Shown here: piece after piece, positions 1 through 61,858 of the stretch | Layout: each line of letters begins with the position of its first letter | Numbering within the stretch: position 1 is the stretch's first letter | Assembly: GCA_030669585.1 (NCBI GenBank) | Contig: DAOVDI010000002.1 | Location: forward strand, 1-61,858 | Direction of reading: 5' to 3' | Origin: Acidobacteriota bacterium | GTDB lineage: Bacteria > Acidobacteriota > Aminicenantia > Aminicenantales > Aminicenantaceae | DNA: 61,858 nucleotides | Translations under genes and position numbers: made by a program | Notes under the pieces: model-generated | Told to the model about the DNA's origin: nothing | The model's input: the letters and a program-made list of their open reading frames with translations, nothing else | Database searches by the model: none

Positions 1-150
1 GTAAAACTATTATGGTCAGAAAGAGTGAAATGTCAAGACTCTCACCTCAGCAGACAGTGCCGGGCTGATCGTTTTCTTTTCAAGTCTTGCAGAATGTTAT
101 TCAGGATTAAGTAAGTTGATTATCAAACAGGGTTATGTTACATTTTTTTT

Positions 151-2280
151 ATGAAAAGACGTCTGATTTGGCGCAGTCTATTTGTGTTTTTATTTGCCTT
201 ATGGACGTCAGTATCCGCTCTGATCGCCCAGGAAATATTAGTTGTCGCCCAGCACCAGGAACGGACAAAAGAAGGGATCACAGCAGAGGGTCTTGTTCAT
301 GTCCGTTACGGAGATATCGAGATCCTGGCCGATCGTATATTTTTAAATACCGAGACAAAAGAAATTCTAGCTGAAGGATCTGTAACCATCCGGCTCCCCA
401 ATGAAGTTATCAGCATGGAATCTGTTCGTTTCAATATGGATTCCTGGGAAGGTACGCTGAAAAAAGTTCAGGGCATGGTCCAACCGTCGGTTTTTTATAA
501 AGCGAAGAAAGTTGAAGTCAAGAGTAGGAAAGAATACGGGCTGATAAAAGCAACGTTAACATCCTGTACTCAACCTGTTCCCAGATGGAAATTCTCCTGC
601 TCTAAAGCGAATTTTAAAAAAGACGATTACTTTGAAATGTGGAATGCCGTATTTTCGATAAAGAAGATTCCTATCTTTTATCTGCCTTATTTAAAATATC
701 CTATTGACCAGGATCGCAGCACAGGTCTGCTTACGCCGCAGTTTGGATTTTCCGGCCCGAAAGGGATGTTTTACTCTCAAAGTTTATACTGGGCTATCAA
801 AAGAAATATGGATGCGACAATTAATTTTGATCTCTATTCAGCCAGAGGGATCGGAGGCGGGCTGGAATATCGCTATTTATTTAATGAAGGCATAGGAGGT
901 CAGTTAAAACTTTATTATTTCAATTTTAAAGAAGATCCGGAAAGGTCCGACCCGGACAGTGCATATATCATCCGTTTCAATCACAGTCAAATGCTCCCAT
1001 TCGGCTTTAATCTGGTTGCAGATGTGGATTTTCAGAGTTCGTATGATTTCTTAAGGGAATTTGACAACAATTATCAACGAGCCCTTACCTTCAATCGCCG
1101 GTCTCAGGTGTATCTATCGAGATCATGGAGTTATTTTAATTTGAGTGCCCGGGTGTCCAAGTTCGAGACCCATTTTATCGAAATGGATAATTCCGTCATC
1201 AGGAAAAGCGTACCTGAGTTGAGGTTCAGTTCCTCCAAGATTAAGTTGTTTTCACCTGTCTATTTCTCTTTTTCTTCAGTTTTCCAACGATGGGAGTATG
1301 GTTGGGAAGCGAATTATGAAGCAGGCACTCAGAAACAATCACAGAGTTTGACTTTTGTACCAAGCCTTACAGTACCCTTTAACTCTATCCCATGGATGAC
1401 ATTAACATCCAACCTGGCTGCAAATCTGACATATTATTTCCAAAGTTATGCGCCGAGCAGTATGGTAGTTGTGGATGAGCCATTGTTAAGCAAGATCTAC
1501 TCTGCCAATTTTTTGTTTACCGGACCGGTTTTTGCAAAGCTCTTTTACGCGGCAGATGGGGAAGCAAAACTCAAACATATTATCGAGCCGTATTTTTCCT
1601 ACCGGTATGACACTCCTGTAAATGAATCGGATCGTTTTATTTCTATCGGGTATTTTTATCGTAACCACTATATCCAGTATGGCTTGACAAATCGTTTTTT
1701 TATCAAGCAGGATAATTCGCCCAGGGAGATATTATCTTTTGGTGTAGCCCAGACATTCTTTCTGGAGCCGGAAGAAAGTTATATGAAGATCTACAAGTTT
1801 GATGGAAAGATTCCCGAATTCTCGGATGTGAGCGGAAACATACGTTTTTATCCAAGTAGAAATTACAGCATCAATTTTTCCGTCTCTTACAATCCTTATT
1901 ATAAAACTTTTAACCGGCTTAACCTGTCAGCCGAACTCGGCAATTATTCTGGCCCGGCATTCCTTCGGGTGAACTGGTATAAAAGCATCAATCCCTGGTA
2001 TCAAAGCGCTTGGTACAACCGTCATCAGATCGGCGTGTCCGGGGGGCTTAAAATTCCAGCTCTCTCTTTAGAGACTTTAGCTGAAATAGATTTTAATATC
2101 CAGAAAAGGGAAATGCTGTACTCTGCTTTTTCTGTCATCTACCATTATCAATGCCTGGATTTCAGTGCAGACGTACGGATATTCTTTTTTCGCGAAAAGC
2201 CGGAATTGCAATTCAGATTTTCATTCGGTTTGGGAAATATCGGTAAGACAACGGATTTTTTTGGAGGATTGGGTTTTTAA
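151..2280 (+). CDS. lptD: LPS-assembly outer-membrane protein, LptD/OstA family
   Basis: 709-aa ORF. N-terminal signal peptide (…FLFALWTSVSALIAQ). OstA-like N-domain (ITAEGLVHVRYGDIEILADRIFLN…AEGSVTI). Long Tyr/Phe/Asn-rich beta-barrel-like body ending in GGLGF, a terminal Phe typical of OMPs. Family recognised from architecture, not from a search. Confidence 0.75.
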   Translation: MKRRLIWRSLFVFLFALWTSVSALIAQEILVVAQHQERTKEGITAEGLVHVRYGDIEILADRIFLNTETKEILAEGSVTIRLPNEVISMESVRFNMDSWEGTLKKVQGMVQPSVFYKAKKVEVKSRKEYGLIKATLTSCTQPVPRWKFSCSKANFKKDDYFEMWNAVFSIKKIPIFYLPYLKYPIDQDRSTGLLTPQFGFSGPKGMFYSQSLYWAIKRNMDATINFDLYSARGIGGGLEYRYLFNEGIGGQLKLYYFNFKEDPERSDPDSAYIIRFNHSQMLPFGFNLVADVDFQSSYDFLREFDNNYQRALTFNRRSQVYLSRSWSYFNLSARVSKFETHFIEMDNSVIRKSVPELRFSSSKIKLFSPVYFSFSSVFQRWEYGWEANYEAGTQKQSQSLTFVPSLTVPFNSIPWMTLTSNLAANLTYYFQSYAPSSMVVVDEPLLSKIYSANFLFTGPVFAKLFYAADGEAKLKHIIEPYFSYRYDTPVNESDRFISIGYFYRNHYIQYGLTNRFFIKQDNSPREILSFGVAQTFFLEPEESYMKIYKFDGKIPEFSDVSGNIRFYPSRNYSINFSVSYNPYYKTFNRLNLSAELGNYSGPAFLRVNWYKSINPWYQSAWYNRHQIGVSGGLKIPALSLETLAEIDFNIQKREMLYSAFSVIYHYQCLDFSADVRIFFFREKPELQFRFSFGLGNIGKTTDFFGGLGF

Positions 2281-2311
2281 GAGAGATTTATTTTTTCTTG
2301 AGGGAGGAAAC

Positions 2312-2767
2312 ATGATAGAAGGAATCAAAATTAAAAAGTTAAAGGTTATTCCGGATGAAAGAGGCCGGTTGATGGAAATTTTGAGGCATGACGATGCGGA
2401 TTATGAAAAATTTGGCCAGGTATACATCACGACGACATACCCGGGCGTTGTTAAAGCCTGGCATTTGCATCGAAAACAATCCGACTATATCTGCTGTATC
2501 CAGGGAATGATCAAGCTGGCCGTTTATGATGCGAGAGAGAATTCTTCCACTTACAAAGAGGTCAATCATTTTTATATGGGTATTCATGATCCAAAACTGA
2601 TATGCATCCCTGCAGGAGTTTACCACGGTTGGATGTGCATCAGCACGGATGAGGCGGTCATTATCAATACTCCGACCGAGGCCTATGATTATAAAAACCC
2701 GGATGAGGAAAGGCTTGATCCCCATGACATAAACATACCTTTTGATTGGCGGAGGAAAGATGGTTGA
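2312..2767 (+). CDS. RmlC-like cupin (dTDP-4-dehydrorhamnose 3,5-epimerase family / sugar ketoisomerase-like)
   Basis: Track ORF 2165..2767. I place the start at the ATG at 2312 (MIEGIKIKKL…), preceded by GGAGG about 7 nt upstream. This removes the overlap with lptD. Cupin-like motifs (DERGRLMEI, VKAWHLHRKQ, YHGW). Sits directly upstream of rfbB. Confidence 0.6.
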   Translation: MIEGIKIKKLKVIPDERGRLMEILRHDDADYEKFGQVYITTTYPGVVKAWHLHRKQSDYICCIQGMIKLAVYDARENSSTYKEVNHFYMGIHDPKLICIPAGVYHGWMCISTDEAVIINTPTEAYDYKNPDEERLDPHDINIPFDWRRKDG

Positions 2768-3794
2768 CCTGCGCTCACTGGACGGGAAAACACTATTGAT
2801 CACTGGCGGTGCCGGGTTTATCGGCAGTAATCTTATTCATTTTATGCTGAAGCGTTTTTCTCATATCAAGATCATCAATCTTGATAAATTGACCTATGCG
2901 GGCAATCTTGAAAACCTCAGGGACATAGAGAACGATCCCCGGTATGAGTTCATTCATGGGGATATTCGTGATAATGAATTGGTGGAAAAACTCTTTCGCA
3001 AGGTAAATGGGGTCATTCATCTGGCGGCTGAAACACATGTCGATCGTTCGATCCTGGATGCTGGTGAGTTTGTCCTGACCGATGTTTATGGAAGCTTTGT
3101 GCTTTTCGAAGCTCTTCGGAAGGTAGATATTGATTTTTTTCTGCATGTTTCCACGGATGAAGTCTATGGCAGCCGTGATGAAGGTTTTTTCACGGAAGAG
3201 GATCCTATTAATCCTTCTTCTCCTTATGCCGCCAGTAAAGCCGGAGCAGACCGGTTGGCTCATGCTTATAATGTGACTTATGGCCTTCCGATTTTGATCC
3301 TGAGGCCGAGCAATAATTTCGGCCCTTACCAATATCCGGAAAAATTTATCCCTCTATTCACAACAAACGCACTTGAAGACCAGGTCCTCCCTTTGTATGG
3401 CGAGGGAACAAATGTTCGTGACTGGCTTTATGTCGAAGACCACTGTTGGGCCATTGAACTTGTAATTAGAAAAGGAAATATAGGGGAGGTGTACAACGTC
3501 GGAGCCAATTGTGAAGTGCAAAATATTGCTGTTGCTTACAGGATCTTGGAGACTTTAAAAAGACCTCGGAGTTTAATCAAGTCTGTTCCTGATAGATTAG
3601 GCCATGACAGACGCTATGCTCTTGACTGCAGGAAGATCCATGCCTTGGGCTGGGAACCGAAACATTCATTTGAAGACGCGCTTTCTGCAACTGTTACCTG
3701 GTATCGAGACCATCCGGAATGGTGGAAGGCTATCAAGGGGAAAAGCAAAAGTTTTAAAAGTTTTTACAATGAATACTATAAAAACAGGAAATAA
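2760..3794 (+). CDS. rfbB: dTDP-glucose 4,6-dehydratase
   Basis: Rossmann motif TGGAGFIGSN. Motifs HLAAETHVDRS, STDEVYG and the YAASKA (YxxxK) catalytic motif. C-terminal HPEWW typical of RmlB. Start taken at the internal ATG 2760 (MVDLRS…); the track start 2742 is also possible. Confidence 0.85.
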   Translation: MVDLRSLDGKTLLITGGAGFIGSNLIHFMLKRFSHIKIINLDKLTYAGNLENLRDIENDPRYEFIHGDIRDNELVEKLFRKVNGVIHLAAETHVDRSILDAGEFVLTDVYGSFVLFEALRKVDIDFFLHVSTDEVYGSRDEGFFTEEDPINPSSPYAASKAGADRLAHAYNVTYGLPILILRPSNNFGPYQYPEKFIPLFTTNALEDQVLPLYGEGTNVRDWLYVEDHCWAIELVIRKGNIGEVYNVGANCEVQNIAVAYRILETLKRPRSLIKSVPDRLGHDRRYALDCRKIHALGWEPKHSFEDALSATVTWYRDHPEWWKAIKGKSKSFKSFYNEYYKNRK

Positions 3795-3808
3795 GAGGAG
3801 ATTAACTG

Positions 3809-4765
3809 ATGAATATACTGATAACTGGAATCACAGGGTTTGCCGGGAGTCACCTCGCGGAGCACATCCTTAAAAACCATCCTGATGACAAAATATTCGG
3901 TATAGTCCGCTGGCGGAGCCGGATGGATAACATCGTTCAGATCCAGGACAAGATCACTATGATCGAAGCAGACCTTAAGGATTCTGTTTCCTTGCAGAAA
4001 TGTCTGGCGGAAGTCAGGCCGCACTGGATATTTCACCTTGCCGCCCAAAGTTTTGTTCCGACATCCTGGGTCTGCCCGGCAGAGACGTTTGCCATAAATG
4101 CCGTGGGAGAGATCAATCTTTTTGAGGCGGTTCTGAACCTGAAATTGTCTCCTCGAATTCAGATAGCGGGTTCAAGCGAGGAGTATGGGTTTGTCAATCC
4201 GGATGAAGTTCCTATGAAGGAGTCAAACCCGCTTAGGCCTTTGAGCCCATATGCTGTCAGCAAGGTGGCTCAGGACCTCCTGGCCTATCAATATTTTAAA
4301 AGCTATGGCTTGGAGACGGTCAGGACGCGTGGATTCAATCACACAGGTCCCAGGCGTGGAGATGTCTTTATCTGTTCGAATTTTGCCAAACAGATCGTTG
4401 AAATCGAGAAGGGAGTGAGAAAACCGGTCATATATGTTGGAAACCTGGAGGCACAGAGAGACTTTACAGATGTTCGTGACATGGTCAAGGCCTATTGGCT
4501 GAGTCTTGAAAAAGGAGAATCCGGAGATGTCTACAATATTGGATCCGGAAAAACATACAGGATGCAGGAAATATTGGATATATTATTATCACTGAGCAAG
4601 GCATCCGTTACAGTGGAAGTCGATCCAAAAAGACTTCGTCCTTCTGATGTCCCTATACTCCTTTCTAACAGCTTAAAATTCAGGTCTCTGACAGGATGGA
4701 AACCTGAGATCCCACTGGAGAAAACACTTCAAGACCTGCTTGACCATTGGAGAGAACGGATTTGA
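3809..4765 (+). CDS. SDR-family NAD(P)-dependent sugar dehydratase/reductase (GDP-mannose 4,6-dehydratase / GDP-6-deoxy-mannose reductase-like)
   Basis: 318 aa. Motifs ITGITGFAGSHL (GxxGxxG) and SPYAVSK (YxxxK). Motif FNHTGPRRG is typical of the GMD/Rmd clade. Confidence 0.7.
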   Translation: MNILITGITGFAGSHLAEHILKNHPDDKIFGIVRWRSRMDNIVQIQDKITMIEADLKDSVSLQKCLAEVRPHWIFHLAAQSFVPTSWVCPAETFAINAVGEINLFEAVLNLKLSPRIQIAGSSEEYGFVNPDEVPMKESNPLRPLSPYAVSKVAQDLLAYQYFKSYGLETVRTRGFNHTGPRRGDVFICSNFAKQIVEIEKGVRKPVIYVGNLEAQRDFTDVRDMVKAYWLSLEKGESGDVYNIGSGKTYRMQEILDILLSLSKASVTVEVDPKRLRPSDVPILLSNSLKFRSLTGWKPEIPLEKTLQDLLDHWRERI

Positions 4766-5706
4766 AGATATTTATAACAGGGTCCACTGGATTCGCAGGG
4801 TCTCATCTTATAGATTATCTGCGATCTCCTGAAAACAAGATTTTTGGAGCCTTTTTTCCGGAAACCTCTGAAAAAGTGAAGAAAATGAATGGGGTTGAGT
4901 TGTTCTACTTGGACATTACAGATGAAAAAGAGACTTACTCCGCAGTCAAGGCAATTCGTCCTGAATGGATCTTTCATCTTGCTGCTGTATCCAATGTCAG
5001 ATACTCCTGGAAGAACCGTAGAGAGACCATGGAAACAAATATTCTGGGGACATTCCATCTCTTTGAGGCCGCAAGAAAGCTTGTCCCCAGTGCGCGCATC
5101 CTGTTTATAAGCTCATCAGATGTGTACGGTATCCATATGCACATGAACCGGCCTTATAAGGAAGAGGATGTGGTTCATCCTGTGAGTCCTTATGCCTACA
5201 CAAAAATCAGCGGTGAATCCCTCTGTCAGTTTTATTCCCAGATCGAAGAGCTTGATGTTGTAACGGCGCGTTCATTTCCCCATACAGGGCCGGGACAGAG
5301 CCCGGATTTTGTCTGTTCTGACTGGGCGTGTCAGATCGCTAGTATCGAAAAAGAAAAGGCAGAGCCGGTATTAAAAGTCGGCAATATTGATGTGGAAAGA
5401 GATTTCCTGGATGTCAGGGATGTGATCAAAGCATACACAGGTCTATTAAAACGGGGGAAAAAGGGCGAAGTTTATAATGTGTGTTCCGGAAAAGCAGTCG
5501 CCTTGCGTGATATTCTCCAATTACTTTTATCCTTCTCTCCAAAAAAGGTGGATCTGGATGTTGATCCAGAAAAATTGCGCAAAGCTGATATTCCCATGCT
5601 TTTTGGTGACAATGGAAAGATAAAGCAGGATGTCAAATGGGAACCGCAAATCTCTTTGAGACAGACTTTATCGGATCTTCTTGATTATTGGCGATGTAGC
5701 CCGTAA
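4747..5706 (+). CDS. SDR-family NAD(P)-dependent sugar dehydratase/reductase, paralog of the preceding gene
   Basis: 319 aa. Motifs ITGSTGFAGSHL, SPYAYTK and FPHTGPGQS. Collinear similarity to 3809..4765. The start overlaps the upstream gene by 19 nt. Confidence 0.7.
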   Translation: MERTDLKIFITGSTGFAGSHLIDYLRSPENKIFGAFFPETSEKVKKMNGVELFYLDITDEKETYSAVKAIRPEWIFHLAAVSNVRYSWKNRRETMETNILGTFHLFEAARKLVPSARILFISSSDVYGIHMHMNRPYKEEDVVHPVSPYAYTKISGESLCQFYSQIEELDVVTARSFPHTGPGQSPDFVCSDWACQIASIEKEKAEPVLKVGNIDVERDFLDVRDVIKAYTGLLKRGKKGEVYNVCSGKAVALRDILQLLLSFSPKKVDLDVDPEKLRKADIPMLFGDNGKIKQDVKWEPQISLRQTLSDLLDYWRCSP

Positions 5707-5710
5707 ACAG

Positions 5711-5725
5711 CCCAGGGGGCCTGGG
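5711..5725. terminator. Short GC hairpin in the 19-nt gap between convergent genes
   Basis: CCCAGG-ggg-CCTGGG, a 6-bp stem with a 3-nt loop. It fills the gap between the stop of 4747..5706 (+) and the stop of rdgB (-). A T-rich stretch (ttattta) follows on the + strand. Confidence 0.4.
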
Positions 5726-6343
5726 TTATTTATAGACTCTTTGTTTAAGGAAATCCTGTAAATAATCCTGCAATTGTCTCAGGGCTTTTCCGCGGTGGCT
5801 GACACGGTTTTTTTCTTCAGGGGTAAGTTGGGCAAATGTTTTTCCCAATGGAGGGAAGTAAAAGATCGGGTCATAACCAAATCCGAAACTGCCTGCCTTC
5901 TCATTGGCGATGAAGCCTTGAACCTCTGAAGATATTTCTTTTATGACAGTTCCCTTTCGGGCCAGTACCAGGCATGAGACAAACCGCGAATTTCTTTCTG
6001 CCATTGGGATATCCCTCATCAGCGACAGGACCTTATCGATGTTGTCTTCATCTGTGGATTCAGGTCCTGCGAAGCGGGCTGAAAAAACACCCGGGGCTTC
6101 TTTCAAAGACACGATCTCCAGTCCAGAATCCTCTGCCAGTGTAAGGTCATCCCAATTCCTGCTGTAGGCGAGACCTTTACCCCTGGCGTTTTCCATGAAT
6201 GTTTTCCCATTTTCGGGAAAGACGGATCTTGGCGGTGTGTCAATAAAGGAGTGGATCTGTATAGGGAGGCCCTGAAGGAGGATGCGGATTTCCTGTGTTT
6301 TTCCAGGATTGGTGGTTGCAAGAAGGAGTTTCCGGTCAGTCAA
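5726..6343 (-). CDS. rdgB: Non-canonical purine NTP pyrophosphatase (dITP/XTP), RdgB/HAM1 family
   Basis: 205 aa. N-terminal LLLATTNPGKTQEI. Motifs EDSGLEI, GFGYDPIF and SHRGKA. Confidence 0.85.
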   Translation of the reverse strand: MTDRKLLLATTNPGKTQEIRILLQGLPIQIHSFIDTPPRSVFPENGKTFMENARGKGLAYSRNWDDLTLAEDSGLEIVSLKEAPGVFSARFAGPESTDEDNIDKVLSLMRDIPMAERNSRFVSCLVLARKGTVIKEISSEVQGFIANEKAGSFGFGYDPIFYFPPLGKTFAQLTPEEKNRVSHRGKALRQLQDYLQDFLKQRVYK

Positions 6344-6983
6344 TTTTTATCTCTTTAATATTTTCCAGGCCGAGGACAGTATGAGCAAATTGCTGGTCCC
6401 TTTCTTCGCTGCCCTGGAATAGAAATGTTATAACGGAAATCCCTTCTTCGTTTTTTAGTCTCAATTCACGGAATTTCAGTCCTTCGTGAAGAGCGATTTT
6501 TTTTATTTCAGATAAGACCTGTTTAGAATGTAGCGTTTTTATCTCGTACCGGTACTGGGTTCTTTTGATAAACTGGTCTTCCAACTTTCTAAAAATAATC
6601 AGAGTCAGGATGATGATACAGGAATAGATAAGGGCAATAAGGTAATGGCCGTATCCGATTACAAGCCCCAGGACAGCGACTGTCCACAGAGTTGCGGCTG
6701 ATGTCAGCCCCACAACAGAGCCTCTGGCTTGTATGATAGTGCCGGCTCCGATAAAACCGATGCCTGTGATCACACCAGCGGCGATACGAGCCAGCTCGCT
6801 GCCGCCTGTTTCCTTCCCTTGAAGGATGGTTGTTGCCAGGACCATCATCATCGCCGCACCTATGCAGATCAGGATGTTTGTTCTGAATCCGGCAGGTTTC
6901 TGGCTTGATTCCCGTTCAAGTCCGATAAGGCCGCCAAGGGCCACAGCCAACAAAAGCTTTAATGTGATTTCTAAAATGCTCAT
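6336..6983 (-). CDS. MgtC/SapB family membrane protein
   Basis: 215 aa. Motif LLLAVALGGLIGLERE. Several hydrophobic helices followed by a soluble C-terminal domain. The stop overlaps the rdgB start by 8 nt. Confidence 0.75.
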   Translation of the reverse strand: MSILEITLKLLLAVALGGLIGLERESSQKPAGFRTNILICIGAAMMMVLATTILQGKETGGSELARIAAGVITGIGFIGAGTIIQARGSVVGLTSAATLWTVAVLGLVIGYGHYLIALIYSCIIILTLIIFRKLEDQFIKRTQYRYEIKTLHSKQVLSEIKKIALHEGLKFRELRLKNEEGISVITFLFQGSEERDQQFAHTVLGLENIKEIKID

Positions 6984-7031
6984 TTCTTATATCCTTATAC
7001 GACCTCTCATCCGTTTCAGAACTGTAAAAGA

Positions 7032-8012
7032 TTATTGTCCGATCTTATCAAGAATAGAAGCGATAAAGAAGAGGAAAAGAAGAAATATCGTGTAGGCGGC
7101 AAAGTTTGCATGTTTAAGCAGTTTTTCAGGCTCTTCCATGATCTCTTTTTCCATGATCGTCTTCTTGAAGATCAATGCAAAAAACAAAACAACAAAAACC
7201 GATATATAGAGGAAATACTGGAGTTTATAATTAACTGCAAAATGATAATAGGCGGCGAAAAAAACAAGAGCGCTTACAAGCATACCGGTAATGAGTGAAG
7301 AATGGGAATATTTTTTAAGGGATGTTCTGTAATCCCCGGCTTTTTCCTTGAGGAACCGAAATTCTGATAACCTTTTGGCTACAAGCAGAAAGTTGCCGAA
7401 TGCCCACCAACAAATCAGAAGCGAAAGGGGAGGTAAAATAGCTTGAGGAGCAAAAGCAAACCATCCGATAAAGAATCGAATTGGATTGTTGGCGGATTCT
7501 GAAATGGAATCGAGAAATGGGATATCTTTTGTTCTGATTGGCCTGATATTATAGATGAATCCAGCGAACAGCAGGCAAGTAAGAGAAAAGAAAAAGGCCA
7601 GGGAGAAACAGAGATAGGCCAGCGCCAGACTTAGAACAGCCAGGGTGACACCCATTATGATAAATGGCGCCTTCCGGATTTTCCCGGTAAGAAGGGGACG
7701 GTTCTGTTTAGTAGGATGGTGGGCATCATAGGGGGCGTCAACAACCTCGTTAACGATATAATTGGCGGTGGATATTCCCCATGTTAGGAGGAAAGAGCTG
7801 AAAATGCGCAGGATCATCTGAAAAGGTAAAGCGGAAGACAGAAAATCCCTGTGTAGAAAAAAGAAGGCAGATGTTCCGACAAATATGGCCATGCTCCTGG
7901 GCCATCTTTCCAAGCGCATCGCCTCAAAATAGTGGTTTATTTTCAATTTTCTTTTCTTGCGTATATTTCGTAGGAGTCTTTCAAAGCTAATTTTATCGGA
8001 ATTTTCTTCCAA
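7032..8012 (-). CDS. UbiA-family prenyltransferase (polytopic membrane protein)
   Basis: 326 aa with about 8-9 hydrophobic segments. Asp-rich motif NYIVNEVVDAPYDAHHP (NxxxDxxxD-like) in the first cytoplasmic loop. N-terminal YFEAMRLERWPRS resembles the conserved UbiA N-terminus, which argues for the upstream start that overlaps the methyltransferase by 70 nt. Confidence 0.7.
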   Translation of the reverse strand: MEENSDKISFERLLRNIRKKRKLKINHYFEAMRLERWPRSMAIFVGTSAFFFLHRDFLSSALPFQMILRIFSSFLLTWGISTANYIVNEVVDAPYDAHHPTKQNRPLLTGKIRKAPFIIMGVTLAVLSLALAYLCFSLAFFFSLTCLLFAGFIYNIRPIRTKDIPFLDSISESANNPIRFFIGWFAFAPQAILPPLSLLICWWAFGNFLLVAKRLSEFRFLKEKAGDYRTSLKKYSHSSLITGMLVSALVFFAAYYHFAVNYKLQYFLYISVFVVLFFALIFKKTIMEKEIMEEPEKLLKHANFAAYTIFLLFLFFIASILDKIGQ

Positions 8013-8842
8013 AAAGAACCCAAAGCAGCATTTTTTATCAAAAACTTGAAAGGACGGAGGCGGGAAAGCAGATAATGTGCACTAAATGTCCATACATACT
8101 TTTTCACTTTTACTATCTTGAATCCGGCTCTTTCAAGCATTTTGGAAATGCTTCCCATGGAAAAATAAGCCAGATGGGCTGGACGAAAATGCCACCACCT
8201 TTTTCCAGTAATTCTGGCAGCAAAACTTTCAATATCAGGTGTTACCAGACAGAGGGTCCCTCCGGGTGAAAGGATTTTAAAGGCCTTGGACACAGCCTCA
8301 AAAGGCTGAGGAATGTGCTCGATGAAATCAACCATGGTCACAGCCGTGAAAAGGTTCTTTTTCATTTCTACTGCAACAAAATCTCCTTCCATGAGATGGA
8401 TTTTATGTTTTTCCTTGGCGACGCGAACACACCATTGGCTGGCTTCGATCCCAGATGGAATCCATCCCAGGTGTTTTGCCTGGTCGAGAAGAATTCCTGT
8501 GGCTGCTCCCACATCAAAAAGCTTCCCTTTTTCAGGATGAAATTTTTCCAGGATAGTCAGGATACCGATGAAATTTTTTCCCCGGCCTTGAGCTTCCTCT
8601 TCGTAAAGAGGGTCTTCGCTCGTGCTGTAAAGAGAATGGATAAATTCTTGTCTGGGATAAGGATTGGCAAAGATATGACCGCAGTCCAGACATTTCCAGA
8701 GATCCCATGTTTTTCCGTAATCGCTATCAGTGATCTTGATCAGATCCCTGTTTATGGTTTGAAAATCGAAAGACCCGTTTTTATAGAAATGGATATTTTT
8801 ACTTGTGCAGACTGGACATCGGGAATATGTGTCAAAATTCAA
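7943..8842 (-). CDS. Class I SAM-dependent methyltransferase with an N-terminal Zn-ribbon-like CxxC…CxxC
   Basis: 299 aa. CPVCTS…CLDCGH pair. SAM motif I LFDVGAATGILL. Motif LSPGGTLCLVTP. Confidence 0.7.
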   Translation of the reverse strand: MNFDTYSRCPVCTSKNIHFYKNGSFDFQTINRDLIKITDSDYGKTWDLWKCLDCGHIFANPYPRQEFIHSLYSTSEDPLYEEEAQGRGKNFIGILTILEKFHPEKGKLFDVGAATGILLDQAKHLGWIPSGIEASQWCVRVAKEKHKIHLMEGDFVAVEMKKNLFTAVTMVDFIEHIPQPFEAVSKAFKILSPGGTLCLVTPDIESFAARITGKRWWHFRPAHLAYFSMGSISKMLERAGFKIVKVKKYVWTFSAHYLLSRLRPFKFLIKNAALGSFWKKIPIKLALKDSYEIYARKEN

Positions 8843-8863
8843 TAGTTGTTTTCCTTTCGGGTA

Positions 8864-11758
8864 TTATTGAAAATTTTTAACAAAGTCAAAAAAATCGATC
8901 TCATTGGCATCCAGCCCGTATTTATAGACATATTGGCTTGCAAGGCGTGAAGAAAACATAGCGATCAAATAGGACTTCGGGACACGCTGGAAGATTTTAT
9001 CGATCCCGATGGTCTTGATCAATACGGGAGGACAGCAGCAGGCCGAGACTCTATTGAACAAGGCTTTGTTTACATAGAGCTTTGAGGAAAAGATGGCGTC
9101 TGTGATATTGTTGATCTTTTTACTGACCAGGTCAGAGAGCCGGGAGATGGGGATGTTCTTTTCCTGTTTCTCTTTCCATATGATCTCAAATTCCGCTGTT
9201 GCATTGGCTTTGATTAAATCAAGGATCTCATTGACATAGGTTTTGCGGAAATCCGGGATCTCGCCGTTATTTGCGCACATGTGCTTTTGATGTTCCTCAT
9301 CGCTTAGTGAAAGACTCGCCAGAACCTCCATCGAAGAGGAGGTCACCCCTCCTTTGTTGGCCGAAGCGTCTTTAAAAATAATGACACCTTTTTCCTCAAG
9401 GCGAAGGCGAGCTTCTTGAGTAATAAACAAGTTAGCCCCTTCAACAATATACTTGAAACGCGGATTTCCCTTTTCATCCAGGAATCTCTCCCAATTGTTG
9501 ATATTTACGGAAGATGGGCGGCCTCCGCAGGGGACAAAAAGATCGGCATTAAATCTGGGATCCAAATGGAATGTATTCCGGAATTCAAGACCGTTCGGTA
9601 CTACTTCACCGTCAGGCAATTTTCGGGTGTTTTCACTGATACGAACCAAAAACCCATTGGCGGAAAGGAGAGCAGAATTAAAATTCTCTACCGCAAGACG
9701 GGCTTTTGCCAGCCTTTTAAGCTCTTTTCTGTTAATTCCTTCGGGGTCATATAGTACTCCGGAACCATCGATAATGGCCAGAATAGTATCCTTTGAAATC
9801 ATTATCTCATTGCTTCCAAGGTCTCCGTCCGGTCCTCCTGTCAAAACTTTTGTTATATTTTTTTCTTTTTTACCGACCTTGTCCAGAATATTAAGAACAT
9901 ATTGGTGGACAGAGTTAGTCGTCATGCCGTAAAGATCATGAGGGATGCCTCCCTTGTGTACAGGTTTTCCGGTTGAAAAGGACTTCCAGTAGGGATAATC
10001 CATGACCTTTGCTCTCAATGATGCCCATTCCATAAGGTCAGCAGTGCCCTCATCCGGGCCTAAGAAAAGTATGACCTCTTTCTCGTAGTAATCGAGAATC
10101 CATTCATCTGGCACGATCAAGTCAAGCAATCCATTGATGTATTTTTTGAAGGCGATTTCTGCTTTATCCTGGAACTCCCATCTTAAAAGAATAGTACCTT
10201 TGGATCCTCCTTCAGGGATATCCTTGTTTTTTTTCTGCTGGGTAAATGCCAGATTGTAGTTTTCATCAAAAATAAACTCTGAATTATTTAAATAATTCTG
10301 GTAGTTGTTGGATCGGACGATACGAATTCCCCCGCGGGCGATATCCCGAAACCGGATATGAAATCCCCTCATCTCTCTTGCGATGATGTGAAAGACACCA
10401 AAGGGGTATTCGGGAAAATCGACCTCATTGAGAAATCGCGGGTCATACATAAAGGCGATAGATGTTTTTTCCTCTTTATAGAAATTAGTACGGAGCGTCA
10501 CTTTAATAAACAGGATTATGGCCTGGAAAACAAGCCGGTCGACCTCGGTGATGATATTTTGGCGGATGTCCTCTTTGGCCTTTGCAAGATTTCTTTCAAT
10601 ATTATGATTTTTAACATAAGGATTGAATTTTTTGTCAAAGATCTTGAACAATTTTTTCAGGATTTCGTGGTTGTCAATAAGCGCATCCCAGACTCGTATT
10701 TCGTCGAACGTGTCTTTTGCCAGGCGAGTTTTGAGAGTCCTCAAAATGCCCAGCAGTTCCGGGAAATCTTTTAATTTGTTTGAAAGCCTTACATATTCCT
10801 CGTTGTAACTGCTCAAAAACTGGTGGGAAAAGCTCCATGCCGCCACTCCGAAAACGGTTTCTTGAGCATTGAGTTTCCCGTTTTGGAAGAGGCTGGAGAG
10901 AGGGCTCCCGTAAATGACATAGACAAGACTGATATCTTCAACAATATTCCGGATCAAATCTTTTTCATGGGTGTCTTCCAGGTAAAAAGAATATACGGTT
11001 TTTCCGTTGGAAAATTGCTCGATATATTTGCGTCGTGAATACAGTTTATACGAGTTGAAGACATCAGACACATTGGAGAAAAATCTGGAACTGGAATCCG
11101 TGTTTATCACGACCATGATACGGAGTTCCTTTATGCTTTTTTCATGTGTGACTTCGATCAAAGGGGTTTCCCAGCACAGGGATTTTCGAAGGAGGTTTTC
11201 ATATCTTTTATATGTGTTTTTTGTAGTGGTTTTCAAAAAATTGGCCGATGCGATCTTCTTAAGGTCAACATCATCACATGGACCCTCTGTTGAGTCGAAT
11301 TTGACCACAGTATCAAACCCGTGCGTATAGACCAGGTACATGCGTAAATGTTTCCCACTCAGAGCTTCACCTGATGTCCTGTATGACTGAAGCCTGCAGT
11401 TGGGATACTTTGTTTCGATCCGTTCTTCCACTTCATGAGCATGGTAGTGGTCATCATCAACAAGATAGATGGCTTCTTCTTTCAGTTCTCTGGCCAGATC
11501 TATTTCCATCCTTCCTTTTGCCTTTCCAGCGGCAATGATCCCGGCTGCTTTAATGGCCTCGATGTGGTTGGCCATGGTCTTCAGGGGGGTTGTTTTAAAA
11601 TAATAGTCAGGCATACCCAACTCCGTACCGAAGTATGCAATCTCCTGCCTGATCGTACTGGGTGCATAGTTATTATTCCTGATCATGATCTGTTCAATTT
11701 TTTGGAGTTGTTTTTCCGACAGAGGAGAATGTTCTGCAATTTCTTTAATGCTTTTCAT
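8864..11758 (-). CDS. Large NAD-specific glutamate dehydrogenase (about 110 kDa L-GDH class)
   Basis: 964 aa. Motifs DIARGGIRIV, GPDEGTADLMEW, GGIPHDLYGMTT, TGGPDGDLGSNE and VEGANLFIT…DASANKGGVTSSS, as in the large NAD-GDH family. Confidence 0.75.
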   Translation of the reverse strand: MKSIKEIAEHSPLSEKQLQKIEQIMIRNNNYAPSTIRQEIAYFGTELGMPDYYFKTTPLKTMANHIEAIKAAGIIAAGKAKGRMEIDLARELKEEAIYLVDDDHYHAHEVEERIETKYPNCRLQSYRTSGEALSGKHLRMYLVYTHGFDTVVKFDSTEGPCDDVDLKKIASANFLKTTTKNTYKRYENLLRKSLCWETPLIEVTHEKSIKELRIMVVINTDSSSRFFSNVSDVFNSYKLYSRRKYIEQFSNGKTVYSFYLEDTHEKDLIRNIVEDISLVYVIYGSPLSSLFQNGKLNAQETVFGVAAWSFSHQFLSSYNEEYVRLSNKLKDFPELLGILRTLKTRLAKDTFDEIRVWDALIDNHEILKKLFKIFDKKFNPYVKNHNIERNLAKAKEDIRQNIITEVDRLVFQAIILFIKVTLRTNFYKEEKTSIAFMYDPRFLNEVDFPEYPFGVFHIIAREMRGFHIRFRDIARGGIRIVRSNNYQNYLNNSEFIFDENYNLAFTQQKKNKDIPEGGSKGTILLRWEFQDKAEIAFKKYINGLLDLIVPDEWILDYYEKEVILFLGPDEGTADLMEWASLRAKVMDYPYWKSFSTGKPVHKGGIPHDLYGMTTNSVHQYVLNILDKVGKKEKNITKVLTGGPDGDLGSNEIMISKDTILAIIDGSGVLYDPEGINRKELKRLAKARLAVENFNSALLSANGFLVRISENTRKLPDGEVVPNGLEFRNTFHLDPRFNADLFVPCGGRPSSVNINNWERFLDEKGNPRFKYIVEGANLFITQEARLRLEEKGVIIFKDASANKGGVTSSSMEVLASLSLSDEEHQKHMCANNGEIPDFRKTYVNEILDLIKANATAEFEIIWKEKQEKNIPISRLSDLVSKKINNITDAIFSSKLYVNKALFNRVSACCCPPVLIKTIGIDKIFQRVPKSYLIAMFSSRLASQYVYKYGLDANEIDFFDFVKNFQ

Positions 11759-11787
11759 GATTTACTCCTAAGTTTACTCCTTAGCAA

Positions 11788-12132
11788 TTATATCTCTAAC
11801 TCAATTTTTTCAAGGATAAGTTCGGTTCCGGCAATGGTCTTTAGGTTCGAGGAGCCGCACTGACTGCATGTGAGGATATAATCATTGCTTATTAATTCAG
11901 CCTTGCAATCCTTGCAATCCATTTTTAACGGAACCTTTTCGATCGTGATCGCCGCCTCTCGTGCGATAGTGTCCTTTTTGTATATGTCAAAGGCGGATTC
12001 TAAAAGTTCTGGCACGGCTCCTGAAAGAACCCCGACCTGTAGTTTGACATGTACTATCTTTTTTGCATTCTTATCATTGGCCTGTTTTTCAAGAATATCA
12101 AAAAGATTGGTGATAAGAGACAATTCATGCAT
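11788..12132 (-). CDS. hypA: Hydrogenase nickel-insertion protein HypA
   Basis: Start placed at the internal MHELSL… (canonical HypA N-terminus), giving 114 aa. Zn motif CKDCK…CSQCGS. The ATG overlaps the hypB stop (ATGCATGA). Confidence 0.85.
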   Translation of the reverse strand: MHELSLITNLFDILEKQANDKNAKKIVHVKLQVGVLSGAVPELLESAFDIYKKDTIAREAAITIEKVPLKMDCKDCKAELISNDYILTCSQCGSSNLKTIAGTELILEKIELEI

Positions 12133-12796
12133 GATCACTACGCAGTTTGTGAAGAGCTTGTATAAAATAGTCAGACAGCTCTTTAATGCCATCCCCATTG
12201 AGCGAAGAAAGGACAAAAATTTCCAGCCTGGGGTTCATTTCGAGCGCTTCTTTCGAGACCCTTTCAATATCAAAAGGCAGGATTGATACCAGGTCCGACT
12301 TGCTGATTATCAAAGAATCCGATGTGATAAAGGCCTTGGGATACTTTTTCGGTTTGTCATCCCCTTCCGGCGTGGACAGCAGCACACATCTCAGATGTTC
12401 TCCCAGGTCAAAACTTGCCGGACAAACAAGGTTCCCCACGTTTTCTATGAACAGGAAATCCAGGTCAGCCGGGATGTCAGGAAACAGCCTGCCTATCATT
12501 TTGGCTTCGAGGTGACATGCTCCTCCGGTCATGATCTGCCAGGCTGGAATTCCTTTTGCCCGGATTCTTTCGGCGTCCCGTTCTGTCTCGATGTCCCCTT
12601 CGATGACCGCCATTTTATAATCCGGTTTTAAGACCTCGGAAAGCTTTTCCAGGAGCATGGTTTTGCCTGCGCCTGGAGAGCTAAGAAGATTGACGGCCAG
12701 TATTCCTTTCTTGGACAGTTGATTTCGAATGTCGGCTGCGATTTTTTTATTGGAACCTAGAAGATCTTCCAGTACAAGAATTTCTTTTTTAGTCAT
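12125..12796 (-). CDS. hypB: Hydrogenase nickel-insertion GTPase HypB
   Basis: P-loop SSPGAGKT. Motif ENVGNLVCPA, then SKSDL. Start chosen at MTKKEIL (12796), overlapping the protease stop by 8 nt. The track start 12823 is an alternative. Confidence 0.85.
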   Translation of the reverse strand: MTKKEILVLEDLLGSNKKIAADIRNQLSKKGILAVNLLSSPGAGKTMLLEKLSEVLKPDYKMAVIEGDIETERDAERIRAKGIPAWQIMTGGACHLEAKMIGRLFPDIPADLDFLFIENVGNLVCPASFDLGEHLRCVLLSTPEGDDKPKKYPKAFITSDSLIISKSDLVSILPFDIERVSKEALEMNPRLEIFVLSSLNGDGIKELSDYFIQALHKLRSDHA

Positions 12797-13280
12797 TATT
12801 ATTGTTTTGTTTGACCAGTTCAATGGTTTTATTAATGATTGCAGGAAGAGTTTTTTCCATTTCTTTTGTCAACCCTTCTCCCAGGGAATATATATTTTTT
12901 GCTTCAATGGCAACGATCTTGATTTCAGCAGGAACCTTCAAATGAATTTGTCTTCCGATCTCAATGGTCTGGGGTATGGACACATAATGGGGGGACGGGC
13001 CTGGGATATACCTTAAGTCTTTTTCCTCCAGAATCGTGATCCGGCCTGTTTTTGGGTCGGATCTTTTAATCGTATCCACAATGATTAGTCGGTCATATCC
13101 GATTATGACGTCCAGGAGAGCAAAACCGGTCAATGAACATTCAAGAAGATCCACATCATGAAAATAAGCGGATAATTTTTTTTCGGTTTCTATTTTTGAA
13201 CGCAGTTCCTTGATAACATGGATGCCTGTACCGTCATCACCATATAATTCGTTTCCTAATCCAAGCACCAGTGTTTTCAT
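12789..13280 (-). CDS. [NiFe] hydrogenase maturation endopeptidase (HybD/HoxW/FrhD family), stand-alone
   Basis: Start at MKTLVLGLGNELYGDDGTG (13280). Motif IIVDTI (second metal Asp) and SPH (His ligand). About 163 aa. Confidence 0.8.
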   Translation of the reverse strand: MKTLVLGLGNELYGDDGTGIHVIKELRSKIETEKKLSAYFHDVDLLECSLTGFALLDVIIGYDRLIIVDTIKRSDPKTGRITILEEKDLRYIPGPSPHYVSIPQTIEIGRQIHLKVPAEIKIVAIEAKNIYSLGEGLTKEMEKTLPAIINKTIELVKQNNNND

Positions 13281-13373
13281 CAGGATATTATAAACGAAAT
13301 AAAGATCTCGGGTCAATTTGCATGCTTATCCAACACCTCAACGAGATAAATGGTTATCTTATACAGGAAAAAG

Positions 13374-14495
13374 TTATTTAGGGTCTACCGGCTCCGCGTT
13401 TTTTACTTTGGGCAGGAAGACTGTGAAAGTGCTTCCTTTTTCGCTCTCGCTGGAAACCGTGATTTTGCCCTTATGTGCCTCTACAATCTTTTTAGCAATG
13501 GACAGTCCCAGACCGGATCCTTTTTGTTTTTGGCTTTCACTCCGCTTGACCCGGTAAAACTGATCAAAAATGAATGGAATATGCTCTTTTGGGATCCCGA
13601 TCCCGGTGTCTGACACATCGGTTATAATATATTTATCATCTTCCCGAATGGAAGTTTTCACAGAGGCCCCGGACCCGCTGTATTTAATGGCATTACTTAT
13701 GAGATTTGTAAAAACATGCTCAAGTGTTTCCTCATCGCCAAACACCATCTTGTCAACAGAAGCTTTGTCGAGTTTAAGGGAGATATTGTTTTTTTGAGCC
13801 AAAGGCTTATAAAAATCAATTGTTTTTTTCAGAAGGTTAGCCAGGGAAAAGGGTTTACCTTGATCGATAATATTGCCGGCATTCATCCGGGCGATATCCA
13901 GCCATTCATTGATGAGATTAAGAAGACCTTCCAGTTTGCTTTTTGCCCTGCTGAGCATTGCTGTCTTTTTTTCTTCCTCCTTGATGATGCCGCCTAAAAT
14001 GACTTCAAAAAATTGGATAACAGTAACGATCGGGCTTCTCAGTTGATGAGAGACCATTGTAATGAAGCTTTCTTCAATGAGTTTTTTTTCAAGGCGTAAT
14101 TTTTCTGTCTCCATTTTGAGCTTCCGTCGTTCCAGCCCCCGCTTGATGATGATCCTTAATTCTTCGGGAGTGAACGGCTTGGGCAGGAAATCATAAGCCC
14201 CTTTTCGCATGGCTTCAACAGCGGAATCCACGGTTGCATAACCTGTTATAACGATGGCTATGATGTCAGGATCAATATCCGCTATTTGGTCCAGGACATC
14301 AAAACCGCTTATCCCAGGCATTTTTAGGTCGATTAGGACAATGTCGGGTTTGAATTGGATTACTTTTTGGATTCCCTCTGATCCATTTTCTGCTGTTTCA
14401 GTTCGGAACCCGTCTTTTTTAAGAATGAGGCCGCATGAATCACGCATGGTTTCTTCATCGTCGATAACGATGACCATGGGTTTTTCTTTATCCAT
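13374..14495 (-). CDS. Hybrid sensor: N-terminal receiver (REC) plus HisKA plus HATPase_c histidine kinase
   Basis: 373 aa. REC motifs VIDDEE…DLKMPG…KPF. Coiled-coil linker. H-box MVSHQLRSP. N box NLISNAIKY. G boxes DTGIGI and GSGLGLSI. Confidence 0.8.
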   Translation of the reverse strand: MDKEKPMVIVIDDEETMRDSCGLILKKDGFRTETAENGSEGIQKVIQFKPDIVLIDLKMPGISGFDVLDQIADIDPDIIAIVITGYATVDSAVEAMRKGAYDFLPKPFTPEELRIIIKRGLERRKLKMETEKLRLEKKLIEESFITMVSHQLRSPIVTVIQFFEVILGGIIKEEEKKTAMLSRAKSKLEGLLNLINEWLDIARMNAGNIIDQGKPFSLANLLKKTIDFYKPLAQKNNISLKLDKASVDKMVFGDEETLEHVFTNLISNAIKYSGSGASVKTSIREDDKYIITDVSDTGIGIPKEHIPFIFDQFYRVKRSESQKQKGSGLGLSIAKKIVEAHKGKITVSSESEKGSTFTVFLPKVKNAEPVDPK

Positions 14496-14546
14496 TTTGA
14501 TACCTCACAACAATAATGTTTTTGCCTAACCGAAAATGGCCTTGAT

Positions 14547-14954
14547 TCAGCGATTAATAAGCTTGTCGATCCGGGCTAGCAAATCAGCAGGTTTGACCGG
14601 TTTGTCAATATAATCGTCAGGGCCGAGCATGCCTTGTTCATCCCCTTTGAATTGAAATCTGGAGCCGGTCATTTCCTTGACGGCTGAAATGTGAATGATG
14701 GGCGTATCTTTGACAGAATCGAATTCTTTTGCCGTTTTGATATTGTGGCACAGGGAAAAGCCATCAAACAGACTGTCCATCATAATGTCAAGAAGGACCA
14801 GATCAGGCTTCTCGGCCAAGATCTTCTCTTTTCCCTGGTCAGGACTGGATGCGGTTATTACATCGTAATTTGCAGAGTTCAGGATAGGAGTCACCGCATC
14901 GATGAAATCAGGATCGTCATCAATTACTAAAATTTTTCCTTTGATCGTTTCCAT
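14547..14954 (-). CDS. Single-domain response regulator (REC)
   Basis: 135 aa. Motifs ILVIDDDPD, LLDIMMDSLFDGF and DKPV. Confidence 0.75.
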   Translation of the reverse strand: METIKGKILVIDDDPDFIDAVTPILNSANYDVITASSPDQGKEKILAEKPDLVLLDIMMDSLFDGFSLCHNIKTAKEFDSVKDTPIIHISAVKEMTGSRFQFKGDEQGMLGPDDYIDKPVKPADLLARIDKLINR

Positions 14955-14965
14955 TGTATTCTCCT

Positions 14966-15337
14966 TTATTGGTTGAAAACATTGTTGATCGCCAATTTTA
15001 ATTCGTCTTTACCAAAAGATTTTATAAAATAAAAAAATATGTCTTGCTCTCTGACTTTTGCTTCCAGCTGTTTTGTGTTTTTTTTTGTCGTCATTATAAT
15101 TTTCATGCCGGGGGAAATATTCTTAAGGATGTTAACCGCCTCATAACCTTTCATTTCAGGAAGGTTAACATCGATTATCAGACATCCAAAATTCCTCATA
15201 GTGATTTTAATTACAGCATCGGTCAAACATTTGCCAGTTTCTGTTTTATAATTAAGATCTGTTAAGTAGGAAGAAAGACTGTTTCTGTCGTTATCATCCG
15301 GATCGATGATCAAAATACTTTTCTCTTCTACAACCAT
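14966..15337 (-). CDS. Single-domain response-regulator-like protein (REC)
   Basis: 123 aa. Motifs ILIIDPDDND, LIIDVNLPEMKG and a CheY-like length. The first acidic pocket is slightly atypical (DPDD). Confidence 0.7.
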   Translation of the reverse strand: MVVEEKSILIIDPDDNDRNSLSSYLTDLNYKTETGKCLTDAVIKITMRNFGCLIIDVNLPEMKGYEAVNILKNISPGMKIIMTTKKNTKQLEAKVREQDIFFYFIKSFGKDELKLAINNVFNQ

Positions 15338-15366
15338 TCTGTTTTTCCTAGATACTTATTTATTAT

Positions 15367-15382
15367 TGCAATTATTGTGCCA
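15367..15382 (-). promoter_or_regulatory. Sigma-54 (-24/-12) promoter, consensus match
   Basis: The minus strand reads TGGCAC-aataa-TTGCA. This matches TGGCAC-N5-TTGCW exactly, about 30 nt upstream of the ATG at 15337. Confidence 0.65.
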
Positions 15383-15532
15383 ATTTTCAATGAAAGGGAG
15401 AGCGAACAGTAAGTTTATAACTGATTGATAATAAATTGGATAAATACATTTTATGAAGCTTTTAAATGTGATGCCGCCTTGCTGTTTTCAAGTGGTGTGG
15501 AAGGATTACCCACTGATGGGACGGATATACAT

Positions 15533-15626
15533 AAAAAAAATCGTCCAGAGACGGATAAATTTGATGCAGGAAAAAGGTAGGAAGTATGATATTTCATACT
15601 AAAAGTGTCTACTGGACGATTTTTTT
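15533..15626. terminator. Long-loop hairpin flanked by an A8 run and a T7 run; candidate bidirectional terminator or structured RNA
   Basis: TCGTCCAGAGAC (15541-15552) pairs with GTCT-a-CTGGACGA (15607-15619), giving 12 bp with one bulge. An inner hairpin GTATGA-tattt-TCATAC is present. An A-run precedes it and a T-run follows, so either strand reads stem plus U-tract. It lies about 40 nt downstream of the group-3b large-subunit stop. Confidence 0.35.
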
Positions 15627-15662
15627 ATGAAAAAGTGTTATTTTAACCTGGTGATAACCTCC

Positions 15663-17405
15663 TCAATTTTTTAAATGATCGATGATCTTATCCATGGCGT
15701 CCAAGACCTGGGGAGAAATGTTTTGACCAAAGTCGGTGGACTGAGGCTGGATTCCCAAAACAAAAGAATTTTTTATCTGTTCATTGTGGATCTGCCCGGA
15801 TAGGAATGGAATGAATTTATGGCTGAGGGCTGCATTGTTAAGGATATATTCGACTGGGAACATAGTGATCTTGCCCGCGCGCTCACCGAAATTCACCGCA
15901 TCAATAAAAATTATCGGCCTGTCTTGTGCCCTTTCCTGGAGGGCTGTGTCTGCTTGAATGTCGGATTCAAGAAAGACATTTGCCATCCCGGATTCCTTTA
16001 ATACTGAGGCCAGTTTGAGTCCGATCCTGTCATCAGAGCGTTCATCATTTCCAACGCCAATAAAGACAGGCGCAGTCTGAGTTGTGATCTCTGTCAGCCG
16101 GTCTTTCCAAGCTTCCTGCTGGGCCTGTTCAACCTGTGCCGCATGGGCTGAACAGCTTATGCATGGATCGAATGCGCGGACAATCAAATCCATTCTTGCT
16201 TTTATTTCTTCCTCTTTGCCTTTGTCTAAAAGTTCCTGGGCGGCGATATGACAGTATCGTTCGATGTCTTCACAATTCATGGCGGTTGGAGTAATGATAT
16301 CAACATATTTTACCAGGCCATCCTCTATTTCGTGATGATGGACCAACAAACCGCGGGGCGCCTCTACCAATCCGGTTCCAGCGCCATTCTTGGTTGTATA
16401 ACTGATGACCGGAGGATTTTCTTCATATCCGAGGAGGATATCCGCAAGCTGAGGAATACGCTCAAAACAGTACATAATCTCAAGAGCCTGGGCTGCATTG
16501 TGGTAAAGCGGATTCTTTTTCCAATGCTCATTGAAATATTTTTTATACATTTCGCCGGCATTGCCCTCAAGTCTTTCGCCCAGAACGTTCACACGGGCCA
16601 GTGCTCCGACAGAAAAGGGTTTCCCGTTGTATCGACTGCGTTTGGCATAAGAATGAGATACGACAAATTCATTATTGAACGATTTATAATCATCCCTTTT
16701 AAATTTTTCCCCAGTGGACAGGAGGATCTCCTCTCCCCAGAATCCGTACTTGTTATTACCGGGTTCACAGCAGGCATAAAGAGTATCGCTCTCTGGGATG
16801 GTGGGATAATCGAGTTCACAGAACAGCTTAACCGCCTTGAAGACAAATGGCATAAATTGTTGTGCCCGGTTCTTGATCCAGATCAGCTCTTCTCTGGAAG
16901 GGAATTTTCCAAATCCTCCGATGATCGGGTTTTCACCATGGATGAATCGGCCGCTGTAAGTCTTCATGATATGATTTCCGAAATTTTTCATTTCCAGGCC
17001 GATCTTGACTTCAAATCCATAGTTGGCGGCCATCGCAATGGCGTTGGGATATCCCAGATAATCCGCAAGAGCCAGGATAAAAGTGTGCAGAGAGTGGCTC
17101 TCGATCATCTCACCCATATGCATCATTTCCCGAGAATAATAGACTTTGGGAGAAACCTTTACTGACAAGGCATTTTCTATGGCGCGAAGTACGGCATTTT
17201 TATGAGAAAGGGTGCAGATAGCGCAGATTCTCGGGGAAATACTGACATCCTCTTCAGGTGTTCTTCCTACAGTTAATCTTTCGATCAGGCGCGGGCCTTC
17301 AAAGATATTGAATTTGACATCTGTGACGACTTTCCCGTCGATCGTAGCTGAAATGCCCCCGTTTCCTTCCACTCGGGTCAAATGTTCTATAGTTATGGTT
17401 TTCAT
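15663..17405 (-). CDS. [NiFe] hydrogenase large (alpha) subunit, group-3b-like, with a C-terminally fused maturation-endopeptidase domain
   Basis: 580 aa. N-terminal RVEGNGG and RICAICTLSH (RxCxxCxxxH). C-terminal DPCISCSAH ends at His421. About 159 further residues follow, carrying protease-family motifs FIGVGNDERSDDRIG, IIFIDAV and LSHKF. Confidence 0.85.
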   Translation of the reverse strand: MKTITIEHLTRVEGNGGISATIDGKVVTDVKFNIFEGPRLIERLTVGRTPEEDVSISPRICAICTLSHKNAVLRAIENALSVKVSPKVYYSREMMHMGEMIESHSLHTFILALADYLGYPNAIAMAANYGFEVKIGLEMKNFGNHIMKTYSGRFIHGENPIIGGFGKFPSREELIWIKNRAQQFMPFVFKAVKLFCELDYPTIPESDTLYACCEPGNNKYGFWGEEILLSTGEKFKRDDYKSFNNEFVVSHSYAKRSRYNGKPFSVGALARVNVLGERLEGNAGEMYKKYFNEHWKKNPLYHNAAQALEIMYCFERIPQLADILLGYEENPPVISYTTKNGAGTGLVEAPRGLLVHHHEIEDGLVKYVDIITPTAMNCEDIERYCHIAAQELLDKGKEEEIKARMDLIVRAFDPCISCSAHAAQVEQAQQEAWKDRLTEITTQTAPVFIGVGNDERSDDRIGLKLASVLKESGMANVFLESDIQADTALQERAQDRPIIFIDAVNFGERAGKITMFPVEYILNNAALSHKFIPFLSGQIHNEQIKNSFVLGIQPQSTDFGQNISPQVLDAMDKIIDHLKN

Positions 17406-18184
17406 TTCGGCTCCTTATCAAGCTGCTGAAAATAATCTGTTATCTTTGTGCCGGAGAAATTGGCCATTTTTTTCTTGATCTCATCCACAGAGAACCCTTT
17501 TTCCTTTAAAAGATAGAATTCTGATGTCACATTTGCACCTTCCACCGGTCCCCAACATCCATTACACGGGATGTTGTGATTGGGGCAGATGGAACCACAT
17601 CCGTCAGCCGTTAATGGTCCAAGACATAATTCTCCTTTTTTTAGGAGGCAGTCATTTTCGTTGTATTTGCATGTGACGCACACCGGGTTGGGATAATGTT
17701 CAGGCGGATTGCCCTTCAGTATGCGGGTGAAAAAATTGAGAAACTGCTCTTTGCTGACAGGACAACCCGGCAGATAAAAATCTACATCGATGAAGGCATC
17801 TATGGGTTTGGACTGGACAGGTTTTGTATGGGTGAATTCCGTGTTGCCATAGACTATTTTAAGGTTCTTTTCCCATTCTTTGGGGTCGATGAAACGAGCC
17901 TGGACACCACCCAAAACAGCACAGGTTCCAAAAGCTACAACTGCTTTTGCGCGTTTTCGTATATCTTTTAATTCTTCGATCTCTTTTTCTGTTGTGACCG
18001 ATCCTTCGACAAGGGCTAGATCCAGTTCTCCATCGGTGTTGTTGCTCATGACCATGGCAAAGGATTGGATATCGACCGCATTAAAAATATCGATCAGTTC
18101 CATTTCGCAGTCCGTGACAAGCAAGCAATCACCCGCACAGCCCGTCAATTCATAAAATCCAATTTTCAGTTTATCGTTTTTCAT
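17402..18184 (-). CDS. [NiFe] hydrogenase small (delta) subunit, group-3b-like
   Basis: 260 aa. Motifs ELTGCAGDC, FGTCAVLGG, YLPGCP and Cys-rich distal-cluster motifs. 4-nt overlap with the large subunit. Confidence 0.8.
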   Translation of the reverse strand: MKNDKLKIGFYELTGCAGDCLLVTDCEMELIDIFNAVDIQSFAMVMSNNTDGELDLALVEGSVTTEKEIEELKDIRKRAKAVVAFGTCAVLGGVQARFIDPKEWEKNLKIVYGNTEFTHTKPVQSKPIDAFIDVDFYLPGCPVSKEQFLNFFTRILKGNPPEHYPNPVCVTCKYNENDCLLKKGELCLGPLTADGCGSICPNHNIPCNGCWGPVEGANVTSEFYLLKEKGFSVDEIKKKMANFSGTKITDYFQQLDKEPK

Positions 18185-18194
18185 AGTATCTCCC

Positions 18195-19055
18195 TTAGAT
18201 GAGCTCCCTCATGTGTAAAACATCCCAGTATGTGAATACAGGACCGTCAAGACAGGTGTATATGTAGTCGATAGCACAGTGTCCGCATTTTCCTACGCCG
18301 CATTTCATCCGTCTTTCCAGTGTCATCAGGATCTGATCCTTGGGAATGTCCAGTTTGATCAGTTCATTGATGACAAATTTGTACATGATTGGAGGTCCGC
18401 AAACAAGGGCTACTGTGTTTTCGGCATCAAGATCTTTTACTTTTGGGAAAAGAGTGGTAACAACTCCGACATTTTCAGGCCACTGTCCTGTATCGTCTTC
18501 ATCTACACTCATATAGCACTCGAGATCGTCTCTTTCCTTCAGAGCAAAAAATTCTTCCCTGAATATCATTTCTGAGGGCCGTTTGGCGCCATGGAGCAGG
18601 ATAACACGGTTGAAGAGATTCCTATTGTCCAGGCAGTACAGCAGTACTGACCGCAGCGGAGCGGCCCCTAAACCACCCATGATAATGATGATATCCTTAC
18701 CCTCCATTTTCTCTGTTGGAAACCCTTTGCCATATGGGCCTCTTAATCCGATCAAGCTGTTTTCTTTAAGGCGAAAGATGGAATCGGTAACGATCCCGGT
18801 CTTCCGGATGCAAAACTCGAGAAGCCCTGGACGTGATGGGGTTGAAGAGATGGAAAATGGAGCTTCCCCTGCTCCGAGTACTGAGATCATGGCAAATTGG
18901 CCTGTATCGTATTTAAAAGACAGGGCTTTGTCCATGTCTGTGATTCGAACCTGAAAAAATTTTACGTCATCGGTCAAATGATAGGTCCGGACTATTCTTG
19001 CAGGCTCAGGCATAAATGGGTTTTCCTGAATGATGTTTTTGGTTTCTCCGTTCAT
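18195..19055 (-). CDS. Sulfhydrogenase gamma-like subunit (FAD/NAD(P)-binding, 2Fe-2S; AsrB/PyrK-like)
   Basis: 286 aa. Flavin-reductase fold motifs (GQFAMISV, IIIMGGLGAAP). C-terminal CGVGKCGHC…C cluster motif. Confidence 0.8.
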   Translation of the reverse strand: MNGETKNIIQENPFMPEPARIVRTYHLTDDVKFFQVRITDMDKALSFKYDTGQFAMISVLGAGEAPFSISSTPSRPGLLEFCIRKTGIVTDSIFRLKENSLIGLRGPYGKGFPTEKMEGKDIIIIMGGLGAAPLRSVLLYCLDNRNLFNRVILLHGAKRPSEMIFREEFFALKERDDLECYMSVDEDDTGQWPENVGVVTTLFPKVKDLDAENTVALVCGPPIMYKFVINELIKLDIPKDQILMTLERRMKCGVGKCGHCAIDYIYTCLDGPVFTYWDVLHMRELI

Positions 19056-20113
19056 TTTGTCACCTCTTTGGCGAACCTGTCCCAGAAAGCATCCACCGTT
19101 TCATTATCCAGGCTTTGAGCAACAGTTTTAATATTAATATCCACAGGGCAGGTTTCAATGCATCTTCCGCAGCCGACGCATGCCGGCTTTCCATACTTGG
19201 AGATGTAGGCTTGTAATTTGTGTGTATAATAAAGTTTTAATCTCAGCGATCGAGCTTCCCGGAAATTCTCACCTCCGGCGACTTCTGAATAACTTTCCAG
19301 TGTGCAGGCATCCCAACAGCGGGAAATATGGGATGCGTTTTCCGTGAGGAAAGGTTTGTCATTGATATTGTAACAGTTGCACGTTGGACAGACATTGGAA
19401 CAGGACCCGCAAGCCAGGCATGCCTGACCCAACTTTTCCCATAAGGGATCTTGATACTTGAGTTCCATAAGGTCGGGCATGTTTTTAAAATCGATGGATA
19501 CCGAAAAAGCTTTATCTTTTTCTTCTCTCCATTCAATGTACTTCTGAATGTCCTTGTCAGTAATGTTTTCATCAAAAAAGTCCGGTTTTCTTCTGATAAG
19601 ATCATCTCCTTTGCTGGAGCCGATCCAGACAAGATATTCTTTTTCCAGCTCGCTGAAGAACAGGTCGTATCCTTCTTCGATAATGTCGGTGCCTGCTGAT
19701 TTGCATAAACAGTGTTCATCAGGCCAGCAGGAATGCCCAAGAATTAAAGTGTTGTTTCGGGCTTCGATATAATAAGGGTCATTATAATGATGTTTATAGA
19801 ACTGATCCATGATGAGAATGGCATGTATGTCGCAGGGATGCAGCCCGAATATGATCTTTTCAGTCACGTGGGAAAAATCAGCTTCATATTTTTTCTCCGT
19901 GGCTTTGAACATGTTGAAAGACGGAGGAAGAAAAATTTTTCTGGGAGGAAGAATTGTGCGTGTGTAGTCCAGATCGATCTGAGAAAAATCTTTGATGATT
20001 TGAAAGCTATGTTTTCCTTCCGGCTTTTTCGTTGGGGCCCAAAGGTCTGCGCCTTCTGAAATGGACTCAAGAAATGGAAAAAGATATTCTTTTTTTAATT
20101 TGAAGATCCTCAT
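19052..20113 (-). CDS. Sulfhydrogenase beta-like subunit (4Fe-4S; AsrA-like)
   Basis: 353 aa. Motifs CLACGSCSNVCPTCNC and CVGCGRCIETCP. The order beta-gamma-delta-alpha matches the Pyrococcus-type group-3b operon. Confidence 0.8.
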   Translation of the reverse strand: MRIFKLKKEYLFPFLESISEGADLWAPTKKPEGKHSFQIIKDFSQIDLDYTRTILPPRKIFLPPSFNMFKATEKKYEADFSHVTEKIIFGLHPCDIHAILIMDQFYKHHYNDPYYIEARNNTLILGHSCWPDEHCLCKSAGTDIIEEGYDLFFSELEKEYLVWIGSSKGDDLIRRKPDFFDENITDKDIQKYIEWREEKDKAFSVSIDFKNMPDLMELKYQDPLWEKLGQACLACGSCSNVCPTCNCYNINDKPFLTENASHISRCWDACTLESYSEVAGGENFREARSLRLKLYYTHKLQAYISKYGKPACVGCGRCIETCPVDINIKTVAQSLDNETVDAFWDRFAKEVTK

Positions 20114-20189
20114 TTTAATTCCTTTTTATATGGCGTTCGTTCGATCTGTTCATAATACAGCTATACATTTCATGAACCTTATGAACTGT

Positions 20190-20205
20190 TGCAAAATCTA
20201 TGCCG
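20190..20205 (-). promoter_or_regulatory. Sigma-54 (-24/-12) promoter candidate for the group-3b hydrogenase operon
   Basis: The minus strand reads cGGCAT-agatt-TTGCA. GG and GC have the correct 12-nt register. About 78 nt upstream of the ATG at 20113. Confidence 0.55.
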
Positions 20206-20367
20206 AATATATGTAAATTCAATTATTTTTATTTGGGTTCTAAAATATTGATATTAAATAAATTAAAATGGATGAAAAAGTCTATGTATTTTAAGACCAA
20301 AAGTGAGGTTAAAAAAGCGAAGAATTATTCCCCACTTACTGTCCTATTTTGACCCATCTGATATGCA

Positions 20368-21723
20368 TTAGGAAAGATTGTATTTTTTAATTTTTGACAG
20401 GAGTGTTTTTCGGTCGATACCAAGAGCTTTGGCCGTATGACTTCTGTTCCCCTGGTGAGCGTGGAGAACTGTGGCGATGTATTCATTTTCAATCTGTTCC
20501 ATTGTTTTATACTTCCCGCCGACAGGAGTCAACAAGGAAAAGCTGGAACTGATCCCGTGATAGATGAGATCTTCCAGCCGGATCTCATCATCTGCTGAAA
20601 GAACAACCGCTCTCTCGATAGTATTTTCCAGCTCTCGGATGTTTCCTGGCCAGTTATATTCGCTCAGGGCTTTTCTTACTGTTGAAGAAATATTCCTTAT
20701 GCTTTTTTTTGTTTTTATATTGTACTTCTGCAGGAAATGACCGACGAGCAGGGGAATATCCTGTTTTCTTTCTCTCAGCGGAGGGAGGTGAATAGGAACA
20801 ACACTCAAACGATAGAACAGATCGTCTCTGAATTGTCCATGCCTGACGCATTCTGCAAGGTTTTCATTTGTTGCAGCAAGGATGCGGATGTCGACCTTGA
20901 TGGGTTTGGTGCTGCCGATACGCGTGACTTCCCGTTCCTGTATGACACGAAGGAGCTTGGCCTGGATATTCAGGCTGATATTGCTGATCTCATCAAGAAA
21001 TATCGTTCCCCCGTTTGCAACTTCAAATCGTCCGTGTTTTGTCTCGATTGCGCCAGTGAACGACCCTTTTACATGACCAAAAAGTTCGCTTTCAAACAGT
21101 GTTTCAACCAGCGCGCCGCAGTCGACTACGACAAAAGACGATTCCTTCCGCAGGCTGTGTTTATGGATCTCTCTTGCAAGCAGTTCTTTTCCTGTCCCGC
21201 TTTCACCTGTGATCAGAACAGTGCTGTCAGTCGGGCTTACACGCCTCACCATTTCAAAAACCGCATTCATAGCAGGGCTTTTACCGACGATCATATCGAA
21301 TTGGATCCTATCCTTCAGCTCTTTGCGGAGGTGGATATTTTCAAAATAGATTTTACGGCTTTCCAGTGCCTTGTGAACAATAACACGCAGCTCTCCAGGA
21401 CTAAAAGGTTTGGCCAGATAATCAAATGCGCCTCTTTTGATGGCATCAACAGCTGATTCGATTGTGGCAAATCCAGTGATGATGATCACCGGTATTTCCG
21501 GATTTCCTTCTTTGATTTTAGTGAGGATGTCCATCCCGCTGGGGCCGGGCATTCTTAAGTCCAGAAGAACGACTTGAAAAGTTTCCTCAATGATGGCTTT
21601 TAGACCCTCAATGCCATTTTGGGCATACTTGACTCTGAAACCCTCTTTTTTTAGCACCTGGCTGCATGAGTCCAGGATGGCTTCTTCGTCATCTATGACC
21701 AGAATATTGGCGGTTTCAGTCAT
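20368..21723 (-). CDS. Sigma-54-dependent response regulator (NtrC family: REC plus AAA+ plus HTH)
   Basis: 451 aa. REC (VIDDEE…DLRMPG). Walker A GESGTGKE. GAFTGA-like GSFTGA. Motif ESELFGH. C-terminal Fis-type HTH (HTAKALGIDRKTLLSKIKKY). Confidence 0.9.
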   Translation of the reverse strand: MTETANILVIDDEEAILDSCSQVLKKEGFRVKYAQNGIEGLKAIIEETFQVVLLDLRMPGPSGMDILTKIKEGNPEIPVIIITGFATIESAVDAIKRGAFDYLAKPFSPGELRVIVHKALESRKIYFENIHLRKELKDRIQFDMIVGKSPAMNAVFEMVRRVSPTDSTVLITGESGTGKELLAREIHKHSLRKESSFVVVDCGALVETLFESELFGHVKGSFTGAIETKHGRFEVANGGTIFLDEISNISLNIQAKLLRVIQEREVTRIGSTKPIKVDIRILAATNENLAECVRHGQFRDDLFYRLSVVPIHLPPLRERKQDIPLLVGHFLQKYNIKTKKSIRNISSTVRKALSEYNWPGNIRELENTIERAVVLSADDEIRLEDLIYHGISSSFSLLTPVGGKYKTMEQIENEYIATVLHAHQGNRSHTAKALGIDRKTLLSKIKKYNLS

Positions 21724-23701
21724 TTTTGTTCTCTCTATTCAGAGGCAGCTTTACAATAAATTCCGTTCCCTCATCAATCTTGCTTGACACCTCGATGGTT
21801 CCTTGATGTTTTAGAATGATGCTGTAACTGATAGCCAGGCCAAGCCCGGTTCCCTGGCCTACTTCTTTTGTGGTGAAAAATGGTTCAAAAAGCCTTTTAA
21901 GATCATTTTCTTTTATGCCGCATCCTGTGTCCTTAAACCGGATGTCGATGAATTTTTTATTCTTATTGAGCGAAGTGCTGATGCTCAGGGTCCCGTTTCC
22001 ATTCATGGCCTCAGCAGCATTCATGATAATGTTGATAAACACCTGCTGCAGTTGGGCGCTATCTGCAATGATCTTATACAGGTCTTCAGCATAATTCTTT
22101 TTTATGGTGATATTCTGGAAGAGGGATTGGCCTTCTATTATGGAGAGGGAGGTTTCCAAGGATTCGTTAATATCGATTTCCGTCGTCTCGGGTTCTTTTG
22201 GCCTGGCAAATTCGAGAAGACCTTTAACAATATCCTTGCATCGGGATGTTTCTTTGACGATTTTTTTCAAATTATCATAATAGGGGCTGTCGGCGTTTGT
22301 CCCCTCAAGTAAAAGATGGCTGTAGATTAGGATGCCGCCCAGGGGATTGTTTATTTCATGGGCAACACCTGCTGCCAGTTTTCCCAGGGAAGCCAGTTTT
22401 TCCGATTGAACAAGGTGCGCCTGCATCTTCCGTAATTCTTGTGTGCGTTCCTCGACTTTTTTTTCAAGGGTTTTTCCCCAGTTAACCAGTTCTTTGTTGG
22501 CTGTCCTTAGATTTGCGGTCATCTGATTGAATGAAGTTGCCAGGTACCCAAACTCATCTTGAGATCTCACTTCGACCTTGTGAGAAAGATCTCCTTTCGC
22601 TATTTTTTGAGTCGCTTCGACCATCTGTGTTAACGGTTTGATGATGCTGGAGGTAGAAAAATTGAGCATTACCAGAAGCACGACGACGCTGAGAGCAGCC
22701 AAAAGGCTGAATATCAGCATTACTTGTTTGACAAGATCCAGGTAAGGTTTTTCCATTATTCCAACATAAAGGATCCCGATGATCTTTTGGTCGACATTTT
22801 TGATAGGATCATAAGCAGTTATATACCAGTCATTGACGACAAAAGCTCTGTCTATCCAGGCCTTTCCTTCTTTGAGGACAGCGGAGTTGACTTCCTTGGA
22901 AACACGTGTGCCGATGGCCCTTTCCCCGTTATCTTTTTTTACGTTGGTGGAGATCCGAAGATCCTTCTGAAAAATGGTTGCTGTCCCGATCTCTCTGCCT
23001 TTATATTTTTCTTCTTTGTAAACAAGTTCCTTGACAAGATCCACGATCTCATAATTTCTATTCAGAAGAATGCCGCCGTAGAGGACTCCCATCAGGGTGC
23101 CGGATCCGTCAACAATCGGGGCAGCGGCTTTAAGCATAATTCCGTTGGTTTCGCGATCCTCCGGCCGTTCAGCGGCTTTTGGTGTGGGGATAAAAACCAT
23201 GTAAGCCTGATCGGCCAGGTCTTCTCCTTCTTTTAAAAGTTCTTTTCGAGAGATGATCTGAGGATGGGCAAGGACGCCTCTTTTAAGAGCCCATTTTATG
23301 ATCTTATCTCCTGACTGGTCATCTCCGATAATACCAGGGTTCCGTGTTCTGACAATCACTTTACCGGTATTATCTGTTAAAGTCAGGATATCGAGTCCGG
23401 TTTCTTCCCGCAGACGGCTGAGGTTTTCAAGAAGAGTGTTGTATTTTTTATTTTGTATATTTTCCTGCAGACGATTGCGTCCTGCTGTAAGATTGACAAT
23501 GTCTTTTATCTCTTTTAGCTTGGAATTAAAGACCATTCTTGCAGCGTCAAGGTCATGTCTTACTTTAGCCTGGGCTTGTGAAATCAAGGTGCTTTTCATG
23601 AGCCTGGAACCGAAGTAAAGGGATATCAGTCCACCAATGATAATAATTATCAAGAAGACAAGTATAATTTTTTTTCTTAGAGAAAAACGAGGAAATAACA
23701 T
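21716..23701 (-). CDS. Sensor histidine kinase (2 TM, large extracytoplasmic Cache-like domain, HAMP, HisKA, HATPase_c)
   Basis: 661 aa. TM1 ILVFLIIIIIGGLISLYF. An extracytoplasmic domain of about 300 aa, then TM2. HAMP (…DEFGYLATSFNQM). H-box AAGVAHEINNPL. G boxes DTGCGI and GTGLGLAI. 8-nt overlap with the NtrC gene. Confidence 0.85.
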   Translation of the reverse strand: MLFPRFSLRKKIILVFLIIIIIGGLISLYFGSRLMKSTLISQAQAKVRHDLDAARMVFNSKLKEIKDIVNLTAGRNRLQENIQNKKYNTLLENLSRLREETGLDILTLTDNTGKVIVRTRNPGIIGDDQSGDKIIKWALKRGVLAHPQIISRKELLKEGEDLADQAYMVFIPTPKAAERPEDRETNGIMLKAAAPIVDGSGTLMGVLYGGILLNRNYEIVDLVKELVYKEEKYKGREIGTATIFQKDLRISTNVKKDNGERAIGTRVSKEVNSAVLKEGKAWIDRAFVVNDWYITAYDPIKNVDQKIIGILYVGIMEKPYLDLVKQVMLIFSLLAALSVVVLLVMLNFSTSSIIKPLTQMVEATQKIAKGDLSHKVEVRSQDEFGYLATSFNQMTANLRTANKELVNWGKTLEKKVEERTQELRKMQAHLVQSEKLASLGKLAAGVAHEINNPLGGILIYSHLLLEGTNADSPYYDNLKKIVKETSRCKDIVKGLLEFARPKEPETTEIDINESLETSLSIIEGQSLFQNITIKKNYAEDLYKIIADSAQLQQVFINIIMNAAEAMNGNGTLSISTSLNKNKKFIDIRFKDTGCGIKENDLKRLFEPFFTTKEVGQGTGLGLAISYSIILKHQGTIEVSSKIDEGTEFIVKLPLNRENKND

Positions 23702-23794
23702 AGCTTAAGAACTTATATCGCAATAAATTAATATATTCAGAGATTATATCCTAATAATGAATTCATTAACAAGGAATTCAGTAGAGAGGCAGCA

Positions 23795-25255
23795 TTATCG
23801 TTTGAGTTGTTTAACCAATTCACCGGCTCTATCGTAGATGTTGATCTCGAGCGGCATATCTCCGGGCAGACAATGGGTTCCGCAGGCATGGCAGGGGTCG
23901 TACGGCCTGAAACCCATCTCGACCATATTCAGCAGTCCGTCGTCTACCTTACCTCCTTTGATGAAGGATTTTGCCGCTTTTTCAATGGACATATTGATGG
24001 CGGCAGCATTGTTAAGAGTGGCAACGATAAGATTCGCCTCGGTGATAATGCCTTTTTCATCTGTCTTGTAGTGATGAAAGAGCGTGCCGCGGGGGGCTTC
24101 GACAACACCGAATCCCTCATCCGGAGTTTTAGTCGGAATGTTGCGGATATGTGTGTTTGTGATATCCTTGTCCTCCAGCAGCTGAACCATTGTTTCCGCA
24201 GCTTGAAGCGCTTCGATCAGCCGGGCCCAATGAAAAGCCAGTGTGTGGTGAGAGGGCCTTCCTCCAAGGACCTCGAACATCTTTTCATAATGCTCCTGGG
24301 CCAGCGGCGACTGCATCCCATCCGCTGCGTTGAGGCGTGCAAGTGGTGCGACTCTGAACACACCTGAGTCTTTTCCTTCCTCAAAGCCTTTCCATCCGAC
24401 ATTTTTTAAGAATGGGAACTTGATATAAGTCCAGGGCTCTACATGCTCGGAGATGTGGTCCAAATATTCCCGGGCCTTAAATTTGGCGAATTCCTTTCCG
24501 TCCGGGTCGACCACACGGATGTCGCCGTCATAAAATTCGACTTTGTTGTCCGGTGTGACCATTCCCATGTAATAGGTTTTAATTTGATAGGCGTCGCCGA
24601 CAACAATGTCAACGTATTCCTTATTTTGAAGTACCACATCGTTGAAGATTTTCAAGGCGAATTGAGCAAATTCCACTGTTTCCTTGGCCCATCCTAAAAA
24701 TTCGACTCTGTGTTCTTCATCCAGCCCTTTGGAAACGCCGCCTGGAAGACCGCAAACCGGATGTATGATCTTTCCACCCAGATAGTTGATGATCTCACGG
24801 GTCAGCCTTCGGATTTTTATGACCTGTCCTCCGATCTCCAGGCCGACTTTGCCGATGACACCCAGAATGTTGCGTTCGGCCTTTGGAACGTTCGGGCCCA
24901 CAACAAAATCAGGCCCTCCCAGGAAGAAAAAGTGTAGAGTGTGATCCTCGAACTGGAAAGAATTGTAAATAAGTTCTCTGATTTTTTTTGCAGTCGGAGG
25001 TGGTTTGACATGCCAGAGGTCGTCTACGGCTTTTGTTGAAGCCATGTGGTGGGCGGTCGGACAAACGCCGCAGATGCGCGGAGTGATCCGCGGCATCTCT
25101 TCAGCAGGTCTTCCTACGGCGAACTGCTCGAACCCGCGCAATTCTGGTATCTGAAGGATAGCACGGTCCACATCTCCATTGTCATCAAGAAAGATCTCTA
25201 TCTTGCCGTGTCCCTCCAGGCGCGTAATCGGATCAATGGTAATTCTTTTGCTCAT
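23795..25255 (-). CDS. mvhA: [NiFe] hydrogenase large subunit, Mvh-type (group-3c-like)
   Basis: 486 aa. Motifs RLEGHGKIEI, RICGVCPTAH and C-terminal DPCHACGTH, followed by a 25-aa cleavable extension. Adjacent mvhG and mvhD. Confidence 0.85.
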   Translation of the reverse strand: MSKRITIDPITRLEGHGKIEIFLDDNGDVDRAILQIPELRGFEQFAVGRPAEEMPRITPRICGVCPTAHHMASTKAVDDLWHVKPPPTAKKIRELIYNSFQFEDHTLHFFFLGGPDFVVGPNVPKAERNILGVIGKVGLEIGGQVIKIRRLTREIINYLGGKIIHPVCGLPGGVSKGLDEEHRVEFLGWAKETVEFAQFALKIFNDVVLQNKEYVDIVVGDAYQIKTYYMGMVTPDNKVEFYDGDIRVVDPDGKEFAKFKAREYLDHISEHVEPWTYIKFPFLKNVGWKGFEEGKDSGVFRVAPLARLNAADGMQSPLAQEHYEKMFEVLGGRPSHHTLAFHWARLIEALQAAETMVQLLEDKDITNTHIRNIPTKTPDEGFGVVEAPRGTLFHHYKTDEKGIITEANLIVATLNNAAAINMSIEKAAKSFIKGGKVDDGLLNMVEMGFRPYDPCHACGTHCLPGDMPLEINIYDRAGELVKQLKR

Positions 25256-26235
25256 TTGACAGTCTCCATTCTTTTTCTTCTTAATATTGATGATGGAAGG
25301 CTGAATCGATAGAATGTTCCCGCTGGATCGACGATCGTGTTAACGATCTTTTCAATTTCTTCCTCATCATCTGAGTCCAGAAGTGATGCAAAGGCGCCTA
25401 GGAATTTTGCTCCCTGGTCGTAGACCTGGTCGGTAGGGCCGAAACAGCCTCTGCAGGGCATATTTCCGAGAATACAGCGTTCTTCGCATCCTGACCGGGT
25501 AGCAGGCCCCATACAGATAATCCCCTGGGCCAGGAAACATTTTTCATTGTCCATCTCGACTTCCCAGGGTCTTTTGACCGCTTTTATCGCCAGCTTTTCC
25601 GGTTTGGAATCATTGCGGCCACAGTCGTCGCAGAGAGATTTGTTTGGAGAAAGGACTGCTCCTTTGGAGGGGAGTTTCCCTTCCAGGATCGCTGTTATGG
25701 CGGTCATGATCAGATGTTTTGGGGGGGCGCAGCCCGGTAGATAATAATCCACATCGATCACCTGATCAAGTGTATAAACTGTGTCATAAAACCGGGGAAG
25801 AGTAAGTTCCTTGCCGTCTTCCATAATATGCTTTTCCTGGGGAATTGTTCCTTCAGGGTTGTCTGTGGATGGGGATGTGTGATATGAACTGTTAAAGATG
25901 GTCTTCCTGTTCCAAAAGTTAGCAAGTCCGGGGATACCGCCCAGATGGGAGCAGCTTCCAAAAGCAACGACAAGACCGGATTTCCGGCGCAGGAGGTTTA
26001 CCATTTCTTCCTGTTCTGAATTCCTGACAGCACCATTGATAAAACTTACAGCAATGGATCCGTCTTCCATTGCTTCTACATCCGTTTTTTTAAAATCCAT
26101 GGCAACCGGCCAGAATACGATATCAACAGCAGCTGTGACTTTTAATATGTCCTCTGCCAGGTCTATTACAGCTTCTTCACATCCGCCGCAGGATGCACAC
26201 CAGTAAAATGCGACTTTAGGCTTCTCTGTACTCAT
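25252..26235 (-). CDS. mvhG: [NiFe] hydrogenase small subunit, Mvh-type
   Basis: 327 aa. Motifs WCASCGGCEE, FGSCSHLGG, YLPGCAP and distal Cys motifs. No Tat signal, so it is cytoplasmic. Confidence 0.8.
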   Translation of the reverse strand: MSTEKPKVAFYWCASCGGCEEAVIDLAEDILKVTAAVDIVFWPVAMDFKKTDVEAMEDGSIAVSFINGAVRNSEQEEMVNLLRRKSGLVVAFGSCSHLGGIPGLANFWNRKTIFNSSYHTSPSTDNPEGTIPQEKHIMEDGKELTLPRFYDTVYTLDQVIDVDYYLPGCAPPKHLIMTAITAILEGKLPSKGAVLSPNKSLCDDCGRNDSKPEKLAIKAVKRPWEVEMDNEKCFLAQGIICMGPATRSGCEERCILGNMPCRGCFGPTDQVYDQGAKFLGAFASLLDSDDEEEIEKIVNTIVDPAGTFYRFSLPSSILRRKRMETVK

Positions 26236-26659
26236 TGATGTCTCCTTTCATAATATTTAATGGTCCTAATTCTTTGATCTGTTCTGTGAATTCGTCGCAT
26301 ACATTCTGGAATTTAGCGCCTTCAGCAGCTGAAACCCATTCCAGTCTGAGCCGTTCTTTTTCTATACCGAACTGTTCAAGCATTTTTCTTAAAAGGCGAT
26401 GTCGTCTCAAAGCTTTATAGTTTCCTTCTTTGTAGTGGCAGTCTCCTGGATGACACCCTGAAATGAGGATGCCGTCCGCCCCCTCTTTAAATGCTTTTAT
26501 CACAAACTGAGGGTCAACACGTCCGCTGCACATAACTCGAATAATTCGTATATTCGGAGAATATGTCATTCTGGCAGTTCCGGCAAGGTCTGCACCTGTA
26601 TAGGAACACCAGGTGCATAGGAAACCAATTAGTGTGGGATCGAAATTCTCGCTACTCAT
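26216..26659 (-). CDS. mvhD: MvhD/FlpD-type hydrogenase iron-sulfur (2Fe-2S) subunit
   Basis: 147 aa. Motifs FLCTWCSYTGADLAG, VMCSGRVDP and GCHPGDCHY. GGAGG RBS upstream. Confidence 0.85.
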   Translation of the reverse strand: MSSENFDPTLIGFLCTWCSYTGADLAGTARMTYSPNIRIIRVMCSGRVDPQFVIKAFKEGADGILISGCHPGDCHYKEGNYKALRRHRLLRKMLEQFGIEKERLRLEWVSAAEGAKFQNVCDEFTEQIKELGPLNIMKGDINEYREA

Positions 26660-26680
26660 TGGCAGCCTCCTTCCATTGTT

Positions 26681-28438
26681 TTATTCAATAAATATTCCTT
26701 CAATTTCGGCAAAAATCTGTTTATCACGGAAATGCTTCTGCTGGGCCGCTCCACTTGGACAGGCTGAAACGCAGGTACCGCAGCCCTTGCACAAAGCATC
26801 GTTGATTTCAGAGATTCCTTTTTCTTTATCATAAGTGATCGCTGTAAAAGGACAAAGTCCCACGCAGATCTGGCAGCCGGCGCAGAGCTCTTCATCGATC
26901 TCGGCTGTGATTGGTTCGAGATCAAACTTTCCCTTATCAGCCAGAGCAAGGGCCTCGCATGCCGCAGCACCAGCCTGTGCGACAGTATCGGGAATGTCTT
27001 TGGGTGACTGGCATGTTCCTGCCAGAAAGATCCCGTCAGAGAAAGTGGATACCGGAGCTAGTTTGGGGTGTCTCTCCAGGAAAAAGCCATCCTGGCTGCA
27101 GGAGATGTTGAAGACTTTGGCGATCTGGTTGGAATCTGTTCCGGGTTCCAGCCCGGTTGCCAGGATGACCATGTCCACCGGGATGCGCCTGACAACTCCG
27201 ATCAATGTGTCTTCTACGCGGATAATAAGCTTTCCTTCTTCTTCTTTGCTGAGAGCCATGTCACTTACTTCGGAGACACGTCCCCGGATGAATTTTGTCC
27301 CTTCATGAAGCAGCCGGTGATAAAATTCCTCATATCCTTTGCCGAAACACCTCATATCGATATAAAAATCGTAGATGTCTGCAGATGTCTTTTCTTTGAG
27401 TAAATGTGCAAATTTCAGAGAATACATACAGCAGACGCGTGAACAGTACTCATTGTAATTTTCGTCTCTAGACCCAACACAGTGGATGATGCCCACGGAC
27501 TTGGGTTCCTCGCCGTTGGATAAGAGAATCTTTCCTCCTGTCGGACTTGATGCATTAACAAGTCTTTCGAATTCCAGAGCAGTGATGACATTATCTAAAC
27601 GGCCATATCCATACGCTGGGATCAAGGAAGGGTCAAAGGATTTGAACCCGGATGCCAGAATTATCGAACCCACTTCGAGCTCGATTTCTTCATCCTGAGC
27701 TTCATGGTCGATAGCTTCTTTTTGACAAACATCTGAGCAGATCTTACATTCCCCCGTCTTAAAGTGGATACAGGCTTCTTCATCGATAAAAGGCACCATG
27801 GGGACAGCCTGCCGGATGGGAACGCGAATAGCGGTTGAAGGACCGAGATCCAGTTCGCTGTGAATTACTTTTCGGCCGTGAAGGTCTTCGACCGTAATGG
27901 CTCCGGTAGGACAGAAAAATGCACAGGCCGTACAGCCGATACATGCTTCGGACTGCTCACCGAATGGGGTGCAGACTTCCCGGTGCTGGCCTCTCTGGAG
28001 AAAACTGATGGCACTGGCACCCACAATATCTTCACAGGCCCTTACGCACATTCCGCAGAGGATACATTTTTCATCCGGATCTTTGATCTTGAAACGGGTT
28101 TTTTCTATACCCAATTCCTTCGCCAGTTCCTGGACAGGTACTGCGGCAGGTGCTTGAGCAAGGAGCATTTCGACATTCATTCTGCGTGCAAAAAGAGCTT
28201 TATCCGAAGCGGTCTGGATTTCCATCCCGTTCTTGACCAGTGTGTTACAGCTTGTGACGAGTTCAGAACCTTTGCCTGAAATGGATTCCACAACACAGAC
28301 CCGGCAGGCTGCATAGGGCTCCATTAGGGGGTGATAGCAAAGGGTTGGAATTTTGATCTCTTGCTGTTCAGCCGCTTGAAGAATTGTTATTCCATCCTCG
28401 ACCTGGATTGTTTTTCCGTCTATCTTTAAATTCACCAC
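26681..28438 (-). CDS. Fusion protein: HoxU/NuoG-N-terminal-like 2Fe-2S/4Fe-4S module joined to the C-terminal two-thirds of HdrA
   Basis: 585 aa with a GTG start after AAGGAG. Residues 1 to about 200 carry IDGKTIQV…CYHP…CRVCVVE…C (2Fe-2S) and CILCGMCVRAC. From about residue 165 there is HdrA-like sequence: CIGCTACAFFCPTGAI…RQAVP…CKICSDVC…VGSIILASGFKSFDP…CVGSRD…YCSRVCCMYSLK…FLAGTCQSPKDIPDTVAQ. Then a C-terminal 2x[4Fe-4S] (CAGCQICVGLCP, CKGCGTCVSACP). Confidence 0.75.
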   Translation of the reverse strand: MVNLKIDGKTIQVEDGITILQAAEQQEIKIPTLCYHPLMEPYAACRVCVVESISGKGSELVTSCNTLVKNGMEIQTASDKALFARRMNVEMLLAQAPAAVPVQELAKELGIEKTRFKIKDPDEKCILCGMCVRACEDIVGASAISFLQRGQHREVCTPFGEQSEACIGCTACAFFCPTGAITVEDLHGRKVIHSELDLGPSTAIRVPIRQAVPMVPFIDEEACIHFKTGECKICSDVCQKEAIDHEAQDEEIELEVGSIILASGFKSFDPSLIPAYGYGRLDNVITALEFERLVNASSPTGGKILLSNGEEPKSVGIIHCVGSRDENYNEYCSRVCCMYSLKFAHLLKEKTSADIYDFYIDMRCFGKGYEEFYHRLLHEGTKFIRGRVSEVSDMALSKEEEGKLIIRVEDTLIGVVRRIPVDMVILATGLEPGTDSNQIAKVFNISCSQDGFFLERHPKLAPVSTFSDGIFLAGTCQSPKDIPDTVAQAGAAACEALALADKGKFDLEPITAEIDEELCAGCQICVGLCPFTAITYDKEKGISEINDALCKGCGTCVSACPSGAAQQKHFRDKQIFAEIEGIFIE

Positions 28439-28449
28439 GTTTTATCTCC

Positions 28450-30282
28450 TTAATCGACCTTTACTGCACCGAATTTACATACGTCATAACACACGCCGCA
28501 TTTTGTACATTTATCCTGAATGATTTGGTGGGGTTGATTCCTTTCGCCTAAAATTGCGTCTGAGGCGCAGTTGCGCCGGCAGAGGTCACATCCATGGCCA
28601 GTGTTAACGCATATATCTTCATCAATGGTATAGACGTTCAGGTCCCTGCAGGTGTGAGCCGGGCATTTTTTATCCCTGATATGGGCTTCGTATTCGCTGC
28701 GGAAATATTTCATGGTTGTCAGGACAGGATTTGGTGCGGTTTTTCCAAGGCCGCACAGAGCGGAATCCTTGATGGAGACAGCCAATTCCTCCAACAGCGT
28801 AAGGTCTTCATCTGTTCCCTCTCCCTTGGTGATTCGTGTCAGAATATCAAGCATAGCCTTGGTCCCTTCCCTGCAGGGAGTACATTTCCCGCATGACTCG
28901 TCCTGGGTAAAAGAGAGAAAATATCGGGCTACATCCACCATGCAGGTGTCTTCGTCCATTACTACCATCCCGCCTGAGCCCATCATTGATCCGGCGTCGG
29001 ACAGGCTTTCATAATCAATAGGAAGATCGATCTTCTCTTTCGGAATACAGCCTCCTGACGGGCCTCCCGTCTGAACGGCCTTGAATTCTCTGCCTCCGGG
29101 AATACCGCCTCCAATGTCATAGATGATCTCTCTAAGAGTGATCCCCATGGGTACTTCGACCAGGCCGGTGTTATTGATCTTTCCCACCAGGGAGAAGACC
29201 TTTGTACCCTTGCTGGTTTCGGTTCCGATATGGGAATACCATTTGGCTCCCCGGTTGATAATGGGCGCGATATTGGCCCAGGTCTCTACATTGTTGATAA
29301 GTGTCGGGCATCCCCAAAGGCCTTTCTCGGCAGGATAGGGGGGACGCGGTTTGGGCTCTCCCAGCCGCCCCTCGATCGACGACAGCAGGGCGGTCTCTTC
29401 TCCGCATATAAATGCGCCGGCCCCGCGTACGATTTTGATATCAAAGTCCATCCCGCTGCCCAGTATGTTTTTTCCCAGAAGGCCGTACTCCCTGGCGTCA
29501 TCCAGGGCTTTGTACAGCCTGTTCAGGGCCAGCGGGTATTCATTCCGGACATAGGCATATCCCTGTGTTGCATTGATAGCCTTGGCTCCGATGACCATGC
29601 CTTCGATGACGGAATGGGGATCGGCTTCAAGAATACTCCGGTCCATAAAGGCTCCTGGGTCTCCTTCGTCCCCGTTACAAACAAGATATTTTACATTCCC
29701 GTTGGAGCTGACGGCATTGCTGACGAATTCCCATTTTAATCCTGTTGGAAATCCCCCTCCCCCTCGGCCCCGAAGTCCTGATTTTTGGATTTCAGATCTG
29801 ATATCTGAGGGAGACATACTGGTCAGAGCTTTAGCCATCGCCTTGTAACCGTCCCGGGCAATGTATTCATCGATTTTTTCCGGATCTATCAATCCCCTGT
29901 TTCTCAGGGCGATAAGGACCTGTTTTTTGAAAAAGTCAATATCACTCAGTACAGGGATGGGTGTTTTTTCTTCGGGAGGGATATACATCAATTTTTCAAC
30001 CGGGCGGCCTTTAAGAAAGTGCTCCTCAACAAGATGAGGAATATCTTTCGTCGTTAGGGTCTGATAAAAAATATTTCCCGGCTGGACAACCAAAAGCGGA
30101 CCCCTCTCGCAAAAACCATTGCATCCGGTCGTGACGATAAGAACTTCATTATCCAGGTCCTGTTTTTTTATTTCCGTTTCCAATGCTTCTTTGATCTCAA
30201 ACGAATGATTGGAAACGCAGGCGGTGCCGGCACAAACCATGAGATGGACTCGGTATTCTTTTTCCTTTTTTATTTTTGCCAT
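28450..30282 (-). CDS. NuoF-like NAD(P)H-binding FMN/Fe-S subunit (HydB/HndC/HoxF-like)
   Basis: Start taken at MAKIKKEKEY (30282, AAGGA RBS); the track start is 30315. N-terminal thioredoxin-like 2Fe-2S domain. NAD/FMN motifs GDEGDPGAF and GRGGGGFPTGLKW. N3 cluster CGKCTPCREG. C-terminal 2x[4Fe-4S]. Confidence 0.85.
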   Translation of the reverse strand: MAKIKKEKEYRVHLMVCAGTACVSNHSFEIKEALETEIKKQDLDNEVLIVTTGCNGFCERGPLLVVQPGNIFYQTLTTKDIPHLVEEHFLKGRPVEKLMYIPPEEKTPIPVLSDIDFFKKQVLIALRNRGLIDPEKIDEYIARDGYKAMAKALTSMSPSDIRSEIQKSGLRGRGGGGFPTGLKWEFVSNAVSSNGNVKYLVCNGDEGDPGAFMDRSILEADPHSVIEGMVIGAKAINATQGYAYVRNEYPLALNRLYKALDDAREYGLLGKNILGSGMDFDIKIVRGAGAFICGEETALLSSIEGRLGEPKPRPPYPAEKGLWGCPTLINNVETWANIAPIINRGAKWYSHIGTETSKGTKVFSLVGKINNTGLVEVPMGITLREIIYDIGGGIPGGREFKAVQTGGPSGGCIPKEKIDLPIDYESLSDAGSMMGSGGMVVMDEDTCMVDVARYFLSFTQDESCGKCTPCREGTKAMLDILTRITKGEGTDEDLTLLEELAVSIKDSALCGLGKTAPNPVLTTMKYFRSEYEAHIRDKKCPAHTCRDLNVYTIDEDICVNTGHGCDLCRRNCASDAILGERNQPHQIIQDKCTKCGVCYDVCKFGAVKVD

Positions 30283-30295
30283 TATCCACGTCCTT

Positions 30296-30685
30296 TCAGT
30301 AATCGGTTTTTTCACTGCCTATGCCCAGGGCATATTTTTCAACGATTTTGCCGCCGAGCACATGTTTTTCCAGAATTTCCTTAGTTTTAGCTCCTGTCAA
30401 TTCTACATATTTCACCGGGGCCTGCCCTTTGATTTCAACAGTCAGCATGGGTTCTTTGCTGCACAGCCCGGCACACCCGGAATTTGTCAGGAGGATTTCG
30501 GTTATATCTTGGGCTTCGATTTCTTCCATCAGAGCGGCCATGATGCCGCGTGCTCCTGCTGCTATTCCGCAGGTTCCCATATGGACAGTGATCTTTGCCC
30601 TGAATTCACTGTCGCCGCGGAGCATGGTTGTTTTTTTTGTTTTTTCTCTAATTTCTTCAAGATCTTCAAGTGTGAGTTTTGGCAT
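30296..30685 (-). CDS. Thioredoxin-like [2Fe-2S] ferredoxin (HndB/HydD-like)
   Basis: 129 aa. Motifs VHMGTCGIAAGA and SGCAGLCSKEP. Confidence 0.75.
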   Translation of the reverse strand: MPKLTLEDLEEIREKTKKTTMLRGDSEFRAKITVHMGTCGIAAGARGIMAALMEEIEAQDITEILLTNSGCAGLCSKEPMLTVEIKGQAPVKYVELTGAKTKEILEKHVLGGKIVEKYALGIGSEKTDY

Positions 30686-31160
30686 CTTTTTCCTCCTTCC
30701 TTCTTCCTTCTTTATATTTTTTTAATACGCCTGGAACCTTGGCCTGAGAGATCTTTCCATATACGTCCTCTCCAATCATTACAACAGGAGCAAGGCCGCA
30801 GCATCCGACGCAGTGAACTTCATCCAGGCTGAATTCCTTGTCTTCCGTGGTTTCCCCGGATTTGATGTTAAGTTCTCTTTCAAGTTTTTCGAGGACCAAC
30901 TGAGCGCCGCGTACATGGCAGGCTGTTCCCAGACAGACATGAATAGGATGTTTGCCTTTGGGTTCCAGGCTAAAAGCATTAAAAAATGTTGCCAGGCTCA
31001 ATACGCGACTGAGAGGTATATTCATCTCGCGGGAAACCTGCAGGATGGCTTCCTTCGGCAAATATCCGAGGGCCTCTTGGATATCCTGCAGAATAGAGAT
31101 AATTGAACTCTGGTCAGTTTCATAATTCGCAAGGATTTGGGAGATTTTTTCTGGATTCAT
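30666..31160 (-). CDS. NuoE-like [2Fe-2S] subunit (HydC/HndA/HoxE-like)
   Basis: 164 aa. Motif SIISILQDIQ. Cluster motifs VCLGTACHVRG and CVGCCGLAP. Confidence 0.85.
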   Translation of the reverse strand: MNPEKISQILANYETDQSSIISILQDIQEALGYLPKEAILQVSREMNIPLSRVLSLATFFNAFSLEPKGKHPIHVCLGTACHVRGAQLVLEKLERELNIKSGETTEDKEFSLDEVHCVGCCGLAPVVMIGEDVYGKISQAKVPGVLKKYKEGRRKEEKDAKTHT

Positions 31161-31705
31161 TTTTCCCTCCTAATAAGGTTTAACTTTTTATCTATTTTAG
31201 TTTTTAAGATGTTGATTACCTCTGGGGAGTTGATCGGAATGCCATCAAGTTGTTTTTTTATTTCCTTTGTGTCAAATGTGAATTCGGATCGATCGGATTT
31301 GGCTGAAAAAAAGATGTCAATATCCGGATGGCCTATGATCAAAGTGGCAAGGGTCTGTGATATGTCTCCTAGAGGCTTGGTGTCAATGTGGTCTGCCTTA
31401 AAAGTTGCTTTTATATTTGTTCCCTGACCGGCTTTGGAATTAATGACAAAACTGCCTTCCGCGCTTCTGGCGGCTTCGGCAAGCAATGACAGCCCAAGGC
31501 CGAATTTTCTTGTCTTTTTAGTTGTAAAAAAAGGATTTAATGCAGCATTCATGGTATCTTCCGTCATTCCTTTCCCGTCATCTGTGATTTCCAGGCTGAG
31601 CAGATTGTTTTTGCTGTCCTTCTTGATAGAGATTTCGATATTTCGGGCCTCTGCCCGAATCGAATTCTCAGCGATATCAAGAATGTGCAATGATAGATCC
31701 TCCAT
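31157..31705 (-). CDS. Stand-alone GHKL (histidine-kinase-like) ATPase, no H-box domain
   Basis: 182 aa. N box HILDIAENSIRA. G1 DDGKGM. G2 GLGLSL. It sits between the PHP and NuoE-like genes. Confidence 0.7.
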   Translation of the reverse strand: MEDLSLHILDIAENSIRAEARNIEISIKKDSKNNLLSLEITDDGKGMTEDTMNAALNPFFTTKKTRKFGLGLSLLAEAARSAEGSFVINSKAGQGTNIKATFKADHIDTKPLGDISQTLATLIIGHPDIDIFFSAKSDRSEFTFDTKEIKKQLDGIPINSPEVINILKTKIDKKLNLIRREK

Positions 31706-31710
31706 GTTTA

Positions 31711-32442
31711 TTAATGTAAGATTTTTCGTCCTTTTCTATTCAAAAATGCCATTTTAATTTCTTTGGCGGTTCCTTCTTTCATATAAAATTGTGTGTATCC
31801 TTTGCCGATATCGTCTGGAAAATGAGCATCGGATGATTGGATGATGGGAAGGGGAAAGTCATATTGGGATGCGGCCTTCTCAAATGACATCCTTCGGGAA
31901 ATTTCAAGGGCATCCAATTCAAGATTGTCCGGAAGGAATCCAAGCTGCCCGAGAAGACTGAATGATTCTCTGTCTATGTGAGCTGCAATGGCGATTCCGT
32001 TAAAGTCATGAATGAGATGGATAACTTTATCTATGGTAAAAGTTGAAGCGCCGATCAGGAGTTTTTTATTGAAATGAAGGACTTCATCATTTTTATTGAC
32101 GACGACCTGCATGCCGAATGCTTCCTCGTCGTTTTCGCCCGGGAGATTTTTATAGATCAATTCCTGAAGATGTAGAGCAGAACTCACATTGTCGAAAAGG
32201 GCCAGAATGTGGATTTCTTCGAGAGATGTGACTTCAATCCCTGGTAGTACGCGGATCTCATATTCAGCGGCTGCCTCTATGACAGCAGGAACATTTTCGG
32301 CCGAATTATGATCGCAAATGCCCAGAATATCAATGGACGATTCTCTGGCCTTCATGGCTATCGTTGTCGGCGACATCTTTAAATCCGCACATGGAGAAAG
32401 GCATGTGTGGATATGAAGATCCGCCTTAAATATTTTAAGCAT
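31711..32442 (-). CDS. PHP-domain metal-dependent phosphoesterase
   Basis: 243 aa. Motifs ADLHIHTCLSPC, ICDHNS, AAHIDR and SSDAH, the His/Asp motifs of the PHP fold. Confidence 0.75.
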   Translation of the reverse strand: MLKIFKADLHIHTCLSPCADLKMSPTTIAMKARESSIDILGICDHNSAENVPAVIEAAAEYEIRVLPGIEVTSLEEIHILALFDNVSSALHLQELIYKNLPGENDEEAFGMQVVVNKNDEVLHFNKKLLIGASTFTIDKVIHLIHDFNGIAIAAHIDRESFSLLGQLGFLPDNLELDALEISRRMSFEKAASQYDFPLPIIQSSDAHFPDDIGKGYTQFYMKEGTAKEIKMAFLNRKGRKILH

Positions 32443-32443
32443 T

Positions 32444-32785
32444 TTATTTTTTGGTATCTAAAAGGGCATACAATTTACCTGATATAACAAATGCCGAATC
32501 CTGAGTTGATAGAATGGGGATGTTTTCTTCCTCTGCTTTTTTCAGTGTTTCTTCGTCCGGCTTTCGATTATTCACGAGGATGATTCCAGAAAGTTCTTTG
32601 AGTTTTGCTACTGCTACGATGTTGAGGTGAATTTGAAGCGTGATCCACAATTCTTTTTCTTTGCTGTTAGCAATGACATCACTCAGAAGATCGCTTGAAT
32701 AACCGAAGCTGACCTTGTCTTCCAGGTTTTTATCGGCACTTAAGATTACAAGGTTTAATTTTTCTACGATTTGTTTAAGTGTCAT
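32444..32785 (-). CDS. DRTGG-domain protein
   Basis: Start placed at MTLKQIVEKLNL (32785), about 113 aa. The track ORF extends to 32908 inside the upstream gene. Motifs SDLLSDV and ILVNNRKPDEE…IPILST resemble the paralog at 34576. Confidence 0.6.
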   Translation of the reverse strand: MTLKQIVEKLNLVILSADKNLEDKVSFGYSSDLLSDVIANSKEKELWITLQIHLNIVAVAKLKELSGIILVNNRKPDEETLKKAEEENIPILSTQDSAFVISGKLYALLDTKK

Positions 32786-34139
32786 TTTTTTCTTCCTTTT
32801 TGCCTTTATCATTTGAGTCATCAGTGTCAGTGCGCCTCTCTTTGGCCGATTCGAGCTGCAGCTTGTAATCATCCGCAAGCTTGAAAATACAATCCGTGAT
32901 CTCGGCATCGGCTTTTACCACATCTTCAGCAAATGTCATGCATGTAGGGGAGCCGCAAGCGCCGCAGTCGATTTTGGGGAGGGATTCATATATTTCTTCT
33001 TTTTCCCTCATCTTTTGAATGGCGGCGGCAAGATTGCTGTCCAAAGGTTTAAGAGGCCTTGGTTCTGCCTTTCGTTTCATAGAAAAGTAATTTTGAGCAA
33101 ACAGTTTCCTGATATACCGTATATCCGAACATGCTTTAATTTCTTCGTATTCCAGTCTTTCAACGATCTTGAGGATTTTGTTGTAGCTGATGTATGAGTT
33201 TTCTACTGTCAGGGATCCACCTACGCATCCTTGTGGGCAGGAATAAGCCTCGATAAAGTCAATGTGGTTCAGTTTTCCCTGTTCAATATCATTAAATACT
33301 TTTATAATCTCGCTGATCCCGGAAACAGCCAGGGAATTTTTAAGCCGCAGGGTCCGGCTGATTCCTCCGACCATGGCCCATCCTATTCCAAGAATGCATA
33401 TGTTTTGCAGAGATTTTTTATAGCTTCGGCGTTCGACGCTTTCCATGGCTGAAAGCAGGGGTCCATAGATGTCCGAGATGGAGATGGCTCCATCAAGATA
33501 GGATCTTCCTTTTTCCGCAGGCTGTTTGATTGAGAGCATTTTAACCGGGCATGGAGTGATATAAAAAGTCCCGATATCCTTTTCATCGAGTCCGTATTGA
33601 GCCGATTTTTGTTTTTTAACCTCACGGCCTGCGATCTCTCTGGGGACGTTCAGAGATATGATGTGGTCGATCAAAGATGGGTATTTGACCTGGATCAAGC
33701 GTACAACCGTGGGGCAGGAATTGAAGATGACCGGCTTTGGACCTTTGTGTTCATTGAGATATTCATTTATAGCAAAGCTGACTTGTCCGCAGGTGTTTAT
33801 AAGGTCAAAAGCGTCATCAAATCCCAATTTTTTCAAGCCGTTCAATATCTCATATGGAAGAATATCCCTTCCGAATTGAGCAATAAGCGCAGGAGAAGGA
33901 ATGGCAACTGTGTGCCTGAATTTGGAGAGTTCACCGAAGGGGTCAGTTAAGGGAACGATAGCTCCCTCTGGACAGATCGTAATACATTCGCCGCAGTCGA
34001 TACATCTGTCTTCCAGGATAATGGCTTTTCCATTCCTTACCCGGATCGCTTGTGTCGGGCAGACGTGCATACATTTCATACGTCCGTTGCATTTGTCCTC
34101 TTCTATACGGATAGAGTGATAGTAGTGGCTGTTGTTCAT
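32775..34139 (-). CDS. [FeFe]-hydrogenase-like protein with degenerate H-cluster motifs (putative sensory, HydS/Hfs-like)
   Basis: 454 aa. N-terminal 2x ferredoxin-type Cys motifs. L1-like FNSCPTVV (canonical TSCCPxW). L2-like ITPCPVKM (canonical MPCxxKxxE). L3-like EAYSCPQGCVGGS (canonical ExMxCxxGCxxGGGQP). Extra C-terminal CGACGSPTC motif. Confidence 0.75.
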   Translation of the reverse strand: MNNSHYYHSIRIEEDKCNGRMKCMHVCPTQAIRVRNGKAIILEDRCIDCGECITICPEGAIVPLTDPFGELSKFRHTVAIPSPALIAQFGRDILPYEILNGLKKLGFDDAFDLINTCGQVSFAINEYLNEHKGPKPVIFNSCPTVVRLIQVKYPSLIDHIISLNVPREIAGREVKKQKSAQYGLDEKDIGTFYITPCPVKMLSIKQPAEKGRSYLDGAISISDIYGPLLSAMESVERRSYKKSLQNICILGIGWAMVGGISRTLRLKNSLAVSGISEIIKVFNDIEQGKLNHIDFIEAYSCPQGCVGGSLTVENSYISYNKILKIVERLEYEEIKACSDIRYIRKLFAQNYFSMKRKAEPRPLKPLDSNLAAAIQKMREKEEIYESLPKIDCGACGSPTCMTFAEDVVKADAEITDCIFKLADDYKLQLESAKERRTDTDDSNDKGKKEEKNDT

Positions 34140-34579
34140 TTTTTCCCGTTTAAATAAAATGTGACATCAAGGGTCGTCCCTTTTCCCGGCGAGGAAGAAA
34201 TATCAAGTTTATCTGCATTCCTTTTAATGTTGGGAAGTCCCAATCCTGCGCCGAATCCCATTTCGCGCATTTCATCGGTTGCGGTCGAGTATCCTTCCTG
34301 CATGGCCAGTTCGATATTGTTAATACCCTGGCCTTTATCCTTGAATGTAATATTGATGGCCGATAGGCTCAGACAAAGAATAACTTCCGCATGGTCCGCA
34401 TACATGACGATATTCATTTCCGCTTCGTAGGACGCGATGGCCGCCCTGCGTATGATGGCCGGAGCGATCCCGATCTCTTCAAGAATCTCTTTGATTTTTG
34501 TAGATACGATGCCGGCATGGCTGAAATTTCTTCCCTGGACATTAAATTTTTTTATGAATCCATTTCCCTGGCATATCAT
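34136..34579 (-). CDS. Stand-alone GHKL ATPase, anti-sigma-factor/Ser-kinase-like (SpoIIAB/RsbW-like)
   Basis: 147 aa. Motifs EAEMNIVMYA, DKGQGI and GAGLGLPNI. No HisKA domain. Confidence 0.7.
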   Translation of the reverse strand: MICQGNGFIKKFNVQGRNFSHAGIVSTKIKEILEEIGIAPAIIRRAAIASYEAEMNIVMYADHAEVILCLSLSAINITFKDKGQGINNIELAMQEGYSTATDEMREMGFGAGLGLPNIKRNADKLDISSSPGKGTTLDVTFYLNGKK

Positions 34580-34935
34580 GTTTTTATGGTCCTTTCAACA
34601 CCGGCAAGGCCGTGGTTGTACAACAGGCCGCAGGCTTTGTACATCATAAATTTTGTGGACAGCAGGGGAATGTTTTTTTGCCCGGCCAGTTCGATTCCAT
34701 TGCTATCGGGCTTTTTGCCCCGCACATAGATGACAGCATTGGCGCCAATGATGTCTGCTGTCCGTACTGTTTGTATATTGGACAGCCCTGTAAGCAAAAG
34801 GAGTCCCGGTTGACCGAAAGCGAGTACATCGCTCATTAAATCCGATCCTCCGGCACACTCGATCTCTACATCAAGGTAGTTCTCTCCGCAGATAAGATCA
34901 GCCTCCAGAATTTCTTTTATTTCTTTTAACTTCAT
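34576..34935 (-). CDS. DRTGG-domain protein
   Basis: Start placed at MKLKEIKEIL (34935), immediately after the hdrA-N stop; the track start is 34953. Motifs GGSDLMSDVL, LLLTGLSN and IYVRGKKPD…IPLLST. Confidence 0.65.
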   Translation of the reverse strand: MKLKEIKEILEADLICGENYLDVEIECAGGSDLMSDVLAFGQPGLLLLTGLSNIQTVRTADIIGANAVIYVRGKKPDSNGIELAGQKNIPLLSTKFMMYKACGLLYNHGLAGVERTIKT

Positions 34936-34936
34936 T

Positions 34937-35788
34937 TTAGTGTTCTTTTTCAATCTTTTTAATGATCATATCTCCTTTCCGAATGATCCTTTCCGATGGT
35001 GTGATGGTCGTAGGACAATTATTCCAGCAGTCGCCGCAGCCGTTGCATTTATCGACGTCAACATACCGGGCTTTTTTCTTAATCTTTACTTTAAAATTGC
35101 CGACAAATCCCGATATCTCCTCTACTTCACTCCAGGTCAAAAGCTCAATGTTTGGATGTTTTCCGACTTCAGACATTTTCGGGGTTAATATGCAGGCAGA
35201 GCAGTCTAGGGTCGGAAACGTTTTATCAAGCATAGACATATGGCCGCCTATGGAAGATTCTTTTTCTACCAAGTAGACTTTTTTGCCGGAACTGGCATAG
35301 GTCAATGCAGCATGAATACCTGCGATACCGCCCCCGACGATCAGTACTTCCGGGCGTACCGGGACTTCTTTTTTCATCAAAGGGTCATGCAGGGCGACGC
35401 GTCTGACGGCGGCAGAGATCAGGGCTTTGGCCTTTTTAGTGGCTGCATCCGGATTTTCTGTCACCCAGGAAACGTGCTCCCGAATGTTCGCCATCTGGAA
35501 GAAAAAGGGGTTCACTCCCCCTTCGCTCGTTGCTCCTCTGAATGTTGGTTCATGCATCAAAGGGGAACAGGACGCTACAACGACGCGTGTCAAGTTGTGC
35601 TCTTTAATTTGTTCCTTGATCAATTCCTGTCCCGGGTCAGAGCACATGAATTTATATTCTTTAGCCACAATAACGTTATCAAGTTTAGAGGCGAATTCAG
35701 CGACGTCATAGACATTTACTTTGTTCGAAATGTTAGTGCCGCAGTGGCATATAAATACTCCTATTCTCGGTTGTCCGTTTTGATTCAT
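34937..35788 (-). CDS. Truncated HdrA-like protein: N-terminal Fe-S domain, FAD-binding start of the thioredoxin-reductase fold, and one 4Fe-4S motif
   Basis: 283 aa. Motifs IGVFICHCGTNIS and VVVASCSP. Motif NPFFFQMANIREHVSW. Motif VLIVGGGIAGIHAAL…EKESSIGG. Motifs TLDCSACILTPK and CNGCGDCWNNCP, then a stop. Canonical HdrA is about 650 aa. Confidence 0.75.
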   Translation of the reverse strand: MNQNGQPRIGVFICHCGTNISNKVNVYDVAEFASKLDNVIVAKEYKFMCSDPGQELIKEQIKEHNLTRVVVASCSPLMHEPTFRGATSEGGVNPFFFQMANIREHVSWVTENPDAATKKAKALISAAVRRVALHDPLMKKEVPVRPEVLIVGGGIAGIHAALTYASSGKKVYLVEKESSIGGHMSMLDKTFPTLDCSACILTPKMSEVGKHPNIELLTWSEVEEISGFVGNFKVKIKKKARYVDVDKCNGCGDCWNNCPTTITPSERIIRKGDMIIKKIEKEH

Positions 35789-36669
35789 TTCGCCCCTCCA
35801 TTATTGATTTTTTGCCACATGTTTTTTAATGAGATGATCGATCGTTTAAAACCGAGGTCCTCTTTAGGAATTCCAAGGGCCAATCCCATGAGCTGTGTAA
35901 AATAGAGAACAGGGATTTTATAATCTTCTTTGTATTCTTTAGAAACCTTGGCTGCCATGATCTCGAGGTTGAACTGGCAGAGTGGGCACAGGGTCACAAT
36001 GACGTCTGCGCCCTTTTTTTTAGCCTCTTTGAGAAGGACATAATTTAATCCTTTTCCGATGTTTTCAATTGTTCCTGTTAGTGAACCGCCGCAGCACAAG
36101 GTTTTAGCTGAGTAATCCACGGCCTCAGCGCCCATGGCTTCCATGAGATTATCCATTGTTTCCGGGTAATCCGGATCGTCGAAGTCCGTGTAAGGCCTTA
36201 CCAACTGGCAGCCGTAATAGCACGCCACTTTGAGTCCGGTGAGCTTATTTTCGACTTTTTCCTTGATGGTATCCAAGCCTATTTCTTGGATAAATATTTC
36301 CAGGGGATGTCTGACTTTCACAGTGCCTTTGTATTCGCATCCTGTTGTTTTTAGATCGGTTAAAACCTTTTGGGCTTTATTTGATCCTTCTGTTAAAAAG
36401 GTGTTGGATTTTTTCATCGTCAGGAAACATCCGGCGCAGGGAGCCATGACATGACAGCCTGCCTTCTCGGCAATAGACAAGTTGCGACCGCATAAAGCAG
36501 CGGCTATTGTATCATCAACAGCGAAGTATGCTGTAGCTCCGCAGCAGTTCCAGTCATTCATTTCCTCGATTTCCATTCCGATCTTTTTTAGAACAGGCAG
36601 AAGGGATTCTTCGTAGTGTTTTGAACCGCCTTTTAGAGAGCAACCCGGATAATAGATATATTCATTCAT
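35785..36669 (-). CDS. hdrB: Heterodisulfide reductase subunit B (two CCG domains)
   Basis: 294 aa. Motifs YYPGCSL, NCCGATAYF, YYGCQL and LCCGGSL. Confidence 0.85.
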   Translation of the reverse strand: MNEYIYYPGCSLKGGSKHYEESLLPVLKKIGMEIEEMNDWNCCGATAYFAVDDTIAAALCGRNLSIAEKAGCHVMAPCAGCFLTMKKSNTFLTEGSNKAQKVLTDLKTTGCEYKGTVKVRHPLEIFIQEIGLDTIKEKVENKLTGLKVACYYGCQLVRPYTDFDDPDYPETMDNLMEAMGAEAVDYSAKTLCCGGSLTGTIENIGKGLNYVLLKEAKKKGADVIVTLCPLCQFNLEIMAAKVSKEYKEDYKIPVLYFTQLMGLALGIPKEDLGFKRSIISLKNMWQKINNGGAK

Positions 36670-37247
36670 TTTGCGTTCTCCTTAACTTCATTTAACAAAG
36701 TGCGCAGTTGCTTCCGGTTTTTGATCTTTTCTTTTTTTAAGCTCATTCGCCCAGTCTTCATCAGATTGATGCCCAGGGGGGCCATTTTTAACATACCGAG
36801 TGGATTTTTTAACTTAATATACATGTTCACAACAAGCCATAGTTCTGAATTCCGCCCGTTCTTCGCGATGAGCTTGCACATTTCTTGAGCAAGGACAGGA
36901 GGCTGAAGCCTGTTGGGATAAACTTTTTCTTCGATCGCTTTCCGTTTTAATGCATACATAACATCCGTGATCTTGATCTTTGCGGGACAGCGGACCTGAC
37001 ATGTATAACAAGAGGCACACAACCAGATGGTAAAACTCTTAAGAGCTTCTTCCTTGAATCCGTTTTTGATAAAGGAAATGATCTTCCTGGGGGGGTGGTC
37101 CATATAGACTGCCATAGGGCAGGAACTGCTGCATGCGCCGCACTGTATGCACTTGTCGATTTCTTCACATCCTGACATATCCTTAATTTCGTCTAAAAAA
37201 TTCTTGTCCAGCTCTTCTTCAAACTTAACCTTTCTCTGGATATCCAT
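36666..37247 (-). CDS. hdrC: Heterodisulfide reductase subunit C (2x[4Fe-4S])
   Basis: 193 aa. Motifs CIQCGACSSSCP and CASCYTCQVRCP. 4-nt overlap with hdrB. Confidence 0.85.
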   Translation of the reverse strand: MDIQRKVKFEEELDKNFLDEIKDMSGCEEIDKCIQCGACSSSCPMAVYMDHPPRKIISFIKNGFKEEALKSFTIWLCASCYTCQVRCPAKIKITDVMYALKRKAIEEKVYPNRLQPPVLAQEMCKLIAKNGRNSELWLVVNMYIKLKNPLGMLKMAPLGINLMKTGRMSLKKEKIKNRKQLRTLLNEVKENAK

Positions 37248-37497
37248 GAATCCTCCTTTAAGGACAAAGATATTTATATATGTATTTATATATACGAAAT
37301 GGATATATGAAAAAATTGTGAGAAGGAAAGTATCCGAATAAGTAATCTAATAACAAATGACTCCTGCATACACAGTCAAATTTTAGACAACACCAAAAAA
37401 AACAAAGATACTCTTAAGAAAAAATCCTGCATCAAAAATTATACTGTAACCATAAAATACATAGGAATAATAAAGATTATTTTATGATTAGAATCAC

Positions 37498-37526
37498 ATA
37501 ATATTTGTGAAATTTTGACTTGTCAA
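37498..37526 (-). promoter_or_regulatory. Candidate sigma-70 promoter for the hdr-mvh block, overlapped by a palindrome
   Basis: The minus strand reads TTGACA-17 nt-TATTAT. TCACA-N7-TGTGA (37494-37510) spans the -10. This would imply a leader of about 240 nt before hdrC. No sigma-54 match was found in 37248-37710. Confidence 0.3.
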
Positions 37527-37641
37527 TATAAAATATTAAAAGTTGATTTTTTATGGAGGTTTTATTGAGTCGAACTATTCTCGTATTCCTGCTGTTTGCA
37601 GTTCATCATGAATCTATTCTATGAAACTTTTCTTTTATAAC

Positions 37642-37671
37642 TTGCATTTCGCATTAAAAAAAAAGTAGAAT
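37642..37671 (+). promoter_or_regulatory. Candidate sigma-70 promoter for the lipoprotein gene
   Basis: TTGCAT-18 nt-TAGAAT, about 40 nt upstream of the ATG at 37711 (RBS AAGGAGG). Confidence 0.3.
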
Positions 37672-37710
37672 TAAATAGGTAGAATCAATGGATTTAACAA
37701 AGGAGGAAAA

Positions 37711-38403
37711 ATGAGGAGAAAAATATTTTCCATCATCGGAGTTGTTCTTTTAATACTTGCCGTTCAGGGGTGTTCATCACATCCTGAACAGAATTTATTA
37801 GAGAGATATTTTCATGCTATCGCCCTGAATGATGCACAGACGATGGCAACAATGTCTCTCCAGCCTCTGAAGATCGAAGCTGATAGCTGGGAAATCATCC
37901 AGGTCAGTGAGGAATTGGTCAATGAAGCATTTCTTCCAGAGTTGAACAAAGTTGAGCTGGATTTGAAAAAACAAAAAGATGAGTCTATTGTCTTCACACT
38001 GGATGCCAGTGATGAGCTTGATGATGCAAAATTCGAACTCGAAAATGCACGGACAAGAAATGCGAAAAGAGCAGCCCAGAAAAAGATCGATGAACTGCAG
38101 ATAAAATATGACGAGATATATGAAAAACATAAAAACATCCAGAAGCAGTATAATGAAGCCAAAGCTGCCGCACAGAAGGAAGAAAATATTTCCATGTTCT
38201 CTTTGAACGCTGGTGAACTTCCCAATATAAGAGATTTTTTAGGCGATATGTCAGCTAAAGAAGTGGATATTAAATGTGTCCTGAAGGATGGGACGGAAAA
38301 AAATTATCGCGTTTTTATGCGAAAGTATGTTCTTAAGGATGAAGCTGCCGGTATCACACGTCGCGGAAGATGGATTATTACAAAGTTTGAAGTCTTGAAA
38401 TAA
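37711..38403 (+). CDS. Hypothetical lipoprotein with a coiled-coil region
   Basis: 230 aa. Signal peptide plus lipobox (LLILAVQGC|SS). The central region is Lys/Glu/Gln-rich and helix-like. No family recognised. Confidence 0.6.
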   Translation: MRRKIFSIIGVVLLILAVQGCSSHPEQNLLERYFHAIALNDAQTMATMSLQPLKIEADSWEIIQVSEELVNEAFLPELNKVELDLKKQKDESIVFTLDASDELDDAKFELENARTRNAKRAAQKKIDELQIKYDEIYEKHKNIQKQYNEAKAAAQKEENISMFSLNAGELPNIRDFLGDMSAKEVDIKCVLKDGTEKNYRVFMRKYVLKDEAAGITRRGRWIITKFEVLK

Positions 38404-38417
38404 CAGGTCATTTTTAA

Positions 38418-38446
38418 TTGACAGTTTAAACGTTTTCTTTTATATT
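38418..38446 (+). promoter_or_regulatory. Sigma-70 promoter for the tRNA-Lys/tRNA-Glu pair
   Basis: TTGACA-17 nt-TATATT, about 18 nt upstream of the tRNA-Lys 5' end. Confidence 0.55.
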
Positions 38447-38463
38447 ATCGATTTTCTTTTGGA

Positions 38464-38538
38464 GGGCCGTTAGCTCAGAGGGAGAGCACCGGCCTTTTAA
38501 GCCGGGTGTCGCTGGTTCGAGTCCAGCACGGCTCACCA
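38464..38538 (+). tRNA. tRNA-Lys (anticodon UUU), CCA encoded
   Basis: Hand-folded cloverleaf. Acceptor GGGCCGT/ACGGCTC. D arm GCTC…GAGC. Anticodon arm CCGGC-CTTTTAA-GCCGG. T arm GCTGG-TTCGAGT-CCAGC. Discriminator A plus CCA. Confidence 0.9.
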
Positions 38539-38545
38539 CCCTTAC

Positions 38546-38620
38546 GCCCCTGTCGTCTAGCTTGGTCTAGGACATCGCCCTTTCAAGGCGGCAACACGGG
38601 TTCAAATCCCGTCGGGGGCG
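38546..38620 (+). tRNA. tRNA-Glu (anticodon UUC)
   Basis: Acceptor GCCCCTG/CGGGGGC. Anticodon arm TCGCC-CTTTCAA-GGCGG. T arm ACGGG-TTCAAAT-CCCGT. Closely resembles canonical bacterial tRNA-Glu. A T-run follows. Confidence 0.9.
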
Positions 38621-38844
38621 TTTCTCCCTCCCTTTTTTTTTGTGATACTGCTCCTTGGGTTTTTCTTTTTATAAAGGTGGAAAAGTAGCACTGCAGGTGT
38701 CTGATAAAATGCCAGGATAATAGGGGAAAGTATAAGCCAGTACACGTTAAAAACGGGAAGAAACAGAAAAAGAAAAGCGACAATACCACCCAATGATGCC
38801 AGAATAGAAGCCGGAAGCAGAAGAGATGCCGGATTAAATCTCAT
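38602..38844 (-). CDS. Possible small membrane protein (2 TM), hypothetical
   Basis: 80-aa ORF, 18 nt downstream of the HD-GYP gene on the same strand, with two hydrophobic stretches. Its last 19 nt overlap tRNA-Glu on the opposite strand. No family recognised, so it may be spurious. Confidence 0.25.
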   Translation of the reverse strand: MRFNPASLLLPASILASLGGIVAFLFLFLPVFNVYWLILSPIILAFYQTPAVLLFHLYKKKNPRSSITKKKGGRNAPDGI

Positions 38845-38862
38845 TACACCATAACCATCATA

Positions 38863-40236
38863 TCAATCAAAAGTAAAATTCCCATTCATGAGTATATCCA
38901 GGCAGGCATCCACCACCTTTTTATCATAGAGAATACCTTGGTTATGTTTGATCTCATCTATCGCCTGTTGAATAGGTAATGCCGGCCGGTAGGGCCTGTG
39001 ACTTACCATGGCTTCGATGACATCAGCCACAGCCAGAATGCGTGCTTCTAAGTGGATATCATTTCCTTTTAGGCCGTCAGGATAACCGCTGCCATCCATT
39101 CGTTCATGATGCTGGAGGACAAACTCCTGGATCGGCCACGGAAATTCGATGGATTTGAGGATATCATATCCGACCTTGGGATGGGTCTTTATAATATTAA
39201 ATTCCACATCTGTGATATTTCCGGGTTTGCTGAGTATTTCCGCAGGGATATAGATCTTTCCGATATCATGAAGCTCTCCGGCCATTTTGAGGCCCTCGAT
39301 CCTATCCTTTGTAAACCCAAATCGTTCTGCTATCGCCACTGCCAGTTTGGTCACCCTGTGCTGGTGTCCGGCAGTGTAAGGGTCCCGTTTTTCAATTGTG
39401 AATGCCATGGCGTCCATCGTTCCCTGCATTGTCCTTTTCTGTTTTTCCCAGCTTTCTATAAGTTTTTCCTCCGCGATTTTTCTTCTGGAGATGTTGGAAA
39501 AAGCCAGGATAGTACCGGAGATACGGTTTTCTTCCTGCTTTATTGGTGCGATCCTGAATTCGATGGGTGTTTTGTTTCCATTTTTAGAGATCAGGATTGC
39601 TTCCGAAAATACATCTGTTTCTTTTGCCTCAAGAACAGGCTGAAGAAGTCGATTAAATCTCTTCCCACTCTTTTCATCTCGCACTAAAAAAATCTTCTCA
39701 AGTGGAGAATTGAGAGCATCCATCTGTTTCCATCCTGTGAGAGACTCGGCTTTTGGGTTCATAAAAGTCGTATTTCCCTTATCGTCTGTAGCGATGACTC
39801 CATCAGCAATGCTTTCCAGCATTGTAAAAAGCCATTGTTCTCTTTTTTTGAGTTCTTGCTCCATTTTAAATTTATATAGTGCGATCTCGATCGTTGTCTG
39901 GAGTTCACGTTCTTCAAAGGGTTTCAGAAGATATCCGAAGGGAGCGGTTTCCTTGGCGAGCTGAAGAGTCGTTTCATCTGTATAGGATGTCAGATAAACA
40001 ACTGGGATGTTGTGTTTTTTGTAGATCACATCGGCGGCCTTCACTCCGCCTGATGTGCCTTGCAGCATGATATCCATCAGAACCAGTGAGGGATTTTTCT
40101 TTTTTGCAATATTGACTGCTTCTTTGGCCCTAGTTGTAACTCCTACGACATCATAATTCAGACTGAGAAGCATGTTCTGGATGTCATGGGCGACGATGCT
40201 TTCGTCCTCGACAACAAGAATAGTTGATTTTTTCAT
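38863..40236 (-). CDS. Response regulator with REC, PAS and HD-GYP (c-di-GMP phosphodiesterase-type) domains
   Basis: 457 aa. REC (LVVEDES…LMDIML…KPF). PAS-like middle region. Motifs HDIGKIYIP and HHERMDGSGYPDGL. Confidence 0.85.
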   Translation of the reverse strand: MKKSTILVVEDESIVAHDIQNMLLSLNYDVVGVTTRAKEAVNIAKKKNPSLVLMDIMLQGTSGGVKAADVIYKKHNIPVVYLTSYTDETTLQLAKETAPFGYLLKPFEERELQTTIEIALYKFKMEQELKKREQWLFTMLESIADGVIATDDKGNTTFMNPKAESLTGWKQMDALNSPLEKIFLVRDEKSGKRFNRLLQPVLEAKETDVFSEAILISKNGNKTPIEFRIAPIKQEENRISGTILAFSNISRRKIAEEKLIESWEKQKRTMQGTMDAMAFTIEKRDPYTAGHQHRVTKLAVAIAERFGFTKDRIEGLKMAGELHDIGKIYIPAEILSKPGNITDVEFNIIKTHPKVGYDILKSIEFPWPIQEFVLQHHERMDGSGYPDGLKGNDIHLEARILAVADVIEAMVSHRPYRPALPIQQAIDEIKHNQGILYDKKVVDACLDILMNGNFTFD

Positions 40237-40307
40237 AACAAGGTCTTAAGAATTACCAATAAAATAACATTTCCCCTGATTTCTGTCAATTGCGTGCTAT
40301 AAGCGGT

Positions 40308-40382
40308 TGGTGGGCGGTACTGGATTCGAACCAGTGACCCTCGGCGTGTAAGGCCGGTACTCTTCCGCTGAGCTAACCGCCC
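40308..40382 (-). tRNA. tRNA-Val (anticodon UAC), CCA encoded
   Basis: The reverse complement folds as follows. Acceptor GGGCGGT/ACCGCCC. Anticodon arm CCGGC-CTTACAC-GCCGA, with one 27-43 mismatch. T arm ACTGG-TTCGAAT-CCAGT. Discriminator A plus CCA. Confidence 0.9.
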
Positions 40383-40403
40383 GGTTCAGCTGTTGTGTTT
40401 TTT

Positions 40404-40432
40404 AAGTTAAAAGAATGGGAGATGTTTGTCAA
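40404..40432 (-). promoter_or_regulatory. Candidate sigma-70 promoter for tRNA-Val
   Basis: The minus strand reads TTGACA-17 nt-TAACTT, about 20 nt upstream of the tRNA 5' end. Confidence 0.45.
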
Positions 40433-40460
40433 GAAACATAGCTTAAGTCTGACGGATATA

Positions 40461-40489
40461 TTGACATAAGCACAGGCGTATGCTAGAGT
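40461..40489 (+). promoter_or_regulatory. Candidate sigma-70 promoter for rplU-rpmA-obg
   Basis: TTGACA-17 nt-TAGAGT, leaving a leader of about 60 nt before rplU. Confidence 0.5.
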
Positions 40490-40557
40490 AAAAATCCTTT
40501 TTTGTGGATTTGTTTATATCCCAGAGTGTTTAAATTCTATATTTTGAGGTCGAAAAG

Positions 40558-40977
40558 ATGTTTGCTGTGATTAAAACAGGTGGAAAGCAGTACCGGGTAC
40601 AGAAAGGGGAAATTCTGGATATCGAAAAGCTCGATGTAAAAGAAGGAAAAAAAGTCTCTTTCGAACAGGTTCTGCTCATTGATGTAGACGGCAAGATACA
40701 GGTAGGGACTCCCTATTTAAAAGACACCCTTGTAAAAGCGGAAGTTTTGGATAATTTTAAGGATAAAAAAGTTATAGTTTTTAAGAAAAAGAGGCGGAAA
40801 CAATACAAGCGAAAAACTGGCCACCGCCAGGAATTGACGCGTATCAGGATTGAAGAGATCCTTACTGGAAAAGCAACCGGGAAAGCAAAACCTGTTGAAA
40901 AAGCAGCGGTTAAGCCAAAGACTGCAAAAAAAACCAGCAATAAATCAGCGGCCACAGCTGTTAATCCCAAGGAATAG
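40558..40977 (+). CDS. rplU: 50S ribosomal protein L21 with a Lys/Ala-rich C-terminal extension
   Basis: MFAVIKTGGKQYRV… is the canonical L21 N-terminus. 139 aa versus about 103 typical. The tail reads GKATGKAKPVEKAAVKPKTAKKTSNK…. Confidence 0.9.
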   Translation: MFAVIKTGGKQYRVQKGEILDIEKLDVKEGKKVSFEQVLLIDVDGKIQVGTPYLKDTLVKAEVLDNFKDKKVIVFKKKRRKQYKRKTGHRQELTRIRIEEILTGKATGKAKPVEKAAVKPKTAKKTSNKSAATAVNPKE

Positions 40978-40989
40978 AGGAGATGATCA

Positions 40990-41244
40990 ATGGCTCATAA
41001 AAAGTCTGGTGGAAGCGCAAAGAATGGGAGAGAAAGTCATTCCAAAAGGTTGGGAGTCAAGCGATCAGCCGGTCAATTTGTCAATGCCGGTTCTATTCTT
41101 GTCAGGCAAAGAGGAACTCCATTTAAGCCGGGATTAAATGTCGGCAGAGGAAATGATGACACTCTTTTTGCTTTGAAAACCGGCACTGTAAAGTACGAAA
41201 CAAAAGGAAAAAACCAGAAATTCGTATCCATCATACCCGAATAG
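40990..41244 (+). CDS. rpmA: 50S ribosomal protein L27
   Basis: [24 protein letters not shown]… is the canonical L27 N-terminus. 84 aa. Confidence 0.95.
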
Positions 41245-41265
41245 GAGAGTTTTTCTTCTCATAAT

Positions 41266-42297
41266 ATGTTTGTTGACCAGGTAAAAGCAATTCTGCTGGC
41301 CGGTAGGGGAGGTAACGGGTGCCTGAGTTTCCGGAGGGAAAAAGGGGTTCCAAAAGGAGGTCCTGATGGAGGTCGCGGCGGCGATGGGGGCAGCATCTAT
41401 CTCGTTTCTGATGAGAATACCAGCTCGCTGGCCTATTTTCGTTTTCACCCCATAAACAAAGCGGAAAAGGGGTTCAATGGAGAGGGCAGTAACCGGTATG
41501 GAAAAAAGGGGGCAGATCTTATCTTGAAAGTGCCCGTTGGGACCATCGTCAAAGAGGAATGTAACGCGGAAATTCTTTTTGATTTTATTGCCTCAGGGCA
41601 GAAATATCTGGTGGTTAAGGGCGGGCAAGGAGGAAGGGGAAATGCTTCTTTTTCTTCTCCAACTCGCCGGGCTCCAAGAATAAGGGAAGAAGGGAAGCCT
41701 GGTGAAGAAAAGATCCTGATACTGGAATTAAAACTTATTGCGGATGTTGGATTGGTCGGTTTTCCCAATGCAGGAAAATCGACGCTGATCTCAAAAATAT
41801 CTGCTGCTAAGCCTGTGATTGCTGAATATCCTTTCACAACTCTGGTTCCGAATCTAGGTGTTGTTGATGTGGATGAGTCTATGAGTTTTGTGGTTGCCGA
41901 TATCCCCGGACTGATCGAAGGCGCACATTTGGGGCATGGCCTGGGTATTCAATTTTTGAAACATGTAGAGCGGACTAAGATACTGGCCCATATTATCGAT
42001 GTGTCCCCCTATTCAGGAAGAGATCCGGTTCGAGATTATCAGGCTGTTCTGGAGGAATTAATAGCTTTTAATCCGGATCTACTAAAAAGAAAACAGATAT
42101 TGATAGCCAATAAGATCGACCTTTTAACAGGAAATAAAGAATGCCTGGATAAGCTCAAAGATCTAGCCCGGAAAGAAAATATTCTTTTTCAAGCGATCTC
42201 TGCATTAAAAAGCATTGGGTTGAAACAGCTTGTTGTTGTCCTGGCAGATATACTGAAAACACAAAAAAAGGATTCAAGTGAAAACAGGGCAATATAA
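41266..42297 (+). CDS. obg: GTPase Obg/CgtA
   Basis: Gly-rich Obg fold (GGNGCLSFRREK, GGDGG). G1 GFPNAGKST. G3 DIPGLIEGA. G4 NKID. Confidence 0.9.
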   Translation: MFVDQVKAILLAGRGGNGCLSFRREKGVPKGGPDGGRGGDGGSIYLVSDENTSSLAYFRFHPINKAEKGFNGEGSNRYGKKGADLILKVPVGTIVKEECNAEILFDFIASGQKYLVVKGGQGGRGNASFSSPTRRAPRIREEGKPGEEKILILELKLIADVGLVGFPNAGKSTLISKISAAKPVIAEYPFTTLVPNLGVVDVDESMSFVVADIPGLIEGAHLGHGLGIQFLKHVERTKILAHIIDVSPYSGRDPVRDYQAVLEELIAFNPDLLKRKQILIANKIDLLTGNKECLDKLKDLARKENILFQAISALKSIGLKQLVVVLADILKTQKKDSSENRAI

Positions 42298-42952
42298 AAA
42301 GATCGGACTTTTAGGTGGGACATTTAACCCGATCCATTCAGGCCACTTAAAAGCAGCCGAACTCATTCTTGATAAGATAGGCTTGGAAAAGATCCTGTTT
42401 ATTCCGTCCTATGTCCCTCCCCATAAGGGGCTTACAGATATGGCTGCCCCTTATCACAGATTAAATATGGTCAAGCTGGCTATTGCCGGGAATCCGGTAT
42501 TTGAAGCCTCTTCTCTGGAAATAGATACAGAAGGAACATCCTATTCCATAATCACTTTAGGGAAGATCAGAAACAGATATCCTTATTCGACCATTTTTTT
42601 TATTGTGGGAATTGATACGTTTCTAGAGATTAAGACCTGGAAAGAGTATAAAAAGGTTTTAAAACAGTGCTCCTTCATTGTTATAAGTCGTCCTGGCTAT
42701 CACCTGGAAGATGCAATAAAGGTGATGGAAGGAAAATATTGCAGGAATATTTATGAATATCAGGATGATCAGGAACTTCAGGATGCTGCGAAAATAAAGA
42801 ACGGAATTATTCTTTTTCGAATCCAGGCATTGGATATTTCTTCGACAGACATCAGGCGTCGGCTTGCTGCGAAGGAGATGATCAAAGGGCTTGTTCCTGA
42901 ACCGGTCCATGCTTATATTAAAAAACACAGACTTTATCAGGGAACATCATGA
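42278..42952 (+). CDS. nadD: Nicotinate-nucleotide adenylyltransferase
   Basis: Motif GGTFNPIHSGH, plus ISST-like ISSTDIR near the C-terminus. Confidence 0.85.
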   Translation: MKTGQYKKIGLLGGTFNPIHSGHLKAAELILDKIGLEKILFIPSYVPPHKGLTDMAAPYHRLNMVKLAIAGNPVFEASSLEIDTEGTSYSIITLGKIRNRYPYSTIFFIVGIDTFLEIKTWKEYKKVLKQCSFIVISRPGYHLEDAIKVMEGKYCRNIYEYQDDQELQDAAKIKNGIILFRIQALDISSTDIRRRLAAKEMIKGLVPEPVHAYIKKHRLYQGTS

Positions 42953-43326
42953 GTTCTAGCAGGACACAGAAATTATTAAAAAAAATCCTTCCAAGGGATG
43001 TGAAAATTTCGATCAAGGCTGCTCAGGATATAAAAGCGGAAAATATTGTTGTTCTTGCTTTACATGAACTTTCGTCCTTTACCGATTATTTTATAGTCAT
43101 GCACGGCAACTCAGGTAAACAGAATATAGCCTTGTGTAACAATATTGAGCGTGAGCTGAGAAATATTAAAGTGAAACCTCTGAGTGTAGAAGGCCGTCAA
43201 CATGCGGAATGGGTTTTGATGGATTATGGAAATTTTATCATTCATATATTTACCCCTGATATGCGGCAATATTATGCGCTGGAAAAATTGTGGGGGGATG
43301 CTCCAAAGCTCGCCTATTGTGAATGA
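42949..43326 (+). CDS. rsfS: Ribosomal silencing factor RsfS
   Basis: 125 aa. Motifs DYFIVMHGNS, WVLMDYGNFIIHIF and LEKLW. Confidence 0.8.
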   Translation: MSSSRTQKLLKKILPRDVKISIKAAQDIKAENIVVLALHELSSFTDYFIVMHGNSGKQNIALCNNIERELRNIKVKPLSVEGRQHAEWVLMDYGNFIIHIFTPDMRQYYALEKLWGDAPKLAYCE

Positions 43327-43408
43327 TGAAGAAAAACCTCTGATATTTTAATTTTTTTGACATTTTTTTGTTTTACGAGCGTCCTTATTAAAGTGAAAGT
43401 GAAAAGAT

Positions 43409-43876
43409 ATGAATATTAAAGTTTTTTGGCCGGGAAAGACTCAAAATGAAAACATTCGCAACCTGGAGGATCTTTATCTACAAAAGATCAAGCGTTTAGC
43501 AAAATGCCAGATCGTTATAACAAAAACGGCCAGGGGTATCCCCGAGAAACAGGCCCAGCGCATTAAAGACATAGAAGCCTCCGGCCTGGAAAAACATATC
43601 GAAAATGATTTTGTGGTATGTCTATCAGATGAGGGGAAAGAAATTTCGTCATCTGATCTGGCCGAATTCTTAGACAAGCTTGCCTCAGGACCTGAGCGGT
43701 TTGTGACATTTATTGTTGGAGGGTTTTTGGGCCTTGATGACCGGATCCTAAAAAGGGCAAATTTTAATCTTTCTCTTTCCCGGATGACTTTTTCGCATGA
43801 ACTGAGCCGCATTATGCTTCTTGAACAGATATACCGTTCTTTAAGTATTATCAAGGGTTATAAATATGCAAAATAA
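43409..43876 (+). CDS. rlmH: 23S rRNA (pseudouridine1915-N3)-methyltransferase RlmH (SPOUT)
   Basis: 155 aa. Motifs FIVGGFLG and SLSRMTFSHEL. Confidence 0.85.
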   Translation: MNIKVFWPGKTQNENIRNLEDLYLQKIKRLAKCQIVITKTARGIPEKQAQRIKDIEASGLEKHIENDFVVCLSDEGKEISSSDLAEFLDKLASGPERFVTFIVGGFLGLDDRILKRANFNLSLSRMTFSHELSRIMLLEQIYRSLSIIKGYKYAK

Positions 43877-43888
43877 AGCGCAGCGAGA

Positions 43889-44605
43889 ATGTCTATTTTT
43901 AAGCTTGCTGAATTATTAATTTTTCCGACTTTTTGTAAACTGTGCACAACACTGCTTGATGGGGAAGAAGAAAAGGTTGTATGTAACTCTTGCCTCAAGA
44001 AGTTGACTCCGTCTTATTCTTCCTGTTGTGTATGCTGTGGCCGGTTTTTCAGTAGTCCTGTCGAGCCTCATATCTGCAAACAGTGCCTTGAGCAAAAACC
44101 ACCATATTCTCTTCACAGATCATGCGGTTTTTACGATGGAGAACTGAAGGATATTCTTTTGCTATTCAAATATAAAGGTTTCAGGAGTTTGGGGAAGGAT
44201 CTTATTCTGTTTGCAATAAATGTTATGGGCGAAAAGCATTTTTTATGGCAGGAAATGGATGTGATCATTCCGGTTCCTCTCCATCCCTCCAGGCAGAGAC
44301 AGAGAGGTTTTAATCAATCTAAAATTCTTGCCCATGAATTGGCAAAGCTGAAAAAAATAAAGATCGAAAGCCGGATTCTCATTAAAATTAAAAACAAGCC
44401 CCCCCAAACCTCGCTGGATGCGAAAACGAGAAGAAGGAATCTTATAGGAGCGTTTCAGGTTAAAAATAAGTCTGCTATCAAAGGAAAAACAGTTCTTCTG
44501 GTGGATGATGTTTTTACGACAGGGGCGACTTTGGCTGAATGCAGCAAGACTATCTTAAAAGCTGGGGCAAAAAGCGTTTCAGCTTTGACTTTAGCTCAGG
44601 CTTGA
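43889..44605 (+). CDS. comF: ComF-family phosphoribosyltransferase-like protein
   Basis: N-terminal Cys-rich Zn-finger-like region. PRTase motif VLLVDDVFTTGATL. Confidence 0.75.
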   Translation: MSIFKLAELLIFPTFCKLCTTLLDGEEEKVVCNSCLKKLTPSYSSCCVCCGRFFSSPVEPHICKQCLEQKPPYSLHRSCGFYDGELKDILLLFKYKGFRSLGKDLILFAINVMGEKHFLWQEMDVIIPVPLHPSRQRQRGFNQSKILAHELAKLKKIKIESRILIKIKNKPPQTSLDAKTRRRNLIGAFQVKNKSAIKGKTVLLVDDVFTTGATLAECSKTILKAGAKSVSALTLAQA

Positions 44606-45307
44606 TCTTTTCCTTTTTTTCCCTTCGATAAGGAGGGTCGCTTCCCCTTTTATCCGGGAGGGATCGAGTTGCTGCATAATTTCCCGGGCTGTCCCTCTTA
44701 TGAACTCCTCGTGGATCTTGGTCAGTTCCCTTGCGATAACAACCTGTCTGTTTCCCAGGGAATCCCAAACAGTATGTAAAAAAGATTCAAGTTTCCGGGG
44801 CGGCAGATAAAAAATGAGAGTTGAAGTTTCCTCTGATAAGGAACGAAGCAGTTTCCCGGCTGCTGTCTTTTTTGGAGGAGGAAAGCCTAAGAATAGAAAT
44901 TTATGGGTTGGAAGCCCTGACGCACAAAGGGCAGTAGTTACAGCAGATGAGCCTGGAATTGGAACTACAGTAATACTCTTTTCAATGGCTTTTTGGATCA
45001 ACGGGAACCCTGGATCGGATATGCCTGGAGTGCCTGCATCAGATACGAGGGCGACATCCTTTCCTTCTGTAAGGTGCCGTATAATGATCGGAATCTTTTG
45101 TTTTTCTTTGGGCTCATAATAACTGATAAGATTTTTTTTGATCTCATACCGGTTAAGAAGCTTTCTGGTATGGCGGGTGTCCTCGCATGCGATCAAAAAG
45201 ACGGACTTAAGAATTTCCAGGGCTCTGAATGTCAGGTCTTCTAAATTACCTATAGGAGTAGCGACGATATAAAGACGACCGGTTTCAGCTTTTTTAGGAG
45301 ATACCAT
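44591..45307 (-). CDS. rsmI: 16S rRNA (cytidine1402-2'-O)-methyltransferase RsmI
   Basis: Motifs LYIVATPIGNLEDLTFRAL, CEDTRHT and SDAGTPGISDPG. Confidence 0.85.
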   Translation of the reverse strand: MVSPKKAETGRLYIVATPIGNLEDLTFRALEILKSVFLIACEDTRHTRKLLNRYEIKKNLISYYEPKEKQKIPIIIRHLTEGKDVALVSDAGTPGISDPGFPLIQKAIEKSITVVPIPGSSAVTTALCASGLPTHKFLFLGFPPPKKTAAGKLLRSLSEETSTLIFYLPPRKLESFLHTVWDSLGNRQVVIARELTKIHEEFIRGTAREIMQQLDPSRIKGEATLLIEGKKRKRSSLS

Positions 45308-45315
45308 GTGCAGCC

Positions 45316-46128
45316 TTATTTTTCGCGGTCAAAAGAATACAGGAAGTTCAGTCCGACCGTTCTCCATGAAAGCTTGGCAATGGGCGGAAGTTTCCTCTTG
45401 AATTCAGAAGACTTAATGAGCCGGGTGATCCTTTCAATATTTTTTTTATCAAAACCTTTCTTAAGCAGATCAGCCGGCGTTCTTCGAAGATCGACAAGTT
45501 GGTACAGGATCATGTCAATATTTTTATATGTCATACCCAGTTCTTTTTCATCCGTCTGCCCCGGCCAGAGTCCTGCGGTCGGGGTTTTTTTGATTATCTT
45601 TGTCGGTACACCTAGATGGGCTGCAAGCTGCCGGATCTGTGTTTTGTAGAGGTCACCGATCGGATTTATGGCAGATGCCATATCTCCGTGGAGGGTCCCA
45701 TATCCAAGAAGAGATTCAGTTTTATTACTGGTTCCCAGGATCAGTGCTTTTTCCCGAACTGAAAAATCATAAAGGATCGACATTCTTTCTCTAGCCATTT
45801 TATTGCCAATAATGATACGGTCGGATGTAGGAAATATTTTAAAGTAGGCATCCACCATTGGGGAAATGTCTATGATCCGTGAGTTAATTCCAAGGAGATC
45901 TGCCACTTCCCGGGCATCATCCACATCCTGTGGATAGGTATCTCCATAAGGCATGATCAGGGCAAAAACATTTGTTTTGCCCAGAGATTTGGCTGCGAGA
46001 AAAGCGCAAACAGATGAATCAAGGCCACCGGACAGACCGAGGATTCCTCTGGAAAAATTGAATTTATACAGTTCATTTTTTATAAAGGCCGTCAGGACTT
46101 TTTCAACAAATATTTCGTTAATCTTCAT
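45316..46128 (-). CDS. nadE: NAD+ synthetase (synthetase domain only, NadE)
   Basis: 270 aa. PP-loop GLSGGLDSS. Motifs TSNKTE and YGTLHGD. Confidence 0.85.
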   Translation of the reverse strand: MKINEIFVEKVLTAFIKNELYKFNFSRGILGLSGGLDSSVCAFLAAKSLGKTNVFALIMPYGDTYPQDVDDAREVADLLGINSRIIDISPMVDAYFKIFPTSDRIIIGNKMARERMSILYDFSVREKALILGTSNKTESLLGYGTLHGDMASAINPIGDLYKTQIRQLAAHLGVPTKIIKKTPTAGLWPGQTDEKELGMTYKNIDMILYQLVDLRRTPADLLKKGFDKKNIERITRLIKSSEFKRKLPPIAKLSWRTVGLNFLYSFDREK

Positions 46129-46966
46129 ATGAACTGATGATTCTTTTTAATGCTTCGAGAATGATCTCCGGTTTGTCATCTCTTTTATATAAACGTTTTT
46201 TACGGACTTCTGCAATTTCGTCCAGGTTGATATCATGTATAAGAAATTCCTCTTCAACATATCGGGCCTTTGCCATGAGGTTACCGGCAGGCCCGTAGAT
46301 GAAGGATCCTCCGGCAAAGACCTTTCCATCCTCGAATCCAACTCTGTTGCAGTAAACGACAAAAGAGGTGGAGAACCGTGACAGGGATGCTCCCATTGAC
46401 TCCCACATGTTGCTGGATTCAAACTTATCCTCTTCTGAGTAGCCTCTTCCTGGAGCAGCGCTGAGAACGATGATGGTGTCCGAACCTCCTGCGAAGAGAA
46501 GGTAGCATGCCCCGAGTTGAAGGAAATCATAACAGATCATCATTCCTGTTTTTCCAAAAGGTGTGGAAAATGTATGAAAATTTTTTCCCTGGGCAAAAAA
46601 TTTCATTTCTTCGAACATTCCATAAGTGGGGGGGAAAACTTTGCGGTGAATATTTTTTATTTCTCCATCTGAGAGATAGGCCGAGGAATTATAAAAAAGC
46701 CCATTATCCTTTTTTTCCACAAATCCAAAAACGATAGAGATCTCTTCACTGGCTTTTTTTATCTTCTTGAATGTTGGATCAGAATCCGGGCAGAGAGCGA
46801 CCTCTTCAACCAGATCTTGAAGTGTATATCCGGTCAGGCTGAGTTCGGGAAAAATTATGAGTTGGACGTTTTCTTTTTTTGCCTTTTCGATATAGGCAAA
46901 ATGAGATTTCAGGTTTTTTTGAACGTCTCCTAAATGAGGAGAAGATTGAACCAACCCGATTTTCAT
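46118..46966 (-). CDS. Carbon-nitrogen hydrolase (nitrilase superfamily), likely glutaminase partner of NadE
   Basis: 282 aa. Catalytic-triad contexts FPELSLTGY (Glu), HRKVFPP (Lys) and MICYD (Cys). The stop overlaps the nadE start by 11 nt. Confidence 0.8.
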   Translation of the reverse strand: MKIGLVQSSPHLGDVQKNLKSHFAYIEKAKKENVQLIIFPELSLTGYTLQDLVEEVALCPDSDPTFKKIKKASEEISIVFGFVEKKDNGLFYNSSAYLSDGEIKNIHRKVFPPTYGMFEEMKFFAQGKNFHTFSTPFGKTGMMICYDFLQLGACYLLFAGGSDTIIVLSAAPGRGYSEEDKFESSNMWESMGASLSRFSTSFVVYCNRVGFEDGKVFAGGSFIYGPAGNLMAKARYVEEEFLIHDINLDEIAEVRKKRLYKRDDKPEIILEALKRIISSYED

Positions 46967-47034
46967 ATTAGAAAATTATCACAATTTCTTGACCTTTGCA
47001 ATTCAGGTATTTATATATAAAATAAGGATTCCAA

Positions 47035-47733
47035 ATGATGGAAAAAAACAAGCCGGAAAATATCGAAGAGCTGCATGCTAAATTCTTAAATTCAAATTAT
47101 TACCAGATCTTGGATATCTCCCGCTCGGCTACTGTTTTTGAAGCCAAAGAAGCATATTTCCAGTTGGCAAGGAAATACCACCCTGACCTCTTCCAGCGGA
47201 ATCTTCCCAAAGATCTGAAAAAAAAGGCCGGCGAGATCTTTGATATAATAAATAAGGCTTTTCACACGATCAGCAATGAAAGCAGGCGTCGGATCTATAA
47301 TGCACAGCTCGACTCCATGTGTAGTGATAAAAACAACGTTCCGGCTCTTGCGCAATCAAAATTTCAAAAAGGGAAAGTTCTGACCGATCAGGGGAGATAT
47401 GAAGAAGCGTTAAGTTATTTGACCGAAGCTGTTAAGCTTAGGGAAAATAACGCAAAATATTTCTTAGCTCTGGCAAAAGCGGAATCAAAGGTTTCTCGTT
47501 ATCAAAAACAGGCAGAAAATGATTTTATTAAAGCGATACAGATCGAACCTTGGAATCCGGATGGTTATATTGCTCTTGGACTTTTTTATAAAATTGAAGG
47601 TTTAAAGATCAAGGCCACACGCCAGTTTGAAAAAGCTGTTAATATTGATCCAGATAATAAGCGTGCACTTAAGGAACTGGGACAAAAGCCCCGTAATGGA
47701 AAAACGCGCAAAAAAATATTCGGGAAACGCTAG
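47035..47733 (+). CDS. J-domain (DnaJ-like) protein with TPR repeats
   Basis: Motif YYQILDISRSAT…ARKYHPD (HPD motif), followed by TPR-like repeats. Confidence 0.75.
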   Translation: MMEKNKPENIEELHAKFLNSNYYQILDISRSATVFEAKEAYFQLARKYHPDLFQRNLPKDLKKKAGEIFDIINKAFHTISNESRRRIYNAQLDSMCSDKNNVPALAQSKFQKGKVLTDQGRYEEALSYLTEAVKLRENNAKYFLALAKAESKVSRYQKQAENDFIKAIQIEPWNPDGYIALGLFYKIEGLKIKATRQFEKAVNIDPDNKRALKELGQKPRNGKTRKKIFGKR

Positions 47734-47762
47734 AAAAAAAGAGCCAATTTGAATAATTCAGG

Positions 47763-49796
<2,034 letters not shown>

Positions 49797-49871
49797 TTAT
49801 AAGCAAGATTGATAAGTCAGGCAAGGATTTCCCGTCCTTGCTTAAAAGTGTTATACAGATGAAATTAATTC

Positions 49872-49904
49872 AAAAAAAAAGGACGGACTCAAGGACCATC
49901 CTTT
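49872..49904 (-). terminator. Rho-independent terminator downstream of the TPR-like gene
   Basis: The minus strand reads AAAGGATGG-tccttgagt-CCGTCCTTT followed by a T-run. The core 6-bp GGATGG/CCGTCC includes one G-U pair. It lies 17 nt after the stop at 49921. Confidence 0.5.
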
Positions 49905-49920
49905 AATTTTTGATTATTAT

Positions 49921-51117
49921 CTATTGGGCTATGCCCAGTCTTTTTTTTGCAGATTCGATAGCCTGGTTAAACTTTTCAAGTGCTGCCTTTGTTTCTAATT
50001 CCAGTCTATCTATGGCTTTTTTCTCTGTTTCAATGCTGGCCAGGATTGTTTCCATTTCCTTCTTTTCTGTGTCCGTCAGATCCTCTTCGTCCCTGTCTCC
50101 GAACTTTGAGTTAAATGAATTTGACAGATCGGTTATCTTATTTCCGCGGGATACTAATTCCTGTACTTTCTCATTGTATTTGAGATCTTTATGGACGCGG
50201 TTGAAAAAGAGTCCCTGAGCCAGATCCATGGCTTTTTTAGTGTTAGTCTTGGATAGGAATGCAGCGTCGAGCAGATATTGGACAGCCTCTTCCGCTGAAG
50301 CAGGATTGGATTTCATCTGTCTTGCCAGAAGAATTCCAATGTTATAGGCGAGATCGCCGTTCTTCTGTTTGGAGTAAGCCAGTTTATAATATTTCAGGGC
50401 GCTTGCTTTTTTCCCGTTTCTGTGCATGCATTTTGCATAATAAGTCATGCTTCCATAATCTTTGAGCACTTGAGCAGCAAGCTGAAATGGTTCTTCCGAA
50501 GCCTTGAATTCTTTGGCATCATAAAGTTTTTTCCCCAGTCTCCTTATAGATTTGATGATCTGTGTGTTCTTCAGGATTTTAAAGGAGTCAATATACGCCT
50601 TGACCGCGCCTTTTGGATCGTTTGCTTTTTCAAGCGCCTGTCCATGGTTGTAATAACCAGCTCCTATGAATTGATTCCATCTGGCGATGTTTGTTCTTTC
50701 CGTTTCTTTAGACTTGGCAGCTTTAGCCACCTGAACAGCCTTAAGGGAATAACTTTTAGCTTTATCTAAATTTTTCCCGTTCTTTATATAAAGCCCGGAA
50801 ACCGTTATATAAAGCTGGAAGTTGGTCAGTTCATCGTATCCTCCCAGGGAAATGGCCTTTTCACCGTAATTAATTCTATCTTCCTGCGATATTGCCGCGG
50901 AAGGAGTTGTACAAAGATTTGCATATACAAAATTTTCGTATTGGGTGCCCTGTCCAACATACTTGGAAAGATAGTCTTTGAGCAGCTGGATTCTTTGATC
51001 CGGATTTTTTGTTGTTACCGCTTTGATATAATCTTGATTTGCTTCAGTGCCCTGCGCATGAAGCAGACCAGTTAACAAAAAAATAAGTGTCAATAGGGTT
51101 AAAGTTGACTTTCTCAT
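49921..51117 (-). CDS. Secreted TPR-like repeat protein, hypothetical
   Basis: 398 aa. Signal peptide (…LLTGLLHAQG). Helical repeat composition (Ala/Lys/Tyr-rich, TPR-like) and a coiled-coil C-terminus. Confidence 0.6.
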   Translation of the reverse strand: MRKSTLTLLTLIFLLTGLLHAQGTEANQDYIKAVTTKNPDQRIQLLKDYLSKYVGQGTQYENFVYANLCTTPSAAISQEDRINYGEKAISLGGYDELTNFQLYITVSGLYIKNGKNLDKAKSYSLKAVQVAKAAKSKETERTNIARWNQFIGAGYYNHGQALEKANDPKGAVKAYIDSFKILKNTQIIKSIRRLGKKLYDAKEFKASEEPFQLAAQVLKDYGSMTYYAKCMHRNGKKASALKYYKLAYSKQKNGDLAYNIGILLARQMKSNPASAEEAVQYLLDAAFLSKTNTKKAMDLAQGLFFNRVHKDLKYNEKVQELVSRGNKITDLSNSFNSKFGDRDEEDLTDTEKKEMETILASIETEKKAIDRLELETKAALEKFNQAIESAKKRLGIAQ

Positions 51118-51269
51118 TGTTCGACCTCGTCTAATATTTTAAAAATAATAGCGTGACTGGATTAAAATGTCAATAACCAGCCAATTGATAATCAGCAAAA
51201 TTCATGCCAAATTAATTGAAGTTATCTATCCGTCTTGCCAGGCATTGTTCTTTTTCATACAATACTTCC

Positions 51270-52214
51270 ATGAATCCTGATTATCAGAACTTTAATAAAC
51301 AATTTATCGAAAGGACCGGCAGGTCTTTGTCCTTTGCTGTACAGCTTGCCGATTTTTCGAGTTTTAAAATTGGAGGGAAGGCAGATTTATTTTTTGAGGC
51401 GACTTCGATTAATGAACTGGTTGAAGCGCTCAGAGTCGCACGGTCAAACTCTATTCCGCATTATGTAGTCGGGGGAGGATTCAATCTCTTGTTTGATGAT
51501 CTTGGGTTCAGAGGTTTAATCATCAAAAACAGTGTTGAAGGAGTAGATATGTCTGGGGGGGATCGGATCACAGTCAAAACAGGAACTTCTCTGAAAGACA
51601 TGCTGGGATTTTGTGCCCGAAAAAGTCTGGCGGGATTCGAATTCCTTGCTGGGATACCAGGAACTGTGGGCGGGGCGGTTTATGGCAATGCAGGCGCTTT
51701 TGGGGAGAGTATAGGATCTTACCTGATAGAGGCTATGATCCTGAATAAAAATGAAAAAAAAGTCCGGATCAATAGGGAAAAATTCCAATTTGGATACCGT
51801 GACAGCATTCTTAAAAAGACCCGTGATACGCTCCTTGAGGTTGTCTTTGAGCTGCGTCAGGGGCAAGCAAAAATAATTCAGGCCGGAATGGAAAACAATA
51901 TCAGAGTAAGGGAAAATAAACATCCTCCTGCTACTGTTGCATGTGCTGGAAGCTATTTTAAGAATCCTTTTCCTCCCGGTGAAAAAAAAGTTGCGGCAGC
52001 GGTTCTACTGGATGGAATCGGAGCGAAAAGGCTTAAATGTGGAAAGGCTGCGGTCAGTGAGATCCATGCCAATTTTCTTATCAATGAGGGGAAGGCATCG
52101 TCAAAAGATGTTCTTCAATTGGCTAAAAAGTTAAAAAAACAGGTGAAGGACCGGTTCGGAATCATTCTCCAGGAGGAAGTTATTTATCTTCCAGCAGAAT
52201 CGCCAAAGCCTTGA
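51270..52214 (+). CDS. murB: UDP-N-acetylenolpyruvoylglucosamine reductase
   Basis: Start placed at MNPDYQNF (51270); the track start is 51216. Motifs FKIGGKADLFFEA, GGGFNLL, GIPGTVGGAV and GSYFKNP. Confidence 0.85.
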   Translation: MNPDYQNFNKQFIERTGRSLSFAVQLADFSSFKIGGKADLFFEATSINELVEALRVARSNSIPHYVVGGGFNLLFDDLGFRGLIIKNSVEGVDMSGGDRITVKTGTSLKDMLGFCARKSLAGFEFLAGIPGTVGGAVYGNAGAFGESIGSYLIEAMILNKNEKKVRINREKFQFGYRDSILKKTRDTLLEVVFELRQGQAKIIQAGMENNIRVRENKHPPATVACAGSYFKNPFPPGEKKVAAAVLLDGIGAKRLKCGKAAVSEIHANFLINEGKASSKDVLQLAKKLKKQVKDRFGIILQEEVIYLPAESPKP

Positions 52215-53049
52215 TTTTTTCAGTGGAGAGGCGTTTTGTTTTTCTGGCTGTTTCCATTGCTTGGCGGGCCAGGTTCCTGTATATCCTGGAATGGCCTGGC
52301 AGGCTTTTCAGCACTTTAAGATGGGTTTTAACTGTTTTCAGATCTCCACGAACAATAGGGCCGGTGAGAGAGGCGGAAATACCAAATTTTTTTACATTCT
52401 GTAAAGTTTCTTGCACAAGGGGATAAAGCATTTCCTCTGCCTGTTTTGGCTTGATCCCGATCGTTCCCAAAACCGCTGAGGCCGAATCCAGGAGGGCAAC
52501 AATATAATTGGAAGCAAGGCAGCAGGAAGTATGGTACAGGGATTTGTCTTCAGGCGATAGAACCAGGTGTTTTGCGCCGAGCCGTTTCGTCATTTCTTGG
52601 GCGAGCAGTACGGATTTTTTTCCTCCTTCGATACCGAAAAATATCCCTTTGATGCTTTGTTCAGATTGGTTCTTACATGTAAATGACTGAATAGGGTGAA
52701 AGGAAGCTGTAAAGGCGCCTCTGTTTTTTAATAGATCAAGGATGTTGGAGGGAAGCAAGCCGCTGCAGTGAAATACATATTTACCATCCCACCAGATATC
52801 TGATTTTGAAAGCTCTTCTGAGATGCGGCTGATTTGCATGTCCTGGACGGTCAGGATAACGACGTCCGCTTCTCGTGAGGCTTGAATGTTGTCTGCATAC
52901 GCTGTTCCCTGACCTATGATCTTTCGGCTCTTTCTGGCCGATGATATGCGGCTGCAGGTCAGGGCGATGATCCGGTATCCTGCCAGTGACAGGGCTCTAC
53001 CTAAAACGGTTCCGACCTTGCCCGCTCCGATTATGGCAATATCATTCAT
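52180..53049 (-). CDS. Rossmann-fold NAD(P)-binding protein, DUF2520-like
   Basis: Start at MNDIAIIGAGKVGTVLG (53049). C-terminal helical domain. Its 3' end overlaps the convergent murB 3' end by 35 nt. Confidence 0.65.
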   Translation of the reverse strand: MNDIAIIGAGKVGTVLGRALSLAGYRIIALTCSRISSARKSRKIIGQGTAYADNIQASREADVVILTVQDMQISRISEELSKSDIWWDGKYVFHCSGLLPSNILDLLKNRGAFTASFHPIQSFTCKNQSEQSIKGIFFGIEGGKKSVLLAQEMTKRLGAKHLVLSPEDKSLYHTSCCLASNYIVALLDSASAVLGTIGIKPKQAEEMLYPLVQETLQNVKKFGISASLTGPIVRGDLKTVKTHLKVLKSLPGHSRIYRNLARQAMETARKTKRLSTEKIKALAILLEDK

Positions 53050-53524
53050 GATCGCCCTTAAAAATGCCACCCCAGAGATCGATCTCCAATGGTGAAAGAG
53101 GCGTGTCTTCTTTCTGCAGTTCTTGGATTTTTTTGTATTCTTTAAGGGTTTTTTTTAATTCTTTGTTAAATTCCTGACAAGTCAGGACTTTGAATCCTAA
53201 AGCCCGCGCAAAATTTTTAAGCTCCCGGTCAGAGCTGACAATGAAAAACCGCCTTTTGTTTTTCCATTTGGATAAAATGTCCTTGATGATATGGTCAGCT
53301 TTTTGACCGGGCGAAGGGAAAAATATTTTTATCTTCTTGAAGTGTGTGTGGATATTCTCCAGTTCCGTATCCGGAGGACCATCAAAAACAAGAAGGATCT
53401 TTGTCTGATTAATCCGTTGGAATGCTATTAATCTGCCGACAAGACTGTATTTGCTTCGGGGGTCTCTGAGATAATGAGGAGAAATGTGCCCGATGAGGTT
53501 GTTGCCATCAATCAGAAAAGCCAT
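53042..53524 (-). CDS. NYN/PIN-like domain protein (YacP-like)
   Basis: 160 aa. Motifs MAFLIDGNNLIGH, LLVFDG and FIVSSDREL. Confidence 0.65.
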   Translation of the reverse strand: MAFLIDGNNLIGHISPHYLRDPRSKYSLVGRLIAFQRINQTKILLVFDGPPDTELENIHTHFKKIKIFFPSPGQKADHIIKDILSKWKNKRRFFIVSSDRELKNFARALGFKVLTCQEFNKELKKTLKEYKKIQELQKEDTPLSPLEIDLWGGIFKGDHE

Positions 53525-53544
53525 TATTTATAAATAATTCTGTG

Positions 53545-54198
53545 TTAGAGGTTATAGGTTTCTCCCGGTTTAAGAATAATAACCTCTGCACGTGTTCCAA
53601 CTTTTTGCTTGAACTCCTCAGGGTTGGAATTCACAATTGGGAATGTTCCGTAGTGTATCGGAATGACTTTTTTTGTCTGAATGAATTCTACGGCTTTGGC
53701 TGCAGAAGCGATTCCCATGGTGTAGCGGTCACCGATTGGGAGAAAGCTGAGATCGGGATTGAAAAATTCTCCGATCAATTTCATGTCATAAGTTAAACCG
53801 GTGTCGCCGGCATGATAAAGAGTCTTTCCGTCCATTTCTATGACTACTCCGGCCGGATTCCCTTTTTCCGCAGAATGGTGGGCTGTGACCATGTGGGTAA
53901 TAACATCATTTGACTCCACTGTCCCGCCGATGTTCATCCCTTCGGTTGTGATTCCTTCTGCTTCAGCTTCCACGGCGATTTCATGCATGGCAACCAGAAC
54001 TGCATTGGTTTTTTTGCAGATGGCAAAAGCATCTCCAAGGTGGTCCGCATGATGGTGTGTGACAATGACTATATCCGCTTCATCAATGTCAGCGGAAGAC
54101 AGACTTGCGCTTGGATTTCCCGTCAGAAAAGGGTCGATATAGATTGTTTTTGATCCTTTTAATTTAATCGCAGAGTGACCTAACCATGTTATCTCCAA
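53545..54198 (-). CDS. Metallo-beta-lactamase-fold hydrolase (UPF0173-like)
   Basis: 217 aa. Motifs ITWLGHSA and VTHHHADHLGD. Confidence 0.75.
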   Translation of the reverse strand: MEITWLGHSAIKLKGSKTIYIDPFLTGNPSASLSSADIDEADIVIVTHHHADHLGDAFAICKKTNAVLVAMHEIAVEAEAEGITTEGMNIGGTVESNDVITHMVTAHHSAEKGNPAGVVIEMDGKTLYHAGDTGLTYDMKLIGEFFNPDLSFLPIGDRYTMGIASAAKAVEFIQTKKVIPIHYGTFPIVNSNPEEFKQKVGTRAEVIILKPGETYNL

Positions 54199-54219
54199 TT
54201 TTTCCTCCTTGTAGTTATT

Positions 54220-54564
54220 TTATCCTGGAGGCCAGGTCATGCGCCTTCCTCCGAGTAAGTGAAAATGGATATGGAATACATCCTGTCCGGCGTCGCTGGC
54301 GGTATTGAGTACGATCCTGTATCCGGATTCAGCGATGCCCTTTTTGTCTGCGATCATCTGTATCTTGAGAAGTATGTATCCCATGAGTGCATGCTGTGCC
54401 TCTGTGATGTCATTCAAAGAGCTGAAATGTTCTTTGGGAATAACGAGCGTATGAACAGGTGCTTTGGGATTGATATCGTCAAAGGCTATAATCAGATCAT
54501 CCTCATAAACCACGTTTGCGGGAAGTTCTTTTCTGATGATCTTACAAAAAAGGCAATCTTCCAT
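54220..54564 (-). CDS. HIT-family (histidine triad) nucleotide hydrolase
   Basis: 114 aa. Motif CLFCKI, and HIHFHLLGG (HxHxHxx). Confidence 0.85.
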   Translation of the reverse strand: MEDCLFCKIIRKELPANVVYEDDLIIAFDDINPKAPVHTLVIPKEHFSSLNDITEAQHALMGYILLKIQMIADKKGIAESGYRIVLNTASDAGQDVFHIHFHLLGGRRMTWPPG

Positions 54565-54591
54565 TATTCCTTCTCCTTAGGTTAAGTCTTT

Positions 54592-55857
54592 TTAATCCTT
54601 CAGCACTTCTATATATGCACCTAGGGACCTGAGTTTCATTTCGATCCCCTCATATCCTCTTTCCAGATGTTGAGATTCATTGATGATGGTTTCACCTCGG
54701 GCGATCAAGCCGGCTAGTATAAGGGATGCAGAAGCTCGAAGGTCTGTTGCGAGGATCTGGGCTCCTGACAGGGGTGTCTTGCCTTTTACTACTGCTTTAT
54801 CACCGGATACATCGATGTTAGCACCCAGACGCAGTAATTCATTGATATGTGAGAATCGTCTGTCAAAAATTGTTTCTGTTATGATGGAAGTTCCTTCTGC
54901 TTGACTCATCAGCACTGTGAACTGTGCCTGCATGTCTGTAGGGAATCCAGGATACGGGGAAGTTGTAATATCTTGGGGTTTGATTTTCCGGCTTCCGGTG
55001 ACACGAAGAGTGTGAGAATTGACCTGTTCGATCTCTGCTCCGGAAAAACGCAGTTTTTCGATGATAGCGGTAAGATGAAAGGGTTGAGTCCTTGTCAGCG
55101 TAATCTGTCCCTGGGTCAAAGCGCTTGCAACAAGATAGGTTCCGGCCTCGATCCTGTCAGGGATGATCTCATGAATGGCCCCGCCCAGTTCATTCACTCC
55201 TTTTACACGTATGAGTTCTTCGCCGATCCCGTCGATCTTTGCGCCCATCTTGACCAGAAGCTCGCAGAGATTGATCACTTCCGGCTCAAGCGAACAGTTC
55301 TTAAGAATTGATTCTCCTTTGGCCAGGGAGGCGGCCATAAGGAGATTTTCAGTGCCGCCCACGGTTTTCTTTTCAAACTCGATCTCAGCTCCCACGAGCC
55401 GGCCGGCTTCCGCTTGAATATAACCGTGTTCAAGGGAGATCTTTGCGCCCATCTTCTCTAGTCCATGGATATGCAGGTCTATGGGACGGGATCCGATAGC
55501 GCATCCTCCTGGCAGGGCTACTATCGCTTTTCCCCGGCGGGCAAGCAGGGGGCCGAGAACAAGAATGGAAGCCCTCATGGCTCGGACCAGCTCGTAGGAA
55601 GCTTCTTCGAAAAGGATATTTTTAATCTGGAGAGAAAGTGAATTCTTGCGAATGGAATACTCAGCTCCCATCTCTTTCATTAGAGTCAGGATAGTAAAGA
55701 CATCTTTGACCAGAGGAACGTTTTTGAGTTTGATCTTGTCTTTGGTTAAGAGGGCGGCTGCGATGGCAGGAAGAACTGCATTCTTGGCGCCGGATATTCT
55801 CACCTTTCCCTGAAGCCGGAGTTCCGGATTTCCGATTATTTTAATTCTTGCCATCAT
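54592..55857 (-). CDS. murA: UDP-N-acetylglucosamine 1-carboxyvinyltransferase
   Basis: Start placed at MMARIKIIG (55857 or 55854); the track start is 55890. Motifs ISGAKNAVLP, PGGCAIGSRPIDLH and FPTDMQAQ. Confidence 0.9.
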   Translation of the reverse strand: MMARIKIIGNPELRLQGKVRISGAKNAVLPAIAAALLTKDKIKLKNVPLVKDVFTILTLMKEMGAEYSIRKNSLSLQIKNILFEEASYELVRAMRASILVLGPLLARRGKAIVALPGGCAIGSRPIDLHIHGLEKMGAKISLEHGYIQAEAGRLVGAEIEFEKKTVGGTENLLMAASLAKGESILKNCSLEPEVINLCELLVKMGAKIDGIGEELIRVKGVNELGGAIHEIIPDRIEAGTYLVASALTQGQITLTRTQPFHLTAIIEKLRFSGAEIEQVNSHTLRVTGSRKIKPQDITTSPYPGFPTDMQAQFTVLMSQAEGTSIITETIFDRRFSHINELLRLGANIDVSGDKAVVKGKTPLSGAQILATDLRASASLILAGLIARGETIINESQHLERGYEGIEMKLRSLGAYIEVLKD

Positions 55858-56063
55858 ATTAATAATAGACGAAGTCAATTCAAAATTCAATGATCCTGTA
55901 CAGTCACAGAAAACGCTTCGTTCCTTGACTTGTCTAGTTTTGTGTGTTACTTAAATTTTACACAGAATCATTGTCCGGATTATTCTCAAGATAGAAAACA
56001 TCTATGAATTATAAATCAGGACAAATTTCTGTCTGATCAAATTGAAAATAACGGGAGGAAATC

Positions 56064-57086
56064 ATGAGATTATTATTTGTTGGTTTTGGAACGGTAGGCC
56101 AGGGACTAGCAGAGCTTTTACTGGAGAAAGAAAAATTTCTTGCCGAGAATTATGGTTTTGAATTTAAAATTGTAGGAATTGCCGATAAGATCATGGGGAG
56201 CCTTTTTGTTCCGGAGGGGCTCGACCTGGAAAAGGCTTTAAAGATGGTTAAGGAAGAACGATCTTTGGCGAGTTATCCGGGAGGGGAATACAAAAAAGAT
56301 GCCCTTTCCCTGATCAAGGAAACGGATGCGGACGTGATGCTTGAAGCGACCTATACGGACATCAAGACCGGCGAGCCTGCCACCTCGTATATTAGGGCCG
56401 CTCTCGAGCGGGGGATGCATGTCACAACAACCAATAAAGGACCCCTGGCTCTCTACTACCGGGAATTGGCCGATCTTGCAATAAAAAAAGGAGTTCAGTT
56501 TCTTTTTGAAGGAACAGTAATGAGCGGGACTCCCATTCTTAACCTTCTGCGGGAAACTCTAGCCGGCAGTAATATCACGGAGATCAAGGGTATTCTCAAT
56601 GGAACGACCAACTATATCCTGACAAGGATGGAAGAGGGGTTTTCCTATGAAGACGCGCTTAACAAGGCGCAGGAGTTGGGATATGCAGAGGCAGTTCCGG
56701 ATGCCGATGTGCAGGGTTGGGATGCGCTGGCCAAAGTGACCATTCTGGCAAGAGTAATTTTTGGCGGCAAAGGAAATCCTTTTGATTATCCCTGTGAAGG
56801 CATTACAAAGATAACGGCCGGGGCAATTGCTGATGCCAAGGACCGTGGCAAACGGTTCAAGCTAATAGGCAAGGTCTGGCGAGAAGGAAGTGACGTAAAA
56901 GCATCGGTCAATCCCGAAGAAGTGGATATGTCTCATCCTTTAGGCGGTATTATGGGCGCAACCAATGCTATGACTATTACAACAGATACTCTGGGAGAAG
57001 TGACTATTGTTGGGCCCGGTGCCGGAAGAACAGAAACAGGATACAGTCTTCTTATCGATATACTTAAAATCAACGGTATAAAATAA
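56064..57086 (+). CDS. hom: Homoserine dehydrogenase (short form, no ACT domain)
   Basis: 340 aa. Motifs VGFGTVGQG, TTNKGPLA, EGTVMSGTPI and GILNGTTNYIL. Confidence 0.8.
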   Translation: MRLLFVGFGTVGQGLAELLLEKEKFLAENYGFEFKIVGIADKIMGSLFVPEGLDLEKALKMVKEERSLASYPGGEYKKDALSLIKETDADVMLEATYTDIKTGEPATSYIRAALERGMHVTTTNKGPLALYYRELADLAIKKGVQFLFEGTVMSGTPILNLLRETLAGSNITEIKGILNGTTNYILTRMEEGFSYEDALNKAQELGYAEAVPDADVQGWDALAKVTILARVIFGGKGNPFDYPCEGITKITAGAIADAKDRGKRFKLIGKVWREGSDVKASVNPEEVDMSHPLGGIMGATNAMTITTDTLGEVTIVGPGAGRTETGYSLLIDILKINGIK

Positions 57087-57108
57087 CCTGAATTATTCAG
57101 GATAAAGA

Positions 57109-57132
57109 GGAGGGGAAGATATCTTCCCCTCC
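57109..57132. terminator. Perfect 11-bp palindromic hairpin between convergent genes
   Basis: GGAGGGGAAGA-ta-TCTTCCCCTCC between the hom stop (+) and the citrate synthase stop (-). A smaller hairpin CCTGAAT-t-ATTCAGG lies just upstream (57088-57102). There is no long U-tract, so function is inferred from position and stem strength. Confidence 0.55.
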
Positions 57133-57172
57133 ATGTAATTAATCTTTTTAGACTGCTTTTCTGTAGAATCGA

Positions 57173-58471
57173 CTACTTCTTAACCTGTTCTTCAAGCCAA
57201 TCGGTTGTAATGGTCTTGGGTCTTTCGATGGCCAGTCCGAGGGCGCGGTCCCAGATGAGCGAAGCGAGAACACCCATTGCTCGGGATACACCAAAAAAGA
57301 CGGTATAGATGTCATATTCGGTGATACCGTAATGGAGCATCAAACAACCGGAATGAGCGTCAACATTCGGCCAGGGGTTTTTCGCTTTGCCTTGTTCTCT
57401 AAGGATATCGGGGGCGACTTCATAGATGGCGCTGACAACTTTGAAGATCTCGTCATCAGGGAGATGCTTCAGGGCAAACTCCCTCTGAGCCATATATCTG
57501 GGATCGGTCTGGCGTAGAACAGCATGGCCGTATCCGGGGATGACCTGTCCTGAGTTGAGTGTATCCCATAGATATTTAACCAATTCATCTTTTGTTGGCA
57601 CGCCGCCGAGATCTTCCTTGACATTCATGATCCATCTGAGTACTTCCTGGTTGGCCAGACCATGGAGCGGACCGGCCAGGCCATTCATGCCTGCTGAGAG
57701 AGAATAATAGGCATCGGACAGAGTCGAACCAACGAGGTGAGTTGTGTGTGCGGATACATTCCCGCCTTCGTGGTCACTATGGATGACCAGATACAGCCTC
57801 ATTAGCTCTTTGAATGCATCCCCTTCTACTCCGAGCATATGGGCCATGTTTCCTCCCCAGTCAAGACTGGGATCTGAAGGAATGTGTTCGTCATTTTTGT
57901 ATTCTTTTCGATAGATGTACGCCGCTATCTTTGGAAGCTTGGCGATCAGGTTCATGACGTCTTCGTACATGGGATCCCAGTAGTCCATTTTGCTGATGCC
58001 TTCACGGTATTTCTGAGCATAAACAGATTCCCTCTGCAGCGCCATGATCCCCATGGAAAACTGGGTCATGGGGTGTGTCCCTTTGGGGATCGCTTTCAAG
58101 ATATCGATAAGATATCCGGGAAGTTCGCCGCGCGTTGTCCACTCTTTTGTCACCTCTTTGACATCATCTTCTGTGGGAAGTTCCCCGGTCAACAACAGAT
58201 AGAAAAGCCCTTCGGGAAGAGGTTCTTCTCCGCCTGGAGCCGTGGGGAGTTTTTCCCGCAGCTGGGGAATGTTGAATCCGCGGAAACGTATTCCTTCAAA
58301 AGGATCAAGAGCGGAAGTTTCGGTGACAATACATTTGACTCCGCGGGCTCCACCGTAAGCCTGAGCAATCGTTACATCTGAGATGACATTGTCACCGTGC
58401 TCTTTAACAAGAGTTTTGACACGACTGCGCATTGGGTCAAGTTTGGATTGAAGTTTTTCTTTTAAAGACAT
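57173..58471 (-). CDS. gltA: Citrate synthase with the eukaryote-type active-site signature
   Basis: Start placed at MSLKEKLQ (58471, GGAGG RBS); the track start is 58534. Motifs GYGHAVLRQTDPRY, HSDHEGGNVSAH and AHSG. Confidence 0.9.
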   Translation of the reverse strand: MSLKEKLQSKLDPMRSRVKTLVKEHGDNVISDVTIAQAYGGARGVKCIVTETSALDPFEGIRFRGFNIPQLREKLPTAPGGEEPLPEGLFYLLLTGELPTEDDVKEVTKEWTTRGELPGYLIDILKAIPKGTHPMTQFSMGIMALQRESVYAQKYREGISKMDYWDPMYEDVMNLIAKLPKIAAYIYRKEYKNDEHIPSDPSLDWGGNMAHMLGVEGDAFKELMRLYLVIHSDHEGGNVSAHTTHLVGSTLSDAYYSLSAGMNGLAGPLHGLANQEVLRWIMNVKEDLGGVPTKDELVKYLWDTLNSGQVIPGYGHAVLRQTDPRYMAQREFALKHLPDDEIFKVVSAIYEVAPDILREQGKAKNPWPNVDAHSGCLMLHYGITEYDIYTVFFGVSRAMGVLASLIWDRALGLAIERPKTITTDWLEEQVKK

Positions 58472-58694
58472 ATATAGACCTCCCTGAATTAAATTATTAT
58501 AACCGTTGCTAACGGAAAAAAAATATAACATCATTTAATCACAATAGTCAATGGGAATCCAATATTTACGTAAAAAATTGAAATTAAATTATGTTGACGT
58601 AAATTTTCATAAATTTCGCAGGCTTGTTGATTATTGAATTATTTGATAGTTTATAATGTATAAAATATGAAAATATGTTCCAAAGGAGTAAGAC

Positions 58695-59249
58695 ATGGGA
58701 GTTGGAATCATTCTTTTAATCATCCTGGGTGTTATCATCGTTTTTGTGATCGGGATCTACAATGCCCTCATTCAATTGCGTAACCGCTGTGAAAATGCTT
58801 GGGCACAGGTCGATGTTCAGCTAAGAAGGAGATATGACCTGATACCTAATCTGGTGGAGACGGTTAAAGGTTATGCCAAACATGAGAGGGAGCTTTTTCA
58901 GAAGGTTACCGAAGCTCGGGCCAGTGCCATCAATGCCGGAACGGTCAAGGAACAGGGACAGGCGGAAAACATGTTGAGCGGCACATTGAAATCGCTCTTT
59001 GCCGTAGCGGAAAATTATCCGGAATTAAAAGCCAATCAAAATTTTATGATGCTTCAGGAAGAACTGGCCGGGACAGAGGGAAAGATCGCCTACGCCAGAC
59101 AGTTTTACAATGACATGGCCATGAAATTCAACACCAAACAGCAGGTTTTTCCTGCCAATATCATCGCCGGCACGTTCAATTTTTCAGAAAGAGAATATTT
59201 TGAGATCGAAGAGGCTGAAGCCAAAGAGCCGGTCAAAGTTGAGTTTTAA
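58695..59249 (+). CDS. lemA: LemA family membrane protein
   Basis: 184 aa. N-terminal TM. Motifs [28 protein letters not shown] and FYND. Confidence 0.85.
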
Positions 59250-59275
59250 TTTTTTTTTAATACTGCCTGAATGTT

Positions 59276-60172
59276 ATGTATAAACAGATTTCGAGAAACA
59301 AGCGACGGTCTTTTTTTCTTGTCCTTTTTTTCTTTGCTTTGATCTTTGTTCTGACGTGGGTATTCGGACAGATGACAGAATTGGGAGCTTATGCGTTGAT
59401 CCCGGCTCTGGTTATTGCTGTACTGGCGACCTTTACCAGTTACTTTTATAGCGACAGGATTGCCCTGGCAGTAAGCCGGGCGAGGCCGGTGAAGAAAGAG
59501 GAATATCCCCACCTTTATAATGTGGTCGAAGGGCTTGCCATTGCAGCAGGCCTGCCTAAACCCCGGTGTTATGTCATTAATGACACAGCTCCCAATGCCT
59601 TTGCTTCCGGCCGCAATCCAGAGAATTCGGTTATCGTAGTCACCGAGGGATTGCTGTCTAAGCTTAACCGGGTAGAACTGGAAGGTGTTATTGCCCATGA
59701 GATGTCCCATATCAAGAACTATGATATTCTTGTGCAGACTCTGGCGGTTGTCATGGTGGGTGTTATAGCGCTTCTCAGCGATTGGATCATGCGGAGTTTT
59801 TTCTGGGGAGGGGGGAAGAGGCGGAGCAGCGATAGAGGGAAAAGTGGGAATGCGGCGGCTATTTTCCTCGTTGTGGGATTGATCCTTGCTATTCTTTCCC
59901 CATTGATTGCTCAGCTTCTCCGGCTCGCGGTCTCTCGCAAGAGGGAATTTCTGGCTGATGCAAGTAGTGCCATGATGACCCGCTATCCTGCAGGCCTTGC
60001 TTCTGCGCTGAGAAAGCTGGCAGCGGATAAAGAACCCCTTGAAGTAGCCAATAAAGCCACTGCACACATGTACATAGTAAATCCCTTGAAAGAGCATAAG
60101 GGAAAAATGAACAAACTTTTCAGTACCCATCCCCCGATCGAAGAGCGTATTGCTGCGCTGGAAAGCATGTAA
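59276..60172 (+). CDS. htpX: M48-family zinc metalloprotease HtpX
   Basis: 298 aa. TM helices. Zincin motif HEMSHI and downstream EFLAD. The lemA-htpX pairing is common. Confidence 0.85.
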   Translation: MYKQISRNKRRSFFLVLFFFALIFVLTWVFGQMTELGAYALIPALVIAVLATFTSYFYSDRIALAVSRARPVKKEEYPHLYNVVEGLAIAAGLPKPRCYVINDTAPNAFASGRNPENSVIVVTEGLLSKLNRVELEGVIAHEMSHIKNYDILVQTLAVVMVGVIALLSDWIMRSFFWGGGKRRSSDRGKSGNAAAIFLVVGLILAILSPLIAQLLRLAVSRKREFLADASSAMMTRYPAGLASALRKLAADKEPLEVANKATAHMYIVNPLKEHKGKMNKLFSTHPPIEERIAALESM

Positions 60173-60198
60173 CCTGAATAATGCAGGGTAAAAAAAGA

Positions 60199-60226
60199 TT
60201 GATATTTCACGCCAATCTATTATAAT
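60199..60226 (+). promoter_or_regulatory. Sigma-70 promoter for tRNA-Asp
   Basis: TTGATA-16 nt-TATAAT, about 15 nt upstream of the tRNA 5' end. Confidence 0.55.
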
Positions 60227-60241
60227 GATTTAACCCTGAGC

Positions 60242-60318
60242 GGGGTCGTAGTTCAGTCGGTTAGAACGCCGGCCTGTCACGCCGGAGGTCGCGAGTTCGA
60301 GTCTCGTCGGCCCCGCCA
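60242..60318 (+). tRNA. tRNA-Asp (anticodon GUC), CCA encoded
   Basis: Acceptor GGGGTCG/CGGCCCC. D arm GTTC-AGTCGGTTA-GAAC. Anticodon arm CCGGC-CTGTCAC-GCCGG. T arm GCGAG-TTCGAGT-CTCGT. Discriminator G plus CCA. Near-identical layout to E. coli tRNA-Asp. Confidence 0.9.
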
Positions 60319-60448
60319 CTTTTTCTCCTGTCATCTCGGTTGAAATACATTTATAATTTGGATAAGATAATATGTTCGGTTGCAATGTTGATTAATCAAA
60401 TTATAAAGCTATTTTATCAGGGTTTGCCTTTTATAGGAGAATGGAATT

Positions 60449-61144
60449 ATGAGTAAAGAGTCAAAACCTTTTATACAGGTTTATTGTCCGGAATTGCAGG
60501 CGATGATAAGACCCGGAGAATACACCATGTGCCCTTTCTTCAGGGGAAAGAAGCTTGATCTGTCAGAAACAGACGATATGGTAAAACAGATCTTTCAATG
60601 TCATGTTCAATGCGGATGCAAGGTCGAATACCAGTATTTTGATGGGGATAAGCTAATAACAAAAACCGAGGATTCCATCGAAGATGACGAAACTCTCAGA
60701 CATATTCTTTTTCTTGTAGCCGGAAAAACGGGAAAAAAAGAAGAAAAAAAGAAGAAAAAAGTCCTTCTGGTTGATGATGATGCGGACTTTCTGGAAATGC
60801 ATTCTGCTGTGCTGGAACACAAGGGATATGAAGTGATCACTGCACAGAGTTCAAAAGAATGTATGGAAACTCTGGAAAAGATTCAGCCTGATATTGTTGT
60901 ACTGGATGTCATGATGGAACATTTTGACTCCGGTTTTAAAGCGAGTGAGAAAATAAAGAAAAAGTATGCAGATCTTCCTGTCATGCTCCTCACCTCGATA
61001 GGAGCCCAGACCGGATTGGAATTTTCTGCCAGTGATGATGTTTTAAAACTTACAGGCGCTGATGTGCTGCTGGATAAACCGGTAAGTCCAAAGGTCTTTA
61101 TTGATGCGATCGAGAAATTGACCGGTCAAAAAAATCTTAAATAA
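60449..61144 (+). CDS. Receiver (REC) protein with an unrecognised Cys/His-rich N-terminal domain
   Basis: 231 aa. Residues 1 to about 95 contain C13, C28, C51, C55 and C57 (…CHVQCGC…). A poly-Lys/Glu linker follows. The REC domain carries LLVDDDADF, VLDVMMEHFDSGF and DKPV. Confidence 0.7.
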   Translation: MSKESKPFIQVYCPELQAMIRPGEYTMCPFFRGKKLDLSETDDMVKQIFQCHVQCGCKVEYQYFDGDKLITKTEDSIEDDETLRHILFLVAGKTGKKEEKKKKKVLLVDDDADFLEMHSAVLEHKGYEVITAQSSKECMETLEKIQPDIVVLDVMMEHFDSGFKASEKIKKKYADLPVMLLTSIGAQTGLEFSASDDVLKLTGADVLLDKPVSPKVFIDAIEKLTGQKNLK

Positions 61145-61156
61145 TTTCTCATTCCC

Positions 61157-61858
61157 ATGTCTGTATTAAGCATTTCTCAAGAAAAGTGCCGGCAGTGTTA
61201 CCGGTGTGTACAGGGCTGTCCCACCAATGCCCTGAAGATCGATGACGGAAAAGTGAAGCGCATCGAAGAACGATGTATTCTTTGCGGTGCATGTTATAAG
61301 CACTGTCCTCATGATGCTATTATCGTACATACCGGGGTCGAACAGGTTGTGGAGCTTCTACAAAAAGGGGAAAAACTCGTTGCGTGTCTGGATCCTACTT
61401 TTCCGGCGGTTTTGGACAAAGGAACTCCAGGACAACTTGTGACAGCGCTTAAAAAATTAGGATTTCAGGAAGTTTGGGAATCAGCTTCCGGTGGTGAACT
61501 GGTTATTCGGGAATATCAAAAGTATCTTGACGGCTCGGATAAAATATCCTGCATTTCTTCATTTTGTCCTTCTCTTGTTCTATATATTGAGAAGTATGTT
61601 CCTGAGCTTGTGGACCACCTGGTACCTGTCGTTTCTCCTATGGTCGCAGCAGGGATGTTAGTGAAGCAGTTAAGGGGCCCGGAGACAAAGGTGGTCTTTA
61701 TCGGCTCCTGTCTTTCCAGGATCAGGGAACGAATGGATGGACATTCTAAAGGAGCTGTGGATTATGTCCTGACTTACCATGACATCCGGAATATACTTTA
61801 TGCGAAAGGAATCAACCGGGAAGATCAGGCTGCCTCTGATTTTGATGGGCCGCGTCCC
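61157..61858 (+). CDS. [FeFe]-hydrogenase-like protein, 5' part only (runs off the window end)
   Basis: Not in the ORF track because no stop is reached. My translation from the ATG at 61157 gives 234 in-frame codons. N-terminal motifs CRQCYRCVQGCP and CILCGACYKHCP. L1-like ISSFCPSLV and L2-like FIGSCLSRIRE. Confidence 0.7.
   Translation, partial: MSVLSISQEKCRQCYRCVQGCPTNALKIDDGKVKRIEERCILCGACYKHCPHDAIIVHTGVEQVVELLQKGEKLVACLDPTFPAVLDKGTPGQLVTALKKLGFQEVWESASGGELVIREYQKYLDGSDKISCISSFCPSLVLYIEKYVPELVDHLVPVVSPMVAAGMLVKQLRGPETKVVFIGSCLSRIRERMDGHSKGAVDYVLTYHDIRNILYAKGINREDQAASDFDGPRP

Follow-up and report, generated by a model that had tools for sequence, protein, structure and literature searches.

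A group-3b [NiFe] hydrogenase large subunit joined in one gene to its predicted cognate A31 maturation protease

We analysed a 62-kb window of DNA (61,858 nucleotides; positions 1 to 61,858 of contig DAOVDI010000002.1, assembly GCA_030669585.1) from a bacterium of the Acidobacteriota lineage Aminicenantales. The window carries a hydrogenase operon in the order beta-gamma-delta-alpha, in which the alpha gene also encodes a protease, and nearby maturation genes. The features used below are as follows.

19052..20113 (-): group-3b beta subunit (4Fe-4S); sulfhyd_ShyB 3e-88, ShyB/HydB models
18195..19055 (-): group-3b gamma subunit (FAD/NAD(P)-binding, Fe-S); ShyC/HydG models
17402..18184 (-): group-3b small (delta) subunit; PF01058, NCBIfam sulfhyd_HydD 6e-56, HydD/ShyD models
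15663..17405 (-): fused gene for the group-3b [NiFe] hydrogenase large subunit and the A31 maturation protease; 580 aa, ended by TGA
16143..17405 (-): large-subunit module, residues 1-421; matches to P. furiosus / T. kodakarensis SHI alpha over residues 4-421
17202..17231 (-): N-terminal NiFe-binding motif RICAICTLSH, residues 59-68; from the translation
16143..16169 (-): C-terminal NiFe-binding motif DPCISCSAH, residues 413-421; predicted cleavage after His421
16110..16142 (-): tether AAQVEQAQQEA, residues 422-432; what is left of the short C-terminal extension of the ancestor, with the junction
16071..16109 (-): mostly helical stretch WKDRLTEITTQTA, residues 433-445; helix 432-443 in the AlphaFold model
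15666..16070 (-): A31 protease core, residues 446-580; TIGR00072, 5zby match, Foldseek
16029..16031 (-): Asp459, first metal ligand (Asp16 of HycI, Glu16 of HybD; alignment to 5zby and 2e85)
15900..15902 (-): Asp502, second metal ligand (Asp62; same alignment)
15819..15821 (-): His529, third metal ligand (His90 of HycI, His93 of HybD; same alignment)
12789..13316 (-): stand-alone A31 protease (HybD/HoxW/FrhD-like); TIGR00072 98 bits, ATG start at 13280
12125..12823 (-): hypB (nickel insertion); PF02492
11788..12216 (-): hypA (nickel insertion); PF01155

The reading frame 15663..17405 runs without interruption, and its 580-aa product passes the cut-offs of both PF00374 (103 bits against 25.8) and PF01750 HycI (25.6 bits for the whole protein against 23). 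As an earlier note on this DNA had read from the translation, DPCISCSAH ends at His421 and 159 more codons (15666..16142) follow in frame before the TGA stop. The best PDB relatives of the large-subunit module are the soluble hydrogenase alpha subunits of T. kodakarensis and P. furiosus (E about 1e-98), with the next hydrogenase group (3c/3d) at 1e-43 or weaker in the same sequence comparison. In Foldseek the top matches were likewise SHI, with a target-normalised TM of 0.89 to 9nf0_H. The fused protein missed the NCBIfam equivalog cut-offs for HydA and ShyA (367 versus 880 bits), and its large subunit is thus a homologue of the archaeal enzymes rather than an equivalog. RICAICTLSH has Ala in place of Gly relative to the RxCGxCxxxH type, and the DPCxxCxxH type is also met; R59, C61, C64 and H68 showed no variation in 78 homologues, and D413, C415, C418 and H421 were invariant in 229 of 229 fused proteins. 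On these sequence grounds residues 1-421 are assigned as a group-3b [NiFe] large subunit of the HyhL / SHI alpha type, for which NAD(P)-linked H2 turnover is predicted. A terminator and promoter scan at the operon ends gave counts at shuffle level.

Against TIGR00072 'hydrogenase maturation protease' (cut-off 47.45) the extension reaches 60.3 bits, and it aligns to solved HycI/HybD structures (E 5e-7 to 5zby), with GVGNDERSDD set against GIGNDVRGDD, IIFIDAV against VVFVDAI and LSH against STH, so that the signatures quoted earlier for the three ligands are in register with known enzymes. Since the Foldseek list for the whole protein gave large-subunit matches only, the protease domain was modelled separately with AlphaFold (pLDDT 84); the 11 best PDB matches of this model were all hydrogenase proteases (TM 0.54-0.70), with 5zby the best (TM 0.69). 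D459, D502, H529 and the GIQP motif were invariant in 229 of 229 fused homologues, at a mean domain identity of only about 48%, and all 229 matched an A31 HMM built here. The dN/dS of the protease core was 0.21-0.27. Residues 446-580 thus look like a functional A31 (HycI/HybD-type) domain with intact ligands, predicted to cleave after the His in a nickel-dependent manner; the earlier proposal of a group-3b large subunit and its own maturation endopeptidase in one ORF stands. E. coli HycI and HybD (A31), which act on HycE and HybC, share with the fused domain the three-ligand metal site and the GxGNxxxxDD, xxDA and GIQP motifs, but they are separate proteases, and their hydrogenase partners, of groups 4a and 1, carry extensions of 15-32 aa. 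For these E. coli enzymes, nickel-dependent cleavage after the His (or Arg) of DPCxxCxx[HR] is described, as summarized in PMC12134894 with reference to Theodoratou 2000.

An HMM scan of all window ORFs detected only two protease domains, the fused one and that of 12789..13316, which the earlier note had also seen (at 12789-13280) and which lies 2.4 kb downstream of the fused gene. It had taken the presence of a single stand-alone protease for two hydrogenases as explained by the fusion; the count holds in the window (two [NiFe] large subunits, one stand-alone protease), but the argument rests on 62 kb and not on a genome. The stand-alone protease presumably serves the second hydrogenase, whose large subunit has a 25-aa extension, although it could in principle also perform the cut on the fused precursor. 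This would be its task if the fused domain were mainly an intramolecular chaperone or 'assembly peptide' that keeps the active site open for metal insertion; C-terminal extensions with an assembly-peptide role are known from the accounts given in PMC6769069 and PMC7294309. The synteny of the stand-alone protease with the fused gene in 6 of 14 fused loci (2.4-7.4 kb downstream) fits such an arrangement. A purely steric role, however, needs neither the metal ligands nor GIQP, all invariant while only about half of the domain residues are conserved, and the stand-alone enzyme is of a different subfamily (HybD/FrhD-like) with an obvious other client, the second large subunit. We therefore regard an assembly peptide cut by a second protease as improbable.

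The arrangement is not confined to the window. We collected 229 distinct fused homologues from independent assemblies (570-640 aa, all with the protease domain), which fall into two clades, A (Aminicenantes type) and B (Eisenbacteria/Latescibacteria type); 14 GTDB species representatives carry the fused gene. A sequencing error, frameshift or assembly artefact was ruled out, as the frame is kept in the 229 independent sequences and the 14 species-level genomes. We also rejected the view of P0135 (616 aa, Ca. Eisenbacteria) as a singleton artefact, because a search with it uncovered the entire second fused clade. Hundreds of uncultivated sediment bacteria conserve the fusion. An apparent occurrence in dozens of phyla, from tblastn with query residues 1-180 covered at 80 loci, was discarded, since ORF analysis resolved 66 of the 80 as separate adjacent genes. 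Nor was a single origin of all fusions supported: clades A and B were exclusively monophyletic in 6 of 200 neighbour-joining bootstraps, a weak method applied to one protein. Nested inside clade B is a subclade that has lost the protease domain and has no adjacent protease, which indicates that the fused protease is replaceable. Surveys that score only one of the two functions of these 580-aa proteins will mis-score Aminicenantes, Eisenbacteria and Latescibacteria genomes.

Adjacency was counted in the top 80 tblastn matches, a ranking that by its nature gives preference to loci whose protease gene is adjacent. Within it, at least 63 unfused 3b loci, spread over many phyla of bacteria and archaea, have the protease gene directly downstream of the large-subunit gene. 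At the unfused loci the large subunit stops after an extension of 6-15 aa, mostly 6-9 aa (66 of 80 loci); the protease start codons, where a start was called, lie -46 to +81 nt from this stop, and the protease domain begins no more than 115 nt past it. The stand-alone proteases closest to the fused domain have this position in unfused 3b operons; the nearest of them, P0133, is encoded directly behind a large-subunit gene, with a gap of 1 nt at its locus (L015, 'bacterium Zod_Metabat.1399'). The distance from His421 to GxG is 81-84 nt in fused genes versus 83-91 nt in the nearest unfused pairs, where the protease lies in another frame, and fused and unfused junctions are collinear within 1-2 nt. 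Collinear junctions and the position of the protease directly downstream in unfused operons indicate a stop-loss merger of adjacent cognate genes; the fusion arose by loss of the stop codon and a frame change of 1-2 nt.

Unfused group-3b operons of this kind share with the fused gene the hydrogenase group, the protease subfamily, the gene order, the same His-to-GxG distance and the extension consensus H|xxxVxxx. They differ in that translation stops after the short extension and the protease is made separately, often from another frame or an overlapping gene, whereas the fused gene yields one polypeptide. Unfused operons with an adjacent protease were also seen in Cloacimonadota, Omnitrophota, Heimdallarchaeota, Thermoplasmata and others. 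P. furiosus SHI (HydBGDA; FrxA, HycI) and T. kodakarensis HyhL (Tk-HycI, 5zby; Tk-HybD, 5ija) have a large subunit about 39% identical and of the same fold, and Tk-HycI is the best structural match of the fused protease domain; there, however, the extension has 4 residues (VVRL) and is removed in trans by proteases whose genes lie elsewhere. The sequence comparisons support the fused protease as the hydrogenase's own cognate. The gene 15663..17405 is a precursor in which a group-3b large subunit is joined to its cognate A31 endopeptidase through the subunit's own short C-terminal extension.

The earlier note had described the stretch of about 25 aa between the two modules as a linker; by the comparisons it is neither neutral nor a new spacer. 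In the 229 fused proteins position P1' is M/L/A/S and position +4 is V/I/L, the pattern of unfused extensions of 7-9 aa such as MIKIIRK, LVKVVKK and LVEVRKKE. W433 is present in 228 of 229, and residues 433-445 match the helix at the N-terminus of the closest stand-alone proteases, such as that of P0133 (MEALRIKLLSIF). The "linker" thus combines the 7-aa C-terminal extension of the ancestor, a few junction residues and an N-terminal helix that belongs to the protease itself. In the window gene, the interval between codons 411 and 473 contains no in-frame ATG, GTG or TTG, and separate synthesis of the protease from an internal start was rejected for this gene.

How far the tethered domain can reach bears on the way the precursor is cut. 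The first cuts may all be made in trans, the domain's own tail being out of reach: precursors would cut one another, or the stand-alone protease would cut the first ones and freed domains the rest, and the fusion would serve stoichiometric co-expression rather than autoproteolysis. Indeed, the shortest fused forms have a disordered tether of only about 10 residues ahead of the helix, the domain, once freed, could not be told apart from an ordinary trans-acting protease such as P0133, and proteases of this type dock on the body of the large subunit and not on the extension (PMC5299533). In the model, however, residues 416-428, which include part of the C-terminal motif, have a pLDDT below 50, so that the tether is predicted to be flexible and the motif itself adds to the reach. 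Moreover, clade B tolerates tether insertions of 40-50 aa, giving linkers of up to about 75 residues with which cleavage in cis would be easy. Cleavage exclusively in trans is, in our judgement, unlikely.

We favour as likely a merged-gene precursor in which, upon nickel insertion, the tethered A31 domain cuts after His421 and frees both the mature subunit and the protease. Judged by its sequence, the fusion probably yields a self-maturing enzyme. The large-subunit module would be loaded with Fe(CN)2CO first and Ni second by the Hyp machinery, to which the nearby hypA and hypB genes contribute; the tethered domain would read the Ni-loaded site through Asp459, Asp502 and His529, as free HycI/HybD do, and would cut the His421-Ala422 bond. 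The freed 421-aa subunit would then close around the cofactor and pair with the delta subunit, and the freed 159-aa protease would equal a stand-alone enzyme that carries 11 extra residues at its N-terminus. Through the fusion, protease would be supplied 1:1 and its local concentration would be very high. The precursor may make the first cut within its own chain, and the freed protease could afterwards also work in trans, repeatedly.

The opposite possibility is that no cleavage takes place and the mature enzyme keeps the protease-like domain permanently, for instance in a regulatory or structural role. Some [NiFe] large subunits do function unprocessed (Ech, CooH and sensor types), but these lack any extension. 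P. furiosus SHI, in contrast, is inactive unless FrxA or HycI takes off its 4-residue tail (PMC2865534). The features of the cleavage site are conserved in the 229 fused proteins, and the lineage switches freely among separate-gene, fused and domain-lost states, as fits two separable products. We consider retention of the domain highly improbable.

A stronger form of the self-cleavage reading would have the precursor cleave itself obligatorily within one molecule, in a single turnover gated by nickel, and would make it the first [NiFe] hydrogenase to do so; the A31 domain would also stand in for the long 'assembly peptide' and keep the active site open up to the arrival of Ni. After the A31 enzymes, the next-best fold match of the domain (7c4x) is GPR, a spore germination protease of family A25 that is distantly related in structure. 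GPR is a zymogen that autoprocesses, and self-cleavage thus has a precedent in this fold superfamily; GPR differs in lacking a nickel checkpoint and in acting on an unrelated substrate to which it is not fused. We put the obligate form forward tentatively, as a possibility about which we are doubtful. If it is true, repeated fusion in separate lineages would mean that the arrangement is under selection.

In the open-access papers and preprints searched we found no description of a natural fusion of a [NiFe] large subunit and an A31 protease. The fusion is a variant of a known maturation system, without description in that literature; the earlier note's statement that it knew of no described example holds to this extent. 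The source organism of the window is not alone in having the arrangement, which is a conserved feature in two or more bacterial clades whose sequences are in public databases. To our knowledge, the docking of A31 proteases on the Ni-loaded large subunit is not known structurally, and the solved structures searched included no complex of the protease with a large subunit. Contact between the two is transient and cofactor-dependent (PMC5299533). A natural covalent fusion of substrate and protease through a short tether would offer a ready-made 1:1 complex, and mutating a ligand should arrest it before cleavage for study by cryo-EM or crystallography. It may also be of use where NAD(P)-linked 3b hydrogenases are produced in a foreign host, as a maturation module complete in itself; for P. 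furiosus SHI made recombinantly, a specific protease had to be supplied separately (PMC2865534). The fusion, being of the 'Rosetta-stone' kind, lends independent support to the rule of one protease for one hydrogenase in group 3b. In public databases the fused proteins are named 'hydrogenase maturation protease' or 'sulfhydrogenase subunit alpha', and the fusion goes unremarked there.

The earlier note on this DNA described a group-3b [NiFe] hydrogenase large subunit continued in frame by a maturation protease domain, a description borne out by the codons past His421 and by A31 (HycI/HybD-type) protease profile scores.

15663..17405, minus strand: fused open reading frame, 580 residues, uninterrupted
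15666..16142, minus strand: C-terminal extension past His421, exactly 159 in-frame codons, then a TGA stop

The translation reaches the C-terminal cofactor motif DPCISCSAH, the last residue of which is His421. Among PDB relatives, residues 4-421 matched soluble hydrogenase I (SHI) alpha of T. kodakarensis (Tk) and P. furiosus with E ~1e-98, whereas the next hydrogenase groups scored 1e-43 or weaker; the AlphaFold model of the whole protein fitted P. furiosus SHI with a target-normalised TM of 0.89. We assign residues 1-421, by sequence, to the group-3b large subunits. As in SHI, the beta, gamma and delta genes lie upstream of the fused gene, in the SHI-typical order.

The 159 residues past His421 make up an A31 protease. 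Their score on NCBIfam TIGR00072 ('hydrogenase maturation protease') was 60.3 bits against a cut-off of 47.45, and the whole 580-aa protein passed Pfam HycI (25.6 bits, cut-off 23). The 11 best PDB matches of the domain-only model (pLDDT 84, pTM 0.81) were all hydrogenase maturation proteases. The alignment to HybD and HycI proposed at first reading was made, and the extension aligned with the crystal structures of Tk-HycI (5zby, E 5e-7), E. coli HycI and Tk-HybD; D459, D502 and H529 correspond to Asp16, Asp62 and His90, so that each of the three protease signatures originally picked out falls on a metal-ligand position.

The fusion is not unique to the window organism. A whole-protein search of 5.8 billion proteins returned 120 clusters (64-95% identity, all 572-592 aa), whose named sources were Candidatus Aminicenantes or Acidobacteriota MAGs and whose annotations were 'hydrogenase maturation protease' or 'sulfhydrogenase subunit alpha'; another member of the window protein's own 90% cluster is annotated Ca. 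Aminicenantes. When the protease domain was the query in a profile-free scan over 1.84 billion representatives, only three long proteins appeared in the top 150, the remainder being stand-alone proteases of ~130-220 aa or shorter fragments. One of the three, P0135 (616 aa, Ca. Eisenbacteria), opened the way to another fused clade, whose members are 570-640 aa long and carry names including Eisenbacteria and Latescibacteria DG_63 (clade B; the Aminicenantes-type proteins are clade A). Searching databases for long large subunits with a C-terminal protease, as the earlier note had suggested, yielded 229 distinct fused proteins; that so many sequences from independent assemblies keep the frame rules out an artefact. 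Five loci with fused genes tightly inside clade A (L002, L005, L006, L009 and L013) come from MAG records titled 'uncultured Eubacteriales bacterium', and these labels of TPA assemblies are probably wrong.

The A31 HMM matched 229/229 fused proteins, and D458, D459, D502, H529 and the Q-P of the GIQP motif were likewise invariant in 229/229. Mean pairwise identity in the Aminicenantes clade was 48% for the protease module versus 79% for the hydrogenase module. Despite this divergence, purifying selection still acts on the fused protease: dN/dS in the least saturated pairs was 0.21-0.27, versus 0.07-0.11 for the hydrogenase module.

One genome from each GTDB species was searched with a query made up of the junction and the protease region. 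Among the 80 loci that gave the best tblastn matches, 14 carry the in-frame fusion (extensions of 157-177 aa, all of clade A). In the other 66 the large subunit ends after a 6-15-aa extension, mostly 6-9 aa (for example MIKIIRK, LVKVVKK and FLDVKFVNR), and in 63 of these 66 a same-strand protease gene lies directly downstream, its start codon, where callable, -46 to +81 nt from the large-subunit stop and its domain beginning no more than 115 nt past that stop. Unfused 3b operons have a stop after a short extension and a separate protease gene, whereas the window encodes a single polypeptide. The proportion of adjacent pairs is biased upward, because the loci are the best matches to a query that contains the protease; the phylum breadth of the adjacency, which spans many bacterial and archaeal phyla, is unaffected. 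P0133, the stand-alone protease most closely related to the fused domain, is itself a downstream neighbour of a large-subunit gene, starting 1 nt past its stop in locus L015. Counted from the His codon, the protease GxG motif lies 81-84 nt away in all fused genes; in the unfused pairs closest to them it lies 83-91 nt away, in the +1 or +2 frame. The gene adjacency and the matching spacing show that the fusion is a collinear merger of two neighbouring cognate genes, through stop loss and a 1-2-nt indel.

The connection had been read as a 25-aa linker; it is better divided into the old extension, junction residues and the protease's own N-terminal helix. Residues 422-428 are the old extension (consensus H|M-A-E-V-K-K-A, versus H|M-I-K-I-I-R-K in unfused subunits), a few residues form the junction proper, and residues 433-445 are mostly helical (model helix 432-443), the counterpart of the N-terminal helix in stand-alone proteases of the subfamily. 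AlphaFold pLDDT is below 50 for residues 416-428, and the tether is predicted to be disordered.

16107..16109, minus strand: W433, a Trp 12 residues past the cleavage-site His

Insertions in clade B, 40-50 aa long and of low complexity, lie on either side of the helix bearing this Trp (P0279, P0283 and P0135; SRTENTPRTENA-type repeats in P0279). The connection is therefore a flexible tether, and, since the insertions stand before or after the helix, both junctions are length-tolerant. W433 is kept in 228/229 fused proteins, in both clades; its position is Leu or Phe in the stand-alone proteases of loci L015 and L034. W433 may serve in docking, in fused proteins only.

It is the Ni-loaded precursor that A31 proteases recognise, cleaving it behind the DPCxxCxxH His (Theodoratou 2000, as cited in PMC12134894), and docking requires the cofactor, the extension not being its main mediator (PMC5299533). 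The P. furiosus 3b enzyme is inactive until a specific protease removes a 4-residue tail (PMC2865534), whereas the tail of the window subunit is a 159-residue extension that includes the protease. Judged from its sequence, the fused protein has an intact cleavage site and an intact, constrained protease of cognate ancestry. Between codons 411 and 473 the fused gene lacks any in-frame start codon, so the protease domain can be translated only within the precursor.

11788..12823: hypA and hypB, Ni-insertion genes

In the mechanism that we propose, Ni would be inserted into the large-subunit module in a HypA/HypB-dependent manner, and the tethered domain would then cut His421|Ala422, so that a 159-aa protease comes free of the mature 421-aa subunit. 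Cleavage at His421 by the fused domain is likely, with a first cut in cis and cleavage between precursors weighted about evenly. The strict single turnover proposed in the earlier note is not required; the released domain amounts to an ordinary protease.

Only two A31 domains emerged when every ORF of the window was scanned by HMM, the fused one and one stand-alone protease. The bookkeeping is consistent with the proposed count of one stand-alone protease for two hydrogenases, within 62 kb rather than a genome.

12789..13316, minus strand: stand-alone protease, HybD/FrhD-like subfamily
23795..31160, minus strand: second [NiFe] hydrogenase operon
23795..25255, minus strand: second large subunit, 486 aa, DPCHACGTH and a conventional 25-aa extension
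25252..26235, minus strand: small subunit
26681..28438, minus strand: Fe-S/NuoG-like gene
28450..30315, minus strand: NuoF-like gene
30666..31160, minus strand: NuoE-like gene

The stand-alone protease is syntenic in 6/14 fused loci. The Mvh/Vhu-like second large subunit (438 bits on NCBIfam VhuA), taken together with its NuoE/F-like partners, is reminiscent of NiFe-HydABCSL (PDB 7t2r), an electron-bifurcating enzyme, and the second hydrogenase resembles the bifurcating HydABCSL/Mvh type.

In neighbour-joining trees of the hydrogenase module (200 bootstraps), clade A was monophyletic in 200/200 and branched from within unfused 3b enzymes whose extensions are 7 aa long. Clade B was monophyletic (193/200) only when four unfused proteins (P0298-P0301) were included, and an exclusive A plus B group appeared in 6/200. 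The nested unfused proteins retain a 7-20-aa extension, and on the contigs of two of them the next gene encodes a nucleoside phosphorylase, not a protease.

L081 1796..3921: P0301, unfused large subunit nested in clade B
L082 3001..5333: P0299, unfused large subunit nested in clade B

These two look like secondary losses of the fused domain. The tree and the nested unfused proteins together suggest that the lineage moved among adjacent-gene, fused and domain-lost states, possibly with more than one fusion event, the number of which single-protein neighbour joining cannot fix.

In its components and its chemistry this is the known [NiFe] maturation system; what is new is the covalent substrate-protease architecture, conserved in at least two uncultivated bacterial lineages. 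The earlier note knew of no described example, and our full-text search of open-access papers and preprints, including hydrogenase-maturation papers and reviews, found no natural hydrogenase-protease fusion. The fusion is a Rosetta-stone confirmation of the protease-hydrogenase pairing. To our knowledge the protease-large subunit complex is still unseen; the fusion may be of practical value for trapping it and for self-maturing recombinant 3b hydrogenases.

Other elements of the window include a long imperfect inverted repeat seen by eye just downstream of the fused gene (~15533..15627; ATCGTCCAGAGAC ... GTCTACTGGACGAT), with A-run and T-run flanks and an inner hairpin, which a terminator scan did not pick up. 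The genes that follow here are all on the minus strand. Three receiver-domain genes (13374..15337), one a hybrid REC-histidine kinase, separate the fused gene from the stand-alone protease/hypB/hypA block. The stretch between the two hydrogenase operons (20368..23701) encodes a receiver-domain sigma-54 activator and a histidine kinase with Cache and HAMP domains, both candidates for controlling hydrogenase expression. Upstream of the second hydrogenase (31157..34139), a cluster that looks regulatory encodes GHKL-ATPase, PHP-domain and DRTGG-domain proteins and a 454-aa [FeFe]-hydrogenase-like protein (Fe_hyd_lg_C and 'putative Fe-S cluster' domains), which may be a sensory HydS-type protein. 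A heterodisulfide-reductase-like group (34937..37247) comprises a partial FAD/NAD-binding gene, a CCG-domain gene and a 4Fe-4S gene, and 8864..11758 encodes a 964-aa NAD-specific glutamate dehydrogenase of the large bacterial type.

Follow-up and report, generated by a model that had tools for sequence, protein, structure and literature searches.

In a 61,858-nucleotide stretch of DNA from an uncultured Aminicenantes bacterium (hereafter, the window), we found an operon in which HdrA is encoded as two polypeptides, an N-terminal half (HdrA_N) and a BfuA::HdrA_C fusion, that together cover the whole HdrA fold. Judging from the encoded proteins, we lean towards the operon product being one soluble multi-subunit [NiFe] hydrogenase, an Mvh-Hdr enzyme with a grafted Bfu NAD(H)/ferredoxin module. 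This wiring appears uncharacterized: our full-text literature search found no description of such an Hdr/Bfu/Mvh subunit set, in agreement with the preliminary description, which knew of no characterized enzyme of this composition.

Gene content and layout of the operon

The operon runs from 37247 to 23795 on the minus strand and comprises 16 consecutive intact ORFs over 13.5 kb (Table 1). Adjoining ORFs overlap by 20 nt or less or are separated by 21 nt or less, with junctions of -4, -4, -17, -4 and -4 nt from hdrC to the [FeFe]-hydrogenase-like gene, about -11, +1, +5, -4 and -20 nt from there to hndB, and -20 (+13 if nuoF begins at its ATG), +11, +21, -20 and -4 nt from hndB to mvhA. The preliminary description had reported tightly packed minus-strand ORFs, which the ORF listing and junction arithmetic bore out; the gene content and order it gave were correct throughout, as Pfam and NCBIfam profile searches confirmed the domain label of every one of the 16 ORFs. 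For the second DRTGG gene, 32785 is the most probable start, instead of 32908. Neither promoter-like matches (34 in the block vs 31.0 ± 5.8 in shuffles) nor terminator-like matches (27 vs 21.0 ± 5.3) were in excess. The candidate operon promoter is located roughly 250 nt upstream of hdrC, within an AT-rich 460-nt spacer. With six non-redox genes placed between hdrA_N and nuoE, parts of the operon may also be expressed as smaller units.

Table 1. Features of the operon in order of transcription. Matches to the NCBIfam HdrA, HdrB, HdrC, VhuA and VhuG models all lie beneath the equivalog cut-offs.
Feature	Coordinates	Strand	Evidence
Candidate operon promoter, best sigma-70-like match (TTGACA-17-TATTAT)	37498..37526	-	Consensus match only, 11/12 positions
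hdrC-like, 193 aa, two CxxCxxCxxxCP motifs, 2x[4Fe-4S]	36666..37247	-	Pfam Fer4_8 4e-12; NCBIfam TIGR03290 (CoB_CoM_SS_C) 1.8e-22, below cut-off
hdrB-like, 294 aa, two CCG domains (noncubane cluster sites)	35785..36669	-	Pfam CCG 8e-27, 2 stretches; TIGR03288 6.6e-63, model positions 3-288 of 290, below cut-off
hdrA N-terminal half (HdrA_N), 283 aa	34937..35788	-	phmmer vs 5odc_A, E 1.5e-99
DRTGG-domain protein, 125 aa	34576..34953	-	Pfam DRTGG 0.004, below cut-off; kept in L001 and L008
HATPase_c/HATPase_c_2 (RsbW-like) protein, 147 aa	34136..34579	-	Pfam
[FeFe]-hydrogenase-like putative sensor, 454 aa	32775..34139	-	Pfam Fe_hyd_lg_C 3.5e-26, FeS 2.6e-14
Second DRTGG-domain protein, about 113 aa with the revised start	32444..32785	-	Pfam; 113-aa orthologue
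PHP-domain protein, 243 aa	31711..32442	-	Pfam
GHKL ATPase (HATPase_c), 182 aa	31157..31705	-	Pfam
nuoE/hydC/bfuC, 164 aa, [2Fe-2S] thioredoxin-like	30666..31160	-	Pfam 2Fe-2S_thioredx 1.6e-50
hndB/hydD-like small [2Fe-2S] protein, 129 aa	30296..30685	-	Pfam, NCBIfam
nuoF/hydB/bfuB, 621 aa (610 aa from ATG at 30282)	28450..30315	-	phmmer vs 7t2r_B; Pfam
Fusion (585 aa), N-terminal ~190 aa: complete short BfuA (HydA/NuoG N-terminus)	27869..28438	-	phmmer vs 9mqx_A
Fusion, residues ~197-585: HdrA C-terminal half	26681..27850	-	phmmer vs 8rvu_a, E 3e-121
mvhD, 147 aa, [2Fe-2S] adaptor	26216..26659	-	Pfam FlpD 1.7e-57
mvhG-type [NiFe] small subunit, 327 aa, three-cluster type	25252..26235	-	NCBIfam VhuG 1.2e-62 (4-321, model of 286 positions); Pfam Oxidored_q6
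mvhA-type [NiFe] large subunit, 486 aa	23795..25255	-	NCBIfam VhuA 2.4e-131

The HdrB-like protein shows both CCG and CxxC motifs. In the hydrogenase large subunit we found the motifs RICGVCPTAHH and DPCHACGTHC, and among PDB chains it scored 404 bits against 7t2r_D, 396 against MvhA (5odc_F) and 338 against HoxH. A neighbor-joining (NJ) tree nested it among the large subunits of canonical hdrCBA-mvhDGA operons (60-70% identity); it is 43% identical to HydL of Acetomicrobium mobile and does not belong to the Acetomicrobium NiFe-HydABCSL lineage. We class the subunit, from its sequence, as Mvh/group-3c-like, so that the group 3c membership on which the preliminary description had staked its claim beforehand stands.

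Six genes, encoding two DRTGG proteins, two GHKL ATPases, a PHP protein and the [FeFe]-hydrogenase-like protein, would form a regulatory or sensory cassette that arrived with the Bfu module and lies outside the redox core. The [FeFe]-hydrogenase-like protein combines 2x[4Fe-4S] with an H-domain, whose motifs are NSCP/TPCP/SCPQGC, and with a PF04060 FeS domain at the C-terminus; alignment with HydA2 (7qv7_D) showed that the H-cluster cysteines are present and that NSCP replaces TSCCP, without its second Cys. The GHKL ATPase next to nuoE corresponds to HisK of the A. mobile NiFe-HydABCSL operon, where HydD, HydP and HisK are encoded yet missing from the purified enzyme (Feng 2022).

A split HdrA joined to a Bfu module

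HdrA_N residues 6-264 correspond to residues 3-261 of methanogen HdrA. The protein has the cluster domain of the HdrA N-terminus, the initial portion of the FAD/TrxR domain with GGGIAG, and the inserted ferredoxin domain's motif 1, CNGCGDCWNNCP, after which come a 22-aa tail and the stop codon. All of its more than 120 clusters (82-91% identity) have lengths of 281-291 aa, so the position of this stop is conserved. The gene had been described as a truncated hdrA; instead of a degraded remnant, it encodes the N-terminal portion of an HdrA divided into two halves.

The fusion begins with BfuA: residues 2-191 align with residues 5-193 of BfuA of WOR-Bfu (9mqx_A, E 5e-38), and the region also matches the N-termini of HydA1 and NiFe-HydA and carries the Pfam/NCBIfam label Fer2_4/NuoG-N. 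It provides one [2Fe-2S] site (C34, C45, C48, C64) and 2x[4Fe-4S] (C125/128/131/135 and C166/169/172/176), with all cluster cysteines invariant in 12 diverse fusions; the His-ligated cluster motif is absent from this BfuA part. Residues 197-582 then align with 8rvu_a 275-652, and the match to 5odc_A reaches residue 650. This half contains the inserted ferredoxin domain's motif 2 (C223, C231, C234, C238), the remaining FAD/TrxR domain with a [4Fe-4S] site (C320, C332, C336, C337) and, at its end, the 2x[4Fe-4S] ferredoxin domain that takes electrons from MvhD. K342 (CCMYxxK) and E291 (LExER) align with HdrA K409, which we take to be the lysine contacting flavin N5, and E356; both residues are invariant among the 12 fusion sequences.

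HdrA_N (HdrA residues 3-261) and the fusion (about 265/275-650) thus neither overlap nor leave a gap, except for the inserted BfuA. The inserted ferredoxin domain, HdrA's low-potential exit, is interrupted between its two cysteine motifs, and it is at this break that a complete short BfuA FeS domain is covalently placed. Each half is predicted to give one CxxCxxCxxxC motif to a single two-cluster ferredoxin domain, and the complementary halves would have to share its two [4Fe-4S] clusters. The ligands concerned are invariant, C248/251/254/258 of HdrA_N in five lineages and C223/231/234/238 of the fusion in the 12 sequences.

The remaining Bfu subunits are encoded directly upstream. The NuoE-like protein matches the NCBIfam NuoE and HoxE models at about 1e-44, and its [2Fe-2S] corresponds to the C1 cluster of the flavobicluster. 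The NuoF-like protein comprises an N-terminal [2Fe-2S] domain, an FMN/NAD(H) site, a [4Fe-4S] site, the cysteines of a Zn/B2 site and, at the C-terminus, a 2x[4Fe-4S] domain for ferredoxin docking; residues 21-618 align with A. mobile NiFe-HydB (7t2r_B 4-594, E 2.5e-252) with all cysteine motifs matched. By the defining features of bifurcating-type BfuB (PMC11829005), we assign it to that type over its full length. Together with the retained lysine and glutamate of the HdrA FAD site, this end-to-end alignment supports the proposal of two candidate bifurcating flavins in the preliminary description.

Distribution and natural variants

Other Aminicenantes assemblies share the 16-gene order (53-87% amino-acid identity), as does a Bryobacterales MAG (42-70%), and the arrangement is therefore no chance product. 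Zixibacteria, Ignavibacteria and Verrucomicrobiota MAGs have a nine-gene core without the regulatory cassette, hdrC-hdrB-hdrA_N-nuoE-nuoF-fusion-mvhD-mvhG-mvhA. In one locus (L088), this core plus hycI forms a self-contained 10-gene operon flanked by genes on the opposite strand, with eight of the nine junctions overlapping by 1-4 nt and a 13-nt gap between mvhD and mvhG. Among 31 fusion-bearing loci, nuoF is present in 30 and nuoE, hdrA_N and mvhD in 26 each, whereas nuoF occurs in only 2 of 56 loci with an unsplit hdrA. Some variants join the parts further: HdrA_N::NuoE is a single protein of 423-427 aa in four loci (L004, L006, L019, L034), another protein combines HdrA (TrxR-N plus motif 1), BfuA and HdrA_C in one chain (P0139), and a third is a BfuA::HdrA_C::MvhD fusion (P0140).

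Each HdrA half has more than 120 clusters of constant length (77-91% identity), the split is present in at least six phylum-level lineages, and the cofactor ligands are invariant across lineages only 40-60% identical. Across phyla, hdrC and hdrB are present in every complete locus, and their CCG and ferredoxin motifs are intact. The fusion-type HdrA_C and MvhA sequences formed no single clade in crude NJ trees; these loci may have a heterogeneous history and possibly heterogeneous function. The architecture belongs to a broad family extending beyond the window, some versions of which lack a hydrogenase.

Proposed electron routes and alternatives

The redox subunits very probably form a single complex, as the preliminary description proposed, because the two complementary HdrA halves must share two [4Fe-4S] clusters and because, across phyla, the redox genes remain clustered also where the regulatory genes are absent. 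We inferred electron routes by homology to solved structures of Mvh-Hdr, class II benzoyl-CoA reductase (BCRII) and Bfu. In characterized HdrA enzymes, MvhD together with the ferredoxin domain at the C-terminus is the input, HdrBC or BamD the high-potential output and the inserted ferredoxin domain the low-potential output (PMC9012536; bioRxiv 10.64898/2026.04.10.717634). In the proposed enzyme, MvhA would oxidize H2, and the high-potential branch would run from the FAD through HdrC to the HdrB noncubane clusters and some disulfide or protein acceptor; no thiol carrier, DsrC or Etf genes occur within the window. Whereas the low-potential branch of known enzymes finishes at free ferredoxin, polyferredoxin or BamBC, here it would be hard-wired from the split ferredoxin domain through the BfuA clusters to the BfuBC [B1-FMN-C1] site, which would exchange electrons with NAD(H) and ferredoxin. 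Attachment of Bfu at this low-potential port of HdrA is likely. Two bifurcation/confurcation sites in series would then couple H2, the HdrBC substrate, NAD(H) and ferredoxin, four partners in all, in an enzyme that is probably reversible. We regard this energetic coupling of both flavin sites as tentative; feeding low-potential electrons into a normally mid-potential-fed module looks wasteful in the H2-oxidizing direction.

That oddity would disappear if HdrA were only a wire or adaptor and the complex a second, independently evolved NiFe-Bfu hydrogenase catalyzing H2 + NAD+ + Fd_ox <-> NADH + Fd_red, the reaction of A. mobile HydABCSL. We consider this reading unlikely. MvhD and the split HdrA would stand in for the C-terminal half of HydA and link the [NiFe] module to BfuA, the HdrA FAD would be a non-bifurcating relay, and HdrCB would have an accessory role, such as that of a redox switch based on thiols or of a minor side outlet. 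Consistent with this, the NuoF-like subunit is closest to A. mobile NiFe-HydB and FeFe-HydB, the operon has the HisK/HydD-type genes and sensor genes that typify HydABC-type loci, and Aminicenantes, to which a fermentative or acetogenic metabolism is ascribed, would have to turn over H2 in an NADH/Fd-dependent way. HdrA folds can also be structural, as BCRII holds a second HdrA-like FAD that is non-bifurcating (bioRxiv 10.64898/2026.04.10.717634). However, the full HdrABC set would be superfluous for a plain wire, and both the retention of intact hdrC and hdrB in every complete locus and the invariance of the lysine and glutamate aligned with the bifurcating-FAD environment speak against it.

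It is far less probable that the operon encodes two uncoupled enzymes, an Mvh-Hdr hydrogenase and, with regulators of its own, a NuoEF-type NADH:ferredoxin or NADH-dependent oxidoreductase, co-transcribed through a shared role in H2/redox balance. Operons commonly combine related yet distinct enzymes, hdrA_N and nuoE stand six regulatory genes apart, and the A. mobile operon likewise encodes proteins missing from the purified enzyme, but BfuA is covalently joined to HdrA_C and, elsewhere, NuoE to HdrA_N. Moreover, nuoF is almost perfectly tied to the fusion, and no Mvh-Hdr enzyme could assemble without the latter, because it supplies one half of the FAD domain as well as the ferredoxin domain at which MvhD docks. 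The covalent fusions bring this reading close to refutation. Scarcely credible is a disruptive insertion of a mobile or recombined HydABC-type cassette that left the Hdr part decaying or non-functional: although the break lies within a gene, at repeated CxxCxxCxxxCP-coding motifs that could promote illegitimate recombination (BfuA C166-C176 aligns with HdrA motif 1), the intact ORFs and the conservation of both halves, their ligands and the split itself already contradict it.

As for its origin, a canonical bacterial hdrC-hdrB-hdrA-mvhD-mvhG-mvhA operon may have taken up a Bfu cassette (nuoE, hndB, nuoF, bfuA') and HydABC-type regulatory genes inside hdrA. The preliminary description instead saw HydABC-like synteny with an HdrA fusion and MvhDGA; the gene order holds, and insertion of the Bfu cassette into hdrA fits it equally well. 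Conserved across many phyla, the Bfu-split Mvh-Hdr wiring may explain the role of abundant bacterial hydrogenases. Its closest characterized precedent is class II benzoyl-CoA reductase, in which coupling of a Bfu module to HdrA has already been seen structurally (bioRxiv 10.64898/2026.04.10.717634), although with a topology that differs from that of the complex proposed here.

Layout and surroundings of the operon

The preliminary description had read this region as 16 consecutive minus-strand genes, and we found an intact ORF for each, with neighbouring genes either overlapping by 4-20 nt or separated by 1-21 nt. Pfam and NCBIfam profile searches of the ORFs bore out every gene label given there. 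The operon opens with genes for an HdrC-like protein, an HdrB with two CCG domains and a 283-aa N-terminal part of HdrA (HdrA_N), and continues with a DRTGG protein, a GHKL ATPase (HATPase_c), a 454-aa [FeFe]-hydrogenase-like protein with a PF04060 FeS domain, a second DRTGG protein, a PHP protein and a second HATPase_c protein. The following genes encode NuoE, an HndB/HydD-like [2Fe-2S] protein, NuoF and a 585-aa protein in which a Fer2_4/NuoG-N domain is fused to the C-terminal part of HdrA, and the operon closes with MvhD, an MvhG-type small subunit and a [NiFe] large subunit. We use Bfu for the HydABC-type bifurcating family, which comprises BfuA (HydA/NuoG-N), BfuB (NuoF/HydB) and BfuC (NuoE/HydC), and refer to the 585-aa fusion as BfuA::HdrA_C and to the six interposed DRTGG, GHKL, PHP and [FeFe]-hydrogenase-like genes as the regulatory cassette.

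Matches to promoter and terminator consensus sequences within the operon showed no excess over shuffled sequence, and a search 3' of mvhA for a hairpin with a U-tract found none. The features that surround the operon are collected in the table; the histidine kinase, the sigma-54 response regulator and the start of the group 3b hydrogenase operon are syntenic in L001, a homologous locus from another assembly, and the remaining genes of the window are housekeeping genes and four tRNAs. Control of the hdrC-mvhA operon by the neighbouring sigma-54 activator was considered and rejected, as no -24/-12 match lies upstream of hdrC and matches were rarer than in shuffled sequences. Because of this, the adjacent two-component system more likely controls the group 3b hydrogenase than the hdrC-mvhA operon, judging from these motifs.

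Coordinates of the operon and of other features in the window
Feature	Position	Strand	Remark
hdrC-mvhA operon	37247-23795	-	16 genes
Best promoter-like site, TTGACA-17-TATTAT	37526-37498	-	consensus match; in 460-nt AT-rich spacer 5' of hdrC
[FeFe]-hydrogenase-like gene	32775-34139	-	in regulatory cassette
Cache-HAMP histidine kinase	21716-23701	-	downstream of mvhA
Sigma-54 response regulator	20368-21723	-	downstream of operon
Sigma-54-type -24/-12 match CGGCATAGATTTTGC	20191-20205	-	after sigma-54 response regulator gene, ahead of group 3b hydrogenase genes
Group 3b [NiFe] hydrogenase operon	15663-20113	-	downstream of operon
Group 3b large subunit gene	15663-17405	-	580 aa
Sigma-54-type -24/-12 match TGGCACAATAATTGC	15368-15382	-	perfect; upstream of three receiver-domain genes
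Three receiver-domain genes	14966-15337, 14547-14954, 13374-14495	-	3' of TGGCACAATAATTGC site
HycI-like protease and HypB	12125-13316	-	downstream of operon
Large NAD-specific glutamate dehydrogenase	8864-11758	-	964 aa; unrelated to operon
Receiver-PAS-HD(HD_5) response regulator	38863-40236	-	adjoins tRNA-Lys/tRNA-Glu pair; unrelated to operon

The group 3b large subunit extends some 150 aa beyond its C-terminal DPCISCSAH motif. This extension contains a GVGNDERSDDRIG motif, which we take to be typical of HycI/HyaD-type maturation endopeptidases; if so, the subunit would be fused to its own maturation protease. A search of the whole protein gave NiFeSe_Hases as the sole Pfam match, and a 579-aa large-subunit gene is likewise present in L001.

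The [FeFe]-hydrogenase-like protein of the regulatory cassette keeps the H-cluster cysteines and has NSCP in place of TSCCP, so that it lacks the proton-relay cysteine. It bears its PF04060 domain at the C-terminus, is encoded among DRTGG, GHKL and PHP genes, and resembles a hydrogenase homologue of sensory or regulatory function. Its gene is missing from compact versions of the operon.

The split HdrA and the modules around it

The third gene had been described as a truncated hdrA. Structure-sequence alignments agreed that it encodes an N-terminal part of HdrA and showed that it is not a remnant, since the fusion supplies the complementary part: HdrA_N matches residues 3-261 of HdrA from Methanothermococcus thermolithotrophicus (5odc_A, E 1.5e-99), and fusion residues ~197-583 match HdrA residues ~265/275-650 (8rvu_a, E 3e-121). 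The break sits in the inserted ferredoxin domain, between its two CxxCxxCxxxC motifs, of which motif 1 (CNGCGDCWNNCP) closes HdrA_N and motif 2 (C223, C231, C234, C238) comes after the N-terminal domain of the fusion. Each cluster of a two-cluster ferredoxin fold is held by ligands from both motifs. Going by this general architecture, HdrA_N and the fusion would share both clusters of the domain, which argues for obligate assembly of the two polypeptides. All four HdrA domains and their cysteines are present, but on two chains with BfuA at the break rather than on a single polypeptide. The FAD motif GGGIAG lies at residues 152-157 of HdrA_N, and in the alignment with 5odc_A, K342 and E291 of the fusion fall opposite K409 and E356, K409 presumably being the lysine that contacts N5. 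A lysine equivalent to K409 is called a hallmark in a preprint on class II benzoyl-CoA reductase, BCRII (bioRxiv 10.64898/2026.04.10.717634).

Residues 2-191 of the fusion constitute a complete short BfuA, which matches the 247-aa BfuA of WOR-Bfu (9mqx_A, E 5e-38) and also the N-termini of HydA1 and NiFe-HydA. This part contains a [2Fe-2S] site and two [4Fe-4S] sites, and its sequence holds no motif for a His-ligated cluster. The NuoF-like protein aligns end to end (residues 21-618) with the NiFe-HydB of Acetomicrobium mobile (7t2r_B 4-594, E 2.5e-252) and keeps every cysteine motif of the latter, namely those of the N-terminal [2Fe-2S], the Zn/B2 site and the C-terminal 2x[4Fe-4S]. Pfam and alignment recovered an FMN/NAD(H) site and the B1 [4Fe-4S] in BfuB, and a NuoE-type match for BfuC (Pfam, 1.6e-50). 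These, including the ferredoxin-binding C-terminal 2x[4Fe-4S], are the features by which bifurcating BfuB has been defined, with the [B1-FMN-C1] flavobicluster as the minimal site (PMC11829005). HdrB matches Pfam CCG in two stretches (8e-27) with both CCG motifs kept, the HdrC-like protein matches Fer4_8 with 2x[4Fe-4S], and the two match TIGR03288 and TIGR03290 below cut-off.

The hydrogenase large subunit carries the Ni-Fe ligand motifs RICGVCPTAHH and DPCHACGTHC. Its best NCBIfam model is VhuA (2.4e-131, below the equivalog cut-off), with other classes at 6e-50 or weaker; the 327-aa small subunit, of the three-cluster type, is best matched by VhuG (1.2e-62, also below that cut-off), and the MvhD adaptor by FlpD (1.7e-57). 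In a small neighbor-joining (NJ) tree of the homologous loci with A. mobile HydL and the group 3b large subunit from the window, the large subunit nests among the large subunits of canonical hdrC-hdrB-hdrA-mvhD-mvhG-mvhA operons at 60-70% identity, compared with 43% to HydL and 28% to the group 3b protein. The preliminary assignment to group 3c is upheld by the VhuA match and by this placement among Mvh-type sequences, and we consider the large subunit predicted from the operon to be Mvh-type and group 3c-like.

Three other assignments were rejected. A Hox (group 3d) enzyme does not fit the scores of the large subunit (338 bits against HoxH 5xf9_D, 393-400 bits against Mvh/Vhu), the C-terminal 2x[4Fe-4S] of the NuoF-like protein, or the presence of MvhD and a long MvhG. 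Membership of NiFe-HydABCSL was dismissed because the fusion matches 7t2r_A over residues 2-187 only and is HdrA in its remainder, and because the large subunit lies off the HydL branch and the small subunit is closest to VhuG. Neither the operon nor the window holds an AFOR (BamB) or BamC-like gene, which rules out a class II benzoyl-CoA reductase.

Conservation extends to both halves of HdrA. Among 12 fusions of 36-80% identity, 16 cysteines never vary: the 12 of BfuA, which belong to the [2Fe-2S] and the two [4Fe-4S], and those of HdrA motif 2. K342 is likewise invariant and E291 nearly so (at least 90%) in the same 12 aligned sequences, and HdrA_N proteins from five lineages all keep the motif-1 cysteines. 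HdrA_N and the fusion are each of constant length in more than 120 clusters, which rules out a pseudogene, a decaying insertion or an assembly artefact. Fusion homologues at 77-91% identity come from "Candidatus Aminicenantes" MAGs, which assigns the window to this lineage (OP8; Acidobacteriota).

The HdrA_N gene of locus L016 (2628-3434; Anaerolineae MAG CAYHAR010000143.1) has an in-frame TGA in its LDKTFPTLDCS-x-C motif (DCST*ILGPKM), at the position of the second cysteine in other HdrA_N sequences. This codon may encode selenocysteine, as in some methanogen HdrA proteins.

Distribution and variants of the architecture

All 16 genes occur in the same order in further assemblies of Aminicenantes (L001-L003), at 53-87% identity per protein, with the redox subunits best conserved, and in a Bryobacterales MAG (L008) at 42-70% identity. 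A compact core of hdrC-hdrB-hdrA_N-nuoE-nuoF-fusion-mvhD-mvhG-mvhA, free of the six regulatory genes, was found in MAGs of Zixibacteria (L009), Ignavibacteria (L011) and Verrucomicrobiota (L018) and in L013. On a 4.34-Mb contig (L088), the nine core genes and a hycI protease gene form a self-contained operon, in which eight of nine junctions overlap by 1-4 nt, a 13-nt gap separates mvhD from mvhG, and the neighbours lie on the opposite strand. No cultured carrier was seen among the fusion homologues and cluster members searched, which come from MAGs and assemblies.

We counted co-occurrence over 87 loci (L001-L087). The BfuA::HdrA_C fusion is present in 31 of them, accompanied by nuoF in 30 and by nuoE, hdrA_N and mvhD in 26 each. 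The other 56 have an unsplit hdrA, with nuoF in two and the regulatory genes essentially absent; five of these (L020, L025, L027, L035 and L043) show the canonical bacterial order hdrC-hdrB-hdrA-mvhD-mvhG-mvhA. The operon thus reads as a canonical hdrCBA-mvhDGA operon with a Bfu cassette, here together with a HydABC-type regulatory cassette, inserted inside hdrA. The earlier view of a HydABC-type locus in which the HydA catalytic domain has been replaced is equivalent to this one and stands. In crude BLOSUM62 NJ trees of HdrA_C and MvhA, which are too weak for counting origins, fusion-type and canonical sequences are interspersed.

The covalent links vary among relatives. HdrA_N is fused in frame to NuoE in L004, L006, L019 and L034 (423-427 aa); in the homologous protein P0140 the fusion additionally carries MvhD, and P0139 unites the TrxR-N part of HdrA with motif 1, BfuA and HdrA_C in one chain. 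Planctomycetota and Desulfobacterota variants have a second complete HdrA appended.

The third module also varies. L004 (3796-12941) and L006 (363-9928) lack a hydrogenase and encode HdrA_N::NuoE, NuoF and BfuA::HdrA_C with or without MvhD, and HdrCB or a 630-aa CCG protein; both adjoin EtfAB, and L004 also adjoins acyl-CoA dehydrogenase and beta-oxidation genes, a neighbourhood reminiscent of BCRII, in which BamD has ETF as its high-potential partner. In L005 (96-6409), a 60%-identical fusion is followed by mvhD, mvhG and mvhA and preceded, instead of by NuoF, by a 529-aa GltD/NfnB-like protein (NADH_4Fe-4S + Fer4_20 + Pyr_redox_2), just upstream of which the contig ends; this suggests an NADPH-type variant. 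Since L004 and L006 are hydrogenase-free near EtfAB and L005 has a GltD/NfnB-like protein, the "Hdr-Bfu chimera" appears to be a family with exchangeable third modules.

Two further arrangements were observed. L051, from a Dehalococcoidia MAG (CAYGWR010000016.1), has a canonical unsplit hdrC-hdrB-hdrA-mvhD-mvhG-mvhA operon followed directly by nuoE, nuoF, a bfuA-like gene and a further [NiFe] small-subunit-like gene; it may represent an intermediate, or else both systems placed next to each other. The P0139 gene (JGI 3300042731) adjoins genes for an AFOR-family (BamB-like) tungsten enzyme, a BamC-like Fer4_11 protein and a second HdrA-like protein; the cluster resembles Bam, but with BfuA inserted in HdrA.

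Proposed mechanism and relation to known enzymes

What is known directly is the parts list and the covalent connectivity. In Mvh-Hdr wiring, the high-potential branch exits via HdrC and HdrB and the low-potential branch via the inserted ferredoxin domain (PMC9012536), and the wiring of BamE equals that of HdrA in the BCRII preprint (bioRxiv 10.64898/2026.04.10.717634). The Bfu module appears to be grafted exactly on this low-potential exit, and on this ground we propose that the operon encodes a single complex of Mvh, Hdr and Bfu parts. H2 would serve, via MvhAGD, as the mid-potential partner of the HdrA FAD, HdrCB would serve a high-potential partner, and the low-potential arm of the FAD would lead through BfuA to the BfuBC flavobicluster in exchange with NAD(H) and ferredoxin. 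Run forward, H2 would yield NADH and reduced ferredoxin, driven by the HdrBC acceptor; in reverse, NADH and reduced ferredoxin would be pooled and high-potential electrons expelled as H2 at low H2 pressure.

A tentative extension of this scheme is a four-substrate "cascade" hydrogenase with two differing bifurcation sites in series and a topology opposite to that of BCRII, in which the low-potential arm of the HdrA FAD would feed, or be fed by, the Bfu FMN-FeS site. Forward, H2 and a high-potential HdrBC acceptor could bring NADH and ferredoxin to a more reducing state than is within reach of either module alone. Backward, fermenters and syntrophs could combine NADH with reduced ferredoxin and thereby, with no membrane involved, release as H2 the electrons of a high-potential donor, either a thiol or ETF, the latter by analogy with BCRII and with L004 and L006, the relatives linked to Etf. 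The energetic rationale of bifurcation sites in series is the weakest part of the account. That HdrA is instead a mere wire in a convergent NiFe-Bfu hydrogenase is plausible, though less likely; this reading does not account for why HdrCB is always retained or why the surroundings of the FAD are conserved. Two independent enzymes in one operon are nearly excluded, given the covalent fusions and the skew of nuoF towards fusion loci (30/31 versus 2/56 unsplit loci), and a disruptive insertion in hdrA is excluded by the conservation of both halves.

Group 3c hydrogenase genes are among the most abundant in metagenomes of anoxic sediments and the subsurface, and their bacterial role has been described as unresolved (PMC6472368). 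Our analysis points to a widespread group 3c subset hard-wired to an NAD(H)/ferredoxin bifurcating module, in Aminicenantes and other Acidobacteriota, Zixibacteria, Ignavibacteria and Verrucomicrobiota, with variants in Planctomycetota, Chloroflexota, Desulfobacterota, KSB1, Eisenbacteria, Sumerlaeota and archaea, and it yields a concrete, testable reaction scheme for bacterial group 3c. Current annotations call the HdrA halves "FAD-dependent oxidoreductase", "(2Fe-2S)-binding protein" or "heterodisulfide reductase subunit A", so pipelines will register an ordinary Mvh-Hdr and overlook its connection to NAD(H). The gene fusions amount to natural protein engineering and would map the docking of Bfu on HdrA to the inserted ferredoxin domain. 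If the cascade holds, a large part of the bacterial group 3c hydrogenases classed as "function-unresolved" would gain a physiological role, and the Hdr-Bfu chimeras, with and without hydrogenase, would make up a new family. Together, these results support an architecture that is real, conserved and widespread, with a predicted function.

The preliminary description knew of no characterised enzyme with this subunit set, and we found none in the literature accessible to full-text search or in the supplement of Schut 2022, a Bfu family survey that excluded metagenomic sequences and left 18 of its 57 clades uncharacterised. Nothing in these sources describes an Mvh/Hdr enzyme into which a NuoEF/Bfu module has been inserted.

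Methanogen MvhAGD-HdrABC (5ODC, 8RVU) has all six subunit types in common with the operon, which keeps their genes in the canonical bacterial order. In methanogens, however, HdrA is unsplit and without an NAD(H) module, whereas here it is split, with BfuA fused at the break, NuoE/NuoF-type genes within the split and no MvhB-type polyferredoxin. Unlike in methanogens, CoM/CoB metabolism is not expected in this bacterium. FlxABCD-HdrABC of Desulfovibrio reportedly joins a bacterial HdrABC to an NADH-oxidising module via an MvhD-like subunit; unlike the operon, it is said to be not of the NuoEF/Bfu type, to lack a hydrogenase and to have an unsplit HdrA. In ANME-1 HdrA paralogues (Chadwick et al. 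2022, PMC9012536), an NfnB-like domain, thus a flavoprotein module linked to pyridine nucleotides, interrupts the same inserted ferredoxin domain. These are likewise uncharacterised, but the insert is NfnB/GltD-like rather than BfuCBA, and the protein is archaeal and a single polypeptide.

The A. mobile NiFe-HydABCSL (7T2R; PMC8880783) also joins a [NiFe] hydrogenase to a bifurcating HydB/HydC core, and hisK- and hydD-like genes are common to both operons. Its HydA, of ~690 aa, docks HydS/HydL through a C-terminal H-domain remnant; our operon lacks such a long HydA and has the short BfuA::HdrA_C and MvhD as conduit, an MvhG-type small subunit, a large subunit outside the HydL clade, and HdrCB. 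By sequence, it would be a convergent, independent joining of NiFe and Bfu. Archaeal hybrid [FeFe]/[NiFe] hydrogenases of group F/3f (Greening et al. 2024, PMC11216029) likewise combine a group 3 [NiFe] module with a HydBC core, but in them a genuine [FeFe] HydA carries the [NiFe] small subunit as its fusion partner, and they lack Hdr parts.

The closest parallel in coupling is BCRII, Bam[(BC)2DEFGHI]2 ('Bam-Bfu' in PMC9304861), the only characterised enzyme we found with Bfu physically coupled to an HdrA-type module. In it, Bfu-type BamGHI is coupled to HdrA-type BamE via an MvhD-like adaptor, and the HdrBC-like BamD hands electrons to ETF as the high-potential outlet (bioRxiv 10.64898/2026.04.10.717634). 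Our operon lacks BamB/C, and its HdrA is split, not duplicated. In BCRII, Bfu lies at the mid-potential input and the output is the tungsten enzyme, whereas here the hydrogenase would occupy the mid-potential input and Bfu the low-potential port at the inserted ferredoxin domain. The operon may be a second, topologically different case of stacked bifurcation modules, and such stacking bears on how anaerobes extend or economise their redox range.

Follow-up and report, generated by a model that had tools for sequence, protein, structure and literature searches.

The window, by which we mean the whole 61,858-nucleotide stretch of Acidobacteriota bacterium DNA analysed here, contains an operon of 17 genes, hdrC being the first and mvhA the last, in which neighbouring genes overlap or are separated by at most 21 nt; all features described below lie on the minus strand. 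The first gene encodes an HdrC-like 2x[4Fe-4S] subunit (36666..37247; Pfam Fer4_8 and Fer4_17, eight motif cysteines) and is followed by an HdrB-like subunit with two CCG domains (35785..36669; Pfam CCG twice, E 8e-27, with CCG motifs at residues 42 and 192). Directly after this pair comes a 283-residue protein, HdrA_N (34937..35788), and then a regulator cassette recognised with Pfam (31157..34953), which comprises orf125 (a weak DRTGG match), a HATPase, a HydS-like [FeFe]-hydrogenase homologue, a DRTGG protein, a PHP protein and a second HATPase, in that order. This cassette is present in Aminicenantes loci, whereas L037 and L038, from Chloroflexota, lack it. Further along lie BfuC, a NuoE/HoxE/HydC-like [2Fe-2S] subunit (30666..31160; Pfam 2Fe-2S_thioredx, E 1.6e-50; NCBIfam NuoE and HoxE), a small thioredoxin-like [2Fe-2S] ferredoxin (30296..30685; NCBIfam fdxn_Clost, E 2.4e-12) and the 621-residue, NuoF/HydB-like BfuB (28450..30315), assigned by its Pfam domains and an end-to-end match to 7t2r_B (E 2.5e-252). 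The ORF under study comes next, with bfuB immediately upstream across an 11-nt gap and bfuC two genes upstream. The operon closes with MvhD, a [2Fe-2S] adaptor (26216..26659; Pfam FlpD, E 1.7e-57), MvhG, the [NiFe]-hydrogenase small subunit (25252..26235; NCBIfam VhuG, E 1.2e-62), and MvhA, the group 3c-like large subunit (23795..25255; NCBIfam VhuA, E 2.4e-131). Both Ni-binding motifs are present in MvhA (RICGVCPTAH at residue 60 and DPCHACGTH at residue 453), from which the hydrogenase looks catalytically competent, and motifs and subunits together match the gene set of a group 3c [NiFe]-hydrogenase, with MvhA, MvhG and MvhD adjacent to hdrA. A sigma-54 promoter before the operon was considered and rejected, as a pattern search gave 3 matches against 1.7 expected, none of them upstream of hdrC.

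The target ORF (26681-28438) encodes 585 residues on the minus strand and lies, as the initial annotation had placed it, between the NuoF-like bfuB and mvhD; its GTG start and an AAGGAG ribosome-binding site 7 nt 5' of it are both intact. That annotation had described a HoxU/NuoG-like [2Fe-2S] N-terminus fused to the C-terminal two-thirds of HdrA. Pfam, NCBIfam, 5odc_A and 8rvu_a agree, with the HdrA share close to 60%, and a motif scan recovered all the motifs it had quoted. The N-terminal part, residues 1 to ~186 (27881..28438), matches Pfam Fer2_4 (residues 1-78, E 1.1e-15), NCBIfam HoxU (2.5e-32) and the N-terminus of group A6 [FeFe] hydrogenases (4e-41). Among solved structures, it comes closest to 9mqx_A (target residues 2-186, E 1.8e-39), which is BfuA from Wor-Bfu, a tungsten aldehyde oxidoreductase of A. 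mobile; the modelled BfuA part superposes on 9mqx_A with an rmsd of 1.7 A over 181 columns in Foldseek. The [2Fe-2S] cysteines are C34, C45, C48 and C64, and the 2x[4Fe-4S] ferredoxin domain is formed by C125/128/131/135, within CILCGMCVRAC (residues 125-135), and C166/169/172/176, within CIGCTACAFFCP (residues 166-177); all 12 are invariant across 32 proteins of the fusion family. Alignment with HydA of 8a6t and with 9mqx supports the observation that no His-ligated cluster motif follows the [2Fe-2S] domain: where HydA carries H..C..C.....C, both the target and 9mqx have a deletion of ~20 residues. By sequence, the N-terminal part is thus a Type-2 BfuA, which PMC9304861 defines as holding a [2Fe-2S] and two [4Fe-4S] clusters, with neither the His-ligated nor the fifth cluster. 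C156 was entertained as a substitute fourth ligand and dismissed, not being conserved in the family.

This module was said to be positioned as a physical wire between an NAD(P)H module and an HdrA/Mvh module. The first end of that proposal holds up well: the N-terminal part is very probably a wire to the NADH module, because a Type-2 BfuA here adjoins a BfuB matching 7t2r_B over its whole length. BfuB combines a [2Fe-2S] domain at its N-terminus with an FMN/NADH site, a [4Fe-4S] cluster, an AHI..KKCPA..C site and, at its C-terminus, a 2x[4Fe-4S] domain, and its alignment to the bifurcating NiFe-HydB 7t2r_B shows C438, H525, C531 and C536 conserved together with the C-terminal di-cluster domain. 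These features place BfuB in the bifurcating type as delineated in PMC9304861, and NAD(H)/ferredoxin-coupled bifurcation by BfuBC is predicted. One position counts against this reading, namely the 'B2' site, where the proposed ligand C476 of A. mobile is replaced by Thr; Thr also occupies this position in one of the two NfnB chains searched (u169166, for example 9n5u_B).

Residues ~190-585 of the target (26681..27871) are the distal 60% of HdrA, corresponding to HdrA residues ~262-654. The match extends over target 165-583 against 5odc_A 245-650 (E 6e-116), reaches 3e-121 against 8rvu_a, and is also recovered from the target model by Foldseek (5odc_A, E 3.8e-37). The domain-resolved HMM scan that had been proposed as a check gave NCBIfam HdrA2 at 7.7e-133. 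Chance does not come near to explaining such similarity, and it points specifically to HdrA, not to a generic pyridine-nucleotide-disulfide oxidoreductase. Scores nonetheless stay below the curated NCBIfam cut-offs (444 bits against 1100 for HdrA2, 365 against 1400 for HdrA), as expected because the target is only a 60% fragment. Within this part lie the second portion of the thioredoxin-reductase fold, a C-terminal FAD-domain segment (DGIFLAG), the motifs CVGSRD (320-325) and CCMYSLK (336-342), which together make up the CVGSRD...CSRVCCMY cluster site, FLAGTCQSPKDIP (471-483), and two CxxCxxCxxxC motifs at 519-560 that constitute the C-terminal 2x[4Fe-4S] domain (Fer4 matches at 512-565). The cysteines of the CxGSRD...CxxxCC site and of the C-terminal domain are nearly invariant in the family. 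A scan of the whole 585 residues found no GxGxxG motif, and the N-terminal [4Fe-4S] domain of HdrA is likewise absent from the target, being located in HdrA_N. For HdrA's inserted ferredoxin domain, the initial annotation had listed two motifs. One stands, C223/C231/C234/C238, which is the second Cys motif of that domain; the other, CIGCTACAFFCP, is not the first HdrA motif but belongs to the ferredoxin domain of BfuA as its second motif, and the free-standing BfuA of 9mqx has it as well. A dual role for CIGCTACAFFCP in both ferredoxin domains was rejected too, given that HdrA_N and the single-chain relative P0139 each carry a separate first HdrA motif and that 9mqx, a BfuA on its own, already contains CIGCTACAFFCP.

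The N-terminal 40% of HdrA, overlooked in the initial annotation, is the separate gene at 34937-35788. HdrA_N aligns with 5odc_A residues 3-261 (E 1.5e-99) and contains the N-terminal [4Fe-4S] domain (C14, C16, C49 and C74, aligned to 5odc residues 3-130), the FAD-binding beta-alpha-beta unit with GGGIAG at 152-157, an LDCSAC motif, and the first inserted-ferredoxin motif, CxxCxxCxxxCP, at C248-C258; Pfam assigns residues 147-243 to an FAD Rossmann fold and 242-260 to Fer4. It lies 6.5 kb upstream of the target in the same operon, and eight genes separate the two. Against an unsplit Hadarchaeota HdrA, HdrA_N maps to residues 17-273 and the target to 253-653, and the two fragments taken together hold all HdrA cofactor motifs. 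The hdrA gene is split inside the inserted-ferredoxin domain, just after the first Cys motif, leaving that motif only on HdrA_N and the second only on the target; the regulator cassette, bfuC, the small ferredoxin gene and bfuB lie between the halves, the distal one of which has bfuA fused in front of it. With half of the inserted-ferredoxin cysteines, the target alone could not bind those clusters. Domain searches of the operon genes found no HdrA other than these two, and the sole GxGxxG of the pair sits in HdrA_N; the target therefore represents half of an HdrA that is split in two, and to judge from the motifs the HdrA is most likely reassembled with FAD. This is where the second end of the proposed wire gives way, for a flavin-less linker would need a separate HdrA/Mvh module, and the rest of HdrA is HdrA_N.

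The same single ORF, of 584-591 aa, recurs in more than 120 clusters at 90% identity drawn from JGI, ENA, NCBI and Logan assemblies, and 42 loci carry the fusion, including the two complete MAG chromosomes OY969586.1 and OY969762.1; the search for orthologous fusions that had been suggested thus succeeded. Among loci spanning Aminicenantes, Chloroflexota, ETF-linked clusters and others, HdrA_N is found upstream on the same strand wherever the flank is long enough (34/34), a NuoF homologue adjoins the target in 40 of 40, and HdrB and HdrC are kept in all loci with enough flank; the Dehalococcoidia locus L076 has the same gene order and stands outside the 34 and the 40. The shared core reads hdrC, hdrB, hdrA_N (free or fused to bfuC), bfuC, bfuB and then the bfuA-hdrA_C fusion, and its partners vary across several phyla among Mvh hydrogenase, ETF/acyl-CoA dehydrogenase and Bam-like tungsten enzymes. 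That the fusion or the split is an artefact of assembly, frameshift or gene calling might be suspected of a window that probably comes from a metagenome-assembled genome, and L030, a related locus, is indeed frameshifted and has lost an internal segment. Yet the fusion ORF and the separate ~283-aa HdrA_N recur in dozens of independent assemblies, closed chromosomes included, the start and ribosome-binding site are intact, and eight genes intervene between the halves; the artefact explanation is effectively refuted.

Both halves are also under equal constraint, the strongest in the operon. Compared with ~30-40 Aminicenantes orthologues, HdrA_N averages 84.9% identity and HdrA_C 84.1%, against 54% to 80% for the other operon genes, which makes HdrA_N the most conserved gene of the operon, with no sign of decay; identities to Chloroflexota are 63.8% and 63.4%, respectively. 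Synonymous sites are saturated in comparisons of the window with all orthologues (pS ~0.8), and therefore only dN (0.098 for HdrA_N, 0.116 for HdrA_C) and a rough upper bound on dN/dS could be obtained. Relatives show the halves in other arrangements. For example, HdrA_N is fused to NuoE in L071 and L072, and P0139 (660 aa) unites an HdrA N-part, a linker, BfuA and an HdrA C-part in a single chain; this distant relative lies in a Bam-like (AFOR) gene context and is the only one with an AFOR-family gene. Unsplit relatives of bacterial and archaeal origin (L065, L066 and L070) have the gene order hdrCBA-mvhDGA. A MAFFT alignment of split, in-line and canonical HdrAs misplaced the canonical N-termini onto BfuA columns and was not used for modelling.

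Structure predictions are consistent with a missing counterpart. In the AF2 model of the target alone, pLDDT is ~90 for residues 1-135 and falls to 35-65 for residues 186-260, which cover the junction and the inserted-ferredoxin half; these low values fit an absent partner without proving one. Normalised by HdrA chain length, the target alone reaches a TM of only 0.63 to 8rvu_a and 0.66 to 6tjr_A, about two-thirds of the HdrA core fold, compared with 0.91 and 0.92 for P0139, the version in cis. MvhD docks at the C-terminal ferredoxin domain of HdrA in the Mvh-Hdr structure, a domain the target retains, and the target, devoid of GxGxxG, lies directly between nuoF and mvhD; it could accordingly be pictured as a flavin-free Fe-S wire or scaffold carrying electrons from NuoEF-like NADH oxidation to MvhDGA in a Hox-like manner, with HdrA_N and HdrBC separate or a remnant. 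We regard this as improbable. The co-occurrence and exceptional conservation of HdrA_N speak against a remnant, as do its presence in cis in P0139 and its fusion to NuoE elsewhere; the target, for its part, retains the FAD-domain segment, half a set of inserted-ferredoxin cysteines that could not hold clusters by itself, and an incomplete HdrA fold.

We therefore favour, as reasonably probable on the strength of homology, the reading that the target is the large fragment of a split HdrA, which reassembles with HdrA_N into a complete, FAD-containing HdrA wired to Bfu, MvhAGD and HdrBC. The inserted ferredoxin domain would then be a composite of both chains, each of its two [4Fe-4S] clusters taking cysteines from both, and the BfuA module would project from it to dock BfuB and BfuC, while MvhD-MvhG-MvhA and HdrC-HdrB would occupy their customary places, the MvhD port and the high-potential port, respectively. 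In methanogens, low-potential electrons leave HdrA through the inserted ferredoxin domain, which is also where polyferredoxin docks (PMC13518236). By analogy with Mvh-Hdr, the BfuA module would sit at this exit port rather than in a simple linear NuoF-MvhD chain. H2 would reduce the HdrA flavin, from which one electron would pass through HdrCB to a putative disulfide; the low-potential electron would cross the composite ferredoxin domain and then the clusters of BfuA, both [4Fe-4S] first and the [2Fe-2S] next, to reach the BfuB [4Fe-4S] cluster and the FMN site, which would reduce NAD+ and, through the C-terminal BfuB clusters, ferredoxin. Such a machine should be reversible.

Reversibility leaves room for the same hardware to operate in the opposite direction, as an H2-evolving, electron-confurcating [NiFe] hydrogenase, a possibility we hold with some doubt. 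BfuBC would oxidise NADH and reduced ferredoxin and pass electrons through BfuA and the composite ferredoxin domain to the HdrA flavin, MvhD and MvhAG, with HdrBC as a second input/output (thiol/disulfide) or a regulatory branch. HydS-like, HATPase, DRTGG and PHP cassettes and a small [2Fe-2S] ferredoxin, all found in this operon, accompany the confurcating HydABC operons of fermenters, and BfuB is nearest to the HydB subunits of reversible bifurcating hydrogenases. H2-driven flow would deliver electrons of about -500 mV into a module that accepts at about -400 mV, wasting energy unless the H2 partial pressure is low. Aminicenantes are described as fermenters producing H2 (PMC10766756, PMC7509429), which would favour H2 evolution over uptake and argues against the uptake direction, and for Mvh-Hdr complexes of bacteria and Asgard archaea, operation toward H2 has been proposed (PMC9723677). 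On the other side, BfuA is attached, by homology, at the low-potential acceptor port of HdrA, and confurcation would call either for HdrB to oxidise thiols or for electrons to cross FAD without bifurcation, neither of which has a precedent in the literature searched. The conservation of HdrB and HdrC implies that HdrBC is not vestigial.

Building on the reassembled HdrA, we tentatively suggest that an operon was inserted into hdrA, giving a two-stage, hard-wired bifurcation cascade in which the low-potential branch of the HdrA flavin feeds the FMN/Fe-S bifurcation site of the Bfu core directly. It is conceivable that this branch bypasses soluble ferredoxin and that the connecting ferredoxin domain consists of two polypeptides sharing clusters; the systems may likewise form an unrecognised and widespread 'Hdr-Bfu' enzyme class. 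In full-text literature searches, neither a split HdrA nor a fusion of BfuA with HdrA turned up as a published description, with the review of HdrA by Appel et al. 2021 a possible exception. In this operon, a [NiFe] hydrogenase and a disulfide reductase appear to be wired together with two electron-bifurcating units of different type, as a single machine. HdrA-type and Bfu-type enzymes are two of four known electron-bifurcating families. The mechanism of Bfu bifurcation is still debated, and the only complex thought to combine both types, Bam, is poorly understood. Here, HdrA and Bfu are joined covalently at a defined point, the presumed low-potential exit of HdrA, with a simple, assayable input (H2 via [NiFe] hydrogenase) and simple outputs (NAD+, ferredoxin and disulfide). 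Should the halves reassemble, the system would offer a natural test bed for two bifurcation steps in series, a split flavoprotein with a ferredoxin domain common to two chains, and an evolutionary example of a multi-gene module inserted into a gene; if the cascade operates, H2 at very low partial pressure could drive the reduction of NAD+ and ferredoxin at the cost of disulfide reduction. For annotation, hundreds of metagenomic entries named '(2Fe-2S)-binding protein', 'FAD-dependent oxidoreductase' or 'HdrA' share this architecture, and routine hydrogenase typing would call the locus an ordinary group 3c Mvh-Hdr, missing the NADH link.

Several known systems share parts of this layout. The methanogen H2:heterodisulfide/ferredoxin oxidoreductase MvhAGD-HdrABC (5ODC, 8RVU, 7BKB) has the same HdrABC and MvhDGA subunit set, whereas here HdrA is two polypeptides broken in the inserted ferredoxin domain with BfuA at the break, an NADH/FMN BfuBC core replaces the free ferredoxin or polyferredoxin at the low-potential port, and the host, a bacterium, is not known to have CoM-S-S-CoB. 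FlxABCD-HdrABC of sulfate reducers links NADH oxidation to HdrABC through Fe-S subunits and an MvhD-like protein, but its NADH flavoprotein is unrelated and comes in at the MvhD port, and it is not known to have a hydrogenase, a NuoEF-type core or a split HdrA. With the Bfu family (HydABC, NiFe-HydABCSL 7T2R/7T30, Wor-Bfu 9MQX and NfnABC), the operon shares the BfuBC core and a Type-2 BfuA; the difference is that, in place of a simple catalytic subunit, a complete bifurcating flavoprotein of a second kind, HdrA, makes up the 'third substrate' module, covalently fused to BfuA, and the functionalities listed for the family in PMC9304861 do not include Hdr or Mvh. Bam-Bfu, the class II benzoyl-CoA reductase BamBCDEFGHI, is the sole described combination of BfuABC (BamGHI), an HdrA-type subunit (BamE) and an MvhD-like protein; two bifurcation steps in series are proposed for it (PMC9304861), and the text consulted names BamI and BamE as separate subunits, reporting no split HdrA. 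In contrast, the window has no tungsten BamB of the AFOR (aldehyde:ferredoxin oxidoreductase) type (domain searches of the operon found no AFOR-family gene) and no BamC, the partner is a [NiFe] hydrogenase with HdrBC, and the proposed order of the two steps is reversed.

A parallel for the insertion itself comes from HdrL-type large HdrAs with an NAD(P)H-binding, GltD/NfnB-like insertion, which are mentioned in PMC12142623; an NAD(P)H-oxidising module sits there right after the first inserted-ferredoxin motif. There the insertion is a single in-frame domain and the gene therefore stays whole, whereas here a three-subunit Bfu module has been inserted and the gene is split. The same HdrA site takes other insertions, as the Planctomycetota locus L046 carries a GltD/NfnB-like module right after the first motif and P0131 an extra ferredoxin.

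The distal part of a split hdrA gene is fused here to a BfuA module, the HoxU/NuoG-like subunit of Bfu bifurcating enzymes. The fusion occupies a single ORF at 26681-28438, the coordinates of the initial annotation; it lies on the minus strand and encodes 585 aa, with a GTG start 7 nt past an AAGGAG site, and all of the motifs quoted for it are found in the sequence. Its N-terminal part had been likened to HoxU, NuoG and HydA, and matches to HoxU and to the N-termini of HydA and NuoG are indeed obtained, ranked after that of residues 2-186 to 9mqx_A (sequence E 1.8e-39; Foldseek rmsd 1.7 Å over 181 columns), the BfuA of Wor-Bfu, a tungsten aldehyde oxidoreductase from A. mobile. The first 78 residues match Pfam Fer2_4 (E 1.1e-15), and the His-ligated cluster, already noted as missing, is absent through a deletion of ~20 residues common to 9mqx. 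Published nomenclature (PMC9304861) makes this part of the protein a Type-2 BfuA, a class that receives electrons from extra subunits.

The C-terminal part, proposed earlier to be HdrA-like, is placed in that family by profile, structure-sequence and fold matches alike. Starting near residue 165, it aligns with residues 245-650 of the HdrA structure 5odc_A (E 6e-116), with further matches to 8rvu_a (E 3e-121), to NCBIfam HdrA2 (7.7e-133) and, by fold, to HdrA structures; it is therefore specifically HdrA, and a generic oxidoreductase identity is ruled out. An artefactual fusion is likewise ruled out by recurrence of the same ORF in independent sources, at 584-591 aa in >120 clusters (90% identity) and in 42 retrieved loci, including two closed chromosomes.

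The fusion gene is the 14th in a tight 17-gene minus-strand operon whose genes overlap or are separated by gaps of ≤21 nt. The operon starts with hdrC (36666-37247) and hdrB (35785-36669), followed by a 283-aa ORF (34937-35788), a regulator cassette of six genes (31157-34953; orf125, HATPase, HydS-like, DRTGG, PHP, HATPase), a nuoE-like gene (30666-31160), a small [2Fe-2S] ferredoxin gene (30296-30685), a nuoF-like gene (28450-30315), the fusion gene and finally mvhD, mvhG and mvhA (23795-26659). This order confirms the annotated position of the fusion between the nuoF-like gene and mvhD. About 250 nt upstream of hdrC, inside a 460-bp AT-rich region, a near-consensus sigma-70-type promoter candidate (TTGACA, 17 nt, TATTAT; 37498-37526, minus strand) was picked out by eye, as a consensus match only.

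The 283-aa ORF, overlooked in the initial annotation, corresponds to HdrA residues 3-261 (versus 5odc_A, E 1.5e-99) and is the missing proximal part, HdrA_N. It holds the N-terminal cluster domain and the sole GxGxxG motif (GGGIAG, 152-157); of the two inserted-ferredoxin motifs, HdrA_N has the first, CxxCxxCxxxCP (KCNGCGDCWNNCP), and the fusion protein just the second (C223-C238). The stretch CIGCTACAFFCP had also been read as an HdrA inserted-ferredoxin motif, but its presence in 9mqx, a free-standing BfuA, assigns it to the ferredoxin domain of BfuA. On the unsplit HdrA of a Hadarchaeota member, HdrA_N maps to residues 17-273 and the fused fragment to residues 253-653. Given this mapping and the distribution of motifs, hdrA is cleanly split just past the first inserted-ferredoxin motif.

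The two parts travel together and are similarly constrained. All 34 loci with enough upstream DNA have an HdrA_N gene upstream, on the strand of the fusion, and in 40 of 40 loci a NuoF homologue adjoins the fusion. Conservation within the operon is highest for HdrA_N and the fusion's HdrA part, with mean identities of 84.9% and 84.1% to ~30-40 Aminicenantes orthologues, against 54% to 80% for the other genes; identities to Chloroflexota are about equal (63.8% and 63.4%). The lowest dN is that of HdrA_N (0.098), with synonymous sites saturated. The predicted structure of the fusion protein alone (pLDDT 78) is poor in confidence precisely at the junction and half ferredoxin domain (residues 186-260), and covers only part of the HdrA core, with TM scores, normalised by the length of the HdrA chain, of 0.63 (8rvu_a) and 0.66 (6tjr_A). 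In the related 660-aa protein P0139, a single chain runs from the N-part of HdrA through a linker and BfuA to the C-part of HdrA; its model forms a complete HdrA core (TM 0.91 and 0.92, respectively) from which BfuA is an excursion. These predictions fit, indirectly, with the two halves working together. Alternative gene arrangements of like topology, in P0139 and in the loci L071, L072 and L076 described below, point the same way.

The NuoF-like protein belongs to the BfuB/HydB type: it and 7t2r_B, a bifurcating NiFe-HydB, align end to end (E 2.5e-252). C438, H525, C531 and C536 are retained, along with the C-terminal di-cluster domain; Thr takes the place of C476, and of the two NfnB chains in that search one likewise has Thr. 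MvhA has both Ni-binding motifs. The regulator cassette sits between the hdrA halves and includes orf125, with a weak DRTGG match (E 0.004), and a 454-aa HydS-like [FeFe]-hydrogenase homologue with Fer4, Fe_hyd_lg_C and PF04060 domains, in which a domain search found no PAS domain. The cassette is specific to Aminicenantes, conserved across their loci and missing from those of Chloroflexota, where hdrA_N, nuoE, nuoF and the fusion follow in direct succession. A subset of Aminicenantes loci and the Chloroflexota loci encode a longer BfuB homologue of 1022-1055 aa (L002:6915-9983 and L037:6802-9969; also L005, L006, L009, L016, L036 and L044), in which a GltD/NfnB-like Fer4_20 plus Pyr_redox_2 module stands in place of the C-terminal 2x[4Fe-4S] domain, which suggests NADP(H) rather than ferredoxin at that port.

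Since BfuA is fused exactly at HdrA's inserted ferredoxin domain, its low-potential exit and the docking place of the polyferredoxin in methanogens (PMC13518236), the best-supported wiring runs from H2 to the HdrA FAD and on into two branches. Electrons from H2 would pass through MvhA, MvhG and MvhD to an FAD site presumably built from both HdrA fragments, where the flow would divide. The high-potential branch would lead through HdrC and HdrB to a disulfide, and the low-potential branch through the composite ferredoxin domain and the BfuA clusters to the BfuB FMN, and from there to NAD+ and ferredoxin, placing two bifurcation modules in series. Domain identities, gene order, conservation and the split itself are established from the sequences; reassembly of the halves, FAD binding and the electron path are what we infer from this architecture, and the direction of flow is the most conjectural element: H2 evolution from NADH and reduced ferredoxin is a serious alternative, favored by the description of Aminicenantes as fermenters (PMC10766756, PMC7509429) and by the HydS-type regulator cassette inside the operon.

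Serial bifurcation, as in the H2-oxidizing scheme, has been proposed solely for the Bam complex, in reverse order (PMC9304861), and Bam-Bfu is a precedent for combining Bfu with HdrA. HdrABC, MvhAGD and Bfu, the families that supply every component here, are all known. The novelty is that HdrA is split, that BfuA and HdrA are joined covalently at the low-potential port, that a ferredoxin domain made of two chains is implied, and that the whole is paired with a [NiFe] hydrogenase. A survey of Bfu enzymes that excluded metagenomic data does not list Hdr or Mvh among their functionalities (PMC9304861), and our literature search, incomplete in coverage, found no description of a split HdrA or a BfuA-HdrA fusion.

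Partners of the split form vary, comprising Mvh hydrogenase, ETF-linked clusters and a Bam-like AFOR context. Relatives of the core occur without hydrogenase at L071:6858-12941, L072:1361-9928 and L076:3728-11243. L071 and L072 have a 423-aa fusion of HdrA_N with NuoE, followed by NuoF and BfuA-HdrA_C, the latter additionally fused to MvhD in L072 only; the surroundings hold HdrCB or large CCG proteins, with ETF and acyl-CoA dehydrogenase genes. L076, from a complete Dehalococcoidia genome, encodes hdrC, hdrB, a 143-aa HdrA_N, nuoE, nuoF and a 1080-aa protein that starts with BfuA-HdrA_C and continues into HdrA, a form that constitutes a large family. The closest relatives outside the split group are unsplit hdrCBA-mvhDGA clusters from Thermoleophilia, Hadarchaeota, another archaeon and Anaerolineae. 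In a Planctomycetota locus (L046:7685-11074), HdrA is unsplit and 1129 aa long, with a ~400-aa GltD/NfnB-like NAD(P)H module directly after the first inserted-ferredoxin motif. At this very position the homologue P0131 has an additional 2x[4Fe-4S] ferredoxin; insertions recur at this hot spot. In one Aminicenantes MAG (L030:5662-11757), an internal deletion joins a truncated HATPase gene to nuoF, with loss of HydS through nuoE, and hdrB and the fusion gene show apparent frameshifts; poor assembly or decay of this copy is the probable cause.

Upstream of ORF 14966-15337, the minus strand has an exact match to the sigma-54 promoter consensus, TGGCACAATAATTGCA (15367-15382), and the count of this pattern across the window is not above chance. 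Genes for a Cache/HAMP histidine kinase and a sigma-54-dependent response regulator (20368-23701, minus strand) separate the operon from a second cytoplasmic [NiFe] hydrogenase cluster downstream (15663-20113, minus strand), which looks like a group 3b sulfhydrogenase. Its products are a Fer4_22 subunit (19052-20113), a subunit that binds FAD/NAD and has an Fe-S domain of the DHODB type (18195-19055), the small subunit (17402-18184) and a 580-aa large subunit with a HycI-like maturation-protease domain at its C-terminus (PF01750, residues 497-577). Many related loci carry a weak second MvhG/MvhA-like pair ~5.6 kb downstream.
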